Part shown: piece by piece, positions 1 through 64,000 of the stretch | How positions within the stretch are numbered: the first letter of the stretch is position 1 | Layout of the letters: each line of letters begins with the position of its first letter | Source of the DNA: Bilabrum cf. latius | Lineage: Eukaryota | Reading direction: 5' to 3' | Assembly (NCBI GenBank): GCA_965178125.1 | Contig: OZ237742.1 | Span: 1,116,001-1,180,000, forward strand | Length of the DNA stretch: 64,000 bases | Program-made: the position numbers and the translations under genes | Notes under the pieces: model-generated | What the model was told of the DNA's origin: nothing | Database searches by the model: none | The model's input: only the letters and a program-made list of their open reading frames with translations

Positions 1-1
1 A

Positions 2-3000
2 GAAGCAGAGCCACTCGATTCAGAGCTAACGAACGGTGTGCTGTGCACTGAACGCGCAAGCAACGTGTGCGTGCCGCCACTTGTTGGCACGATCGGGGTT
101 GCGGATGCAGCAACTGACTACAGCGAGGCAAAGACGGGCAGCTGGCGCAGCTGCGGCCTACACAAGCTAGATTGTCGCAATAATCGCCCAAGCATATCCC
201 TAGGAACGCAAATCTGCAGCAAGTATGGCGCAGTATGCGGTTTTGATGGTTTGCCTGCATTCTTCCGGTTTTTTGTCCAGCCGTTGCGACCAATGCGGGC
301 GACCTCGAACCCTGGTTTCTGCGTCCAGTAGCCGCTCTCAAGAGCGGTGATACGAATGTAGTATGATTCCTCCGAAGAAACATTTCCACATGGTAACCTG
401 GAGGAAGACTCTGGGAGGGGTATCCTTGCGTACTCCGCTGCCAGGCAGCTTCGCGAGCAGGCCAAGCGAGACTGGGTGCGCGGGGCGATGAACCGTGTGT
501 TTACTTTGGTCGGATAGGGAAGAGCTATTGATCAGGAGCAGGATTTTCTTCGATTTTTCCTCTGCTGTGTCACAATACTATCCGTGGTGATGACTGCCAG
601 TGAAACCCTCGTCAGGATGCACGACGCCAGGTCAACTCTATGCCCAGAGCTCGCCGCAGACCCAGCCTCCCCAGGCAACGCGTCCGTCGCTGTACTTGAG
701 TCCGAGTGTGATAGTCGCGTGAGCGGCGTGCAGTGGTGGTGGCCGTCGGCAGAAGTGCCGATGCACGAGCTGCTCAGGGTTGCGTTTGCGGTAGAAGTGC
801 TCTTCACGGTAGTTGCGCTGATCGAGTACGCCTTGCGAATATGGTCCAGCCCAGTACTGTTTGATAGTAGATTCGACATTTCTGCAAACCGCGCGGCGCT
901 GCTCTCGGCGACGCACCTTAAGCGCTGGTGCAAGTGCTACGACATGCGGTGGTGGTGCGCTCTGCGGTGCTCCAAGTGGTGCGGCCCGTGGTGCTCGGTC
1001 CGCTGGTTCGCGCCCGTTTCATGGAACGAACTGGTCCGACCCGGCGCCTTCGTCGCGCTGTCTCCGCCGCAGACGAGCCTTCTGATCAAGTCGGAGGCGG
1101 AGCGGCTCATCACCGAGGGGGCCGGCCTGCCAGTGGGTGAGTATGACGAGAGCCTTCAAGTTGGGGCAGGGGGTCCCGGGATCGGGATCGGGGACAAGGC
1201 GGCCGGGTCGTCCACGACCACCCGCCCGATTGCTATCCCCAGCAGGAGTGTGACGAGTGGGAGGCGCCGGGACTCCCATCTCGGCCCGGAGGCGCGGAGG
1301 GCGCTGGTGGCCCAGATCACCGGAGTGAAGGATGAAGATAGCGACGGAACTGGCAGCGAGTCTGAGCGGAACCGCGGGGGGTCCATCAGCGGCGGCGGAG
1401 GGAACAATCCCAGCAGCCGGTCGGAGTGGGTGGTGGTCGAGGCCAAGGAGAAGGCGAGCGGGAGCAGCCTGGCGCGTCTCAGGGGCCAGGAGCAGGTTCT
1501 CCACAGGGGGGCGGCTCCGAGTCCCGTGCAGAGAGCCGTTGAGATGGCGACCGCGGCGAGGATCCAGGAGGCCTTGCAGAGGGCGGGGGACCGGACCGGT
1601 GGCGGTGTGACGAGTGCGAGGCGCGCCCCTGGGCTGTCTCGGGAGGGCTCGAGGAGGCGCTCCACGATGCCTCCCAAGCAAGGGGGCGCTCTGCTGGGCT
1701 CTGGTGGCTCTGGCGGCGGTGCGGGGGCGGGCGGCCAGGGTGCCTCAAGTGGGCGGGGCGGTGCTGTGGGCAGGGGTTCCAGGCTGCAGGCGGGCACGGG
1801 GTCCCAGGAGGAGCTTACTGGGGAGGTGCGGGAGGCGGCTGCGGCTGCTGCTGCGGGGACTGCGGCGAGCGGCGGCAGCAGCAGCGCCACGACGGCGAAT
1901 CCGCTGCTGGGTCGATCGGCCAGCGATGGGCACCGCGGCGATGGAACACATCGAGGCGGTAACGACCCCTGGAACGAGGTCCCCGCTTTGACCAGTGGAC
2001 AAACCGGTAGGGCCCGCAGCACCAGCATGGAAGGCAGAGAAGCCGCCGCGCTCCGAGTGGTCGCAAAGCGGCCCCGCACCTCCCTACCCCGTCAGTCCAG
2101 CGGGCGCTGGGCCATGGGGCGCATCATGCTGGAAGAGGAGGACGCCGACACCTCGGGGCGCAGGCGCACCACCGGCCCCGTGTCGCCCTCCCACCGCGGG
2201 GGCAGCCCCACGCCCGCGGGCGCGCGGGGGAACAGATTCTCCTTCGGGGGTGGTGCCGGAGGTGAGCTGGGGGAGGAAGAGGAGGACCCACAGGCCGCAG
2301 CCGTGGCCAAGCAGCTGTCTCCCCTCATGGATGCCCTGCTGAAGCGGCTGCCCGCCGGCGCTGTGGTTGCCTCGAAGGACGAGCTGGACGACGGGCTGCC
2401 GATTGCTTTGGCTGCGGCCTCGGCAGAAGCGGCGGCTGCCCCGATGAGCGTGAACTCCCCGTTGCCAAGGCAGGCGCTGATCGCCGCCGCGAGGCGCCGT
2501 CGAGAGTCGCAGATGCTGCCCCAGCCCGGGCGCGGGTCAGCTGGGGGTTCGGATGCATCGAGCCACGGATCGGCGGAGAGCGGGGGATGGGGGGGTGTGC
2601 CGTCGGGGTCACCCCTGGCACACCCCAGGGGGAAAGATGGGGGCGCCTCGGGGTCGGAAGGGGGCAGGCGCCGCCCGCCGATGCTGTCCTCCGTGGGGAG
2701 GCGTCGCAGCTCGGTGCGCGAGTTGATCGCGCAGATGCGGCCCTAGCACGCCATGCGAGAGCTGCAGCGGCGCAAGCTGGTGAAACCCTCCGCCTCCCCC
2801 GAGCTGGCCCCCATCCGTTGGGTGGAGGTGACGGTCCCGGAGGGCGAGGCCATGGGGGGCGTGTTCGGGGGGATGGACGCAGCTGCGATGCTCTCCGAGG
2901 GCGGCCTCACGGCGCAAGAGATGGAGAGCTTCAAGCGGGCCGCGGCTTCCTCCCGAGTGGCGCTGCTGCCGCGGTACACCGACATCCCGCCGGCCTCGTG

Positions 3001-3859
3001 GTTCTGGTGCAGGGTGCATTTTGCGCTCCGTTGGTTCGAGATGCTGGAGCTGCTCGCCGTCGTGCCACTGCTGGCGCTGGCATTTTCGAGCCTGCAGGGA
3101 GGAAAGGAGGGTCCCCTGACCGTATTCGGTCCTCCCGACTGGCTGGCGCCCAGCATCTGGCGGGTGGTTCGGATGGGCAGGCTGCTTCGGCTCCTGCGGT
3201 TTGCGGAGGGCGTGGAGATCCTGCAGCAGGCATTCGCGAGGAAGAGGCGAGACATGGTGACGGCTGTGCTGGTATGTGCCCTGACCGCTTCCGTGCTGGC
3301 TGTGGCGCTCTACATCGCCGAACAGGAGGGCCCCACGGGGGACAAGATGAAGTTCTTCAGCATACCAGAGGCCGGGTACTTTAGTGTGTCGCTGCTCACC
3401 ACCGTCGGCTTCGGTGACGTCACTGCAAGGTCGCTTGCGGGTCGCATGATCTCCACCATCGGGGCTCTGATGGGCATCGGGCTGTTCACGCTGCCTGGGG
3501 CGACGCTGGCCCGGGGCTTTTAGGAGACGACAGAGGCGGCGGAGCGGGCCCAACGGGAGGGCATGGATCAGCTGCGGGTCACCCTCAGGCGCATCGCACT
3601 GCGGCAGGGGTTCGGACGGTGGGTGACGAGTGTGCGGTCCAAGGCGGACGAGGGCGCGTTGGGCGAGGCCGGGGTCCTGGCCACGAATGGGGGCAGGGCA
3701 CTCGACCCCGAGGCGGCCCGCGCGGCGAAGAGGAGGAGGCTGGCGGGGCAGCTGGTGCAGCTGTGCGGCGGTGACGTCAGTGTGACCCTCCGCACCTTGG
3801 CTGCTGCTCGCCGGGTCATTTCGGTCGAGTAGGAGAGGACCAGCGCGCACCAGAGCTAA
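2..3859 (+). CDS. Voltage-gated (Kv-type, 6TM) potassium channel, 5'-partial, with a very large low-complexity insertion; TAG read as Gln
   Basis: One frame is open from base 2 to TAA 3857-3859 apart from TAGs at 329, 359, 515, 2744, 3521 and 3830. S4 motif RVVRMGRLLRLLR, selectivity filter LLTTVGFGD, S6 GIGLFTLPGATLARGF(Q)E. Confidence 0.85.
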
Positions 3860-3900
3860 GCGTGGGACGGGGGTGGGACACGGGTGGGGGGGCAAGCCTT

Positions 3901-3995
3901 GCCGTGCCGTGCCGTGCCGTGCCGTGCCGTGCCGTGCCGTGCCGTGCCGTGCCGTGCCGTGCCGTGCCGTGCCGTGCCGTGCCGTGCCGTGCCGT
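3901..3995. repeat. (GCCGT)n pentanucleotide microsatellite, ~19 copies
   Basis: Perfect tandem GCCGT run just downstream of the K+ channel stop. Confidence 0.97.
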
Positions 3996-4538
3996 GCTCG
4001 GCGTGCTGCGTCTGCTGATTCTGCAACGCCAAGATTGGAGTGTATGTCGAAAACGCGAGACTGCGTGGTGGCTATGTGGTCTGTAGAAGAAAATCGCGGT
4101 GGCTTGGTGGTCTGCGCGTCTCAAGATTCCGCGAATGTTCGGGGAGACTCCGTCGGATTGGGGAACGGCGCCGCGCACGGATCGCCGGCGGCGGTTGGGA
4201 AGTCGGCTAAAGTGCTTGTGGCAAGGTTTTTCATGAGTAATTTCTCGGCACACTCATATGCTGTGTAGTCGAGTATTATGATCAATGAGTGCGAAACACA
4301 GTTGGCGCACGGAGACTTCCAAACAGTCCAATCTCGCTCCGTTCTCCAACCCGCCACGGCCACCCTTGTTCGAGGGGTTCACGAAGGTTCTACGCGACTG
4401 GCGCCGCAGGCGCATCCGGCACAAAACAGCAGCAACTTGAGCATCCTCGCTTGCTGAGTCGATTTCAAGCAATTTACAACAGGTGCAACCTGTGCTGAGG
4501 AGTGCAGTTGCATTGCGTAGCCGATTGATAGAACGAGC

Positions 4539-7500
4539 ATGTCGGTTGTGAGGGTGGCAACATGCAACCTCAACTAGTGGTCTCTGGACTTCAAGGGAAA
4601 CGTTTCTCGCATCAAGGAATCCATACAAATCGCAAAAAGAAAAGGATGCACGTACCGCCTTGGGCCTGAATTGGAGATTCCTGGGTACGGCTGTGAGGAC
4701 CACTTCTTGGAGCACGATACATTCGTGCATTCCTGGGATGCCCTCTACGAGCTGCTCCCCGAAACGAAAGGTATTTTGTGTGATTTTGGCATGCCTGTGC
4801 TGCACAAAGGTGAGAAATTTAGGCTTTGGCTTCCAGGGGCGTGCTACCCGAAATGACTGGTTTCGATCTGGACACACTGCACTCTGCTACGAAACTGCCC
4901 CGCAGGCGTCAGGTATAACTGCAGAGTATTCTGTTATAATGGTGAAGTACTTTTGATCCGCCCTAAGCTGCATCTCGCGGACGATGGCAACTACAGGGAA
5001 GGGCGATACTTCACGGCATGGAACTGGGAAGCGAAGCTTCGCATGATGGGCGGCACGGGCGTCCCCCTCGAAGAGACACCCCTCCCAGACACGCCAGCAA
5101 AGCGAAAGCTTAGCATCGAGCAGAAATCCACCCAGTTCGGCGTCGGCATTATCGAGTGCCTGGACGGAAGCGTCAGCTCAGAGACGTGTGAGGAGCTCTT
5201 CACGGCCCGCTCCCCCCACATCGCGCTGAGTCTGGACGGTGTGGACATCATCGGAAACGGGAGCGGGTCCCACCACCAGCTGAGAAAGCTCAACACCAGG
5301 GTGGACCTCATCTGCGAAGCCACGGCCAAGTGCGGGGGGGTGTACCTCTACGCGAACTAGCAGGGGTGCGACGGCGGCCGGCTCTACTACGACGGCTGCG
5401 CCCTCGTCTCTGCTGACGGCGTGGTGGTGCAGCAGGGAACACAATTCAGCGTCAGAGACGTGGAGGTGGTGCACGCCGCGGTGGACTTGGAGGCCTCCCG
5501 CTCCTTCCGCAGCGCGATCGCGTCGAGGGGACAGCAGACCGCCACGCAGCCGCCCGTCCCCAGGGTCAAGTGCGGCCTCAGGCTGAGCTGCCACAAGCCG
5601 GGTGAGCCCGTGCCGAACGTGTCAGACCCCGTGCGTCCGCGGATCATCGCCAACGTGGAGCGTAAGCCGGGCATGGAGATGTCTGGGAAGACGGTCACGA
5701 GACTCCCCGGCATGACTGTGGCGGGCAGGAGGCTCTTGCTGCAGAGAACCTTCGAGGAGGAGTCGCAGGGGCCCAGTAGCGGGAGCGGGGCTGCTGCCGG
5801 TGGTGCTGCTGCTACCGCAGCTGGCGCCAGCACCGGAGATGAGTCCGTGCGAGCAGCTGCCTCGGTCAAGGTGTCGGACTGGAACACGGACGAGGACGAG
5901 GAGGAGGACGCCGGGTACTCTGCGTCTTCAGACAAGGCGTACTACCACTCGCCAGAGGAGGAAATCGCCTTTGGACCTGCCTGCTGGATGTGGGACTACC
6001 TCAGGAGGAGCGGGGCCGGCGGTTTCCTGCTTCCGCTGTCGGGCGGCGCAGATTCGTCGAGCACGTGCGCTCTCGTGGGCTCCATGTGCTGCCTGGTGCA
6101 CGACGAAGCCATGCGCGAGCGCAAGAACGGCACTGAGAGGAGCGAGCACTCGGTGACCTCGGAGATCCGAAGGGTAGCACGCATCCCCGAGGATGATCCG
6201 ATCCCTGAGTCGGCGCAGGCTCTCGCCAACCTGCTCATGCACACGGTGTATCTGGGCACCGTCAACAGCAGCAATGCCACAAGAACGAGGGCCAGCCAGC
6301 TCGCCAAGCAGGTCGGCACGTGGCACCTGGAGGTGGACATCGACACCATGGTGGCCTCCGTGGTGGAGACGTTCACGGGCGGCGTGAGCGACGCAAAGAG
6401 GCCCGAGTTCTCAGTCAAGGGCGGCACTGCGTCAGAGGACATCGCGCTCCAGAACGTGCAGGCCAGGCTTCGGATGGTGTTCTCGTACGTGCTTGCTCAG
6501 CTGCTGCCGGAGCACCGCCAAAGAGTCGAGGAGAAGCAGCTAGAGCAGGGCAAGGGCGCCGGCGCAGGCGAAGGCGGTCGCGACCTGGGCGTCGAAGAGC
6601 CGCGTGCTGTCAAGGAGGTTAGCGGCATTGCAGTAGATGCAATAGAAAAAGCTGCCACCAGCGCGAGATACCTCTGCCGTCGTGCGGCGGGCAAGCCCGG
6701 CTTTCTTCTGGTGCTGGGTAGCGCCAACGTCGACGAGGGTCTGCGCGGCTACATGACAAAGTACGACTGCTCGTCTGCCGATATCAATCCCATCGGTAGC
6801 GTGAGCAAGCTGGACTTGAAGAGGTTTCTGTTCTGGGCGGGACACCACCTGTGCTACAGCTCACTCCTGGAGGTCGTGAACGCGGTGCCGACCGCGGAGC
6901 TTAGGCCGAACGTAGAAGACGACGATGGCACAGGAATGGAGGAATTAGGCTCCGGCGCATGGGGTGCAGCTGCCAAGCCAGACGAGGACAAGTCACCGCC
7001 GCCATCAGACCGCTCAATGAAGAAGGCCCGTGAACTGCTCGCCAAGTCGACGCGCCTGTCGTTACAGGCAGCGTCTACGATGATATCTCCAGATGAAGCA
7101 GCAGAGCTGGCCAAGAAGGCTGCCGAGTGCAGCAGGAAAGCGTCTGAGATTCTGTCCGGGGGTCATCACCACAGGCGAGGAGGAAAATCAAGCGGTGATC
7201 TGGGTCGGTCCCGCGGCGTGTCGGAGGCCAGCGGCGCCTCTTCCGTCGCGGCTGCTGCCGGTACAGCAGCCAAAGACCATTCCCAATCGGACGAAGACGA
7301 TATGGGCATGACGTACAAGGAGCTGGGCCGCTTTGGCAGGCTCAGGAAGATGCAGAGGTGCGGCCCTCTGGCCATGTACACTAGGCTGGTCCACGAATGG
7401 GAAAGCACGCCGCCGGAGGAGGTTGCAAGGAAGGTGAAGCGATTCTTCTTCTACTACGCCATCAACCGCCACAAGATGACGGTGCTGACTCCGTCGTACC

Positions 7501-7649
7501 ATGCGGAGAGCTATTCACCCGACGACAACCGGTTTGACCTGCGCCCGTTCCTGTACCCGGTCAAGTTCGATGCCTAGTACCAGGCTATCGACGCTGACGT
7601 GCAGCTGAGACAACAGGCGAAGGAAAGCGAGCGCTAGGGCGAGAGCTAA
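4539..7649 (+). CDS. NADSYN1: Glutamine-dependent NAD+ synthetase (nitrilase-type glutaminase + synthetase); exons 4539-4809 and 4906-7649
   Basis: Motifs ATCNLN(Q)WSLDF, GPELEIPGYGCEDHF, GVRYNCR, RPKLHLADDGNYRE, YLYAN(Q)QGCDGGRLYYDG, LPLSGGADS, LQNVQARLRMV, GSANVDEGLRGYMTKYDCSSADINPIG, NRHKMTVLTPSYHAESYSPDDNRFDLRPFLY. GT-AG intron 4810-4905. TAGs at 4575, 5358, 7575, 7635; ends TAA. Confidence 0.95.
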
Positions 7650-8337
7650 GCCGCAGACTCGAGCAGCTCAGCAGGCGGTGGTGCAGGCGGTACTGGCGGC
7701 CTTAGGATACAGAGTTCAGGTGGATCGAGCGGGGGGGGGCGCTTTTATTCGACAGGGGTCCACCAGTCCTTCTGATACAGCGCGGGCAGCAGCTCCGGGT
7801 ATGTGATACAAGCCGCACAGCTCTGTGGCTCACGCGTCGTGGTCGGTATCCCGGCGACATGGATGGTCGCTGTCTTATTCTGATTTGACCGCCAGGATGA
7901 CCTTGTTTGGCCACCTTATTACCAGGTCAGCCGCGCGGGTTATTCACAACATGCCCGGGAGAGAGTGCAAGGGACGCAATTCAAGGAGTTGGACGACTGG
8001 TTGGGCCAGACAAGGAGGGCAAAGAGCGTTGGAGGAGCAGTCCTGCGATGAGCAGGAGTCCCGGACACTGGGTCGCGAGATTAGTGGACGTTCGCTGCTT
8101 ATGGCTAGCGTAAGAGCCACTGACAGTGGCTCTTGCAGACTTCGCGCCGCGCGGGAAGCGAGTTCCACGGTTTAGCAGCATTGCGCCAGAAACAGGCGTA
8201 CAGGATGCTTGGTGCTCGGGGCATCACATTGTGTATGAAAAGATGTAGAAGCGAAAAGATGTAGAAGCAATTCGATCATGGACTCGAATAATCAAGTCAT
8301 TCAACTGCACATGATGCAAGTGAATCCGGTGCGATGG

Positions 8338-9056
8338 TCAACACTCTGTCGTCGTAGGACGGTCCCACCTCGACTGCCCGCTCGTGTGCGAGTAGAACGA
8401 TCTGCCCGTCGCCGGGTCCTTCTACTCGCTCCATCCCGCGGGCAACCCGCTCGCGATTGGCGGCGGCTGGGCAGGAGGTGGCGCGGCTGTGCCGGGTGCG
8501 TGTCCGGGCGGAGCGGCGGCACCGGCAGGCTGGGGCGCTAACTGGGGCGCTAGCTGGGGCCCCGGACCGGCGATCATGTTAAATTGTTGCGGCGCAGGAT
8601 AATGCCCCCCTGCTGACGTCACAATGACTTGTGGCTTTGCCGCCTGGGTGAAGCAGCAGCACGATGCGCAGTAGCAGATGAGCACGCCTCCGCCAATGCA
8701 CAGCGCCAGGGGAATCAGAGTTGCCGCCAGGATAACCCCGAGGATCTGCGCGAAAGAGGACTTGAAATGCGTGAAACCCGTGTCGACTGCCGTTGCCCTG
8801 GGAGATGTCATCACCGAAACACCGGCACTCTTACCTGCTTGCCATCGCACAGAACGTCCGCTTGGCAAGTAGTTAGCGGACCCAAGAAAGACGGGCAACC
8901 ACCTTCACACACGCAGTTGTATTCAAATGTAGTACATTGACTGAGGGACGAGCAGACCTTTTCTGCACCTCCAACGCAAACATCTGCGCAGCATTCTGCC
9001 CTCGCGACGTCCGCTGTCGCGAGCAACACCGCAACGTACAGCATGTATGTCGGCAT
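8338..9056 (-). CDS. Small type I membrane protein: signal peptide, Cys-rich ectodomain, TM helix, Cys cluster, Pro-rich linker, C-terminal WW domain; intron 8746-8834
   Basis: GTAAG...CAG intron joins ...DGKQ|ILGVILAATL... in phase. Reading the TAG at 8422 as Q completes LPAGWSE(Q)KDPATGRSFYSHTSGQSRWDRP (WW pattern); ends TGA. Confidence 0.75.
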
Positions 9057-9395
9057 GGATCCTTGAAGCATTGGTGGATATAAAGCTGGGTTTTACGGGT
9101 AAGTTAAAGTCCTCAAATGGGGGCGCATTGGTAAAGGGTCCGATCCCATTCAGAATCTTTGGATCCCATCGATAGATCGGATCCAGCAGATCTTCAAGAT
9201 CCCTGAAGATCAATCGAGGAAGATACCCGACACATCGTTCACATAATGCAACAAATAAGTATCCAAACATGTATTTCGACCCGAACATGGCACAATGACG
9301 ACCCAATTATACACAGTGAGCCTAGGGGCCTAGACCGATTTGGCTTTCTGGCTCCGAACATCTCTATGAACACTAGAGAGACACAAGATTCGCTC

Positions 9396-12300
9396 TCAGA
9401 ACTCGTCAATATCTTCTAAATCATCATCAACTCCGCCCAACGTTGGTCCCAAGAGCTGCTCGCCGCCCCTTGACACCCTACCTGCGTGTTCAGTCTCATT
9501 CGTGCCGGCAGCATCACCCATAGCGGGCCAATCCACCCTGCTACCGCTCATATCGATTCGATCAACGACCAAGGCGACCGGATCCTCCGCCTACCCCCCG
9601 CGGGGCTCATCGCCGGCGAGTGGAGCAGCAAGGGCACGCAGCAGCGCGGTCGCTCTCGGCCTCAGCACAGACGCAGCCACTGCACGGTCAAGCCCGCTGG
9701 TAGCAGCAGCAGCAGATGCGGCTGACCTCTTGCCCCGCCTCAAGGAACCTTCTTTACGAACCAACACCGAGGCCCGCTCCTGGAAAGAGACACCGCGGTT
9801 GGACAGCACGCACACGGCTGTCCCACCCGCCCAGTGCTTTGGTCTACCCTGATCGTGACCCGGCTAGCTGGCCAGGTCTGGTGCAGTCGGACGATCGCCG
9901 GTTGAGTCGGCCCTGGCAAATTCAACGGGTCGATCGACGGGCCCGGCCAGGCTAGCCGCGTCAAAGTCGGCCGACAGCCCCGCCAATCGCGCGGAAGCCC
10001 ACTCCGCGTTCCGTCTGGCAACTGCAGCGCACGATAGGCTCTGCGGGCGGCGGATAGGCTGGAACCCCACGCTCGCCCTCTGTACACAGTGTGCAGCCGC
10101 TGCTCTGGAAACCAGCGAATGCCCCAGGTTGTGCCCCAGGTACGAGGAGCCGCCGTCCACCGCAGTTGCCCTCGAAGCCCGCGAGCCCTGCCTGGACCCA
10201 CCCCCTCCCGACCGGTGGAACACGGCGTCGGCGTCCGCGTACACCTCGAAGCTCGCGGCTAGCTCCTCGATGCTGGCGAAGTGGGAGGGGGCTCCGTCCT
10301 GCAAGAAGGCCAGGAGGGTACCGCCCTGCAGCACAGAGGACTGGGCCACCGAGTCCGGTGAGAACTCGAGTGCGGCTCTGGCAGCATTCGCGGCGGGATG
10401 GTCCGCGAACCCGGACAGGTACTGCGCCGGCAGGCCATCCATTCGTCCTTTGGTGGCCTCGCGCATCACCACCGCCGCGCTCGAAGCATGGGGTCCGCTC
10501 GCCGATGGCTGCAGCAAGCTGCCCTATCCCGTTCCTTTCCCCCTAGGGTTGGCGCCCTGGTTGCCCTCTCCTGCGTCAAGTCTCCTGCCCCGGAGAAGCT
10601 TGCCGATGGAGTGAAGACCGTCTAGAAAATCGTCCCGCTCGCACCATGCCCCGGACGATGACGATGATGACCGCTCTTTGCGGCTTTGTCCCTCTCGGTC
10701 GGAACCCGATCTGCCTGCACTCTCTGCCCCCGACGAGGATGCGTAGCCACTGCTGGGCTCGGGCTTGCCTCCCCGACCCCCTGCAGAGTCGTCAAAGATG
10801 TCTCGCACCCTGCGCCTTCCTTTGGACGTCAGTGAAAGCCCTGCGGGGGGACGATGAGACCCCCGTCCTGCTCCACCAACGCGCCGCTCCGCCATCTGAA
10901 TCGCGGCGATGGCGTGGCGGAGGTCCCCTCCAGCGGAAGCTATGGCCATTTCGATCGCGTGATCGTCTGAATCGGTGAGATACCGCCGCGCAGGACACGA
11001 CTTGGCGTTCTTCTTGCCTGATCCCATCTGCAGCTGAAGGCTCGCGCCTCTCGCGCACGCCACGACCCGCCGCAGCGCAGCGCGCATGCGGGTGTCGGGC
11101 ACTGGCGGCGACTCGAGAATCCGCACCCCCGGCGCGTCCCTGAGGCCCGGCCCCAGCAGCTGCTCCACGCCCCGTCTCGTGGGCCTCTCGCAGTCCTCGC
11201 CCAAGCTGGATAGCACCAGCACCACGGGACACCTGGCCCTTCTTGCTGCCAGCCGCATCGCAGACCTGACTTGCTCCAGCGTGTCCTCCCCGACCCCATC
11301 CAAGCTCCTGGCACGACCACCGGAGGAGGGTGCACTGCCCCAGCGCAAGGACTTATGCACGGCGGGGGGGAGGTCCTCAATCAGGAGCACCCGGGCGCTG
11401 GGGGCCTCTTGGTGGAGTGCCACAGGCTGGGCCTGCATCGAAGCAGTGGCAACACCACCGCTGCTGCTGCTGCTGCTGCTGCGTTGTCCTGAAATGTCTC
11501 CAGAAGATCCCGCGGTTGCGTCGACTGGCACAGGCTCCGAATCCAACCCATGCAGGCTCAGCGACCTGTAGGCGCAGGCAGCGCGCACCGTCCCACAAAA
11601 GTCCTCGGTCACCGACACCTTTCCGTCCCTGCTCATGCTCCCCTGATCGCCTGCCATGCCGCCGAGCAGGCTCCTGCTGTAGCCTCCCGAAGACCCCGAG
11701 TCTTCCCACGTGGACACTTCTAGCCCGGCCTGCTCCGCGGCGACTTTGACTGCCGTTGACTTGCCCGTGCCCGGCGGCCCAAACAGAACAAGGAGCCGTG
11801 TAGATGGCCGCGGCAAGCGACTGCATCTGGGACGGGACACGAACCCGCCCGAGATAGCCATGCTTCCATTGCCTCTGTGGCCAGGGTGCAAGCCGGCTGA
11901 GCCTTGCAGGGGCTACCTGTGAGTCAGCGATCGGGGAGGCTGCGTGCCCCCCGTGCCTTGCTCCTCTGCTTCCATTGCTTCTGCGAGAGCGAGAAGGTCC
12001 TCCTTGTCCGCTTCCTCCATGGCCTCTGCAAGCGCTAGCAAATCGTCATCATCGACTTCGTCTGCACATGTGACACCTTTGGATTCTATGGGGACAGGCG
12101 AACCGCTGCTTGGTGACCCGCCCGACTCTTTGCCTACTGTGCCCGGTTGCTCGCTCAATGGCTGAGCCTATCGGCGGATGGGCGAATCCCGCACTGCAAG
12201 CGAGGGGAACTCTCCAGGTGCCAATGTATCTGTGGATGTAGCACCTCGGGCCGAGGGCGCCACTCTCGAGACGGTAGCCGATTTCCACGCGGGCTGCGAC

Positions 12301-13208
12301 AGAAACGCGCCCACGCTGGATACTCTGGACTTGTGCAGGCATAGCTGCTCCAACGTCACGGGACAGAACGAAATGTCCCACGGGTCATCAACGTTGATCT
12401 GCGATTTTCTCGGTGGGACCAGAGCCCCGCCTTGGCTACCGCTCGGCCTGCCGCTCGGTGGCCGACTGCTCGCCCGAGCATTTGCTCCGCCGCGCGCGAG
12501 CCCCGTGCCCGAGATCGACCTCGCGATTGAGGCTTGCTTCAGGGTGGATTCGGCCGATTTTTTACCTGGTATCTTCAGTTTTTTACTGTTTGGGTCGCCG
12601 TGGGCAGCAATCTAACCCGCAGGTCCAGGTGAGATGCGCCTTCGCTTTCGCGAGCCAAGCAGGTCACCCATGAAGAAGTCCAGGCCATCGCTGTCATCCG
12701 TGGTCCACGCAGAGCTGGACTATTGTGACACTCTAGTGGCAGACTTTGATGCGCCCATTTCGCGCATGCTGGTCTGTGCTGGTGTCCGGTCGCTGCGCTT
12801 CGATCCAGCGCCGGCTGAGGCAAGCACAGGTGCGAGTTCTCTCAGAGCAGGACCTTGGCCCACTGCCTGCAGTCCAAGCTGATTTGAACTCCTTCTTTTG
12901 TCCTGTGAGCTGCCGCGGCTTGTTGTTCGACTACCTTGAGGCTTGGAGTGGAGATTTGACGACAATCGCGACAACTTTCGCTTCTGAGGAAGCACTCCAA
13001 GGGAGGGACCAGCTTTCGGCGAACAGTCAGTTGATGCATCGGTGCTACCACCATCGGAATCACTCGCCGTATCAGCTTGTACTCGCTATTCTGCGGCTGC
13101 TCGCCTAGTCTGCAGCCGTGCTCGTCCTCGATTCCACGAAGAACCTGAGGAGGAATCGCTGTCGCTATCACTGCTACACAAGTCTACTACGTTATTTGCT
13201 GAACTCAT
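9396..13208 (-). CDS. RAD17: Cell-cycle checkpoint clamp loader RAD17/Rad24, ~1270 aa, intronless
   Basis: Single frame ATG 13208 to TGA 9396 with 8 in-frame TAGs. PWDISFCPVTLEQLCLHKSRV (RFC box II-like), Walker A GPPGTGKS, Walker B-like VLLIEDLP, GDLRHAI, LHSIGKLL, acidic C-terminal tail DDDLEDIDEF. Confidence 0.85.
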
Positions 13209-13322
13209 CGTCTAAATGAAGATCTAGCCGACATTGTCGGAGCTAACAGCTGCCAAACGTTGCGGTCCGTTCGTGGGACAGAATCATCGAACCTTCGGAA
13301 GTAGTTCGCTACTGCGCAAGGC

Positions 13323-13662
13323 TGATGGCGCTTATCTGGTTACGTCCGACACAGTCACTAGTAGCAATCATCCCTCATCTCGGCCACGCTTGCCCTCCGG
13401 CTCGCGTGACCGTGCTCCGTTCATCCTCGCTCTCGTCTCCTGCTCGCCTCGCCTCGTTCTCGGTATCAGTCGCACGTCGTCGTCATTCTCCTACTTCTCT
13501 CCTCCTTCCGTGGCGCTGTGGTATTGGCTGGTGTTGCCCTGGCCGCTGGGTAGGTGGATCGGACCATTCACGCCACTTTGGGGACGGCCTACCACTTGGT
13601 CAGGGAACAACACTGGGCCCCCCCTTGGTGGTTCGCCCATCGAACCGCCGCAGGGACACCCA
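13323..13662. repeat. Terminal direct repeat A, copy 1 (340 bp)
   Basis: Appears identical to 15408-15747 (TGATGGCGCTTATC...CAGGGACACCCA). Confidence 0.95.
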
Positions 13663-14327
13663 CGCCGCCTCCGCCTAGGAGGGGCATCCACGCAAAAAGA
13701 AAAGAAGTTTTCTCGATCGAGATAGGCATGTCGACTCGCACATCCCGCACAGCCCACCACGCCCGGGGCGGTCCTGTATGCTCGTCCACTGCCCATCACA
13801 GTCGCAATCCGGCTCGCTCCTATTCAGGCAACCCTTGCCTTACCCTTCGTGAGGATCCGAGGTCCGGCTGCCGTCCACGCCTTTCGGTGTCTCTTGCAGC
13901 AAACGGGCGTCCTCGCCCGAGCGATTCGCTGTGCTGGAACGCCCCGCTCTCTCGGTGGGTGTCGCCGGTGCGACTGTCCCAAGGTCGGTCCGAGATCCAG
14001 GCTCTCCTCTCGGCTGTGCAGGTCCACCTCGTCCCCCTTCGGCTACGGAGCCATCCAACGGACGAGAGTGCCCTGTGCCTGCCGCCAGCGCTTTCCTACT
14101 TCCTTCCACAAGGTGCTCCACTATGGGGGATTTTGCGGCACGGACCACACCTATGCTTCCAGTCCCGTGGTCAAGATCAACAGGTCCTCACTTGCCACAT
14201 TGCAGTTCCACGCTGTGCCGCTACCGGGCGAATAGGGTGACGCACGCTTGGTGTGTCGCCGGTCGCCTGAAGTTCGGACTTCAGGTCCCCGACCCCTATC
14301 CGTATCCCACGCTCACATGACTCAGCC

Positions 14328-14823
14328 AGTCCCTGGCCCCCTACGCCATCCGCTTGCAAACCCGTGCTGAACAGTGAAGTACAAGCACCAGGGGTGACCA
14401 CGGAGTCACACCCTGGCTGATGACGAAGGATGGAGGCTCCCTGCCTCACCAGCAGCTCCGTGCGATCCTGGATGGCCATTCCTGCACGGTCCTACTGGCC
14501 CTGTTCCGTTGCCCTCCGCAACGACTCGACGACAGCTCCGCCTAACGGAGTCAGACCCGGGTCACCGGAACCTGTTCTTGAATGATGTTTTGGTTCCCAC
14601 ATCATGGTCCCACGGGGACTCAAGCCTAGTCCCTGGCCCCCTACGCCATCCGCTTGCAAACCCGTGCTGAACAGTGAAGTACAAGCACCAGGGGTGACTA
14701 CGTAGTCACACCCTGGCTGATGACGAAGGGTGGAGGCTCCCTGCCTCACCGGCGGGTCCGTGCAATCCTGGATATCCATTCCTGCACGGTCCTACTGGCC
14801 CTGCTCCGTTGCCGTCCGCAACG
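14328..14823. repeat. ~196-bp near-identical duplication with 300-bp period (14328-14523 and 14628-14823)
   Basis: AGTCCCTGGCCCCCTACGCCATCC...TCCGCAACG occurs twice with scattered substitutions. Confidence 0.9.
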
Positions 14824-15257
14824 TCTCGGCCCTCGTCCCCGTCTGATCCTGGTCAGCTGATAATGCACAATCTGCCTCGCTATTTTGCGAGATGTGGAAG
14901 GGGTTGGTTACATAGGTAGTGGGGGCAGGGGAGAGGTTAGTTCCCATTGTTGGACCCCGCTGCGCTCGTGCTCGCTGCGTCATCGCGGGTACCTGCTACT
15001 TACTTGCTGCCTGGCCCAGACTTGGGCCACGTCCGGATAACTTCGCTATTGCTCCCAATTATCAGCCTATCGAAAGGCAGCAGTCAGGTGGCCTGACTCG
15101 TCGGTTTCCTCTAGATGGCCCGTCGTATCTCGCGCATGTCCTGCGCCCAAGTCCCACCGCGTCTGTCACGCTGGCCTCTCGCTCTCGTCCCTTCTCCCCC
15201 CCCTGCCCCCCAGGACTTCATGGGGGGAGGAGGTCTCGCATGAGAATCGAATTTTTT

Positions 15258-15407
15258 GAAATTTTTCTCTGTTCTCCTTTCTTCTCGGATTCCACTCGTG
15301 ATGCTCGCTTCTTCGCGTTCGTGGTGCGCGGATCGTATACCAGTATTGGCACGCTATCACTGGTCTTGGAGCTCTTATCCCGGAACTAGTAGTATACCAA
15401 TGGCACA
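15258..15407. repeat. Direct repeat B, copy 1 (150 bp)
   Basis: Appears identical to 21183-21332 (GAAATTTTTCTCTG...CCAATGGCACA). Confidence 0.95.
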
Positions 15408-15747
15408 TGATGGCGCTTATCTGGTTACGTCCGACACAGTCACTAGTAGCAATCATCCCTCATCTCGGCCACGCTTGCCCTCCGGCTCGCGTGACCGTGC
15501 TCCGTTCATCCTCGCTCTCGTCTCCTGCTCGCCTCGCCTCGTTCTCGGTATCAGTCGCACGTCGTCGTCATTCTCCTACTTCTCTCCTCCTTCCGTGGCG
15601 CTGTGGTATTGGCTGGTGTTGCCCTGGCCGCTGGGTAGGTGGATCGGACCATTCACGCCACTTTGGGGACGGCCTACCACTTGGTCAGGGAACAACACTG
15701 GGCCCCCCCTTGGTGGTTCGCCCATCGAACCGCCGCAGGGACACCCA
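15408..15747. repeat. Direct repeat A, copy 2
   Basis: Matches 13323-13662 and directly follows B1. Confidence 0.95.
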
Positions 15748-15942
15748 TTGGCCCAGAAATAGCCCCTGGCATTGCCAGTCCATCCATTGCTAGGAAGAGG
15801 CCCATGTAGGGTGCCAAATCCCACAGATGCAAGATGGCACCTCCACATGAATATAAAAGGATGCATATCAATAATAGAAATCAAAATCAAAATCAAGCGG
15901 GTCATGCAGTCCATTCCCCTTTTACAACAGAGCAGAGAATGC

Positions 15943-18900
15943 ATGCTGGTGCAGCTCGCGCCGCTCAGTCCTCCCCGCTGACCCACGCCCAAGGCGGACA
16001 AGGTCAACGAAGGAAGCCCAGGCAGCGAGCGCCGCACAAGCAAAACCAAACAGCACAATGCAGAGATGCTGGTGCAGCTCGCGCCGCTCAGTCCTCCCCG
16101 CTGACCCACGCCCAAGGCGGACAAGGTCAACGAAGGAAGCCCAGGCAGCGGGCGCCGCACAAGCAAAACCAAACAGCACAATGCAGAGATGCTGGTGCAG
16201 CTCGCGCCGCGCAGTCCTCCCCGCTGACCCACGCCCAAGGCGGACAAGGTCAACGAAGGAAGCCCAGGCAGCGAGCGCCGCACAAGCAAAACCAAACAGC
16301 ACAAATGCAGAGATGCTGGCGCAGCTCGCGCCGCTCAGTCCTCCCCGCTGACCCACGCCCAAGGCGGACAAGGTCAACGAAGGAAGCCCAGGCAGCGGGC
16401 GCCGCACAAGCAAAACCAAACAGCACAATGCCGAGATGCTGGTGCAGCTCGCGCCGCTCAGTCCTCCCCGCTGACCCACGCCCAAGGCGGACAAGGTCAA
16501 CGAAGGAAGCCCAGGCAGCGGGCGCCGCACAAGCAAAACCAAACAGCACAATGCAGAGATGCTGGTGCAGCTCGCGCCGCTCAGTCCTCCCCGCTGACCC
16601 ACGCCCAAGGCGGACAAGGTCAACGAAGGAAGCCCAGGCAGCGAGCGCCGCACAAGCAAAACCAAACAGCACAATGCAGAGATGCTGGTGCAGCTCGCGC
16701 CGCTCAGCCCTCCCCGCTGACCCACGCCCAAGGCGGACAAGGTCAACGAAGGGAGCCCAGGCAGCGAGCGCCGCACACGCCAGCCCAAACAGCACAAATG
16801 CAGAGATGCTGGTGCAGCTCGCGCCGCTCAGTCCTCCCCGCTGACCCACGCCCAAGGCGGACAAGGTCAACGAAGGGAGACCAGGCAGCGAGCGCCGCAC
16901 AAGCAAAACCAAACAGCACAAATGCAGAGATGCTGGTGCAGCTCGCGCCGCTCAGTCCTCCCCGCTGACCCACGCCCAAGGCGGACAAGGTCAACGAAGG
17001 AAGCCCAGGCAGCGAGCGCCGCACAAGCAAAACCAAACAGCACAAATGCAGAGATGCTGGTGCAGCTCGCGCCGCTCAGTCCTCCCCGCTGACCCACGCC
17101 CAAGGCGGACAAGGTCAACGAAGGAAGCCCAGGCAGCGAGCGCCGCACAAGCAAAACCAAACAGCACAATGCAGAGATGCTGGCGCAGCTCGCGCCGCTC
17201 AGTCCTCCCCGCTGACCCACGCCCAAGGCGGACAAGGTCAACGAAGGAAGCCCAGGCAGCGGGCGCCGCACAAGCAAAACCAAACAGCACAATGCAGAGA
17301 TGCTGGTGCAGCTCGCGCCGCTCAGTCCTCCCCGCTGACCCACGCCCAAGGCGGACAAGGTCAACGAAGGAAGCCCAGGCAGCGAGCGCCGCACAAGCAA
17401 AACCAAACAGCACAATGCAGAGATGCTGGTGCAGCTCGCGCCGCTCAGTCCTCCCCGCTGACCCACGCCCAAGGCGGACAAGGTCAACGAAGGAAGCCCA
17501 GGCAGCGAGCGCCGCACAAGCAAAACCAAACAGCACAATGCAGAGATGCTGGTGCAGCTCGCGCCGCTCAGTCCTCCCCGCTGACCCACGCCCAAGGCGG
17601 ACAAGGTCAACGAAGGAAGCCCAGGCAGCGAGCGCCGCACAAGCAAAACCAAACAGCACAATGCAGAGATGCTGGTGCAGCTCGCGCCGCTCAGTCCTCC
17701 CCGCTGACCCACGCCCAAGGCGGACAAGGTCAACGAAGGAAGCCCAGGCAGCGAGCGCCGCACAAGCAAAACCAAACAGCACAATGCAGAGATGCTGGTG
17801 CAGCTCGCGCCGCTCAGTCCTCCCCGCTGACCCACGCCCAAGGCGGACAAGGTCAACGAAGGAAGCCCAGGCAGCGAGTGCCGCACAAGCCAGCCCAAAC
17901 AGCACAAATGCAGAGATGCTGGTGCAGCTCGCGCCGCTCAGTCCTCCCCGCTGACCCACGCCCAAGGCGGACAAGGTCAACGAAGGAAGCCCAGGCAGCG
18001 GGCGCCGCACAAGCAAAACCAAACAGCACAAATGCCGAGATGCTGGTGCAGCTCGCGCCGCTCAGTCCTCCCCGCTGACCCACGCCCAAGGCGGACAAGG
18101 TCAACGAAGGAAGCCCAGGCAGCGAGCGCCGCACAAGCAAAACCAAACAGCACAATGCAGAGATGCTGGTGCAGCTCGCGCCGCTCAGTCCTCCCCGCTG
18201 ACCCACGCCCAAGGCGGACAAGGTCAACGAAGGGAGACCAGGCAGCGAGCGCCACACAAGCAAAACCAGACAGCACAATGCAGAGATGCTGGTGCAGCTC
18301 GCGCCGCTCAGTCCTCCCCGCTGACCCACGCCCAAGGCGGACAAGGTCAACGAAGGAAGCCCAGGCAGCGAGCGCCGCACAAGCAAAACCAAACAGCACA
18401 AATGCAGAGATGCTGGTGCAGCTCGCGCCGCTCAGTCCTCCCCGCTGACCCACGCCCAAGGCGGACAAGGTCAACGAAGGAAGCCCAGGCAGCGAGCGCC
18501 GCACAAGCAAAACCAAACAGCACAATGCAGAGATGCTGGTGCAGCTCGCGCCGCTCAGTCCTCCCCGCTGACCCACGCCCAAGGCGGACAAGGTCAACGA
18601 AGGGAGACCAGGCAGCGAGCGCCGCACAAGCAAAACCAAACAGCACAATGCAGAGATGCTGGCGCAGCTCGCGCCGCTCAGTCCTCCCCGCTGACCCACG
18701 CCCAAGGCGGACAAGGTCAACGAAGGAAGCCCAGGCAGCGAGCGCCGCACAAGCAAAACCAAACAGCACAATGCAGAGATGCTGGTGCAGCTCGCGCCGC
18801 TCAGTCCTCCCCGCTGACCCACGCCCAAGGCGGACAAGGTCAACGAAGGAAGCCCAGGCAGCGAGCGCCGCACAAGCAAAACCAAACAGCAACAATGCAG

Positions 18901-20908
18901 AGATGCTGGTGCAGCTCGCGCCGCTCAGTCCTCCCCGCTGACCCACGCCCAAGGCGGACAAGGTCAACGAAGGGAGACCAGGCAGCGAGCGCCGCACAAG
19001 CCAGCCCAAACAGCAACAATGCAGAGATGCTGGTGCAGCTCGCGCCGCTCAGTCCTCCCCGCTGACCCACGCCCAAGGCGGACAAGGTCAACGAAGGAAG
19101 CCCAGGCAGCGGGCGCCGCACAAGCAAAACCAAACAGCACAATGCAGAGATGCTGGTGCAGCTCGCGCCGCTCAGTCCTCCCCGCTGACCCACGCCCAAG
19201 GCGGACAAGGTCAACGAAGGAAGCCCAGGCAGCGAGCGCCGCACAAGCAAAACCAAACAGCACAAATGCAGAGATGCTGGTGCAGCTCGCGCCGCTCAGT
19301 CCTCCCCGCTGACCCACGCCCAAGGCGGACAAGGTCAACGAAGGGAGCCCAGGCAGCGAGCGCCACACAAGCAAAACCAAACAGCACAAATGCAGAGATG
19401 CTGGTGCAGCTCGCGCCGCTCAGTCCTCCCCGCTGACCCACGCCCAAGGCGGACAAGGTCAACGAAGGAAGCCCAGGCAGCGAGTGCCGCACAAGCAAAA
19501 CCAAACAGCACAATGCAGAGATGCTGGTGCAGCTCGCGCCGCTCAGTCCTCCCCGCTGACCCACGCCCAAGGCGGACAAGGTCAACGAAGGAAGCCCAGG
19601 CAGCGAGCGCCGCACAAGCAAAACCAAACAGCACAAATGCAGAGATGCTGGTGCAGCTCGCGCCGCGCAGTCCTCCCCGCTGACCCACGCCCAAGGCGGA
19701 CAAGGTCAACGAAGGAAGCCCAGGCAGCGAGTACCACACAAGCCAGCCCAAACAGCAACAATGCAGAGATGCTGGTGCAGCTCGCGCCGCTCAGTCCTCC
19801 CCGCTGACCCACGCCCAAGGCGGACAAGGTCAACGAAGGAAGCCCAGGCAGCGAGCGCCGCACAAGCAAAACCAAACAGCACAAATGCAGAGATGCTGGC
19901 GCAGCTCGCGCCGCTCAGTCCTCCCCGCTGACCCACGCCCAAGGCGGACAAGGTCAACGAAGGAAGCCCAGGCAGCGAGCGCCGCACAAGCAAAACCAAA
20001 CAGCACAAATGCAGAGATGCTGGTGCAGCTCGCGCCGCTTAGTCCTCTACGCTGACCCACGCCCAAGGCGGACAAGGTCAACGAAGGAAGCCCAGGCAGC
20101 GAGCGCCGCACAAGCAAAACCAAACAGCACAATGCAGAGATGCTGGCGCAGCTCGCGCCGCTCAGTCCTCCCCGCTGACCCACGCCCAAGGCGGACAAGG
20201 TCAACGAAGGGAGACCAGGCAGCGAGCGCCGCACAAGCAAAACCAAACAGCACAAATGCAGAGATGCTGGTGCAGCTCGCGCCGCTCAGTCCTCCCCGCT
20301 GACCCACGCCCAAGGCGGACAAGGTCAACGAAGGAAGCCCAGGCAGCGAGCGCCGCACAAGCAAAACCAAACAGCACAATGCAGAGATGCTGGTGCAGCT
20401 CACGCCGCTCAGTCCTCCCCGCTGACCCACGCCCAAGGCGGACAAGGTCAACAAAGGAAGCCCAGGCAGCGAGCGCCACACAAGCAAAACCAAACAGCAC
20501 AAATGCAGAGATGCTGGTGCAGCTCGCGCCGCTCAGTCCTCCCCGCTGACCCACGCCCAAGGCGGACAAGGTCAACGAAGGAAGCCCAGGCAGCGAGCGC
20601 CGCACAAGCAAAACCAAACAGCACAAATGCAGAGATGCTGGTGCAGCTCGCGCCGCTCAGTCCTCCCCGCTGACCCACGCCCAAGGCGGACAAGGTCAAC
20701 GAAGGGAGACCAGGCAGCGGGCGCCGCACAAGCAAAACCAAACAGCACAAATGCAGAGATGCTGGCGCAGCTCGCGCCGCTCAGTCCTCCCCGCTGACCC
20801 ACGCCCAAGGCGGACAAGGTCAACGAAGGGAGCCCAGGCAGCGAGCGCCACACAAGCAAAACCAAACAGCACAATGCAGAGATGCTGGTGCAGCTCGCGC
20901 CGCTCAGT
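15943..20908. repeat. Tandem array of a 123-124-bp unit, ~40 copies
   Basis: Unit ATGCAGAGATGCTGGTGCAGCTCGCGCCGCTCAGTCCTCCCCGCTGACCCACGCCCAAGGCGGACAAGGTCAACGAAGGAAGCCCAGGCAGCGAGCGCCGCACAAGCAAAACCAAACAGCACA(A), with a few recurring variants. Confidence 0.98.
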
Positions 20909-21182
20909 GTTTATTGCCGATCGCGAGGTCCGCGCCCAAGGAGAGAATTCTTAACGGAGGGAGACCACGCCGTGGGCGCTATTTCAACAGTATCATAATT
21001 GCAATTTTTAAGTCCCTCGGATACGGTACCACTATTACTGTTTTGCAGGCTAGCTGTCGCGTGTGTCACTTTAAGGTCTGCTTGCAGTTTGTCGCCGGCC
21101 TCTGACTTGTTTGTCCTGAGGCTTAGCTGGCATCCTGACAAGCTGGCTTAACAGTAACTCCCCATTGATTCCGGTAAGCCTC

Positions 21183-21332
21183 GAAATTTTTCTCTGTTCT
21201 CCTTTCTTCTCGGATTCCACTCGTGATGCTCGCTTCTTCGCGTTCGTGGTGCGCGGATCGTATACCAGTATTGGCACGCTATCACTGGTCTTGGAGCTCT
21301 TATCCCGGAACTAGTAGTATACCAATGGCACA
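21183..21332. repeat. Terminal direct repeat B, copy 2
   Basis: Matches 15258-15407. Confidence 0.95.
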
Positions 21333-21484
21333 GCCAGGAAAACACAGAAACGGCTACAAGCGTGCCAATCCTTTGGAGAGCTATCTGGTCAAATCAAAAT
21401 TTGGAGCATATATCTGAGAAGAACGGAATTCGGGTATATATACATCGAAGTGGGAGGATAATACAGCAAACACGTTGAGAATTG

Positions 21485-23167
21485 ATGGGGCGATTGTACG
21501 GCAGGGAGGGGTACCGGCCCGGCAAAATACTTGCCCAGATAGGAATCATGCAAATCCTTTACTATGGCTCACATAGCCTCGCTCTGATGCTTGCCGGTTT
21601 GCTGACGGGCACTGAGATAACGCTTGACCACATGCTTAGCTGGAAAGTTATCCGATTTAGCTCACTGCATGGAGTGATTGCAGTTGCGGCCGCCCTTGCA
21701 GCAGCAGCCGCATCGGGTTACTGGATTAGCATCGTGGTGGAGCGCGTCAAGAAGGTCGTAGATTTCACCACGACGCTGTACGCGCTGCACCTGGCAGCAG
21801 CTGCCGCGTACGACCTCTCCTTTCCCACGTCTTGGGAATGGTGGCTCGTCACAGTGGTATGCATGGTAGGAACAGCGTGGCTGGGTGACACTTTGTGCAT
21901 TTAGAACGAAATGGAAGACATATCCGTAGATGACATCCTCGAGCAGAGGAGCGGCAAGGCGGCAGGAAGCAGCCGCCGCGAGGGCGCCAAGAGAGCGGGG
22001 AGAAGGTCGTCCGGAGCCGATGGCGCAGGAAAAGGCGACAAGGAAGCGCTGCTGGACGGCCGAGGCCGACCAATGGATGCCGGTGAGCACGACGACGGCG
22101 GCGCCACGGCGGCTGTCGTGCTGCAGGACATGCTGCTATCACCCAGTGCCAGTGCCAGTGCCAGTGCCAGTGCCGGGCAGTCCGTGGGATCCTCTCGTGG
22201 AAGGGAGCCCTCTGTGACGGAGGCCCCTCTGCTCACCGCGGCGGCGCTAGTCGCCCGGGAACAAGGGGGTGTCCGCGGGGGGCCGGGTGCGTCTCGGGGA
22301 GTGGGCGGCAAGGGTCACTCTGGCAGTTACTCCAGCGAAGGGGGTGTTGCGGTCCGTAGGACCAATTCTCGGGCAAGGAGAAACTCTATTGAGCCATCGT
22401 AGCCAGGGAACAACGGAGGAACCGCCATGAACGGCGCGGCGGTTGTAGCGGCCGGCTCCCGTCGCCGCGCCCGCTCCCCTCCGGTGCACAGCAGCCCGCT
22501 CAGCTCTGGCAGCGGGGCTGGTATCGGCTCCGGATCCTCAATGGTTGCGGTTTCGTTGTTCCCCAGGTCCCCCGCCTCCCTGCGGAAGGCGGTGGAGGAG
22601 GGCGCGCCGATGCTGCCGCCGCTGGGCCCGCCCGCCGCCGCGTCCGATGTGACGAGTGCGTCGCCAAGCGGGTCAGCTGCAGCTGCGCACGATTTGGGTG
22701 TGTCGGGGCTGCGCAGAGCACCGCCCCAGTCCCCCCGCACGGGGGTCGGGTCCGGTTCCGGGGCGCGGTCTCTCCTCCACGGCCGTCTTCGCGCCGGTGA
22801 TTGGACGGGTTCCGCAAGCCCGGTGATGGTGCGCGGCGCGTCCACCGGGTCCTCGCAGTCGGGATCTCCGAAGGGGCACCAGGGTGCCGCAATGCGCGGC
22901 GCCCGCGGGGGTGTTCCGCAAGGATCCGTGCTCGCCCACCTTCGGACCCCCACGCAGATGCATCCCAGGCGGCAGCTTCATCCCCCGCCCAGCATGAATG
23001 GGGGTGAGCAGGACGGAATCGGTGGTAGGGACATGGCTGGCACCGCGGTCGCGATTCGCTTCAGCCCAGGCGACGCTCGACGGCGGGACGGCGGCGGCGA
23101 GGGCCCGGGCAGTGCGGCGCTGCTGCCATCGTCTGCAGGGCTGGCGAGCCGGAAGCAGAGGCGATGA
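21485..23167 (+). CDS. SYS1: SYS1-family Golgi membrane protein with a long low-complexity C-terminal extension
   Basis: P..ILAQI..MQ..YY, VERVKKVVDFTTTLY.LHL, FPTSWEWW, LGDTLCI(Q)NEMEDI. TAGs at 21902 and 22400; ends TGA 23167. Confidence 0.85.
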
Positions 23168-23342
23168 TGGGGTACTACTTCCGCGTTGTTGTCATTTAAG
23201 CATGCAATCTGGCTAGTTCGGTTGCGTTTCTGTTGATAGATTCGGAATCCAGATTTTGGTTTGAAATCACACGGTACAAACTCGATTTGCACGGTTTGGC
23301 GATCCCCACAATTGTGGTTCACTTCTTGTTGGAAATTGCAGA

Positions 23343-24706
23343 ATGAGTGGTCGAGCTATAATTGATAGTGATAGTGAAGGCGAAGAGCAGCCTAAAATGC
23401 CAACGTAGTCCGCCCCAGTGGCTGTGTGAGGGATAGTTCTGTGCTTGGCATCGTTTGAGCTGAATCGAGCTTGCGCTGCCTTTCCGGGAGCAAGAATATG
23501 CCATCTTCGATGCTTTCTCCGATTATTACGCGTTGAACTCGCAGACAAGCGTCTTCGTCTGCTCCTGTAGCAGCAATTTCCCAAACCCAAGCAACCCAGT
23601 CTGCGGCGACTGCGAGCTCATCGTCGGCTGCTGCCGCAGCCTCGCCGAAGTCGCCAGTAAAGGCCACTGCGGCACCGAGTACATCAAGTAGCAAGCAATC
23701 CGTATATAAGAAGCCTATATCACCTAAGAAGAGGCCTAGACCGCCGGCAACGGCAGATTCAGATGATGATGACTTTGACAGCGATGATAGCGATGATGAT
23801 GTACCGCTAGCGGCACTAGCTAAGCGAACCGGCGCCGGTGTTGCAATTAAGTCTGGTGTCCCGCAGCGAAAAGTGCCGAAGGCAATCGCGAAACCGAGCC
23901 GACCGGTTCCCAAGCCGCACAAGAGCAAGTCGTCCTCCTCCAGCCGCGACAAGCCGGCCAAGAAGAAGGCACGCACAGAGAAGGACAGGAAATCGCCAAA
24001 GGCCAAAAAGGCCTCTTCTCCCTCCGTCAAGCGCTCCCCGTCCGCCTCGTCTACCTCCTCCTCGGGATCGGGCCCGAAGCGAAGAGCGGACGTGCAGTTC
24101 AGCGACCACGGCGCTCGCCTCTTCGACAAAGCATTTGCTCTGAAACCGCAGGCGGTGGAATCCGTGCTCGTGCGCTGGCAGTACTCGGGCCTCGAGTGGC
24201 CCTGCAAGGAGGTCAGTGATCACAGCGCTCCCGATGGGTACTACGACCTGCCCGGCGTGCCCGGCGTGTCGGTTGGAATCGGGGAAGAGGTCCTGGGCGA
24301 GATCAAGGACATCCGGCCGTCGCCCTCCAAGGCCGCCCCGCGACCCACCTTCAAGTTCCTGTACAGCCTGCCCTCCACCACCCTTGCCGAGCTGTGGGGG
24401 CGGGCGATCCGGAATCAAAAATAGGCCCTGGTCGAGGCGGAGGGCGAGGAGGCCCCTCTGCTGCGGGGCCTGGACCAGGAGCTCAAGCAGGTGGAGCTGT
24501 TTCGAAAGTTCGCGCCTCGGATCGACGCCAAGGCCGAGGAGGCCCACAAGAAGGGCACGGAGGTGTATGGGTTCAAAGGATTGTCCCCAACAGGGGGGGA
24601 GATGGAGCTGGGGAGCGCGGGGAGCAGCACAAGCAGCAGCAACGGGAATGGAAGCGCGAGCAGCAGCAGCAGTGCAGCAGCAGCCGCAGCAGGCGGTGGG
24701 TCGTGA
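23343..24706 (+). CDS. Hypothetical, probably nuclear protein: acidic/Lys-rich N-terminus and a globular C-terminal domain; one intron near 23426-23570 (boundaries approximate)
   Basis: MSGRAIIDSDSEGEE..., DDDVPLAALAKR, KKK-rich region, then VLVRWQYSGLEWP...GYYDLPGVPGV...DIRP...RAIRNQK(Q)AL. TAG at 24422 read through; ends TGA. Confidence 0.65.
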
Positions 24707-24793
24707 AGCAGACCTCGTTTGGATGACTGCTGGCAAAGCAGCGCGATGCGACGCACTTCAAACACCTGATACGTGGTTCTGCCATGCAATTCG

Positions 24794-26032
24794 TCAGCCT
24801 AAACCTTTGCCCACTGTAATGCTCACTGATGGCATCCTCCCTCCCACGGCAACGGACCGTGCCGCCCCTACCGGCAGGCTCCATCGAAACGCATTGCATG
24901 GCGCCCGGTTGCCCACCAGCAGACCCAGCACCTCTTGCGCCGCCTCGGACTTTCTCACAGCCTCGGCCTCGTCCGCCAGCAGCAGGGACTGGACCCCGTC
25001 GGCCTCCAAGATGCCCCGGAGTGCCCCGCCCACGATCTTATCGTCCAGCCCGCAGATGCTGCGACGCAGAGAGCGCAGTCCCACGTTGATCGCGTCGTAT
25101 TGCTACTGCTCTGTATGCTGTGATACCGTCGCAGCCTTCGAGTCGTCCCCGGCTGTGCGCTAGGGTCTGCTCGCCTTCTGTATCAATTTTTGCAGCGGCC
25201 GCCAGACATCCAGAGGAGCGCCGCGGCTGAGCACTTGCTCGCCATCCTACCTTGAGTCCGCTATGGCCACGAACAGACCTTCGCATGCAGACTCCACCTT
25301 TGCAACCGTCGCATTGCCCAGTTGCTGCTCGCTCTGGCCTGCGAGATCGCAGAGCTGCAAGGCCTGCAGCCATACGCCAGATAGCTACTGCTCAGTCGTG
25401 AAAGTGCTAGAGTTCATAATACCTATGAAATGTACATATTGTTCCGCCTGCTCTATCCACCAGGCTTGGTTTTCCGGGTCGAAGTTACACATCGAGGTCG
25501 ACGCAAGGGCCGCTGCAATCCTGTCATGCCACTTCCTTGCGGTAGCGGCCAAGTCCGTATCGTCAATCCCAAGATCACATCCACCGACACTCTAAGCGCT
25601 TGCCAACTACGTCTACCTGTCGTTCCCGGACGCGGCAAGAGCTGATAGCAAAAGCTTCGTTGCCTCTACGCAGCCTGGTGAGACCTGCGTCCCTCCCTTG
25701 CAAGATCCATCAAACAATAAGCTAGATCTAGCCGCTAACCCAATGATTGCAACGCCCACAGCAAGAGCTGCCGCTAAGAGTATGCTTTGGGGAAAAAAAT
25801 ATATAGACCAAAACTTGCGAAATGCTTCTGGCAGTGCGTTTTGTCGCTAAAGTTGTTGGAACTACTAGTTTGATACAATTTCCATCATGTCAGCATTGGA
25901 GCTACCATCTGTAGTGTGATGGGTGTCCGCATGATTGTGTTCTTGCTCGAGCGGCTGCGGGTTTTCATCCGATTCTGACTCTGAACCAACGGAGCGCCTT
26001 CGTTGCAGCACCTAATCGCTATGTTCACTCAT
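24794..26032 (-). CDS. Hypothetical single-pass membrane protein, 412 aa, visible only with TAG=Gln
   Basis: ATG 26032 (in-frame TAA just upstream) to TGA 24794 with 11 TAGs and no TAA/TGA. TM segment ILLAAALAVGVAIIGLAA. Confidence 0.75.
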
Positions 26033-26253
26033 AGGTTAGTTCAATTATCTATACATAGAAGCAATAGAGGCACCCAGGCGTATGCTAACCCACGCTGAAT
26101 TAATGTGTTCACGGGATTGCCCACGCAAGTGTGGTCCCGGTTTGTCTCAAAGTCGGTTGAGCTGAGTTTCCAGGCTAATCTTGAGAATTCGCCAGCGTAC
26201 CGAGCCCGTATAGCACCTTGAGGCAGTATTCTATACCTTTTCCTGTCGAAATT

Positions 26254-28302
26254 TTACCGGCCGCGTCCGAAATCCACCGGAGACTCACCTCCTGGCCCAC
26301 CCAGTTCACGTCGCGTGGCAGACGCAGGGGGTGCCCTCACTAGCCTTTCCAGCACGCCCTGCAGAAGGCCGCACTTCGGAACCAGCGTGTCTGCGCACAA
26401 AAACTCCGCCTCCTTGTCCTCCCCAGACCCCTACGAGCGCGCCCCCCCGGCCTTGTGCGCGTTGGCGCCGACGGGCCCGAACCCATCCAGGGCAGGTGCC
26501 AGGTGCCCCAGGTTGTTAGCGTCCGACAGCCCGCCCCGGCGCTGCAGCTCAACCCGGAACTAAGGGGGCGGCTGCGGAGAGTCTGCCGTAGCACCAGAAG
26601 AAGCACGTCCAGCCGATCCGGGCGAATCCCGCGGCTCCCCGGCCGAGCCCGAGCCAGCCAGCGACAGGAGATCCTCCCCGGCGAGCCGCACCGTATTTGC
26701 CAGCTCAAGCACCGCGGCAGCCATGGCGCGGTGGGACTCCGGGTCCTTGGGTTCGGCAGCGAACGTTCGCTGCACGTCCTCCAGAGGAGCCACGAGCGAT
26801 TTGTCCCCCGCCACTCTCGCCCCGCTCGCGCCGTCCAGCGCCTCCCCCAAGGGGGCCCACGGCCTCACCTGGGTCACCGTGCGGGCCTCCATCGCTACGG
26901 GCGGCGCCTGCTGTCCCCTGCCCCCGGGCTGTTCCCTGCGGATGGCACGTGTCACGGCGTCGTCGGACCTTCGGAGCGCCTCGAAAAATGATTCCGGGTC
27001 CCTGCCTCGAATTTCGTACTCTGCGCGCGCCGCGCCCGGCACGGTGTTGTGGGTGGTCCCTCCCTCCAGCCTGCCCACGTTGGCCGTGATGCCCCCGAGT
27101 TTCGGCTCCGAATCCACGACGCTTTCGATGGCCTCGGTGGCGCGGGCCGCGGCGAGGAGGGCGGAGGCGCCTGACGAGTGCGCGTTGCCGGCGTGCGCCT
27201 CTGTTCCCTGGAAGGACAGCTCCTGGACTCGCATGCCGGGGCGCGCGGCCACCAGCCTCGCGGACTGGAGGGCGATCGCCGCCCCGTGGGGGTTCGCATC
27301 GCACTCGTCACACGGTTCATCCATGAACTGGGAGGCTGCCAAGCCGGGGGCCAGGACAGGGCCGCTGCTCGCCTCCTCGATCGCCCGAGCAACTGCTCCG
27401 TGCCCGCCTTCAGCAGACGCAGCCTGGTCGCCGCCGGTCGCGAGCTGAGCCAAACCAGATTCCATCACGAGAATCGCAGCGAGGCGCGAGGGGTGAAGTT
27501 GCTTGCGCTGCAGTGCGGTGAGTGGCTTGTCGCCGTCCGGCAGCTCATCAGCGTCCTCACCCACCAGTGGTGCCGGTGGTAGTTTTAGGAGTAGTTGTGG
27601 TGGGACTTCACCAGCAGCGTCGCCGTCGGCCTCGGAACTACTGCCTGCCGACGTGCTCGCGCCATTAAACCGCCAGCTGCCACACGCAGCTGGCGCCGTG
27701 CCGGTTGCGCGCATGAATCGCTCCGCCGCCGGCCCGAAGCAGGGCACCATCTCCTCCTCGGCTGCGTTCAGCCACAGGTGCCAGCCGGCTGAGGCGAATA
27801 GGTCCGGCTGCTCTGCTCGCAGGGCGGCAAGCGATGCGATTGCAGCGATCGTTCCGCCGTGGATGTCGATCGTGCCCGGGCCCCGCACCCAGTTCGGGCC
27901 CTGGCGTGCCGCGCAAATCTCGCCAACAGCTCCCTGGGGCGGATCGGCTTCGCTCGCAAACGGCGACCAGGAGTGCCCGGCGCGGCCAAGCACCTCGGCA
28001 GGATAAACTGTATCCAAGTGAGATACTAATGCCACGCTGTTGCAGTCGCTGTCTATGCCGCCGGCGCCTCGTGGAGACCAGTACATGAACAGATGCTTGC
28101 CATGATCCGGCGAGGTCTGGCACTGCGGCTGCCACAACATGTCGGGAGTACCAATGCACTATTTTGCGATTGCTACCACAGCTTGGCTGGTCTAAAGTAT
28201 CCCTTGCCTTTCCCGTGTCCAGCTTGAACAAGCACTCAAGGATCGCAGGCAGCTAAGTAGGCCTCTCTGACGCCTACGCAGCCAGCCCATGCACCCATTC
28301 AT
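26254..28302 (-). CDS. M20/M25/M40 metallopeptidase (carboxypeptidase G2-like)
   Basis: SHLDTVY, GPGTIDIHGG, AEEE, GTEAHAGNAH..GASA, TANVGRLEGG..HNTVP. Beyond the TAG at 26560 lie GGLSDAN and LDGFGPVGANAH. Ends TAA; the 3' end could include an intron. Confidence 0.85.
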
Positions 28303-28594
28303 GCTATATATTACAGCTAGCGATGGCGTTGGTGTTCAGATCTTTGGCGGTCTCGTTTCGCTACCCCTATCGACAGATCGCGGGTTTGATACTGCCTATT
28401 ATTGGTGCTCGCACACTACCAAATCAGGTTGTGATAACTACCAGCCGTCAAGCTTTCTTACAATCAATAGATTGTACTCATCGTGATATGAATCTATGAC
28501 CTTATTGTGCATAGAGACGCAGTATTTCGCGAACATTTTCGAGGTCACGGTGGCAGTTCCGGGATAGCCTGACATCCGCCGCTGAATACCCCCT

Positions 28595-31216
28595 TCAGTG
28601 CCACGTCTTGGCAGCCTCCTCCAGCTCCTGGTGCATCATGCTTACCACCTTGGCGTTGGAAGGGTCGCTCGCCACGTTGGCCGCGAATCCGTCAAAGTCG
28701 TAGAAGTCGGGGTCCATCGGGTCCAGCTTCCGCAGGTCGTACAGTTCCTGCGCCTCCAGTCTATTCCAGTCCGCCGTCATGCTCGTGTGGTTCCACGCCA
28801 GCCAAGCCGTGTATCTCCAGTGCCCGCCGAGCTCCGGGCGGTCCGCCTGCATCGAGTAGCCCATGTAGTTGAACTCCGTCGAGTTCTTGGGGGTCCACAG
28901 GCACGCGCCTGCGTCGCATTCCTTGACCTTGTGCTCGGGGTAGTACTGGCACTTGCACCTGGGGATCTGGGAGAAGCCAGCCTTACGGGCCACCTCGGGC
29001 GATGGGCTCTCGGGGTCCTCGAACACGCTCTTGAGGCTTGTTCCCTGGACCGAGTCCTCCACGGGCCCGATCCCTGTGAGGTCGGCAAGGGTGCGGTACA
29101 TGTCCACCAGCTCTGCCTTGATCTCTGTGGACTTGCCGTGGCTCTTTGGCATCCAGGGCACGTAGACCAGGAGGGGCACCCTAACGGCCATGTGGTAGTT
29201 GGACTTCTTGCTCCAGGCGTTCTGCTCGCCTGTGGGCAAAGGAAAACGAAGCCAAAAGTACAAAAGGAGATGGCGCAGCGATTCTGGGATTGGTAGCGGG
29301 TAGTACGTTCCATTACGGTGCGGGGACCTCTGGTGTAGCACGGCTCTTGTGCTTGTGATCGCGCAACTACTCCTGCAAATGTTGCTACATGGCAGGATTA
29401 TAGACCAAGTGACAGCCAGCACCGCAGCTCCGCTCGCAAACACAGCTACATGCGGGAGGCCTACTAGCCCGTGCAATGCTGCTCACCTAGAGAATAACCG
29501 TGGTCTGAGTGCATCACCTGCGATGATACGAGAAGTCGGGGTTCACAGCGCATCAAGGCCATGCAGCATCGTGCTCCACATCAGACCTTTGGCGTTTTAT
29601 TGTTGCCGGCATCCATAGAGCCCGCGACGCCGGTGTTCACCAGGCAGCACAGTCGGCTCTACTCACCACGATGGTCTTGGCTGCCACCTCGGGCGACAGC
29701 TGCTGCATGTGCTTGTACATCTTGCCAAGCATGTGGTCGGTCCACGTGACGGCCGCCTTCCTCCACCTCCTGATCTCCCTTTGGTGGTCCAGAGGCATGA
29801 CGCACGTGGGGCAGCCCAGATGCGGGTCCTGCTGGTCGCCGTCCTGCCACTGGCCCGACATCCAGGGGAAATCCTTGGGCGCTCCGGGGTACTTTGGCAC
29901 GGTGACCGGGTCACCACCCGAGCTGTTGGAGGGGTACAGCTCGGTGCCGTAGAATCCTGCGGTTTCGTGGCAAATGCGAAAATGATGAGGATACTAGTAG
30001 GCTGGGTTTGCATCTGGTCAGACGCGACAAAGTTGAAGCTGGCAACCAAAGAAGAGAAAGGTACATAGCAAGTACGCCCGCTACGAGCAAGCATGTGCTC
30101 GTTCCAGGAGCACCTGCTCGTTCTCGTGCTCACCCTTCGGCACCCTGAACTCGGCATGAGGACTGCGAAGGGGCAAACATGGAATAAAGAGGCGGCTTAT
30201 GGGTGATGTAGGCCTAGATTAACTACCAATGCACCAAGTAAATGGCGCCCGATGCTCCGTGGTACGGAGCAAACTGCCAGCGGGAGCGCCCCCTGCCTGT
30301 CCCTGCCTCTCACCGGTGGTTGCCGCAGCCCACGAACCAGCTCTTGCCGCTGGCATGCGCCAGGTCTAGCCGCTTGACGCACTCTGCCAGCACCAGGTCT
30401 TCGTCAGTGTACGGCGTCTCGCTCTTCTCGGTGAGTCCGCAATAGTTGGACCCGATGGGGTCCTTCATGTCGCCCTCGCCGCACTTGATCCAGGCGGTGT
30501 GGTTGGCGGGATAGCTCCACGACTTGGGGTCCTAGTCAAGAGGAGCGTCGTGGTAGATCTTCCCAGCGGCGGTGGTGAAGTATTCAGCGTTTTTGAAGAG
30601 CTGGGGCATGGCTACCCACTGCTCTCCGTCGGGGTTTGCCGTTCGGAAAGACTGCAGGAAGTTGAGGACGCCAGTGCGGTCCGGCCGCCGGCCGCTAAGG
30701 ACTGCGATAAATGTGTAAGACTTGGATCAATTGGAGCACAGATGCCGTCGCTGCTCATTCTTTGGTCCTGTGAGACGAGAGTCCACACAGCACAGAATCT
30801 AGGATCGAATTGCTACGCACATGAGTTTCGGCTGGGTGCGCAGTACGCAAAGTTTGTCACTGCTGAATGAAACGTCAGCGCTTTGCTGGCAAGCTCGTCG
30901 AAGAACGGCGTGATCAGGTGTTCTTGGCCGTACGCGGAAGCCATCTCATTGCGAAGATCGTCGGACATCAAGTACAGAACTGCGATGCGCTGGGATAAGA
31001 TAGAACGCGAACCGAGAAACAATCACTCCTTTATAAGAATACAAGCATGATTTGCATGTCACATGGGTGCATTCAGCAGAACGTGCACGTATCACTTGTG
31101 ACGCGCCACCACGCCAACTGCAACTCCGGCTCACTGTTTGGGCGATCAGGAGCGTCCTGGCCAAACGTAGCTGCAGTTAGACTGTATGCTAATATTATAC
31201 TTGATACAGTTCGCAT
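28595..31216 (-). CDS. Secreted iduronate-2-sulfatase/choline-sulfatase-like sulfatase, multi-exon
   Basis: Signal peptide MRTVSSIILAYSLTAATFG, RPNILYLMSDDLR, FGly motif CAPSR, GKIYH, HRPH, SDHGYSLGEQNAWSKKSNY, VRVPLL, ELVDMYRTL. About six GT-AG introns; ends TGA. Confidence 0.88.
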
Positions 31217-31358
31217 CTTAGGAGACTAGCTGAACTAGAAATGTTTGAAGAGCGGCTCGAGTGTTTACGAAAGAGAGTGAGAATAATTCGCGAGACTGCA
31301 GATCCAGCCGAATGGGTGGCCGGTAAACTCTTCACTCTAGACGGCTCCTCCAAGCCGC

Positions 31359-34300
31359 TCACAGACCAAGCTTGGCCCTCGCCATGGCCTCGATCTCATC
31401 GTTGCTCGGCTGCTTGCTTGTGATGGTCGTACCGTCGTCGAGCCCCATGGCAAGCCAGTCCGAGAAGGAGACCGTCTTGCTCCCGATCTTCACCTTGGCC
31501 CCGTCAGCGCCACCATCGGCCACGATCGCGTTTCCGTTTGTCCTGAAGTCGTTGTTCGTCGCGTTGGTAGGATCGATCGAGTACTGCAAGTTGTACACGG
31601 TGGGCGTCTGCACAGACGGGTCAATGATGCACGTGTTGTTGTAGTAGCCCTCGGGGTGGTCGGGCCCTCCCGTCGTGGAGACGCTGAAGCACTGCGGGGC
31701 GTACACCCTGGCGTAGATCTGCAGCTCGTTGTACGTCTTCTTGTCGTACCCGCCGAAATCGCTCTTGTGGCCTCCGCCGTACGCAACAGAGTCGTGGATG
31801 TTGTAGAGGGCGCTCCCGTCATCGTTGTCAACGCAGTTCACGGCCCCGTAGTTGCCCATGTAAAAGTTCTAGGAGAGGTCCGTGGGGGTGGGGTGCACCG
31901 TGGAGCCCACACCGTCCTGGTCCTTGAACAGGTACACTTGGCGGGACCACGAGTTGAACACTGCGGGAGGGAAATCGACGAGCTGGTTGAGAGGTGGTGG
32001 CGTCGCGATCGAGATCTTAGATCGTGGTGGCAAAAGGGACACAGTCCTCGATCGTTGGGAATGCCGCAGGGGTCATCGCGCCACGAAATAGCCAAGGCCA
32101 TGCGCTGGTTCTCACCAGCATGATCGGAGGATTCCCGGCACATGTTGCCAAGGAAGTTGCGGTGGATCTGCGAGCCGAAGGTGCCGCCCTTGTCGTTGGC
32201 GTTGTAGCCGGCGCGGGGCCCGTTGAAGCAGAGGTTCTCCACGAAAGTTCTGCGACAAGTGCTTGCAAAGAACAGGAGTGGGTTTGAGTGGTGGTGACAA
32301 TGGTACAAGCGGTGGGGTTCCGACACGCAGCGCTGGCCCCGCAAAGCATGGTATATGCTAATGCCGGCATAGGGGGGCGGATTCTCTACAAGCCCTCAAG
32401 TGGCAGGCAGGACGGAACGTTTGAGTTGGTTTGTATCCTCACGTGTTGGACGTCTTTGACTCGAAGACGCACGACTCCTGCTTGGGTGGTCCCACTCCTA
32501 TCTCTCGAATCAGGTTGCCGCGGATGAACACGTTCGTCGGCTGGTCGCCGTCGGTCAGGTCCATGAGATCGTCCCGGGCCTGTCCGTTGAGTGCGATGGC
32601 GGTGCTGCCGATCCATGCGAACTCGTTGTTGGTGATGAACGAGTCCTTGTTGTACCCGTTCAGGAAGACGGCGTTCCCGTCGCAGCGCTCGAACAGGCAC
32701 CCATCGATGGTCAGCCCCTCCGTGTTCTCGGCAAGCAGCGCCCCTATGAGCTCCAGGCTCCAGTCCCCGCCAGACGGCACGATGTGGTCTTCAAGGTAGG
32801 TAGACGCAGCCCCGATGAACTTGATTCCGCGGAACGCCACGTCACGAGCGGCCGAGGCTTGGGAGCTGCCGGTGATGGTGAAGAGTGAGTTGAGCACGGT
32901 TGGTGCAAACACCTCGTCGGCTGACGGTGGCTTGAACTCGGTGTTGTTGGGGAAGTAGTACAGGTACGCGCCATCGGATGGCTTGCCCGAGGGAAACTCG
33001 ATGAAGAACTCGTTGGGGTTGTCCAGCAGCACCAGGGCGTTGTCGATCCAGTACTCGGCGCCCTCATCTGCCCCTCTGGCCCCTTGGAAGCCGCCCACGG
33101 TCCAGTTCATGCGGCCGTTTTCGAAGTCCGCGTCGTCGATGATGAAAGACCAGGTGGCCCAGTGGGCCTCCCTCCACGTGTGGAAGCCCAGCCGGTCCTG
33201 CAGATCCGCCTTCTTCAGCGCCTCGGGGAACACGTCGTCCTTGGGGTCCCACGTGACGCCCCACGGCTGCTTGAACGGGACGCCGCCACCTCCCTTGGTG
33301 TGCTCGCCGCACCAGTACGAAAAGTTCGGCTTGAAGATGTGGCAGTGTCCCCCAAAAGCGCCCTGGAAGTTGTTGAACATACCGGACCAAGTGTCGTTAG
33401 GAGAGTCCACGAACACGGGGTCGTACGAGGTGTAGTCGCTCCGGATGGGTCCCCACGTGATCTTCCCAGAGGCCCAGCCGGCCGGGAAGAAGTCGGTTTC
33501 GGGGTTGCGCACGTTGGGCCACCTCGCTCGGATGGTCCTGCTCCACTCGAGACCACTGCTACCGCCGCTGCCGCCTCGCGAAGTCGACTGCGAAGCCGAA
33601 GACGGCGACCCGTGGAGCACGCCATACGTCTAGGGTGAGAGCTTGGCAGCCTGATCGCTTGAGATCTTGGCCCGCCACACGTTGGCAGGGGTCGTCTTGT
33701 ATCCCGACACGATGTTGTCTTCGTGCACTGGGGTCCACTTTCCGTCCGTGCGGCCGTAGCACCCGTGGGCCCACTCGTCGCCCGACTCGCCCTGCCACGT
33801 GAAGCCGGTGCATTCCTTCCAGCCCTCGCACAAGCCGGCGCACGGCTCGTAGCTGTCGAACTGGCCCAGGTAGTGGATATTGCTGGTGTTCTCCTTCGGC
33901 TAGGAGATCTGTCCGTAGATGTCGTTGGAGTTCATGGTGATATCCATGGTCGAGCTCCCGTTCTTGGTGACGTTGTACGGCTCCCAATTCAGGTCGTTCA
34001 GGGGCATGGCGCCGCTGACCACGGGCTCCTCGTCCTGATACGCCTGGAACGTAAGGCCAGAGTCCTGCTCGGTTAACGCGATAGTCCCTGTCAGCGTGTA
34101 GAGGCCCCCTCGCAGCACAATGGTGCGAGTGGAGCTGGCTGGGGCGCGGGACGCCTCGACGCCACGCTCGATGGTCTTAAACGGAGACGATTCGGTGCCG
34201 CTGCCCGAATCCGAACCGTGCACTGGATCAACATAAAACGTAGGCTCGTCTCCGTAGTGTTGGCGATCAATAGCCTGGGGCAGAGCTGCGATGCTAGCTG

Positions 34301-34731
34301 CTTTGCCTTCGAGGATCGCACCCTGGATGCCATGCGGCGGCCCGGTCTGGTTGCATCGGGTAGTGAGCTCCTGCGAAGGACCAAGTGCGCAAAATCAGAT
34401 GTAAATACAGCAGCATTGCGAGCAATGCACCGGAAACTTCCGATCATGGCCCGGTAGGACGTAGTATTCTCACGAGAGCGTCCCACAGTGATTGCAGTGG
34501 GGCCCTAGCCGGCATAATATCCAGCCCAAAGTCGTATGCGACTCTCCTGAGCTTGCAGTCCAGATCTGGATTATTTGGTGCGGGGGTAGGATTGTACGTG
34601 AGCTGTTCTACAAGAGCCCCGTACGCTTCGAGGCGCTCTTTCTGTCTCGCGGGCGATTCTGGCACATGGAACGGCGAATTAAATGCCTGAGAGACCCCAG
34701 CAACGCACAGCAGCGCTAATGCAGACATCAT
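31359..34731 (-). CDS. Secreted right-handed parallel beta-helix protein (GH141-like) with a Cys-rich PAN/apple-like insert, multi-exon
   Basis: Signal peptide; FYVDPVHGSDSGSGTESSPFKTI, IVLRGGLY, YQDEEPVVSG, RARWPN, GGFQGARG, LLDNPNEF, VPSGGDWSL, NLCFNGPRAG, NMCRESSDH, DNDDGS. TAGs at 33900, 33630 and ~31869 bridge ORF fragments; ends TGA. Confidence 0.75.
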
Positions 34732-35037
34732 TTGAGGCGATAGGTTGGCAATTGGCGAACCGGTGTAAACCCAAAATGCCCTGCTACGCCAACGGCGCCG
34801 CGCATGATGCCATCGGCGGGCCGCCGGCGCGCGGCCGACCCGGGCTGTGCATTGCAGGCGTGCTGCCATACTTGGCTGGGATTACGAGCTCCAAAGCCAC
34901 AGAATCAAAAAAATAATTCAAACGAGTACGACTTCACTCTCCATGTTCTTTTCATACGGCGGCACACACCGCGACCCCCCCTTCACTTTGCTTCCCCTTT
35001 TGCCCCTCACCGACTCCGGCAGCACACGCCAATCCTC

Positions 35038-36903
35038 TCAGTGCCCGCCCTGATAGTGCTCAGGATATTTGGCCACGTGCTCCTCTAGCTGCTCCTTCTG
35101 CTCCTTGAGGTGCCAAGGCATGTCACCGGCGTACACGTCCGTGAAGAGGTGCTCCATCCCCGGCTTGGGCTTGCCCTCGGCCGCGGTGAGCGCCTTGAGG
35201 ACCGCCCGCCTCTCGAGCTTCGAGGCGGCTTTCTCCTTCTCGTCGTCCCACCACCCCCGCCGCTCCAGGAACTGCCTCATGCGGAACACGGGGTTCATCT
35301 TGGCACGGAACCTGGCGATCTCCTCCGGCTCCCTGTACGCGGTCGAGTCGTCCGACGTGCTGTGGTGCCCCTCCCGGTACGCCATCGTCTCGATCAGCAC
35401 CGGCTTGCTCTCCTCGCTGGCGTACTTCCTGGCTTCTTTGGTGGCGTGCAGCACGGCAAACGTGTCGTTGCCATCCACCCGGATGGTCCTCATTCCGTAG
35501 GCCACTCCTCTGGGGGCGATCCCGTCGCCCCTGTACTGGTCCTCCGTGGGCGTGGAGATGGCGTACCCGTTGTTCCTGCACACGAAGATCACGGGGCACT
35601 CGAGCGTGCACGCGATGTTCATCCCGGCGTGGAAATCGCCCTCGCTGGCAGCGCCCTCGCCGAAGTAAACCACCGACACGCGGCCCTTGCCCTCTTGCTT
35701 GAGGGCGTACCCGACACCCGCCGCCTGAGGCACCTGCGTGGTCAGCGGTGAGCTGATGGTGAAGAAATTCAAGTCTTTGGAGCCGTAGTGCACGGGCATC
35801 TGTCTGCCCTTGCCCGGGTCGTCCTCGTTTGAGAAGCATTGGTCCGCGAAATCCTGCAGCGTGTACCCCCTCCACATCAGCACCCCGGCCTCCCTGTACT
35901 GCGCGTTGATCGGATCATCCGCCTCCAGCCCTGCCGCCGTGCCGATCTGCACCCCCTCCTCTCCCGCGTTCTGCATGTAGAACGATATGCGGCCCTGCCT
36001 CTGCGCGTCATAGAAGACCTTGTCCATGGCCATGACCCGCAGCATGTGCTGGTACATGCTGAGGACCTGGTCCCTGTCCAGACCGAGCATCTCGTCCGGC
36101 TCCTGGCTCAGACCCTCGCACAGCGTGCCGTCCTCCTGCACCATGCGGTACACAGGGATCCTATCTTGCTCGTCGGGGTTGATCGGTTCCAATGATGTCG
36201 TGATGGGGAGCACCATGCCACGCGCGAATTCGGCTGCGAAAATAGGCAACAAGGTCGGCAGTGTCGGGGAAATGAGCACGGTGAGTCTTGGAAGCGCGCA
36301 TATGTGCTTTTCTGGTGCGTTCTGGCGATGTAAGAAACAAACAGATGCATTTCGCAGTGTTCTAGAGTCTGCAGCTTGCAGATCTGCAGCACCGAATCAA
36401 CCTGCCTCGTGCCGCGAACTGCAACAGGACGTGCATCTTGGGGGAGCAGCCGGGAAGCGGGACATGCAGCAACACCCTACGGTCTCCTACGAATGTGAAT
36501 TGTTCCACATACCAAAATATTGGTGCCATTTTTTGCTACGCAACTCTTCCCAGCGCTGCTTCACGACCAAGCCAGACCTTGACGTGGCACTCCGATTCGG
36601 GCGACAAGGCCCATCCACCGCCGACGGCTTCACAAAATAGCCAGTACCACCATACCAGCCACATGTTAAATATACACACATATATTGCGTGAAGATTGTA
36701 CTCACTCTCCCCAACGATGGCATCTGACCGGCTGGACCTAGAGAAGCACCTGGTTTGCTGCAACCGAGCTGGTTCTAGTGGCTGCAGGCCACGCCAAGGT
36801 CGCTGCCCGCGAACCAACTAGCTACCAAGGCCAACCAATCGCTTTCGCAGCGCGGCAGCCATACTTTAGGGTTGGAAGAGCCAAACTTTGCCGCCGAAGA
36901 CAT
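35038..36903 (-). CDS. BCKDHA: Branched-chain 2-oxoacid dehydrogenase E1 alpha subunit; 5' exons upstream of ~36235 and the start are uncertain
   Basis: YDAQRQGRISFYM, QYREAG, GKGRQMPVHYGS, TISSPLTTQVPQA, YFGEGAASEGDFHAG, CRNNGYAIST, YREGHHSTSDDSTAYR; ends TGA. Confidence 0.92.
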
Positions 36904-37181
36904 CTTGATTATGGGCGTTTGGATGTGCACCTCACAAACCATCAGAGTGAATTTTTGTCTGAAGCCTCTAGCACCCACTAGAGAGAAAGCCGGGGAATAA
37001 AACGACGATTGGAAGCCAAAGTCATACATCTCGTGGCGCTTTGTTTCGGTGGAGGCGCGCGCGCGCATACTGAAGCAGCGTCAGTCGAGCCGCACCGCCG
37101 GTCCTGGCGCCCCAACCGCAAGGAGCAGCAACGAGCGAGTTCGATGGGCCATCCGAACACACGACGCAATTGTATGAATAC

Positions 37182-39231
37182 TTAGCTTCCACTTCCGGCA
37201 CCGCTGCCGCCCGCTGCTGCCCCACCAGTCGCCGCACCCGGGTCAGCGGACGCACCGGGATCCGCACCCGGGACCCCCTCAGCCAAAATCGCCGCCATTG
37301 CCTTGCTCTTGGGGCCAGCGAGGTGCCCGCAGCGCACGATGTCGTTCTGCGTGCCCTCCTCGACCGTCCCAGGGGCGGTTACTGTGAGAGTGTAGATCAC
37401 GACCCGCTGCGACCATCCCTTGCTGTTGTCCCAGGTTGCAACCAGCACTCCATCCTCTGCCTCGGAGACGCCCGAGATCTCCACCATCTTGGCGTCGCTT
37501 CCCGGGTGTCCCTTCAGGCCGTACAGCTCCTGCATCCCCGACTTGTCCGTTGAGCTCTCCTTGAGGTCCTCCTGCTTGCCCCCTGGGAGGAGACCCTCGG
37601 CCGCCTTGCCAGTGGCCAGGTGAGCAGAGAACTCGATGTCCGCGGGGCGGGAGATCCAGCGGACGCGGAAGGAGTGCCCCTTGGGCACCTTACGGCGGAT
37701 TTCTTTCACCTTGCCCGAGTGGATGGTGATGTCGGGCGACCCCTTGGGGTAGAGGCCCCCGGGCACCTTGAGCTTGCCCCCGTACTCCGTGGGGACGTTT
37801 TGTTCCCCCCCCAGGAGCTCGAACAGCTCCTTCTTGTAGTCTGAGCCCACGACCTTGATCTTGCTGAGGGTGCGCTCGTCCAGGAAGGTGCTGACTACGG
37901 ACCAGATGGTGTGGAAGACGAAGGGGGCGTTGATGATGAGGAGCTTGCCCAGCGTCTCGGGGTAGTTGTCGCTGTCGATCTTGCTAATGGCAGACAGGAA
38001 GGAACGCGTGTTCGAGTCGAACATGCCCAGCGTAAGGCCCTCCGCGTCGAACACATTCGTCAGGGCCTCGGTCACGCGGCCGTCCTGCGGTGTGATGAGT
38101 GTATGGGGGTGTGACGAGCGTGTGCGGCGATACAACGAATCGCACGGAGATACCCATGGGTGAGGGGGCGGGAACGAAAGCGAGGAGCAGGCAGGTAACT
38201 GCAGCTCCCGTACCACTGGCATTCTGTGAATCGCGTGGCAGGTTAGTGTCACAAGAAGCGCGCGCAACGGCCGCTGTGCATTCATCTCACGTCGTCTTTC
38301 CTGATCTGCGTGCACGCCGACATGCGGGCCTGGTTGAACTCCTCCAGCATCTGCATGTGCCACTCGAGGAGCTTTTGCTGGGAGGTGATTGCTAGCAGGC
38401 CGGCGGTGTCGATCGCTCCGGTCTTTTCAAAATACACGGGGCGGTACTGCTCATCGCACAAATCGACATACGCGTGCGGGTAAAACCTCTGCAGCTCTGA
38501 CACGTGCGCGTCGATCACCTTGCTGCTCAGCATGCCTACGAACTGCCTAGGGTTGGTCTTCTTCCGCCAGGCGGCGCAATTTGTCATCATCTCGATGGCC
38601 TTGTCGAGGTCGTACTTGCGGGCTCGCAAGAACCGGGCGCTAACGGATTCGGTCGTCTCGTGGGGGGCCTTCACGGATTCGAGAACCTTGGCATCAATCT
38701 TTTTCGCGAACTACGCCAAGATCTGCGGGAATGACTCGGACGACGACAGCTGAAGTAGGGTGGAATCTTCGGCTTCACTGGCAGTATCGTGGCCGCAGTT
38801 CTGCTTCAGGTCGCTTGGCGACTGAAAGGCCTTGGCACGTCGCCTCCAGAAGGCGAAAGAGTGTAAACAATATGTTACAATCGCGGGGCTGAATTCTGCC
38901 TGAACCGCGAAGAGACCGCCTGAAGCTCCACAACAGGTTTCCACGATCAATCTTCCGGCAAGGTGCAGCCCACCGCCATTGCCAACACAGACGCACTATC
39001 CAGCCAGCGCAGCACTGATCGCAGTGCAAATAGAAAAGGCTTGCATATGCAACCAATTGTGCACTCGATAAGCACGCGCACTTGATAACGGGTAGCGACC
39101 ACCAAGCACACATAAGTTAGTAGTTCAACACTCACGTCTTTCTGTTCGTCTGAGAGATCATGCAAGTACCCAGAACCGTATTTCGACCATGAACTCGTAC
39201 CAGCTACCTTTGGTTGCGCAGCACCTGCCAT
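37182..39231 (-). CDS. Sec14/CRAL-TRIO lipid-binding protein with a C-terminal GOLD-like domain, multi-exon
   Basis: RFLRARKYDLDKAIEM, YPH...DEQYRPVYFE, DSDNYPETLGKLLIINAPFVF..IWS, FLDERTLSKI, VPTEYGG, WDNSKGW. In-frame TAG at 38711; ends TAA. Confidence 0.88.
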
Positions 39232-39427
39232 TTTTGTGAAGATATGTCGCGTTTCTGCATGTCTTGGCGAGGACGATTCGGCCACACTAAGTGCACGTAA
39301 CCCCATTCGGCAAAAACGCCAAAAACACTCAGGCCTGCCCTCATCCTGAGGTCAACGGGGTTGATGGACCGGCGAGTTGTAACACAGAAAATGGTAGGCA
39401 TAATTCATTACGTATCGACGTCAACCA

Positions 39428-40814
39428 TCATCCCATCCGCAAGAGATAGTCCCCGTTCAGCGTCACGTACCGCACCCAAGGCACGGCCTGGTACCCAGAT
39501 GCCTCGGTCACCCGCAGGTACCTCACCTGCAGCCCGCTCACCGTGAAGTATGGAATCTCGAAACGGACTCGGATGGGCTTGGTTCTCCAAGCGTTCTCCT
39601 CCGCGTCGTCCTCGGCCTCTACGGAAGGCAGCCCCAGGTGCGCCCTCATCAGCACCTCCTTGCCCCCCGTCAGCTGCGGGATGGTCCACTTGAGGCACTC
39701 TAGGTCGGGCACGTACGTCACCCTGCCTACCGTAGCACGGAAGGCGGGCGAGTCCACGTCAGGGGGCACAGGGATGAGGATTTCAACGCCGTTCGCCACG
39801 GTCCTGTTCTTGTAATTCGACTTTGCCTTGACGCTGTACTGCAGCCTGGACCTGCCCTGCCTCTCTACCACTGTCTCTACCCAGATGAGCGGCTTCACGT
39901 GCGTGTTGAGCCTGTAGGACATGAGCTCAAACTCTCCGTCGGGGGGCGTGAAGGAGATGGTGCGGTCGTGCTCGAACTGGGCCAGCCGCACGCATTGGTG
40001 GAACTTGACGTCCTCGAGCTCGACCGACTTGGCGGTGGCACGGCGGCCCGTGGCTTGGAACATGAGCTTGTCGTTGAGGCCTAGCTTGAGGTTGGGCATC
40101 CCTGAGAGGTAGCACTTCATCTTGAGGGCGCCTTCTATCTCGCTGCTCATCACCTTGCCACCGGCAGAGACGATGAGGTGCAGCCGCTCCTCGACGTCCA
40201 AGTAGACCTCCTCTTTGGGGTGCGTGATGCCCTCGGGCCGCCAGCTGACCATGTTGGTGACCGCTTGCGGCGGCTTGACCTTTTCTCGAGCGAGCACGTG
40301 GGATTCCGTGGTGATGTACTCCTTCAGCACCCCGGCCTCGGCAATCTGCGGGTACCCGAAATCCATCGTCTCGTCCAGCAGCTCGTACAGAATCACGAAA
40401 TTGTCACGAATGCTTTCCTCCTCAACGTTTCCGAAGTAATCATGCATTACTTCAGTCAGTTTGTGCAAGAAATACAATACCATCGTGATGTTGCTATTTC
40501 TGCGCGTCACGGCAAGCAGAAGCACGTTGCTGTGGCGGATCCACGCAAACGTGTATCCCCCTTCAGTGTACACAGGCTTCAAATCGTTACCATCGCTTTC
40601 TTGAATCTTTTGACTGAAACTGCGAATGGGAGGAAGGGGCGTATGCGTGCAAAGAACTGGCTACCTGCACAAACATGCTGCCGCATTGCTGCACGCCGGC
40701 AGCTCTGCATGGCACTTACCTATCCGCGATCCCTCTGGAAACATCCCCTCTATAATTGCGCGAGATAAGAATTTTGCCTTTCTGGTCCAAGACATAAATG
40801 GCGGAGCACACCAT
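39428..40814 (-). CDS. AP1M1: Clathrin adaptor AP-1 complex mu subunit; intron 40620-40719
   Basis: SAIYVLDQKGKILISRNYRGD, EEESIRDNFVILYELLDETMDFGYPQ, VSWRPEGI, LSGMPNLKLGLNDK, EDVKFHQCVRL, PPDGEFELMSYRL, FEIPYFTVSGLQVRYL, PWVRY; ends TGA. Confidence 0.95.
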
Positions 40815-41286
40815 CAGAGCAGATGTCAAGTCGTGGCGGCACGGGTGCTGTCACTCCCTTGCTGAGAATCTAGTTGGTGATACAACCAGCCTGCAACGTC
40901 ACTTTACAAGGAATCTATCAGCAGAATTTCGAGATGTGGCCTAACGTGCTTCAATTTGTACCCTTGAAAGCAGGCTCTCTACTTTGTAAAATCCAGCGGA
41001 GGCCGGACTTGTCGGCGAACCCTCAGCGAAGCGCAACGAACCTTCGAAAAGCACCGCGGTCCGCAGCGTCTTAAACCAGAATTTCCTTCCTTCCTTCTGC
41101 CGCTGCTGCTGATTTCTGGGTGGGCATGGCCAAAAGGATGGTTTCATAATCTGATATTTGTTAGGTGCTTAGAATTATTCTGAGTGTGATGATAGCTCGA
41201 TAATCAATACTCGTTCATTCGTTTGTTCGTTCGTTCGTTCGTTGATGGATGATGATGCGGCTCTGTCGATCAGCGGCTTGTTGCTT

Positions 41287-41602
41287 CACTCAGTCAGTAC
41301 TACGCTACTCTCGCGTCGCTGCCAGTTGCCATGCGACCAGCGGGGGCGAGCAACCACCCGCGCGGCTCTCTACATCATCTCGTCGTCGCCGTCTGCTCTC
41401 GTACCTAGCTAGCACCTTCTCCTCGTAGTCTCCTCTTTCCGTGGCGCTGTGGCTTTGGCTGGTGGTTCCCTGGACCTTGGACAGGCGGCACGGACCTTTC
41501 AAGCCGCTAGGGGACTACCTGCCACTGGACACGGGATCTACACTGGGCCCCTCCCGCGGCCGTTCGCCCATCGAAAGCCTCAAGGGACACCCAATGGCCC
41601 AG
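41287..41602. repeat. Diverged third copy of repeat A, flanked on the left by (GTTC)n/(GAT)n simple repeats (41211-41257)
   Basis: Colinear shared blocks CAGTCA, TTCCGTGGCGCTGTGG, TTGGCTGGTG, CGGACC.TTCA.GCC, ACACTGGGCCCC, GTTCGCCCATCGAA, AGGGACACCCA.TGGCCCAG. Confidence 0.85.
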
Positions 41603-42318
41603 TTATTAGAGCCTTGAGTCCGCATCACCCCCACCATTACTCGCTGGGCCCCGCCGGAGCCGTTGGCCTCCCAGACCGCTCGAAGCTCTGGAATGGAGCC
41701 CGTCCCCACCGTGGCCCGCAGGATTCCGCCGCAGTGACCCGTACCGCTTCCATCTGTCAATAGCCTGCCGGAAACGCGAGGCCCTGCTGGTGACCATCTA
41801 GATATGCCTGCAAGTACTGCCGAGATCCGAAGTACTTTCAAGTAGAGCTGTAGGTCAGCAGGACCCCATAGGAGCAAAGCTAAGGACCAATGGATACATT
41901 GGATCTGGACAGGAAGCGACAGCAGCTTCATGACCAGGAGCTCGTGCTGTCGCCGCAGTCCTGCTTTGCTGCAACCGATCGGGCTTAGTATCTTATTAAG
42001 ACCTGACATGCCATGCCCTGGCATGCCATGCCATGAAGAGACCAAAGAATCAGCAAGTTCAGAGTGCCCTAGTGGCTTGAGGTTTCACGCAGCCCATCGC
42101 GTCGCAGGGCCACGTAAATTCCTCCTCGAGTGTCGCACTTACAGCAAGCTTGTTCGATGCACTCGCAGGGAGGCATCCTTACTAGATTGGAGACCTGAGC
42201 GTGCGTGCTAATCTCCTTGTATAGCTTTATAGCAACCACGGCATGGAATCAAGCCATTGCGTAGGGAGCGCTCTCAGTGCCAACCTAGGCAACCTACAAC
42301 AAGAAAGAAAATCCCAAA

Positions 42319-45300
42319 TCACGAGCCTGACTCTTCGCACAGATGCACCCCATCTGCCGGTCTGACATCTGCCACATAGCTCTCGCCAGGACCCGGGCGC
42401 TCCCAGTCGATGAGTTTCCGCAGCTCTGCATCGCTCGGGGTGCGTGCCTGTTTCCCCACTAAAGTCCATGCAACTGCCTGCAAGTGAGGAATACCGAACT
42501 CCCAGAAGTCTCTACCAGAAATCACGCGTATCCCTGCCTCCTCAATCTCATACTTGTCCTTTGGAGTTGTTGCAGACAGCCACACAGGTACGTGGTGCCA
42601 CTCCTCGATGTGCTGCAGATTGGCGGCATTCTTCAATGCATCTAGGACAGGGGCGTGCACTCCTTTCTTTGTTGACGTTGGGATCGGTTTGTCCCATGAG
42701 TCCCGCAGCAAGGTGGCATCCGTCAGCTAAATCTCGTCGGAGCGGGCTGCCTTGACCTGAGCTCGTATCACGTACGCCACCTTGGATCCCGGTGCAATGC
42801 ACACTGCCACGAGGTCGCACTTGCGTCTGTCTGGCTTTTCGACCATCACTGTATTGACCGGAACCTCAACAGGAGTCTTATTCTTGAATAGCTTCGACAG
42901 CGGAAGCTTTGGGAGCTGCACGCGAGGTGATGCCGGCTCCCCTCCTCCCGGTGAGCTACCGTTGCTAGAAGCAATCGACGACTGGTCCAGCGATGACTCG
43001 TCACCATCCTCATCGCGATCCACCACGCGACTACTGGATGCCTCGAACGACACATCACAATCCAGTACGCGACATGCCAGAGTACCACGCAAGCCATCCA
43101 CTAGCTGGTCAAGTCCGTGCAACGCCAGTCCTTCGGCGACAAGGTTCTCAATAACGATCCTTCCATAGAACCCATCGGGCCGTTGCAAAGCCATCATCTC
43201 CAAAGTATGCAACAGGTTGCCGACACCACGCATGAGCTGGTTCGCGACACTCAACAAGAGTGGCGACGAAAACTGCACCTATTCGAGGCCCTCGCGCGGT
43301 GGGTCTCGTCTGACTTGGATGATCCCATGAGACGTGAGAAGCTCCAGGAGATCATCTCCGGCCTCGTACTTTGGCACATCTTTGCGATTCGACAGCCTGT
43401 TTTTTTCGATGGCTTCCTTGAGACACTCTTGATTCACCGGTACCCACCTCTCGTGGAAGGCTTCAATGGAGTCCTAGAGAATGTCGGGATGCTCTTCCAG
43501 GGTAGCCCCAACGAGCCAACCAAAAAACAAGCTCGCACCAGGATCGGTCCGAAACTTATACAGCAACTACTTGAGCACCGCATCATTGAACTTGTCGCCA
43601 TCTAATGCTACGATCAGGAAGCGCGGTATTCCACCGGAGAGGTACTCGGCGTCGCTCACCAAAGCTTCTCCAGCCCTCACCTATTTGTCCCAGTCTGGGA
43701 TGGCCTTCTTCAACTACAAGGCATCATCACGAGTCATCAATCTGAAGGATGGTTGCACCGGGGCGTGTCTGTCCAGCGTGACGTACCCGGCGGCTTCAAC
43801 TGTGGGTGTCTTACCTTCCAGGAGCTGCTGGGCGACAAAGCTCTGAATGCTGATAGATGCCCCACTCGCCGAATTCAAGTCAAAGTGCCCGATCATGTGA
43901 GCAGCTTCGACCACCGGCATCCCGTTCGTGATTGGCTCTGGCGATATCTTGTGGTCATGGAACTTGTTCCCGCGGAACATGTACGCTGCCGTCCGAGACC
44001 ACGACCCACTAAGACGCACGATTCCATTGGCCATGTACTCTTCGGATAATTCGTTCAGCTGCTGCACCACTTCTCTTTCGAACAGAACACGCTGGTCGCC
44101 ATACACGGTAATCTCATCGATCAGCAGCACCGGATGCATCCGATGTGCCTTGCACCACTTCATGAAGGTGATGCCACGGTTCACTCCCGGCTGCATCGAG
44201 TCTGCCCAAGCGGGCAGTTTCCCCTGATCATCCAGCAGGACACCAGTCTTCAAGCAAGCAGCAGCCATGTGCGACAAAGGTGTCATGGGTGCAGCCTGAC
44301 TGACGAACGCAGGAATGACCCGGACACCTTCATTTGCAAAGTCCAGAATGGCAGCCGCCTACCCAATGCAGCGCATGATCTGCGTCTTGCCAATACCCCG
44401 GCTTCCAGCAATAACGCGGCAGCGATTGAAGTGGTGCTTACGAGTCCCCTTGATGTATTCAATAAGGATCTGGATGGTACTCAGCGCTACCCCCTCTCGC
44501 TTAGAACCGGGGTGTCCTGTCAGCACAGTCCGGACAGGTCTATTGTCGGGCGAGGCAGTCATGAAATCAGCGTGCTGCAGAACCGATACTGCTTCAAGCA
44601 AATTCTCAGCAGCGGCCCTGGCATTCGTGACATCGTCAAGCGACCCTTTCTGCATCAGATACTCCCGCAAAGCCTTTCCCTGGTAAACAGGAGCCCTGCT
44701 ATTCCAACTGCTGGTTGCGTCAGCTCCCTTGCTTCTACCGACCGACCCATCTGTCCCGTTGAAATCGACACCGAGCTATGATTCCACACGCTAGCAGATT
44801 GCATCGACACTTGTTCGAGACCACGTCTCGACTTGGCTGGACTGCAGCTGCTCTAGGGTTGCTATCCCGGTCTCTTCCAAACGTTTCATATCCGCAAAGG
44901 GGTCCGCATTCCATCGCTCCGTCTCCCTTTCTTGGCGTTCCTTCACCCTTTCTTGGCGTTCCTTCTCCCTTTCTTGGCGTTCCTTCTCCATTTCTTGGTT
45001 CTCCTACTCCACCTTACCTGCAAGACGCACATCTTCGTTCAAGCGGCTCACAACGGCTGCTAGCTGCGCGCGACTGTCAGGAGACGTGAATAACGTTGCT
45101 ACGTGCTCATCGGACAGCAATGCAAGCACCGTATCAGATGTGCTAGGCGCTGCAAGCAGATCATACACAGCTTTGCTGCTGTCATCGTCCAATTGTTTCC
45201 GCCTCTCATATTCCCTTCCAGATGCACCATCCAGGAGCGATGCAGCCGCTCGAGATATCGTACCAGGACTTGCTCCTTTCCGTGTCGAAGAAACTGCAAT

Positions 45301-45639
45301 AGAAAAGCACTAGCCTATTAAGTCGACTAAAGCAGCCAAAAACTGCTTCTTCTGGTCAACCCCCCAGCCGTGCCTCACGTGAGTAATAGTGTACACGGCC
45401 TCAATATCAGCGACGCTGCACGTTGCTGCTTCGAGGGCATCGACGGCAACTTGAAAAGGATCGGCAATATTGAACCCAGTCGCGTTGCGATGCAAACCAG
45501 ATCCCGCAGTCATACCAGAGCTGGTGCTAGCCAAACGGCACTGCATCCAGTCTCTTCGCCATGCAGGCCTGCTCCCCGCGACGGTGGCCTGTTGGAGCAG
45601 TTGTGCGCGCAACGAACTTCGAACTGCGACATAGATCAT
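42319..45639 (-). CDS. Crinkler/RHS-type protein: coiled coil + P-loop NTPase + PD-(D/E)xK restriction-endonuclease-like domain, up to ~1106 aa, intronless (true start may be a later ATG)
   Basis: Seven ORF fragments share one frame, joined by 11 TAGs. EKERQER repeats, Walker A GSRGIGKT, Walker B LLIDE, YLSGGIPRFL, ENLV...KCDLV...RAQVK nuclease-like motif; ends TGA. Confidence 0.78.
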
Positions 45640-45997
45640 TTACAGATCAGCATTTACTGACTCATGGAGGAAAGCTACAACATCTTGATCACTCGCATAC
45701 GGGAAGTGCGAGCAAACGCGATTCTGTTGCTCACCACGTGGCGAGGTACAAATCCGTACTAGCTACTTGATACTATTGAAACGCCGACGACAGCCTTGCA
45801 TCGTACAGACAGATTTATGAAAAGGGCAGAAGAGGCGATTCAGATGCGTTCAGCCAGCGAGCAATATTGGTGTGGTTGAACGAGGTTCCCGGTTCCGCAA
45901 AATGGGACGCGGCGCCAGCTTCACGGTCCGAAGTCGGATTTAACTGTTAATAGCGACTGTTCTAGAGCATCTCACTGTACCACCATCTAAAGAAAGC

Positions 45998-47089
45998 ATG
46001 GAGAGTATTGCAGGAGATGACTCGCAGGAGCATGTTATGATGGACTTGTTTGGAACAGCCAAAACGCAGCAAACTCCCTAGGATGCTGAGGTGGCTGGCG
46101 GTGAGAAGTCTCATGGGCAGCAAGAGGATGTTTTGCAAGAACCGCGTGGATTGTCTGGTATTCATGATAGTGACTCCCAAGATCGGGAAGGATTGGACCG
46201 GGTTCGATCTCAGAGGGCACTAGCGCCTCCGCCGGATCCAGCAGCATCTAGGGAGCAGGTGCTCGGACCTGGCACTCCGGGAAAGTAGGACCAAGCATCC
46301 ACGCCTAGCCTATCAAAAAAAGCTAACACTTCTAGAAAGCCGCAAATCGTGAGCCCCGGTTCAACTGCGTCATCGTTGCGAACCACGGGCACCGAATAGC
46401 AGCAAGCGATGCGGCACAGGCTCCAGGTCGAGGCGCGCGAGTCGATGGCCGGCGAGCCCGCTTACCGGCAGCAAAAGTGGGAAAATGACGCGCTAGTAGC
46501 ACCCATAGCATCTGGGCCAATCGCTAAGGCAGTGACGCCGCCGCAGTAGTAGCACGCACGCAATCTCGCTAGCGGGGGACTGCTGCCTGTCGTGCCAGCT
46601 ACTGGCAGTGGCAGCTGTGCATCGGCGACAGCAGGCGCTGGAAGCCAGCAGGCTCCCAGCACATCTGAGTCTAGCAGCGCGCCCCCTTCCAGCCAGAGCG
46701 CGGTTATGCACCACCGTGCAGTGCAGAAGGAAGAGGAGGCCGATTTGGCGGCTGCTGCCACTGTGCTAGGGCAGGCAGGGCGCCAGGCCTTACCAGCGGG
46801 AGAAGGGATAGCGGCGGTCAGAGACCCGGGCACGCCCTCCACGGTCCCAGTGCACGACACGAATGGCAGGCGTGGTCGGGCTGGAGCGGGTGCTTCTGCC
46901 AGCAGTCAGGGTGGCAATGGTAGTGGAGGTGGGCACCATGCTACTCATGTAGGTGCAGCAGTGGCAAGGGCTCTTCAGATGGGCCCTGCGTCGCTTTCCG
47001 AGGCAACGCCGGTCCTGCCTGGGCCTGGGGAGCTTGCTTCGCCCTTCCGACCCAAGCAATAGCCCGGATCTTCGTCATCGTCCTCTTCT

Positions 47090-47151
<62 letters not shown>

Positions 47152-48508
47152 TGCTTCCTCAGCTGAAGCCAAGGACACGGCCCAGTCAGGCGCGATGGCT
47201 GCTTCAAGGCAGCTGCAAGCAGCGCTGCAGAGTAGATTCTACAGCCATGACGGAGCAGCATCGTCTCAGGAGGTTGCTGAAGGGGCCGGTCGAGAGCAGG
47301 TAGCGTTGCATCAAGAACCAGAACATGCAGCAGCAGCAGCAGCAGCAGCAGCTGCGACGGCAGGTGCGCGTAATGGAGCCGGTGCGGGGGCGGCAGAGTC
47401 GGCCGACCACGGGCTAGCGATCGATCCATCTGCCGAACAACAAAAAGTGCAGGGCATTGCAAACGCATCGCAGGGCACGGTGGCCAGGGCCGCAGGCAAT
47501 GCGAGCTTTCTGCTGGACGATGGTGGGGAGGGGGGGGGTGGCTCCTAGGGCACACCACATGGGTAGGGGCAGGTCAGGCAGGTTGGGAGTGATGGTGCTG
47601 CCGCGCAGAGTCGTGCGAAGGAGATTGCGGGCCATAATGCGAGCCAAGGCAGCGGCAAGTCAGGAGGGATAGACCATGATCAGGAGAGCTTGCAGGTGTC
47701 GATTCCAACCCTAGTCGATCCAACACCGAGCGATGGTCCGAACCAGACCACCGGTGGTCCTCGTCAAGCGTCGGAGCAGCAGCCTACCGCAGACCCGCAG
47801 GCGAAGCCTACCTAGCATACAGACGACAACTAGGCGGTGCTCCCTGGTTCCGATGCTGCCGAGGGAACCGGTAGCAGTGGTCGCGCTCCCCAAGCCACAT
47901 CTGCCGGCGCTGCCTCTTCAAACGCTTCTTTTTCTGCTAGGGATGGTGCTCCGGACAGAGAACAAATGATCCCGTCGGTTAGTGCTGGTGCATAGCAGGT
48001 GGCGCCAGGTTCGGCTGGCTCGTTGCAGGCATCGCTCGTGTCGAGCGTGGAGTCGCCCGGTGACGGCGGGGGTGCTGCTGCCGCCGCTGGTGCAGCTGCA
48101 TCCCTTGGTGACGGCAGGCAAGTGGCTCCCACAGTATCCGAAGAATCAGAGCCTAGTGCACCAAGTCGTGCAGGAAATGGAAAGCAGAAAGGTTCGAAAC
48201 AAGCGGAGCAGAAGCAGCAGCGGCCCCAACCACCTCTGCAGCCGAGGTTGCCTTTGGATCTTGGCTCGGCAGCCTCGGCCTCCGCTGCGTGTGCCGTAGA
48301 TCTAACCGAGCAGCAGTCGGCTACTCTCTAGACAGGTACCACCGGGCTGGATGCAAACGAAGGAAACAGCGCTGGTGGTCCGGGTTCCCCTGGATCGAAG
48401 CATGGCGGAGCATCGAGGGGCATTGGAAGTCGGGCTAGTATGTAGGATGGCGAGCAAATATCGAAAGCTGCCGCAACCGAAGGGAATACGGGCGGAAACA
48501 AGGGCGTA

Positions 48509-48540
<32 letters not shown>

Positions 48541-50056
48541 TGATATCATGGTAGGAGGCAGCGACGCCAGGCGGGCCGAGGAGGCCCTCCTCAGGGCGCT
48601 GGATGGGGACGAGGAGCAGCAACACAAGGGGGGCAACGAGCCCGACTCCGACTCAGACTCGGTGTCCCACAAGGGCTCCGGGGCAGATCGTGTCCTAGGG
48701 GCTTCCTCGGCGCCTCTGCAGGTGCCTATGTCTGCAGCTACAGCCGACACCATCCCTAGTAGCATCGAGAACTCAAGCAGCCAAGGGCTCGGCAGCGGTC
48801 TTAGTAGTCGTCTTGGTAGTCGCCATGGTAGTCTACTTGGTAGATCTAGTGGCATCGCCAGAAAGGAAGTCGCGGGTGGCAGCAGCGGTGCTGCGACACT
48901 GGAGGCTGGGGGTCGGGGCTCGTCCGCACCTGCTCCTGATCCAGCTCTTGCAGCAAACGAACAACTGGAGGCCAGTGCGGCCGGTAGCACTGGCGTGAGC
49001 GCGCAGCAGGCAGCAGCGGGAGCTTCATCGGGCCCCCAGGGCGCCTCCCCAGAGCACTCGTAGGATACCAGAAAAATCACGCAACAATCTCAGTCCGATA
49101 GCCTCACGAAATCTCCGCTGCAGCCACCAGCCGCCATCAGCGCCAGGAGACTAGGCGCCCCGGGGGTAAGACGGACCAGCGCGTCGACCAGACCGACTGG
49201 TATGGCATCTGGCGACACAGATTCGGCTCATTCAGCGGCGAGTCGCAACCGTCGGGTCGGATCGGCGAGCGGGACCGCCAGGCATGTATCGGTTGAGATG
49301 CAGGAAGAGGACAGCACAATGCCGGAGGACGGAACGGATGACGATGACGCTGGCCCGCTTGAGTCTGCCGCCGACCAGCGTCTGTCAAGTCCGGTCTCAG
49401 CCAAAAAACTGGGCCCAGATTCGCGCGCGAAAGAGCAACGCGTCATTGGCCAAAAGAGGCCGAGAGGAGATCGAGATCGTGATGGCAGTGCATTTTCTCA
49501 TGCACCTGGTGGCGCCGGTGGTTCAACTAGCAGCCATGGCACACAGCACGCGAACGAAATGCAAGGTATTCATGCTGGCAGCGAGCCAGAGGGCGGTGAA
49601 ATAGACGTCTCGTCTAGCCTCAGCGATGCTGGTCCCCAGCAGGGCAGGCTGTCCAAGCGACGAAGGACCGCTGGCGAGTCGAGCAATGCAGCAGCGGATC
49701 GATCCAGGTCGCTGAGCCGTGACAGCAGCCCAGCAGTAGCTGCACTCAGCGAGTCGAGCGATGCCAATCCGCCTGGTTCTAGCAATGAAGGAAGCAAGCA
49801 AGGGGGCAGCCGGGCCCCTGGTTCTGTCGGCGCCCGCGGGATTCTCGCGTCGCCACCTGGGGCCCCGTCCTCCTCCCGGGCACAGGGCCGCAGCAACCGC
49901 GTGAGGATCCAGCTCGAGGACGAGAGCATGGGCGGGGGCAGGTATGGGCGGGTCGTGGTGCCTGGCCACTCAGACAACTCCCAGCCGGGGTCTGCTAGCA
50001 GCGCCTCTGATGATCTTGGGTCTCTGTCGCTCTCTGTCAGTTCCACCGGGAAACGC

Positions 50057-50097
<41 letters not shown>

Positions 50098-53000
50098 CAG
50101 GTCGGCTGCATTGCGGGCGTCTGCAAAGATGCAGGCTGCTAGCAGCGCCTAGAAGGCTCTATCGGCCGAGAGTGGATTGGCGGACAATGAGGGCGAGGGG
50201 CAGGCAGCCCGCAGCCGATCCGTGTCGGTTGAGGACGTTGAATCAGACCCTGACGGCGACGTGACCTCTGCAGATGAGAGCGGAGATGGAAGTGGAGATG
50301 ACGAGGATGATGATGAGGAGGTGAAGATAGTTGCATTGAAGAAACGGGCTTCCGGGGCAGCAGGCCGACATGCAGGCCGCGCGTCGACAGGCCAAGCTGA
50401 CTATGCAGATCGCGGTCCACGTCATTTGGACACAAGGGCTTTCGATGCTGATGCTGCCAAAATTGATGATGACGATAAGGACGAGTTGGACGTCGGCAGG
50501 AGCGGCCCGCCTGCATCCGTGCCGGCAAGTGGTGCCAGCGTGGCGAATCCAGTCATGCCGCCCGCAACGCCACAGGCAGTTGAGATTTCATCAGAGGAGG
50601 ACGAGGACGAGGATGAGGATGGGGATGGTGATGACAGGGGGGCTGAGGACCGCGACCAATCGTAGTCGGCTAGTGCCAGTGCTCGACAGAAGGGCACAGT
50701 GAACATGGCGGTCTCGGCGGATCGTATGAGCCGAGCAGCAGCCGAGTCTCCTGCTCATGGCAAGCATAGAGGTCCAAGCCAGCGAGCGTCCGCAGCCAAT
50801 GCCGCCACCAAACCATATGAAAAAGACCCCTCCTGGCTAGATTCTTAGCAATCTGGCGGAGCATTGGACCTGAACATGCAAGCAGATCCACAGGCGCACG
50901 CTGCTGGCAGGTCACGCAGCGTGAAGCACTCGTCAATCGGGCTGTCTGCGAGCCTGTCGCTGTCCCCCGGGGCCGCGGGGCAAGACGGGCTCATGCCTCC
51001 CGATCTCGAGGAGTGGGATGGGCAAGTGGGTGGCCAGTAGGTCGAAGATGGGGGCGCCTCATAGGATGACGTCAATGAGGATAGTACTAGCAGCAGCCAG
51101 GGCGCTGCTGAGCCAGGCAGCAAGAGCAAGCAGACCGGTCATGCTGATGATGCCCCATCCCCTGAAGTCGTAGAGCTACCATCGAGCAGCAGGCCCGCTC
51201 GCAAATCGTCCAAAGGTGTGCGAGCCGCTGTGCAGGCATTGCGGTCCATCGACAGCAGCGAGCCACCTGTAGAGAATGCGATGGCTGAAGGCCCAACGTC
51301 GAAAGGTCACACCATGGATGCGCAAGGCAAGAGGAGCACGCCCCGAGCATCTGCGCAGCGCGATCCAGTGGCTGCAAGGAGCACTTCCAAAGAACAAACC
51401 GCTCGGAAGGCCATGGTACTCACGGAAGCGTCGTCATAGTCTTAGGACCAGGGCATGACGGCAGCGCTGAAACACTCCGCGGCGGCCCGGGAGCTCGAGG
51501 ACGACGTATTCGGGGCTGCTGACGCCGACAAAGAGGTCAAGCGGAGGCAGGCGATGCGGTCGCCGAGGAAGCCCAGGAAGAGCACTGGCAGTGGCAGCCC
51601 ACTTGCCAAGTCTAGCAGCAGCAGCAGCAGCAGCAGCACTAAAGAACCAGGATCTGCAGTTAAGCAGAAGCTGGTCACCGCCGCGTCTGCCATCCGATTG
51701 AGTCCGCGCAGGCGCACACCCAGCCGCAAAAAGGTGGAGCAACAGCTGCGGTCTTCTGAGTCTGCATCGAGTCACAAGAGGCGGAGTGCTGCCGTCATGT
51801 CCTCGTCCGACAGCAGCGATAGCGGTTCTGACGATAGCGACGACTAGACCATCGGAGAGGCGCTAGCAGGCAAGTTCGCTGCGGCGGGCAGCAGCAGCGC
51901 AAAACAGCCGTCAGCGGGCTCCAAGGCATCGTCGAAGGCCAAGACGTCAGGCAAAAGAGCGACCAATGGAATGTCCCTCCCATTCGCAAGAAGCTCGCTG
52001 GGTCGTGCAGTGTCGGGCAGTAGGCGTGCAAAAAAGGCTAGGGAGGCGGCTCTGGAAGCGGCCGAGGGCAGGCTGAGCCAGCTGCAGCAATCAAGCGGTG
52101 ATCTAGAGGCGAACGAGATCAGTGGCAATGAGATTGGAAAGAAAAACAAAGAAAACGAGAAAGGTAGAGGCAAAGGGCAGCGTGTTGAGCGCTTAATTGC
52201 TCGGCATGAGGCTAAACATACTGCAGGAGATGCGGAACCACCCGGCGAGAAAAATGATGAAGCCAAGGCGGATGGGCCCAGCCTGCGTGAGCGTACCACG
52301 GGCAAGCAAGGCTCTGCTGGGTCCGTGGACGGTGGGGCTGTGCTGGCCACTCCGCCTGTCACAGGGTAGGGTGCGTCCTCCAACACCGGCAGTAGCAGTG
52401 GCGGCCAAGCAGCGGCCACAAGTGGATCGTCTTCGCCCAAGCCAAAGCCCAGGCCCAAGAAGCCGTCCTCTCGAAAATCAAGGCTCCTCAAGCAGCTCGA
52501 GTCCTATACCAAGCCCGCCGTCAACTCGGCGTACCCGGAGGTAGACCTCAGCGCGATGATGGACGGGGTTGCGGTGGATGTCGATCTCGCCGGCGACTCG
52601 GCAGACCGTCGCGCCCGCCGTCGCCGAGAGCGGCAACAGGAGGGTGAGGCTGCTTCCGCGAGAGAGAGGGCGAGGGAGAGGGAGGAAGAGGAGCAGCTGA
52701 GGCTGGCATTGCGGGCAAGCCTCGCGGAGGCAGTGGCGGGCGACGAGCCAGCAACAGCAACAGCAGGAGCAATGGTTGATGGCGAGCCGGGGCTCGAGCA
52801 GCGTAATGCTGCTACAGAGCAGTGGCAGGCCGATGCGGGGAAATCCCATAACGCTAAATCGTCGTAGTCTGCTAGTACGGGCGATTCTTAGCCCCGCACA
52901 TACGCGCGAAAGCAGCATCGCTCTCGGTCCAAGCCTAGGGCATCTCGCCAGCTGACTGCGGCCGAGAAGGAGTCAAAAAGGGCTCTGCGTGAGAGTATGA

Positions 53001-56000
53001 ACACCGACCCGGAGCTGGGGCCTGGCGCTGCCGGGGTGTCGATGGTAGAGCAGTCATCGAACGGCGCAGATCATGGTGCAGGACGGAAGCGGCCAGCGGC
53101 TGGCACTGGACAACTAGAATCCCGCAAGTCACGCAGGATCGAAGCAGCCCATAACAAACCCAGCGGCATCGGTGATGCAGGGAGTAGTGGAGAGGAGCAG
53201 GATGACGAAGAGCATAATAATGTAACAAAGATAGCTGCTGGCTCAGACTCGGACAACGAGAGCGCGTCGAACGCTCACGCGGAGGGAGAAGAAGCCGACG
53301 ACCGAGTCAAAGATGAAGAGCAGAACCACGCTAATGAAGACGAAGATGGGCACAAGGACGAGGACAAGGACAGGCTGGTCCTGTTGCAGTCCCAGACGGA
53401 TGCGTACACTCAACTGGAAGAAGTAGCCATCGCCAGCCGAGACGACCCTTCGAAGCTGAAAAAGCTGCCGAGAAGCGTCAGGGAAATCATGCCACACAAC
53501 CTCCCGCCCGCATCTGTGGCCCGTGAGATCCAGGGCAGGAGAACGAGGAAGGCAAAAGGAGGTGCCCATGGCTCTTCTTCCTCCGATGTGGATGGGCAGG
53601 CCAGCACTGGAACAAGCCCTGCTGCAGACGGCAGGGCATCGTCCAAGAGCTCACTTTCCCCAGTCGGACGGTCCTAGCAGGCATCTGCGGCAAGCCCGTC
53701 TGCTGGGCTAGACCCGGTTCTGCAGCGGATCCTGGAGCAGGATGAGGCCAGGAAGGAAGCCGAGAGGGTGCGGGCGGCCGAGGCGGCAGCGGCGGCGGAG
53801 AGGAAACGGTCAGAGCTGGTGCTCAGGCAAAGGCGGCGCGATTCAAGCCAGCCTGGGCAGGAGCTTGTGTACCCGGAGTTTGCAGTTAAAGGCAAGAAGA
53901 TTCTAGTGAGCTCCCTTTTCGTGCCCTGCGTGTGCCCGCCGGTGGATTACGAGCAGCTTCAGCCAGGGACGGACCTGACGGAGGTCCTGCATGTAGGGCA
54001 TGACCTCGCCGAGTATTCCGATGCGCTCTCTGCCCGTGAGTTGCTCGCACTCGGAGTGATCGAGGGGTGGTGGGCAGAGAAGGCGGACGCCCCTAGTGAG
54101 GATGAGGAAGAGGCTGAAGAGAGCGGCACAAAAGCTGCAGTCAGCGTGGCAAATGTATCATTTGGAGGTGGGCTGGATGATGATGACGATGATGACGACG
54201 ATGATGACGACGACGAGGTGCAGGAGGTGCCGGTGGGTACCCGAAGTCATGCTGCTCAGCTAGACGTGTCCATGTCTTCTCTTAACAGCAGTAGCAGCAG
54301 CCCACTCGGCAGCTCGAGCCACGGTCACGGCTCGGAGTCATTCGGCGCATCTTCAGGCTCGTTCTCCCAGGACTGGCGGGTCGTTCGCTCCGGTGTGCTG
54401 CTGGGCTAGCCCATTGTGGGCCTCTCGCCAGCGGACGCTGCCGGGTCTCGCCTCGAGCACGACGATGAGTTGCATCAGATGGAGCTGTCTGAGGTTACGT
54501 TGCTGGAGGCATGGCTCGCTAGCGGGCTGGAAGGTGCTCTTGTAGACGGTTAGGCAGACGACAGCGGAGGACACGGTGCAGGCGATACAGGTGCAGCTGA
54601 AAGCTAGCGTAAAGATGGACATGCTGCTGCAGATGCGGGCTGGCTGCTGCGAGCCGCAAGCGGATGCTTGGCCGTGACACAAGGCGATACGTCAAAGCAG
54701 GATGCTATGGACGTGACACGGGACACTTATGGCATTGGAGAATCGAACGTGCCAAGTAATGCAGCATGCAGTGCCGCAAGGCTTCTGCAGCTTGCGCTGC
54801 GGCCAACTACCGGTTTGGTCGAGGAGTCTGTCGCGCGGTGCGGCGGCGAGGTTGTGAGTCCCTTCGAACAGGACGCCTGGGCGGCAGATGTGGGCTCGCT
54901 GGGCGGCGCTGTGCTCGACTTTGCCGCCCCAAGGACCTATTCGATCGTGCCGACGAACGTGTCCAGAGCCACCCCTGCAGGGGGTTATGCAGTGCTGAGC
55001 TGCTTGCTTTCCGACGCGCGCACAGACAAGCCGTATGCCCCCCATGCTTTGCACCCTTGCGAGTTGATTCCCTCCGGGCGCTCGCTTCGATGCGGGGCGG
55101 GAGTGACCGGCGCTTCAGACGCCGCAAGTCCCGTGGAGATGGGTGAAATGGAAGGCTGGTCCATCGGCGGGTACCACGAATCATCATCCTCGCACTTTGG
55201 TCATACTGGCGCAAGGCTTGGTTAGCTGGCCGGGAACGGGCAAAGGTCAGATGATCGCTAGCCCCTGGGACGGTCGCTGGCAATGGGGTTGGCACGCTGG
55301 CTGCAGGCAGGGGTGGTGGGCCGTTGGGGCGCCGGGCACATGCTAATTCCTGACTTCAGCGATGCGATTGCAGGCGGTCGGGATGCCAGATCAGCGAGGA
55401 CCGCGGTGCACTGGAAGCTTGAGGTCGACGCTAGGGCTGGCTCGATGCTTGGCTCGGTGGTCGTGCACGAGGTTGTCGAGTCTTGGCGCAAGAACCCGAG
55501 GCAGGCCGAGGCGCAGGCGCAGCTGATGCAGCAGTTTGCGCCGTCCCTCTAGCTACTCGGAGCGATTATTGTGTCATCGCCTGCGGAGATGAAAGAGGTG
55601 GCGGATTCTCGCACCAAGCCCAAGTCTGGGACGGCATCAGCAAAGAAGGCCAGGGCTGGGCAGCGGCACAGTGAACCGCCAGCGTGCGTGGCGGTGGTGC
55701 GGCGGCTTTACAGGAAGCACCTCCCAGCTATGTTGGACCAGTATCCTGACGGCTGCCGGTTCGTCCATCTAGAGTGGGTGTATCAGTGCTGTGCCATGGG
55801 CGCACTTGTGGACATAAAGCCCTTTGAATTGGTGCGAGGGGCAGATGGACGGCTGGAGCACCCGGGGCTTGGTGGTGTGGTCGGCGGAATTGCTAGTCTT
55901 TCCATGCAAGCCGATTCTTCAGCATCAACGTCGGCTTCTGCATCTGTGTCATCGCCGCCGCATTCGTCACAGGCAGCGGCGGCGGGGCAGAAGCGGTCCA

Positions 56001-58033
56001 GGCATGCTGGCCTCGGTCATACATCCCAAGATGGCGGCAAATCAAGCAAGAAACGACGAACCGGCGCGGATGCCGGTTCTAGCCCTGCTTCCGAGACCGG
56101 AGAATTGGTCGTCTCAGGCGCTGGCCTAAGCGTTGAGGAGTAGTCCCGAGCTGCAGCCATCAATGCGTCGCGGAGTCTTCCGCCCGCGTGGGCCCATGGC
56201 AGGGCATGGCAACCCCGTTTTGCGAGGGGATGCGTGGCATTCCTTGCCCCCCTTGGTGGGAAGGAGCCCCTGCATGGCTTCGTCTCGCCGCCCGGCTCTT
56301 CTCCTGTGGTCGACACCGTGCTCAGACGGTTCGGATTGGAGGCGTTCCACGTTGGCCGTGCTGCTGGAGCCGTGCAGCCGAGGCAGCTGCAGGCTGCTAG
56401 CTCCGGAGCAGGTACAATGGCTGGTGCAAGCATAAGCACTGCAGGAGTATAGGCCTCCAAAGAAGCATAGAGCTCGTTTGCTGGCTACACCGTGCTGGGG
56501 CTGCCTGCTGAGCAAACAAAAGACGTGATCGCGGCCATCGAGGCTCGGGTGCGCCCGCAGAGTGTTGTGGCTGCCGGTGGCAACCAATCTGCACCGCTGT
56601 CATCTTCATCTTCATCAATGATAGGCCCCTCATAGAGTCCACTGGCTCGGCCTCTTCGGGCCGATGACTTGCTGGTGCACGGCAGAACCAGCGGCAGCGG
56701 CCTGTCGTAGCCCTCGAGCAGCGCTGCTGGTGGATCCGCTGCTGCTGCGACTCAAGTACCCGACCAGCCGCCCCAGCGGGTCACCATGTCGTAGCGGGTC
56801 ATCATCACTGACGTGGAGCTGCGGAGGTACCACCGCCTCGCTACTGCTCTCCGCAGGGAGGGTCCGATTCGCCTCATGACGGGGGACGTGGCCTGGGTGC
56901 GGTGCCCGCGGGCATGGGCTCGTGCAGCGCTCCGGAGCGTTAGCTTGGAGCAGGGGCGCATGACGAGTGCGAGGGCCGCGGCCTTGACCTAGATAGACGG
57001 GGAGATGGCGCGGCTGTGGCAGGGACAAGGTGATGCCTGGCTGGGTGAGCTGGCGGGCGCGGCTGCTGCTGGCTCGGCACCTGCTGCTCCTGCTGCTGCT
57101 GCTGCTAGTAGTAGTCCAAGCGTTGATAAGCATGGCAGGACAATGCATGGTAAGGATAGATCGGGACCTGCCGTTGTGCTGGGACAGGTACAGTGGATGA
57201 CGAGTGCAAGACGTGCAGCTGAAGAAGCCGGGCAGGGGCCGGCAGCCGTTGCGTCAGGTGTCAGTGCGGGTGCTTCTGCTGCTGCTGCATCAACTGCTGC
57301 AGGCGGGCGGCCATGGCTGCTGCTACGGCTGTGCGTCGCTGGATTTGCAGAACCAAGTGCGCCGGGTCACGATGCCGGCAGCCGAGCAGTGACGCAGAGC
57401 CAGCTGGTGGTGCGGCCGACCGGCCTGTGGTTCGCCTGTGATGCCGCAGCGGTGCAGCGAGCCGTGCCCTGCAGCTTCGGGGATGAAGCAGGGCTGCAAA
57501 CAGTCGGGGAACAGCTGTTCTCGGGCGTGCAGGGATCGGCTGCGGTTGGAACGGGGCGAGCCGCTGGCTCGATCCCCGCGAGTGCAAGCATCCAGCGAGC
57601 TCGGCGGCTGCTGGCCCAGGTGCAGGACGAGCTGGGACGAATCGATGCGGGCCCTCAGGCAGCAGCAATAGATGGCGGCATTTTTGATGCTTCAGCCGAT
57701 ACATCTGCCGCCAAAGGCGGCAAGATGCCCCCTCCTCCTCGTCCTCCCGGGCCTGCTAGTACTCGCCCAGAAGCACTTGCTCGGGCGGGGCTGGTCACGC
57801 CTCCTCCCGGACACAGAGGTACTGTGCGGGGGGGTTCAGGGGCAAGCTATACTGAGGGTAGCATTGCTGGCGGGGGTACCCCGGGGATGGGGCCGCTGGG
57901 TGCGGCCAGGAGCGGTCGGGAAGAGCCGCATAATGGAAGCAGCGGAGGTCGGGGCGGAGGGGTTGGGATGAGCGGGGCAGGCTCTGTACCCAGCCTGGCG
58001 TGGCTGGTTCCTCGCCGGGCTTGGCAAGTGTAA
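45998..58033 (+). CDS. Giant (~4011 aa) intronless, largely disordered protein with a UIM and C-terminal BRCT-like motifs; candidate DNA-damage scaffold
   Basis: Eighteen ORF-track fragments share one frame. I read every gap and found only TAG (~39), no TAA/TGA, until TAA 58031-58033. UIM EEEEQLRLALRASLAE; BRCT-like VARCGGEVV and FVHLEWVYQCCAMGALVDIKPF; many SQ/TQ dipeptides. Confidence 0.85.
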
Positions 58034-58184
58034 GCCTGCCTACTACTTAAGGTTTCCTGCTAATCATTGTTTGCTGCCACTATTGCTGTTGTTTTGGAAC
58101 TACGAAACAGTGCGATCTCATCAAGTGCTGTCTGTGCATTTTCAACTGAATCAGTTGAGCACTCCATCCATCACAACCGCGTAT

Positions 58185-58696
58185 TTACTACCTGGTATCT
58201 AGTGACGCATCATCTGCTGCTTCCCTCTCTTTAGCTTCCCGTGCTTTCTCTACTATGTCTCCAATCTGCGCTGCTTCTTCGCTCAGCTGCGCAACATTTA
58301 ACCCTGCCTTTTCCGCCTCAACCTCATACTGGGTTATTCTCTCGCTATCGTCGCTAACAAGAGGCTTGCCTTCAGTTAGGATCCACCGCAAGAAGTCTGC
58401 CCGAGATGAGCTAGGCGTATCGTCGATGATGTCTGGCTTCTCGGAACTCACAAGCGACCTCCCGCGCTTCTTGGAGTCTTCTGCGCATCATCTCCAGTAA
58501 TTACATAGCTGATTCAAGAAATGCAGCCTACAATTCAACATTATCGTGGTAGTGCGCACCGCTATATCGACATCAACTCACTGGTTGCAGCCCAGGTTGA
58601 AAAGCCAATTACAGCGCCGACACCCAGAAGCACCTTGACATTCTGAGGGATTACAGAATGGTCATCAATAATATATCTGACGAGGCGACGAAACAT
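58185..58696 (-). CDS. Small hypothetical membrane protein, probably two exons (splice sites uncertain)
   Basis: MFRRLVRY...VLLGVGAVIGFSTWAAT hydrophobic segment, then the 58188-58451 ORF. Ends TAG-TAA, read as Q then stop. Confidence 0.5.
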
Positions 58697-58901
58697 TCTT
58701 TATCGTCGAGGGAATGGGCACAGCCGGGCGGTCTTTTGTGTTGTGGAGATGTGCGTGACGACTGCCAGTCGACCGCAAGACCACACCGTTGGCACCCCGG
58801 GAACCGCATGCTCCCCGATGCATCAGGAAGCTCATGCCAACCCAGCACATAGCATCCACTTGAAACCGCCTTCCCCCGCGTACCACCCGCAGCCGGCCTC
58901 C

Positions 58902-61433
58902 TCACACCCCCACCAACAAGGAAGGCGGGGTGCCATCGCAGGGCAGCCACGTGTGGTTGTTGGCTGCGGACGGGACGCAGCTCCCAGGGCCCTTCGAGCG
59001 ATTCGGAATCGCCTGACGCTGGTACATGGCCAGCTCGGCGGTCAGATTCGCGACCAGCTGCGGCTGCTGCGCCGCCACGCTCTCCCGCTCGCAAGGGTCC
59101 CCCTCCACGTCATACAGGCACCCCGCCCCCGCACCGGGGTCGCAGGGGGTCCCCGGGAGAGGCCCCCCACAGTCCACCGTGTACTTGTCGCTCTGCAGGG
59201 GCAAGCCGGGGGTGGCGATCCAGGTCGTGTTGGCGGTGAACTCGCAGGCTCCCAGCAGGAGCTTCCACTTGCCCTGCCGGATCGCACCGCACAGCCCCTC
59301 CAACCCCGGGGGGGGGGGGCCCTGCTCCTTCTCCTGGGGGGTTACCCCCTCCCAGTTGGGGTACCCCTTGGGCAGAGACAGGTGGATGATACCCTCGCGG
59401 GGAGAAGGCACGCCAGGCCGCGAGACTGCGTCCCACACGTCCTCCCCGTCCCCGGGGGAGAAGGCGGGCTGCTGGAGGGGGCCGACCGAGGAAACTTCCG
59501 GGGCATTTCCGGGAGACGCGCGCCCGGTCACGGCGCGCGCCCAGCGGCTCTCCTAGGAATTCGACTCCGAGTCCCCGATGCCCCTGGCCGCAGCTTCAGT
59601 GAGCGTAAAGTACCAGTCGGACACGTGCACCAGCGACCTCGAGACTCGCCCGGGGGACTGTATGCCGGCACCGTGAATGAAGGCGCTCGAGCGCATGCCT
59701 CCTTCCAGTAGCTGGTGCTTGCGGCCTGCCAGAGGCAAGTTAGAAGCCATGTTGCTGTTGAAGCCGCCCGCGGGTCCCCCTGAGAGACAAAAAAAGAAGA
59801 AGAAGGGGGCGTCCAACTAAGACAGTGGCCGGCAATGGGGGGGAGGCAAGTGGCGTCCAACTAGGACAGGGGCCTGGAATGGGGTAGGCGCTGTCGAGCG
59901 GCGAAGCAACGAGTGGCAACGTGAAGCATGGCTAGCAGTCAAATGAATTCTGCCCTATTGGCCTTCTTGCTTGGCTCTCAGCACTCAGACTCTCAGCACT
60001 CAGACTCTCAGCACTCAGACTCTCAGCACTCAGGCTATAGCGTTGCGCACTCACCGTTGTCTGCCGAAAAGACGATGATCGTGTCGTCCCCGCCATGCCC
60101 CGTCTTCCGCAGGGCCTCCCTGAGCTGGGCCATGCCTTTGTCAGCCTCTGTCACCATGGCTGCCACGGTGCGCCTGTGGATGTCCGAGATCGTGCCGTTG
60201 AACTTGTCGATGGCAGACTGAGGAGCTTCCAAGGGAGAGTGCATGGCCTGCCACGCGAGGTACAAAAAGAAAGGCTCGTCCGCCGGGCGGGTCTCGTGGT
60301 GCTTTTCGATGACACCCGCGGCCGCGTCGGCGAAGAGTCCCGTGGAGTACTTGCCCTGCTCCTTCCACTGCGGCAGCAGGCTCGTCTGATTAGAGGACCA
60401 GAAGTCGAAGCCGTCCCCGCTCGTGTGCTTGAAGTAGTCCTCTGCACCGCCCAGGTACCCGAGGCTCCATTCGGAGAACCCGCGGCGGGTCGGGATCTGG
60501 TCGTAGGAGTACATGCCCAGGTGCCACTTGCCTGCAAGGTGGTGGTAAAGGATAGGCAGTTTGTAGGCGCCGCTGGTGTTGGTGGCAAGTACATGATCCC
60601 GGCTCGGAACGGAGGTTTTGTGGAGTGCGCTGGGGCTCCAATTGGAGGCATGTGCATTGGGACACACTTGATTCGATTCCTGAGCAACCACATCTACTAC
60701 CACGAGGACGCCGCTAGCTTCGCCTCACCAACCTGCGAATGGAAAAATAGACAAATTCAACCTCCAGGCGCTAGAGATTGCGCCGACTAAAATGTCAAAC
60801 TCGCTTGTAAATGGGTGTCGCATGCCAGTGGTAGCCAAGCACGCTCGGCGTCTCACCATGTAGGACCTGTAGCCCATGCCGTTTAGCACCTCTGGCAGAA
60901 GCAGGCAGCGCTCCTCCGTGGGGCGATTGCAGGAAGCATTCAGCCCGCTATTAGTCCCTGGCTGAAGCGGGTCGTAGATGCCGGTGTTAATGATGGCGCG
61001 GCCAGAGACGAGGCTTGATCTAGTCGGCGAGCAAACGGCATTCACGTAGTGCTGGTCCAGGATCACACCGCTGTGCGCAAGGTCATCGATCGTAGGGGTT
61101 GGAATCTAAGTCGAACCATGGAACGAAACGTCGTTCCAGCCAAGGTCTGCGATAAAAATCATTCGAGTTTTCTGGCAATTACATTGGGGCCTCCACCGAC
61201 GCATGCAAGAGCTCACCGTGACTGAAGCCATTCTCACCATCCATCAGTACAAACTGCGGACAGTTAATTTGAATTCGGGAAAATCATGTATGCAATAGTA
61301 GCGGCAGTAGTCAGCATAAGTATGGATGCACAAAACGATGCTGCTGCTTGAGACTCACGATTATATTCGGCCTCTTTGCGTGGGCAACATGCACTCCCAG
61401 CGTCATGAGCAGGGCAGTAAGAAGCTTCAACAT
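58902..61433 (-). CDS. Secreted arylsulfatase B/I/J-like sulfatase, multi-exon
   Basis: Signal peptide, KRPNII|FVLMD|DLGWNDVSFHGST(Q)IPTPTID, CSPTRSSL, GKWHLG, PTRRGF, YLAWQAMHSPL, FSADNG, NLPLAGRK..LLEGGMR, HVSDWYFTL, GKWKLL, CLYDVEGDPCE; ends TGA. Confidence 0.92.
59974..60032. repeat. 15-bp minisatellite (CTCTCAGCACTCAGA) x ~4 in a sulfatase intron
   Basis: Direct tandem copies visible in the sequence. Confidence 0.9.
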
Positions 61434-61644
61434 TGCTGGGCTGGAAGAATAAGGCAGAAGTGACTGATGATCTGCAAGAATCTGGCCTGAAGGACCACCA
61501 ACCTGACGACGAGCCATCATGCACTGCAGTTGCTGCAGGAATTCATAATACTCACCAAAAGGCACACACGCACGCGCCTACAAACCGCCAACCAAACTCA
61601 AACACCAACCCAACCCCTTAGATACCGAGGATCCAAGTCTCAAG

Positions 61645-63927
61645 TCACGCCTCCCCTCGCAGCACCGCCTCTAGCCCGGCCCTCATCATCGCAGCCACAG
61701 CGGGGTCTCGGAATTTGTCTCCACCGCCACCCTAAGAGCCAGCTTCATATTTCTGTGCTCTCTTGTTTTTGTTCGCGCCTCTTGACCTGTCTGCCCTGCC
61801 AGCATCATCACCAGGCTCTGCAATCGGCGCTGCACGGCCTCCACCCCCCACCGTCACACCACCAGATGCACTGCCTGCCTCAGGGGCAACGGCACTAGCT
61901 CTTCCTTCTCTCCCAGTGACAGCAGGCCCATCACCGGCACCGGCCAGAGCCCCTGTCCCTGTCCTACCAGCGAAGAAAGCGGATGGATCAGGCAAGGCAT
62001 CTGAGGCAGAGCCGAGTGCACCGCCGTGCGGTGCACCGCCCAAAGGACCCGGGTCATGAAGCCAAGCAGATCCTGACGACTAAGGCTGGGAATGGGACCG
62101 GGACTGGGACAAGGGAGCTCCTGCTGGGAGAGGTGGCTCACTGCTGGCCACGCTGCCGTCCTGTTCAGCAACTGAATAAGTATCGGCCGCGAATCGACCC
62201 GCTGGCTCAAACGTGTGCTCTACCACTCGGCTGCTCATCCTGGGGGCCCGCGCGATCGCGCCCATGCTCGCGCTTCCGCTGCTCCATGTATCGGGCAGCG
62301 TGGGAGGCTGCACCCCACCAAAGCTCGGCTTGGCAGTGGTAGCCATGGAGCTGCCCTAGTCGCTGTGACGAGTGACATCTACAGATTCGGAGCGGTGAGC
62401 ATCGCGCGCATCGCGCAGATCCAGCACGCCTCGCTGGCCCGTCCCGGCTGCCTGCGCGGCGCCTGGTTCCGCAAGCAGCCAAGAGGCATCAAAGCCGGGG
62501 TCCATGCCGACTGTGATTGCTTCTGAAGTGCCTGTCGCCTCGCCTGGACCGCCTGCCGACTAGTCTGACAACGACGGTCTCGCATCAGCAGATGTGCCTG
62601 CTGTGAATGGAGTAGCTTTAGTATGCCGCCTGCCCACTGATGCTGGTTGTGCAGGCAAGCCGGCTGCATCCTCACCTGCCGCCACCGCATACCTTTGCGA
62701 CGTGCTCGAGGCGAGGAGGGGAGAGCCCTGGTGATCTTTGACAGCCTCTTCCTGTTCCTGCTCCTCTATCACCACTGGCAGCGATAAATCGGGAGCGCTT
62801 GCATCGGCGCTCGCTGGAGCACCTGCTTCGGAGCCTTGGGTTGCCGCTGAGGCTGCTGAGGCTGCAATGGCGGCGGCCGCAGTAGCGACTGAAACGGAAG
62901 CTTCGGTGGAGGCGAGGCTCTGTAGCTGGTCCAGGAGCGCCTTTTCGTCCTTATCTTCGATACTAGCTGCGGCTTGGTCGCCTGCGTGGCGACCCGCCTC
63001 GCTACGGACCGGCCTGCCAGCGCCACCGTGCTCGCCTCCGAGCAGCTGCTCCAGTGTGCAGTCCCACTCGCCCGGTGATTCCCCGGTGGAACCCTCCGTC
63101 TGCGAGCTTGCCATTGATTTGAACGCTGCTCGGAGAGAGAGTAGCGCGGCCTGCTTGCTAGCTGGTAGACGCGGCGAGGCCTGAGGATCGTCTCCGGGGG
63201 GCTGATGCTCCTCTGCGGAACTAGCCCCCAATGATGCACCTGTCTATGATGTCTAATCACCAAGTGCGCTGACTGCTGCGGATATTGATGCGGATGCGCC
63301 CTCTCGTGGCACTGCGTCTGCTCGCGGAGTACCCGTGCTGGCCTTGACGGCACCATTCTGCTAATCTGCGCCTGTCCCAGTCACAACTTCGGAATCTGAG
63401 CTGTCCGAATCCGAGAGGTCTGCATCCAGTGCGCCATACATTTGTGATGCTGAGCTGATTGAGGGTGGCTCAGCGGTGGTGGGCGTCCTATCGGTCCCGG
63501 CACCTGTGGCAGCGGCGTCAAGGAGCTACAAGAGGTCTTGCTCTCCAGCGTCAGCAATACGTAGCGACCCGTTCATGCGTAAAGACTTGTCGGCGATGCC
63601 ATTGACTTCCTCCATGATACCGTCCATGTCTGACGCCCCATCCACGGTGGAGCGTTGTGCTACCACCTCGAACTGGGCCCGACTATCACCTCCAGGCATT
63701 GATGCGCGTTCCTGGATAGTTAAAACACGGCTGATGTACTTGCCAGGACTATCTGGGAACATCGAGCAGTCACAGAAATCGTCTGAATCCACGCTAGTTG
63801 ATTCAAGCACTTGTGAGACAGTGTCATCTGCTGAGGCAGCACCGCTTCCTTCTTCACCGTTTCGCTCGGTCTCAATCTAAACATCCAGAATCCCAAGATC
63901 GACGAAGCCGTCTCCTTCTGCCTCCAT
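61645..63927 (-). CDS. Hypothetical low-complexity acidic protein, ~760 aa, intronless
   Basis: ATG 63927 (in-frame TGA upstream) to TGA 61645. Four ORF fragments share the frame and are joined only by TAG codons. No recognisable domain. Confidence 0.7.
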
Positions 63928-64000
63928 GGCTAGCGACAGTGATGCGGTCGCCTGTCAACTTGCAAATGAATTTCCGGATCACCCACCAGGCCACAAATGG

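What the first reader, a model, noticed from the sequence alone, without database searches (positions are those of the whole stretch)
2..63927. Non-standard nuclear genetic code: TAG = glutamine while TAA and TGA stay stops
Seen: in-frame TAGs interrupt otherwise intact genes throughout the window. They fall where the families conserve Gln: NAD synthetase TCNLN*WSLDF (4575; family NLNQWALDF), YLYAN*QGCDG (5358; YANQxGCDG), KFDA*Y (7575; family WQF), and arylsulfatase FHGST*IPTP (61106; HGSxQIPTP). They also sit inside Gln runs (CAG TAG TAG near 46544; N**FQQL*RQ near 25860). Essential motifs lie downstream of TAGs (M20 metal-binding His, second half of the WW domain, RAD17 tail). All 18 gene ends I traced are TAA or TGA, and no in-frame exonic TAA/TGA was needed. 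Established: UAA and UAG are almost always reassigned together in eukaryotes; UAG-only Gln codes are rare (reported for the fornicate Iotanema and some phyllopharyngean ciliates). Inference: this GC-rich, intron-containing genome does not resemble those lineages, so it may be an independent UAG-only reassignment requiring a tRNA-Gln(CUA) and an eRF1 that distinguishes UAA from UAG.
Basis: partly seen in the sequence, partly recalled or inferred. Interest (0 to 1): 0.96.

Follow-up and report, generated by a model that had tools for sequence, protein, structure and literature searches.

The report
Stop codon TAG read as glutamine
In this GC-rich protist nuclear DNA, probably from a relative of the flagellate Cafeteria, the stop codon TAG is used inside genes as a glutamine codon while TAA and TGA still end genes, a rare kind of genetic-code change.

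Summary
If TAG is read as a residue, the window holds ORFs of 4029, 1295, 1285, 1106 and 930 aa. Under the standard code the longest is 742 aa. In 100 simulations the longest TAG-sense ORF was 783 aa. Nine long ORFs carry 86 in-frame TAGs.

Contigs from three other runs (two studies) lack two GT..AG introns exactly. They match the window letter for letter across five of these TAGs, so editing and assembly error are unlikely.

In NAD synthetase, three of three alignable TAGs fall on columns where Gln is the commonest residue: 67 of 77, 62 of 127 and 61 of 85 homologues. Chance is about 6e-6. Four other alignable TAGs sit in variable columns and say nothing.

TAA never occurs in frame, although about 29 would be expected if it were also Gln. 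It ends 5 of 12 ORFs.

A single-gene tree puts the organism beside Cafeteria, a stramenopile. Nine literature searches found no nuclear code change reported in that group.

The code itself is already known from Iotanema and some ciliates. The tRNA-Gln(CUA) and eRF1 could not be examined.

The parts
2..3859 (+). Voltage-gated K+ channel-like ORF. It is 1285 aa, open at the 5' end of the window, and ends at TAA. In-frame TAGs start at 329, 359, 515, 2744, 3521 and 3830.
   Evidence: Pfam Ion_trans E 5e-18 and Ion_trans_2 E 6e-11. Matches Kv channels in PDB. TAG positions, terminator.
4539..4809 (+). Glutamine-dependent NAD synthetase, exon 1. TAG at 4575-4577.
   Evidence: Human NADSYN1 (6ofb) E 1e-30, with the TAG aligned to the Q of LNQW. 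Gln in 67 of 77 aligned homologues.
4810..4905 (+). Spliceosomal intron of 96 nt, GT..AG.
   Evidence: Contigs of runs X5, X6 and X7 join across it. The contig of X1 runs through it unspliced. Boundaries read.
4906..7649 (+). NAD synthetase exon 2, ending at TAA 7647-7649. TAGs at 5358, 7575 and 7635.
   Evidence: 6ofb E 2.5e-166, with TAGs aligned to the Q of ANQKGCDG and PWQF. Gln in 62 of 127 and 61 of 85 homologues. The alignment to P0242 runs through TAG 7635 to the last residue.
8341..8904 (-). Frame of a WW-domain protein gene. TAG at 8422-8424 lies inside the WW domain. An 89-nt GT..AG intron lies at 8746-8834. The frame ends at TGA.
   Evidence: Pfam WW E 4.4e-8 over residues 154-183, with the TAG at residue 161. 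Intron removed in contigs of X5 and X6.
9399..13283 (-). RAD17-like checkpoint clamp-loader ORF of 1295 aa with 10 in-frame TAGs. Ends at TGA.
   Evidence: Pfam Rad17 P-loop E 2.2e-6. TAG positions.
21479..23164 (+). SYS1 Golgi membrane protein ORF with 2 in-frame TAGs, one inside the SYS1 domain. Ends at TGA.
   Evidence: Pfam SYS1 E 1.7e-30 over residues 12-149, with the TAG at residue 142.
24797..26035 (-). Unknown ORF of 413 aa with 11 in-frame TAGs, including N**FQQL*RQ.
   Evidence: No Pfam family.
26257..28335 (-). M20 peptidase-like ORF of 693 aa with 4 in-frame TAGs. Two lie upstream of the SHLDTV motif. Ends at TAA.
   Evidence: Pfam M20_dimer E 1.1e-10. PDB 3io1. TAG positions.
28595..30726 (-). 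Iduronate-sulfatase-like gene, several exons. An exon at 30313-30726 carries an in-frame TAG.
   Evidence: PDB 5fql and 6ioz E 2e-6. Pfam SGSH_C on 28595-29482.
31362..34394 (-). Beta-helix protein gene in two long frames, 32442-34394 and 31362-32072. Carries 3 in-frame TAGs.
   Evidence: Weak Pfam Beta_helix hit, E 7e-4. TAGs. No PDB match for the second frame.
35041..36396 (-). Branched-chain 2-oxoacid dehydrogenase E1 alpha (BCKDHA). No TAG. Ends at TGA, co-terminal with homologues.
   Evidence: Pfam E1_dh E 1e-94. Homologues. Co-terminal with 4 of the 6 homologues compared, P0122, P0124, P0168 and P0162; P0121 and P0123 run 2 and 5 residues longer.
37185..38426 (-). CRAL/TRIO-domain protein ORF. 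No TAG. Ends at TAA.
   Evidence: Pfam CRAL_TRIO E 1e-22. Terminator.
39431..40597 (-). AP-1 adaptor mu subunit, main exon. No TAG in the homologous part. Ends at TGA.
   Evidence: PDB AP-1 mu E 2e-157. Same C-terminus, LLRMG, as the 95%-identical relative P0001.
42322..45639 (-). Orphan ORF of 1106 aa with 11 in-frame TAGs. Has P-loop-like motifs. Ends at TGA.
   Evidence: No Pfam family. No homologue of similar length.
45944..58033 (+). Giant ORF of 4029 aa, largely low-complexity, with 39 in-frame TAGs and no TAA or TGA. Ends at TAA, with a second in-frame TAA 9 codons later.
   Evidence: No Pfam family.
58905..61243 (-). Arylsulfatase B-like gene in at least three frames. TAG at 61106 in FHGST*IPTP.
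   Evidence: Pfam Sulfatase E 8e-17 and 2e-11. PDB 1fsu E 1.6e-15.
61648..63954 (-). Unknown low-complexity ORF of 769 aa with 9 in-frame TAGs. Ends at TGA.

Best explanation
This is nuclear DNA of a GC-rich, intron-poor protist, probably a bigyran stramenopile allied to bicosoecids such as Cafeteria. Its cytoplasmic translation reads UAG as glutamine. UAA and UGA remain the only terminators.

Shown here: TAG is a frequent sense codon, about 0.8% of codons and about 16% of Gln codons in the long ORFs. It is kept unchanged in spliced transcripts. It stands at conserved Gln positions. TAA and TGA are excluded from reading frames and close them.

Inferred from the other lineages with this code: decoding needs an efficient tRNA-Gln with anticodon CUA, or an equivalent. 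It also needs an eRF1 that has lost recognition of UAG while keeping UAA and UGA. A protein with 39 UAGs could not be made by leaky read-through. TAG codons would then arise mostly as silent C-to-T changes of CAG.

The absence of TAG from the three most conserved genes hints that UAG is decoded less well than CAG, or that the change is recent.
For: 1. ORF lengths. Five ORFs of 930-4029 aa are open only if TAG is read. The simulated maximum was 783 aa in 100 runs.

2. Eukaryotic genes are interrupted only by TAG: NAD synthetase, the WW domain, SYS1, RAD17, a Kv-like channel, M20 and sulfatases.

3. Transcripts. Contigs of X5, X6 (one study) and X7 (another) skip 4810-4905 and, for X5 and X6, 8746-8834. 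Both are GT..AG introns. These contigs show 0 other letters across TAGs 4575, 5358, 7575, 7635 and 8422. They start at 4430-4436 in all three runs, as transcripts would.

4. Gln identity. Among 150 NAD synthetase representatives, Gln is the commonest residue at all 3 alignable TAG columns (67 of 77, 62 of 127, 61 of 85). Gln is the commonest residue in only 14 of the 758 other columns. The chance of 3 of 3 is 6e-6. The log10 odds are +3.97 for Gln and -0.75 for the next residue, Ala. Human NADSYN1 has Q at all three.

5. TAA. No in-frame TAA occurs, where 29 are expected if TAA:TAG followed CAA:CAG (Poisson 3e-13). TAA ends 5 of 12 ORFs although it makes up only 13% of out-of-frame TAA+TGA (P 0.014).

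6. True ends. BCKDHA ends at TGA exactly where 4 of the 6 homologues compared end (P0122, P0124, P0168, P0162); the other two run 2 and 5 residues longer. NAD synthetase aligns through its last TAG to the TAA.

7. Lineage. In the BCKDHA tree the query is sister to the Cafeteria clade (95/94). The named best AP-1 mu hits are stramenopiles.
Against: The Gln assignment rests on three columns of one gene. Four other alignable TAGs lie in variable columns: arylsulfatase Q/D/D/S/gap, iduronate sulfatase D and K, WW K/R/K/A/R, and Kv N. On those four alone, N, D, K and E score above Q. The fourth NAD synthetase TAG is in an unconserved tail, with 0 Q among 8 aligned.

Clustering of TAG with Gln codons is not significant.

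The runs with spliced contigs are labelled only 'RNA?', and X5 'probably DNA'. That they derive from RNA is my inference from the splicing.

The zero counts of TAA and TGA in frame are partly built into how the ORFs were chosen.

No tRNA, eRF1 or peptide evidence is available, and only one 64-kb window was read. The placement near Cafeteria comes from one gene with few named rows.
Confidence: 0.88

Rival explanations
1. Ambiguous code. UAG is read as Gln inside genes but still terminates at some gene ends, depending on context, as in Condylostoma, karyorelict ciliates, or UAA in Blastocrithidia.
For: The ORF method cannot see a TAG terminator. Two genes have a TAG within 10 codons of their TAA: NAD synthetase at 7635 and the channel at 3830. 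About 0.9 such cases are expected by chance.
Against: None of the three homology-checked ends is a TAG. The NAD synthetase alignment to P0242 continues past its last TAG. All 12 long ORFs reach a TAA or TGA without a long unaligned tail.
Confidence: 0.06
2. TAG is a sense codon for another residue, for example Glu, Lys, Asn, or Ser as in Scotinosphaera, or Leu as in the rhizarian exLh.
For: In the four variable columns, the aligned residues are D, K, R, N, S and A more often than Q.
Against: The three conserved NAD synthetase columns are Gln in 87%, 49% and 72% of homologues. Every other residue has negative log odds. Leu reaches 30 of 127 in one column only. Ser reaches at most 5.
Confidence: 0.03
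3. Both UAA and UAG are Gln (the common UAR code, NCBI table 6), and TAA is merely rare because the genome is GC-rich.
For: TAA is the rarest of the three triplets in the window: 386 against 946 TAG and 1633 TGA, both strands counted.
Against: In-frame TAA count is 0 where about 29 are expected (P 3e-13). TAAs appear directly outside the ORFs; there are 4 within the 169 codons flanking the giant ORF. TAA closes 5 of 12 ORFs. Reading TAA as sense lengthens no long ORF.
Confidence: 0.02
4. Artefact: pseudogenes, a systematic C-to-T assembly error at CAG, or RNA editing that restores CAG.
For: None found.
Against: Only one of the three stop triplets is in frame. Contigs from four runs of three studies agree letter for letter, and the spliced ones keep TAG.
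Confidence: 0.01

Closest known systems
Iotanema spirale (fornicate) nuclear code: UAG = Gln, UAA and UGA stop (PMC5304391; abstract start and passages seen)
   Same: The same codon table. UAG alone is reassigned to Gln and UAA is kept as a stop, breaking the usual coupling of UAA and UAG.
   Different: Iotanema is an anaerobic metamonad. The organism here has a mitochondrial BCKDH E1 alpha and groups with stramenopiles. For Iotanema an eRF1 change (T32G in the GTS motif) was described. Here eRF1 was not seen.
Phyllopharyngean ciliates (two independent lineages) and Protocruzia tuzeti: UAG = Gln only (PMC11687900; Discussion passages seen)
   Same: The same reassignment, again arising independently of UAA.
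   Different: Those are ciliates. This window has 55-67% GC, ordinary 89-96-nt GT..AG introns and stramenopile affinities.
UAR = Gln codes (NCBI table 6 type): many ciliates, Hexamita, Streblomastix, ulvophyte green algae, Amoeboaphelidium (listed in PMC11687900 and PMC5304391; passages seen)
   Same: A stop-to-Gln change, presumably through a mutated tRNA-Gln.
   Different: In those codes TAA is sense as well. Here TAA is absent in frame and acts as a terminator.
Other UAG-only reassignments: rhizarian exLh (Leu) and Scotinosphaera (Ser) (passage of PMC11687900)
   Same: UAG is decoupled from UAA in a non-ciliate nuclear genome.
   Different: The residue differs. Leu and Ser do not fit the NAD synthetase columns.
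NCBI translation table 15 ('Blepharisma nuclear'; TAG = Gln). Recalled, not taken from any call.
   Same: It is the formal table matching the reading used here.
   Different: It names a ciliate. I did not check its present standing.

Membership tests
UAG-to-Gln-only nuclear code (Iotanema / Protocruzia / phyllopharyngean type) | In-frame TAG in genuine protein-coding genes | tested here: met
   86 TAGs in nine long ORFs. TAGs lie inside the NAD synthetase, WW, SYS1 and sulfatase homology regions.
UAG-to-Gln-only nuclear code (Iotanema / Protocruzia / phyllopharyngean type) | TAG aligns to conserved Gln in homologues | tested here: met
   3 of 3 alignable NAD synthetase columns have Gln as the commonest residue (67 of 77, 62 of 127, 61 of 85); chance 6e-6. 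Four further columns are variable and uninformative.
UAG-to-Gln-only nuclear code (Iotanema / Protocruzia / phyllopharyngean type) | TAA and TGA are not used as sense codons and do terminate genes | tested here: met
   0 TAA in frame against 29 expected. ORF ends are 5 TAA and 7 TGA of 12. Three ends are confirmed by homologues.
UAG-to-Gln-only nuclear code (Iotanema / Protocruzia / phyllopharyngean type) | TAG present, unedited, in mature mRNA | tested here: met
   Intron-less contigs of X5, X6 and X7 carry 5 TAGs with 0 other letters. That these runs are RNA is inferred from the splicing.
UAG-to-Gln-only nuclear code (Iotanema / Protocruzia / phyllopharyngean type) | TAG is not used as a terminator | tested here: inconclusive
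   None of the 3 homology-checked ends is TAG. The sample is too small, and the ORF method is blind to TAG terminators.
UAG-to-Gln-only nuclear code (Iotanema / Protocruzia / phyllopharyngean type) | A tRNA-Gln able to read UAG (anticodon CUA) | not testable with these tools
   No tRNA gene in the window, no Rfam match, and no whole genome held.
UAG-to-Gln-only nuclear code (Iotanema / Protocruzia / phyllopharyngean type) | eRF1 N-domain altered so that UAG is no longer recognised | not testable with these tools
   eRF1 is not encoded in the window, and no genome was available.
UAR-to-Gln code (table 6 type) | TAA as well as TAG in frame at Gln positions | tested here: not met
   0 in-frame TAA in about 11,300 codons of long ORFs. 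Reading TAA as sense gives no longer ORFs.
Ambiguous stop/sense codes (Condylostoma, karyorelicts, Blastocrithidia UAA) | The same codon is both sense inside genes and the terminator at gene ends | tested here: inconclusive
   No TAG terminator seen at 3 checked ends. Two TAGs lie within 10 codons of a TAA, which is compatible with chance.

The most novel reading that the evidence does not exclude
This may be the first nuclear genetic-code change in a stramenopile. It would be an independent capture of UAG alone for glutamine in a GC-rich, free-living relative of Cafeteria, with UAA kept as a working stop.

TAG already supplies about one Gln codon in six, yet is absent from the most conserved genes. 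The lineage may therefore be caught partway through a codon capture driven by GC pressure. Relatives at 95% and 70% AP-1 mu identity exist in public data and could be used to date the change.
Probability: 0.55. Interest if true: 0.82.

Novelty: new member of a known kind. Interest (0 to 1): 0.74.

Why it matters
UAA and UAG almost always change meaning together. Each lineage that separates them tests how eRF1 and tRNAs can tell the two codons apart.

A case in a GC-rich stramenopile would differ from the known ones in three ways. It lies outside the ciliates and metamonads. The genome has ordinary genes and introns. DNA data and apparently transcript data already exist for it. That would give a new system for studying how a stop codon is captured.

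There is also a practical point. Gene prediction with the standard code would cut most long genes of this organism into pieces. All 9 long TAG-bearing ORFs here would be affected. Metabolic or phylogenomic inferences from such an annotation would be distorted.

Tried and rejected
- Whole genome and earlier findings were not available. Genome-wide inference, a tRNA-Gln(CUA) search and eRF1 inspection were therefore impossible.
- ARAGORN and Rfam found nothing in the window.
- No RNA holder is listed among the runs.
- Context statistics were weak or useless. The Gln-neighbour frequency of TAG (12.8%) is barely above that of Glu codons (11.4%). A flanking-residue likelihood ranked Pro, Gly and Ser first, so it carries no information.
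- I looked for a close relative's DNA to count TAG-to-CAG exchanges. The orphan 1106-aa protein found no homologue of similar length. In metagenome contigs it found only two weak 30%-identity loci, L001 and L002, which I did not pursue.
- Several TAG columns could not be aligned. The AP-1 mu TAG lies upstream of the homology. The M20 TAGs lie outside the one PDB match. The beta-helix exon has no PDB match.
- The ESM Atlas does not accept proteins read under a changed code. I dropped that step.
- Nine literature searches and passages of PMC12614181 and PMC13768787 yielded no report of a nuclear code change in stramenopiles. Subscription journals are not covered.

Full report
**What the window is.** The window has 55-67% G+C. 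It carries plainly eukaryotic genes on both strands. These are a voltage-gated K+ channel-like protein, glutamine-dependent NAD synthetase, a WW-domain protein and a RAD17-like protein. There are also SYS1, an M20 peptidase, two sulfatases and a beta-helix protein. The rest are BCKDH E1 alpha, a CRAL/TRIO protein and AP-1 mu. There is no tRNA gene and no Rfam match.

**The observation.** Under the standard code the longest stop-to-stop frame is 742 aa. With TAG read as a residue there are frames of 4029, 1295, 1285, 1106 and 930 aa, each at a single place and in one frame.
- Reading TAA as sense changes nothing.
- Reading TGA as sense gives long frames only in the 123-bp tandem array at 15.9-20.9 kb, in several frames of both strands. 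That is a repeat artefact.
- In 100 second-order Markov simulations of the window, the longest TAG-sense frame averaged 508 aa and never exceeded 783 aa.
- In 12 long ORFs the reading frame holds 87 TAG, while TAA and TGA appear only as terminators. The other two frames of the same stretches hold 70 TAA and 463 TGA.

**TAG is not an error and is not removed from transcripts.** Laying contigs of four public runs on 1-15000 gave three results.
- The probable source run X1 runs straight through 4810-4905.
- Contigs of X5 and X6 (a second study) and X7 (a third) join 4807 to 4904, skipping a 96-nt GT..AG intron.
- X5 and X6 also skip an 89-nt GT..AG intron on the minus strand (8746-8834; boundaries checked).

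These spliced contigs show 0 other letters and 0 gaps. They cover TAGs 4575, 5358, 7575, 7635 and 8422. They begin at 4430-4436 in all three runs and break near gene borders, as transcript assemblies do.

The tool labels these runs only 'RNA?', and X5 'probably DNA'. Their origin from RNA is my inference from the splicing. Other X5 contigs, not shown to be spliced, cover 12 more of the 21 in-frame TAGs in 1-13283, again without a difference.

**Which residue.**
- Human NADSYN1 (6ofb) has Q opposite all three alignable NAD synthetase TAGs, in LNQW, ANQKGCDG and PWQF.
- I then searched 1.84 billion representatives with the NAD synthetase frame. I aligned the best 150 to the two exons, with X at each TAG. 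Gln stands in 67 of 77, 62 of 127 (Leu 30) and 61 of 85 aligned homologues.
- Among the other 758 columns with at least 50 homologues, Gln is the commonest residue in only 14. The query has CAG or CAA at 11 of those.
- The chance that three random columns are all Gln columns is 6e-6. The summed log10 odds are +3.97 for Gln and negative for every other residue.

This is the whole positive case for Gln, and it comes from one gene.
- The fourth NAD synthetase TAG is in the unconserved tail (0 Q of 8 aligned).
- Four further alignable TAGs lie in variable columns: arylsulfatase Q/D/D/S/gap, iduronate sulfatase D and K, WW K/R/K/A/R, and Kv channel N.
- On those four alone, N, D, K and E score above Q.
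- They fit a polar residue but do not identify it.
- TAG next to Gln codons occurs at the quoted sites but is not enriched overall.

**TAA and TGA.**
- If TAA were also Gln, in the CAA:CAG proportion, about 29 in-frame TAAs would be expected in the TAG-bearing ORFs. There are none (Poisson 3e-13).
- With TGA as the only stop, the long genes grow by just 0-169 codons. The TAAs sit immediately outside them. The giant ORF, for instance, is split as 40 / 4029 / 9 / 97 / 23 codons.
- TAA closes 5 of 12 long ORFs although it is only 13% of out-of-frame TAA+TGA (P 0.014).
- BCKDHA ends at TGA exactly where four of the six homologues compared end; the other two run 2 and 5 residues longer. AP-1 mu ends at TGA with the same last residues as its 95% relative. 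NAD synthetase aligns through its last TAG to the residue before TAA.
- Whether TAG ever terminates cannot be settled from one window.

**Codon usage.** TAG makes up 87 of 540 Gln codons (16%) in the TAG-bearing ORFs. It makes up 0 of 43 in AP-1 mu, BCKDHA and CRAL/TRIO, the most conserved genes with the highest GC3 (Fisher 0.0013). The grouping was chosen after seeing the data, so this is a hint only.

**Who it is.**
- The best named AP-1 mu hits are stramenopiles: Ectocarpus, Tribonema, Mallomonas, Phytophthora, Albugo and Florenciella. All are at 62-66% identity. Unnamed relatives reach 95% and 70%.
- For BCKDHA the best named hit is Cafeteria roenbergensis (64%), followed by MAST-4, oomycetes and Hondaea.
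- I built a maximum-likelihood tree of 43 rows. These were the query, 21 named hits and 21 unnamed hits, chosen from the 120 listed; the rest were left out.
- It places the query as sister to a four-row clade holding Cafeteria (95/94). Both lie inside a 14-row clade (99/97) separate from oomycetes, Hondaea, MAST-4, fungi and animals.
- This is one gene with few names, so a bigyran or bicosoecid affinity is probable but not established.
- It does exclude the known UAG=Gln lineages, which are fornicates and ciliates.

**Comparison with what is known.**
- From passages of PMC11687900: UAG-only Gln is reported for Iotanema spirale, Protocruzia tuzeti and two phyllopharyngean lineages. UAG-only Leu is reported for a rhizarian and UAG-only Ser for Scotinosphaera. 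UAR=Gln is reported for many ciliates, Hexamita, Streblomastix, ulvophytes and Amoeboaphelidium.
- From passages of PMC5304391: UAA and UAG are normally coupled, and Iotanema eRF1 carries T32G in the GTS motif.
- The codon table here is therefore known. I recall it as NCBI table 15, but that comes from no call.
- What appears new is the lineage. Nine full-text searches and passages of two recent papers gave no report of a nuclear code change in stramenopiles.
- Supplements and subscription journals were not searchable.

**Mechanism.** It is shown that UAG is a frequent, efficiently used sense codon. An ORF with 39 of them excludes leaky read-through. It is inferred that a tRNA-Gln reads UAG, most simply through a CUA anticodon derived from tRNA-Gln(CUG). 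It is also inferred that eRF1 has lost UAG recognition while keeping UAA and UGA. Neither could be examined.

**Verdict.** This is a new member of a known kind of code. It is of real interest to people who study code evolution, and it matters for anyone annotating this genome.

Noticed in passing
window 15943-20908: A tandem array of about 40 copies of a 123-bp unit (97% matches) with strong A-over-T skew. It creates spurious long frames on both strands.
   Followed up: partly
window 13323-15747, 21183-21332: Two identical 340-bp direct repeats (13323-13662 and 15408-15747) bound a 2.4-kb stretch. That stretch has 5-10 times the DNA depth of its surroundings in X1 and very high depth in X5 and X6. 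Contigs of X1, X5 and X6 carry loose ends at 13323. It looks like a multi-copy, possibly LTR-bounded, transcribed element. A 150-bp stretch (15258-15407) recurs at 21183-21332, on the far side of the tandem array.
   Followed up: partly
window 42322-45639 (-): An orphan 1106-aa protein with a Walker A-like GSRGIGKT and a Walker B-like LLIDE. It has no Pfam family and no homologue of similar length among 5.8 billion proteins.
   Followed up: partly
window 45944-58033 (+): A 4029-aa, largely Ser/Ala/Gly/Gln-rich ORF with no Pfam domain. The last 900 or so residues are less repetitive and may hold a folded domain.
   Followed up: no
window 35041-40597: TAG is absent from the three most conserved genes, BCKDHA, CRAL/TRIO and AP-1 mu (0 of 43 Gln codons). 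Elsewhere it makes up 16% of Gln codons. Its share seems to fall as GC3 rises.
   Followed up: partly
window 28595-34394 (-) and 58905-61243 (-): Two intron-rich sulfatase genes, one iduronate-sulfatase-like and one arylsulfatase B-like. A large beta-helix protein gene lies next to the first. They may act together on sulfated polysaccharides.
   Followed up: no
window 35041-36396 (-): The BCKDHA frame has no Met upstream of where homology begins (first Met at residue 61, homology from residue 54). The start and the presequence probably lie in an upstream exon.
   Followed up: no
runs for window 3001-13000: A fourth study's run (X8, organism D) holds 14% of the sampled words. It may be a relative or may hold only part of the locus.
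   Followed up: no
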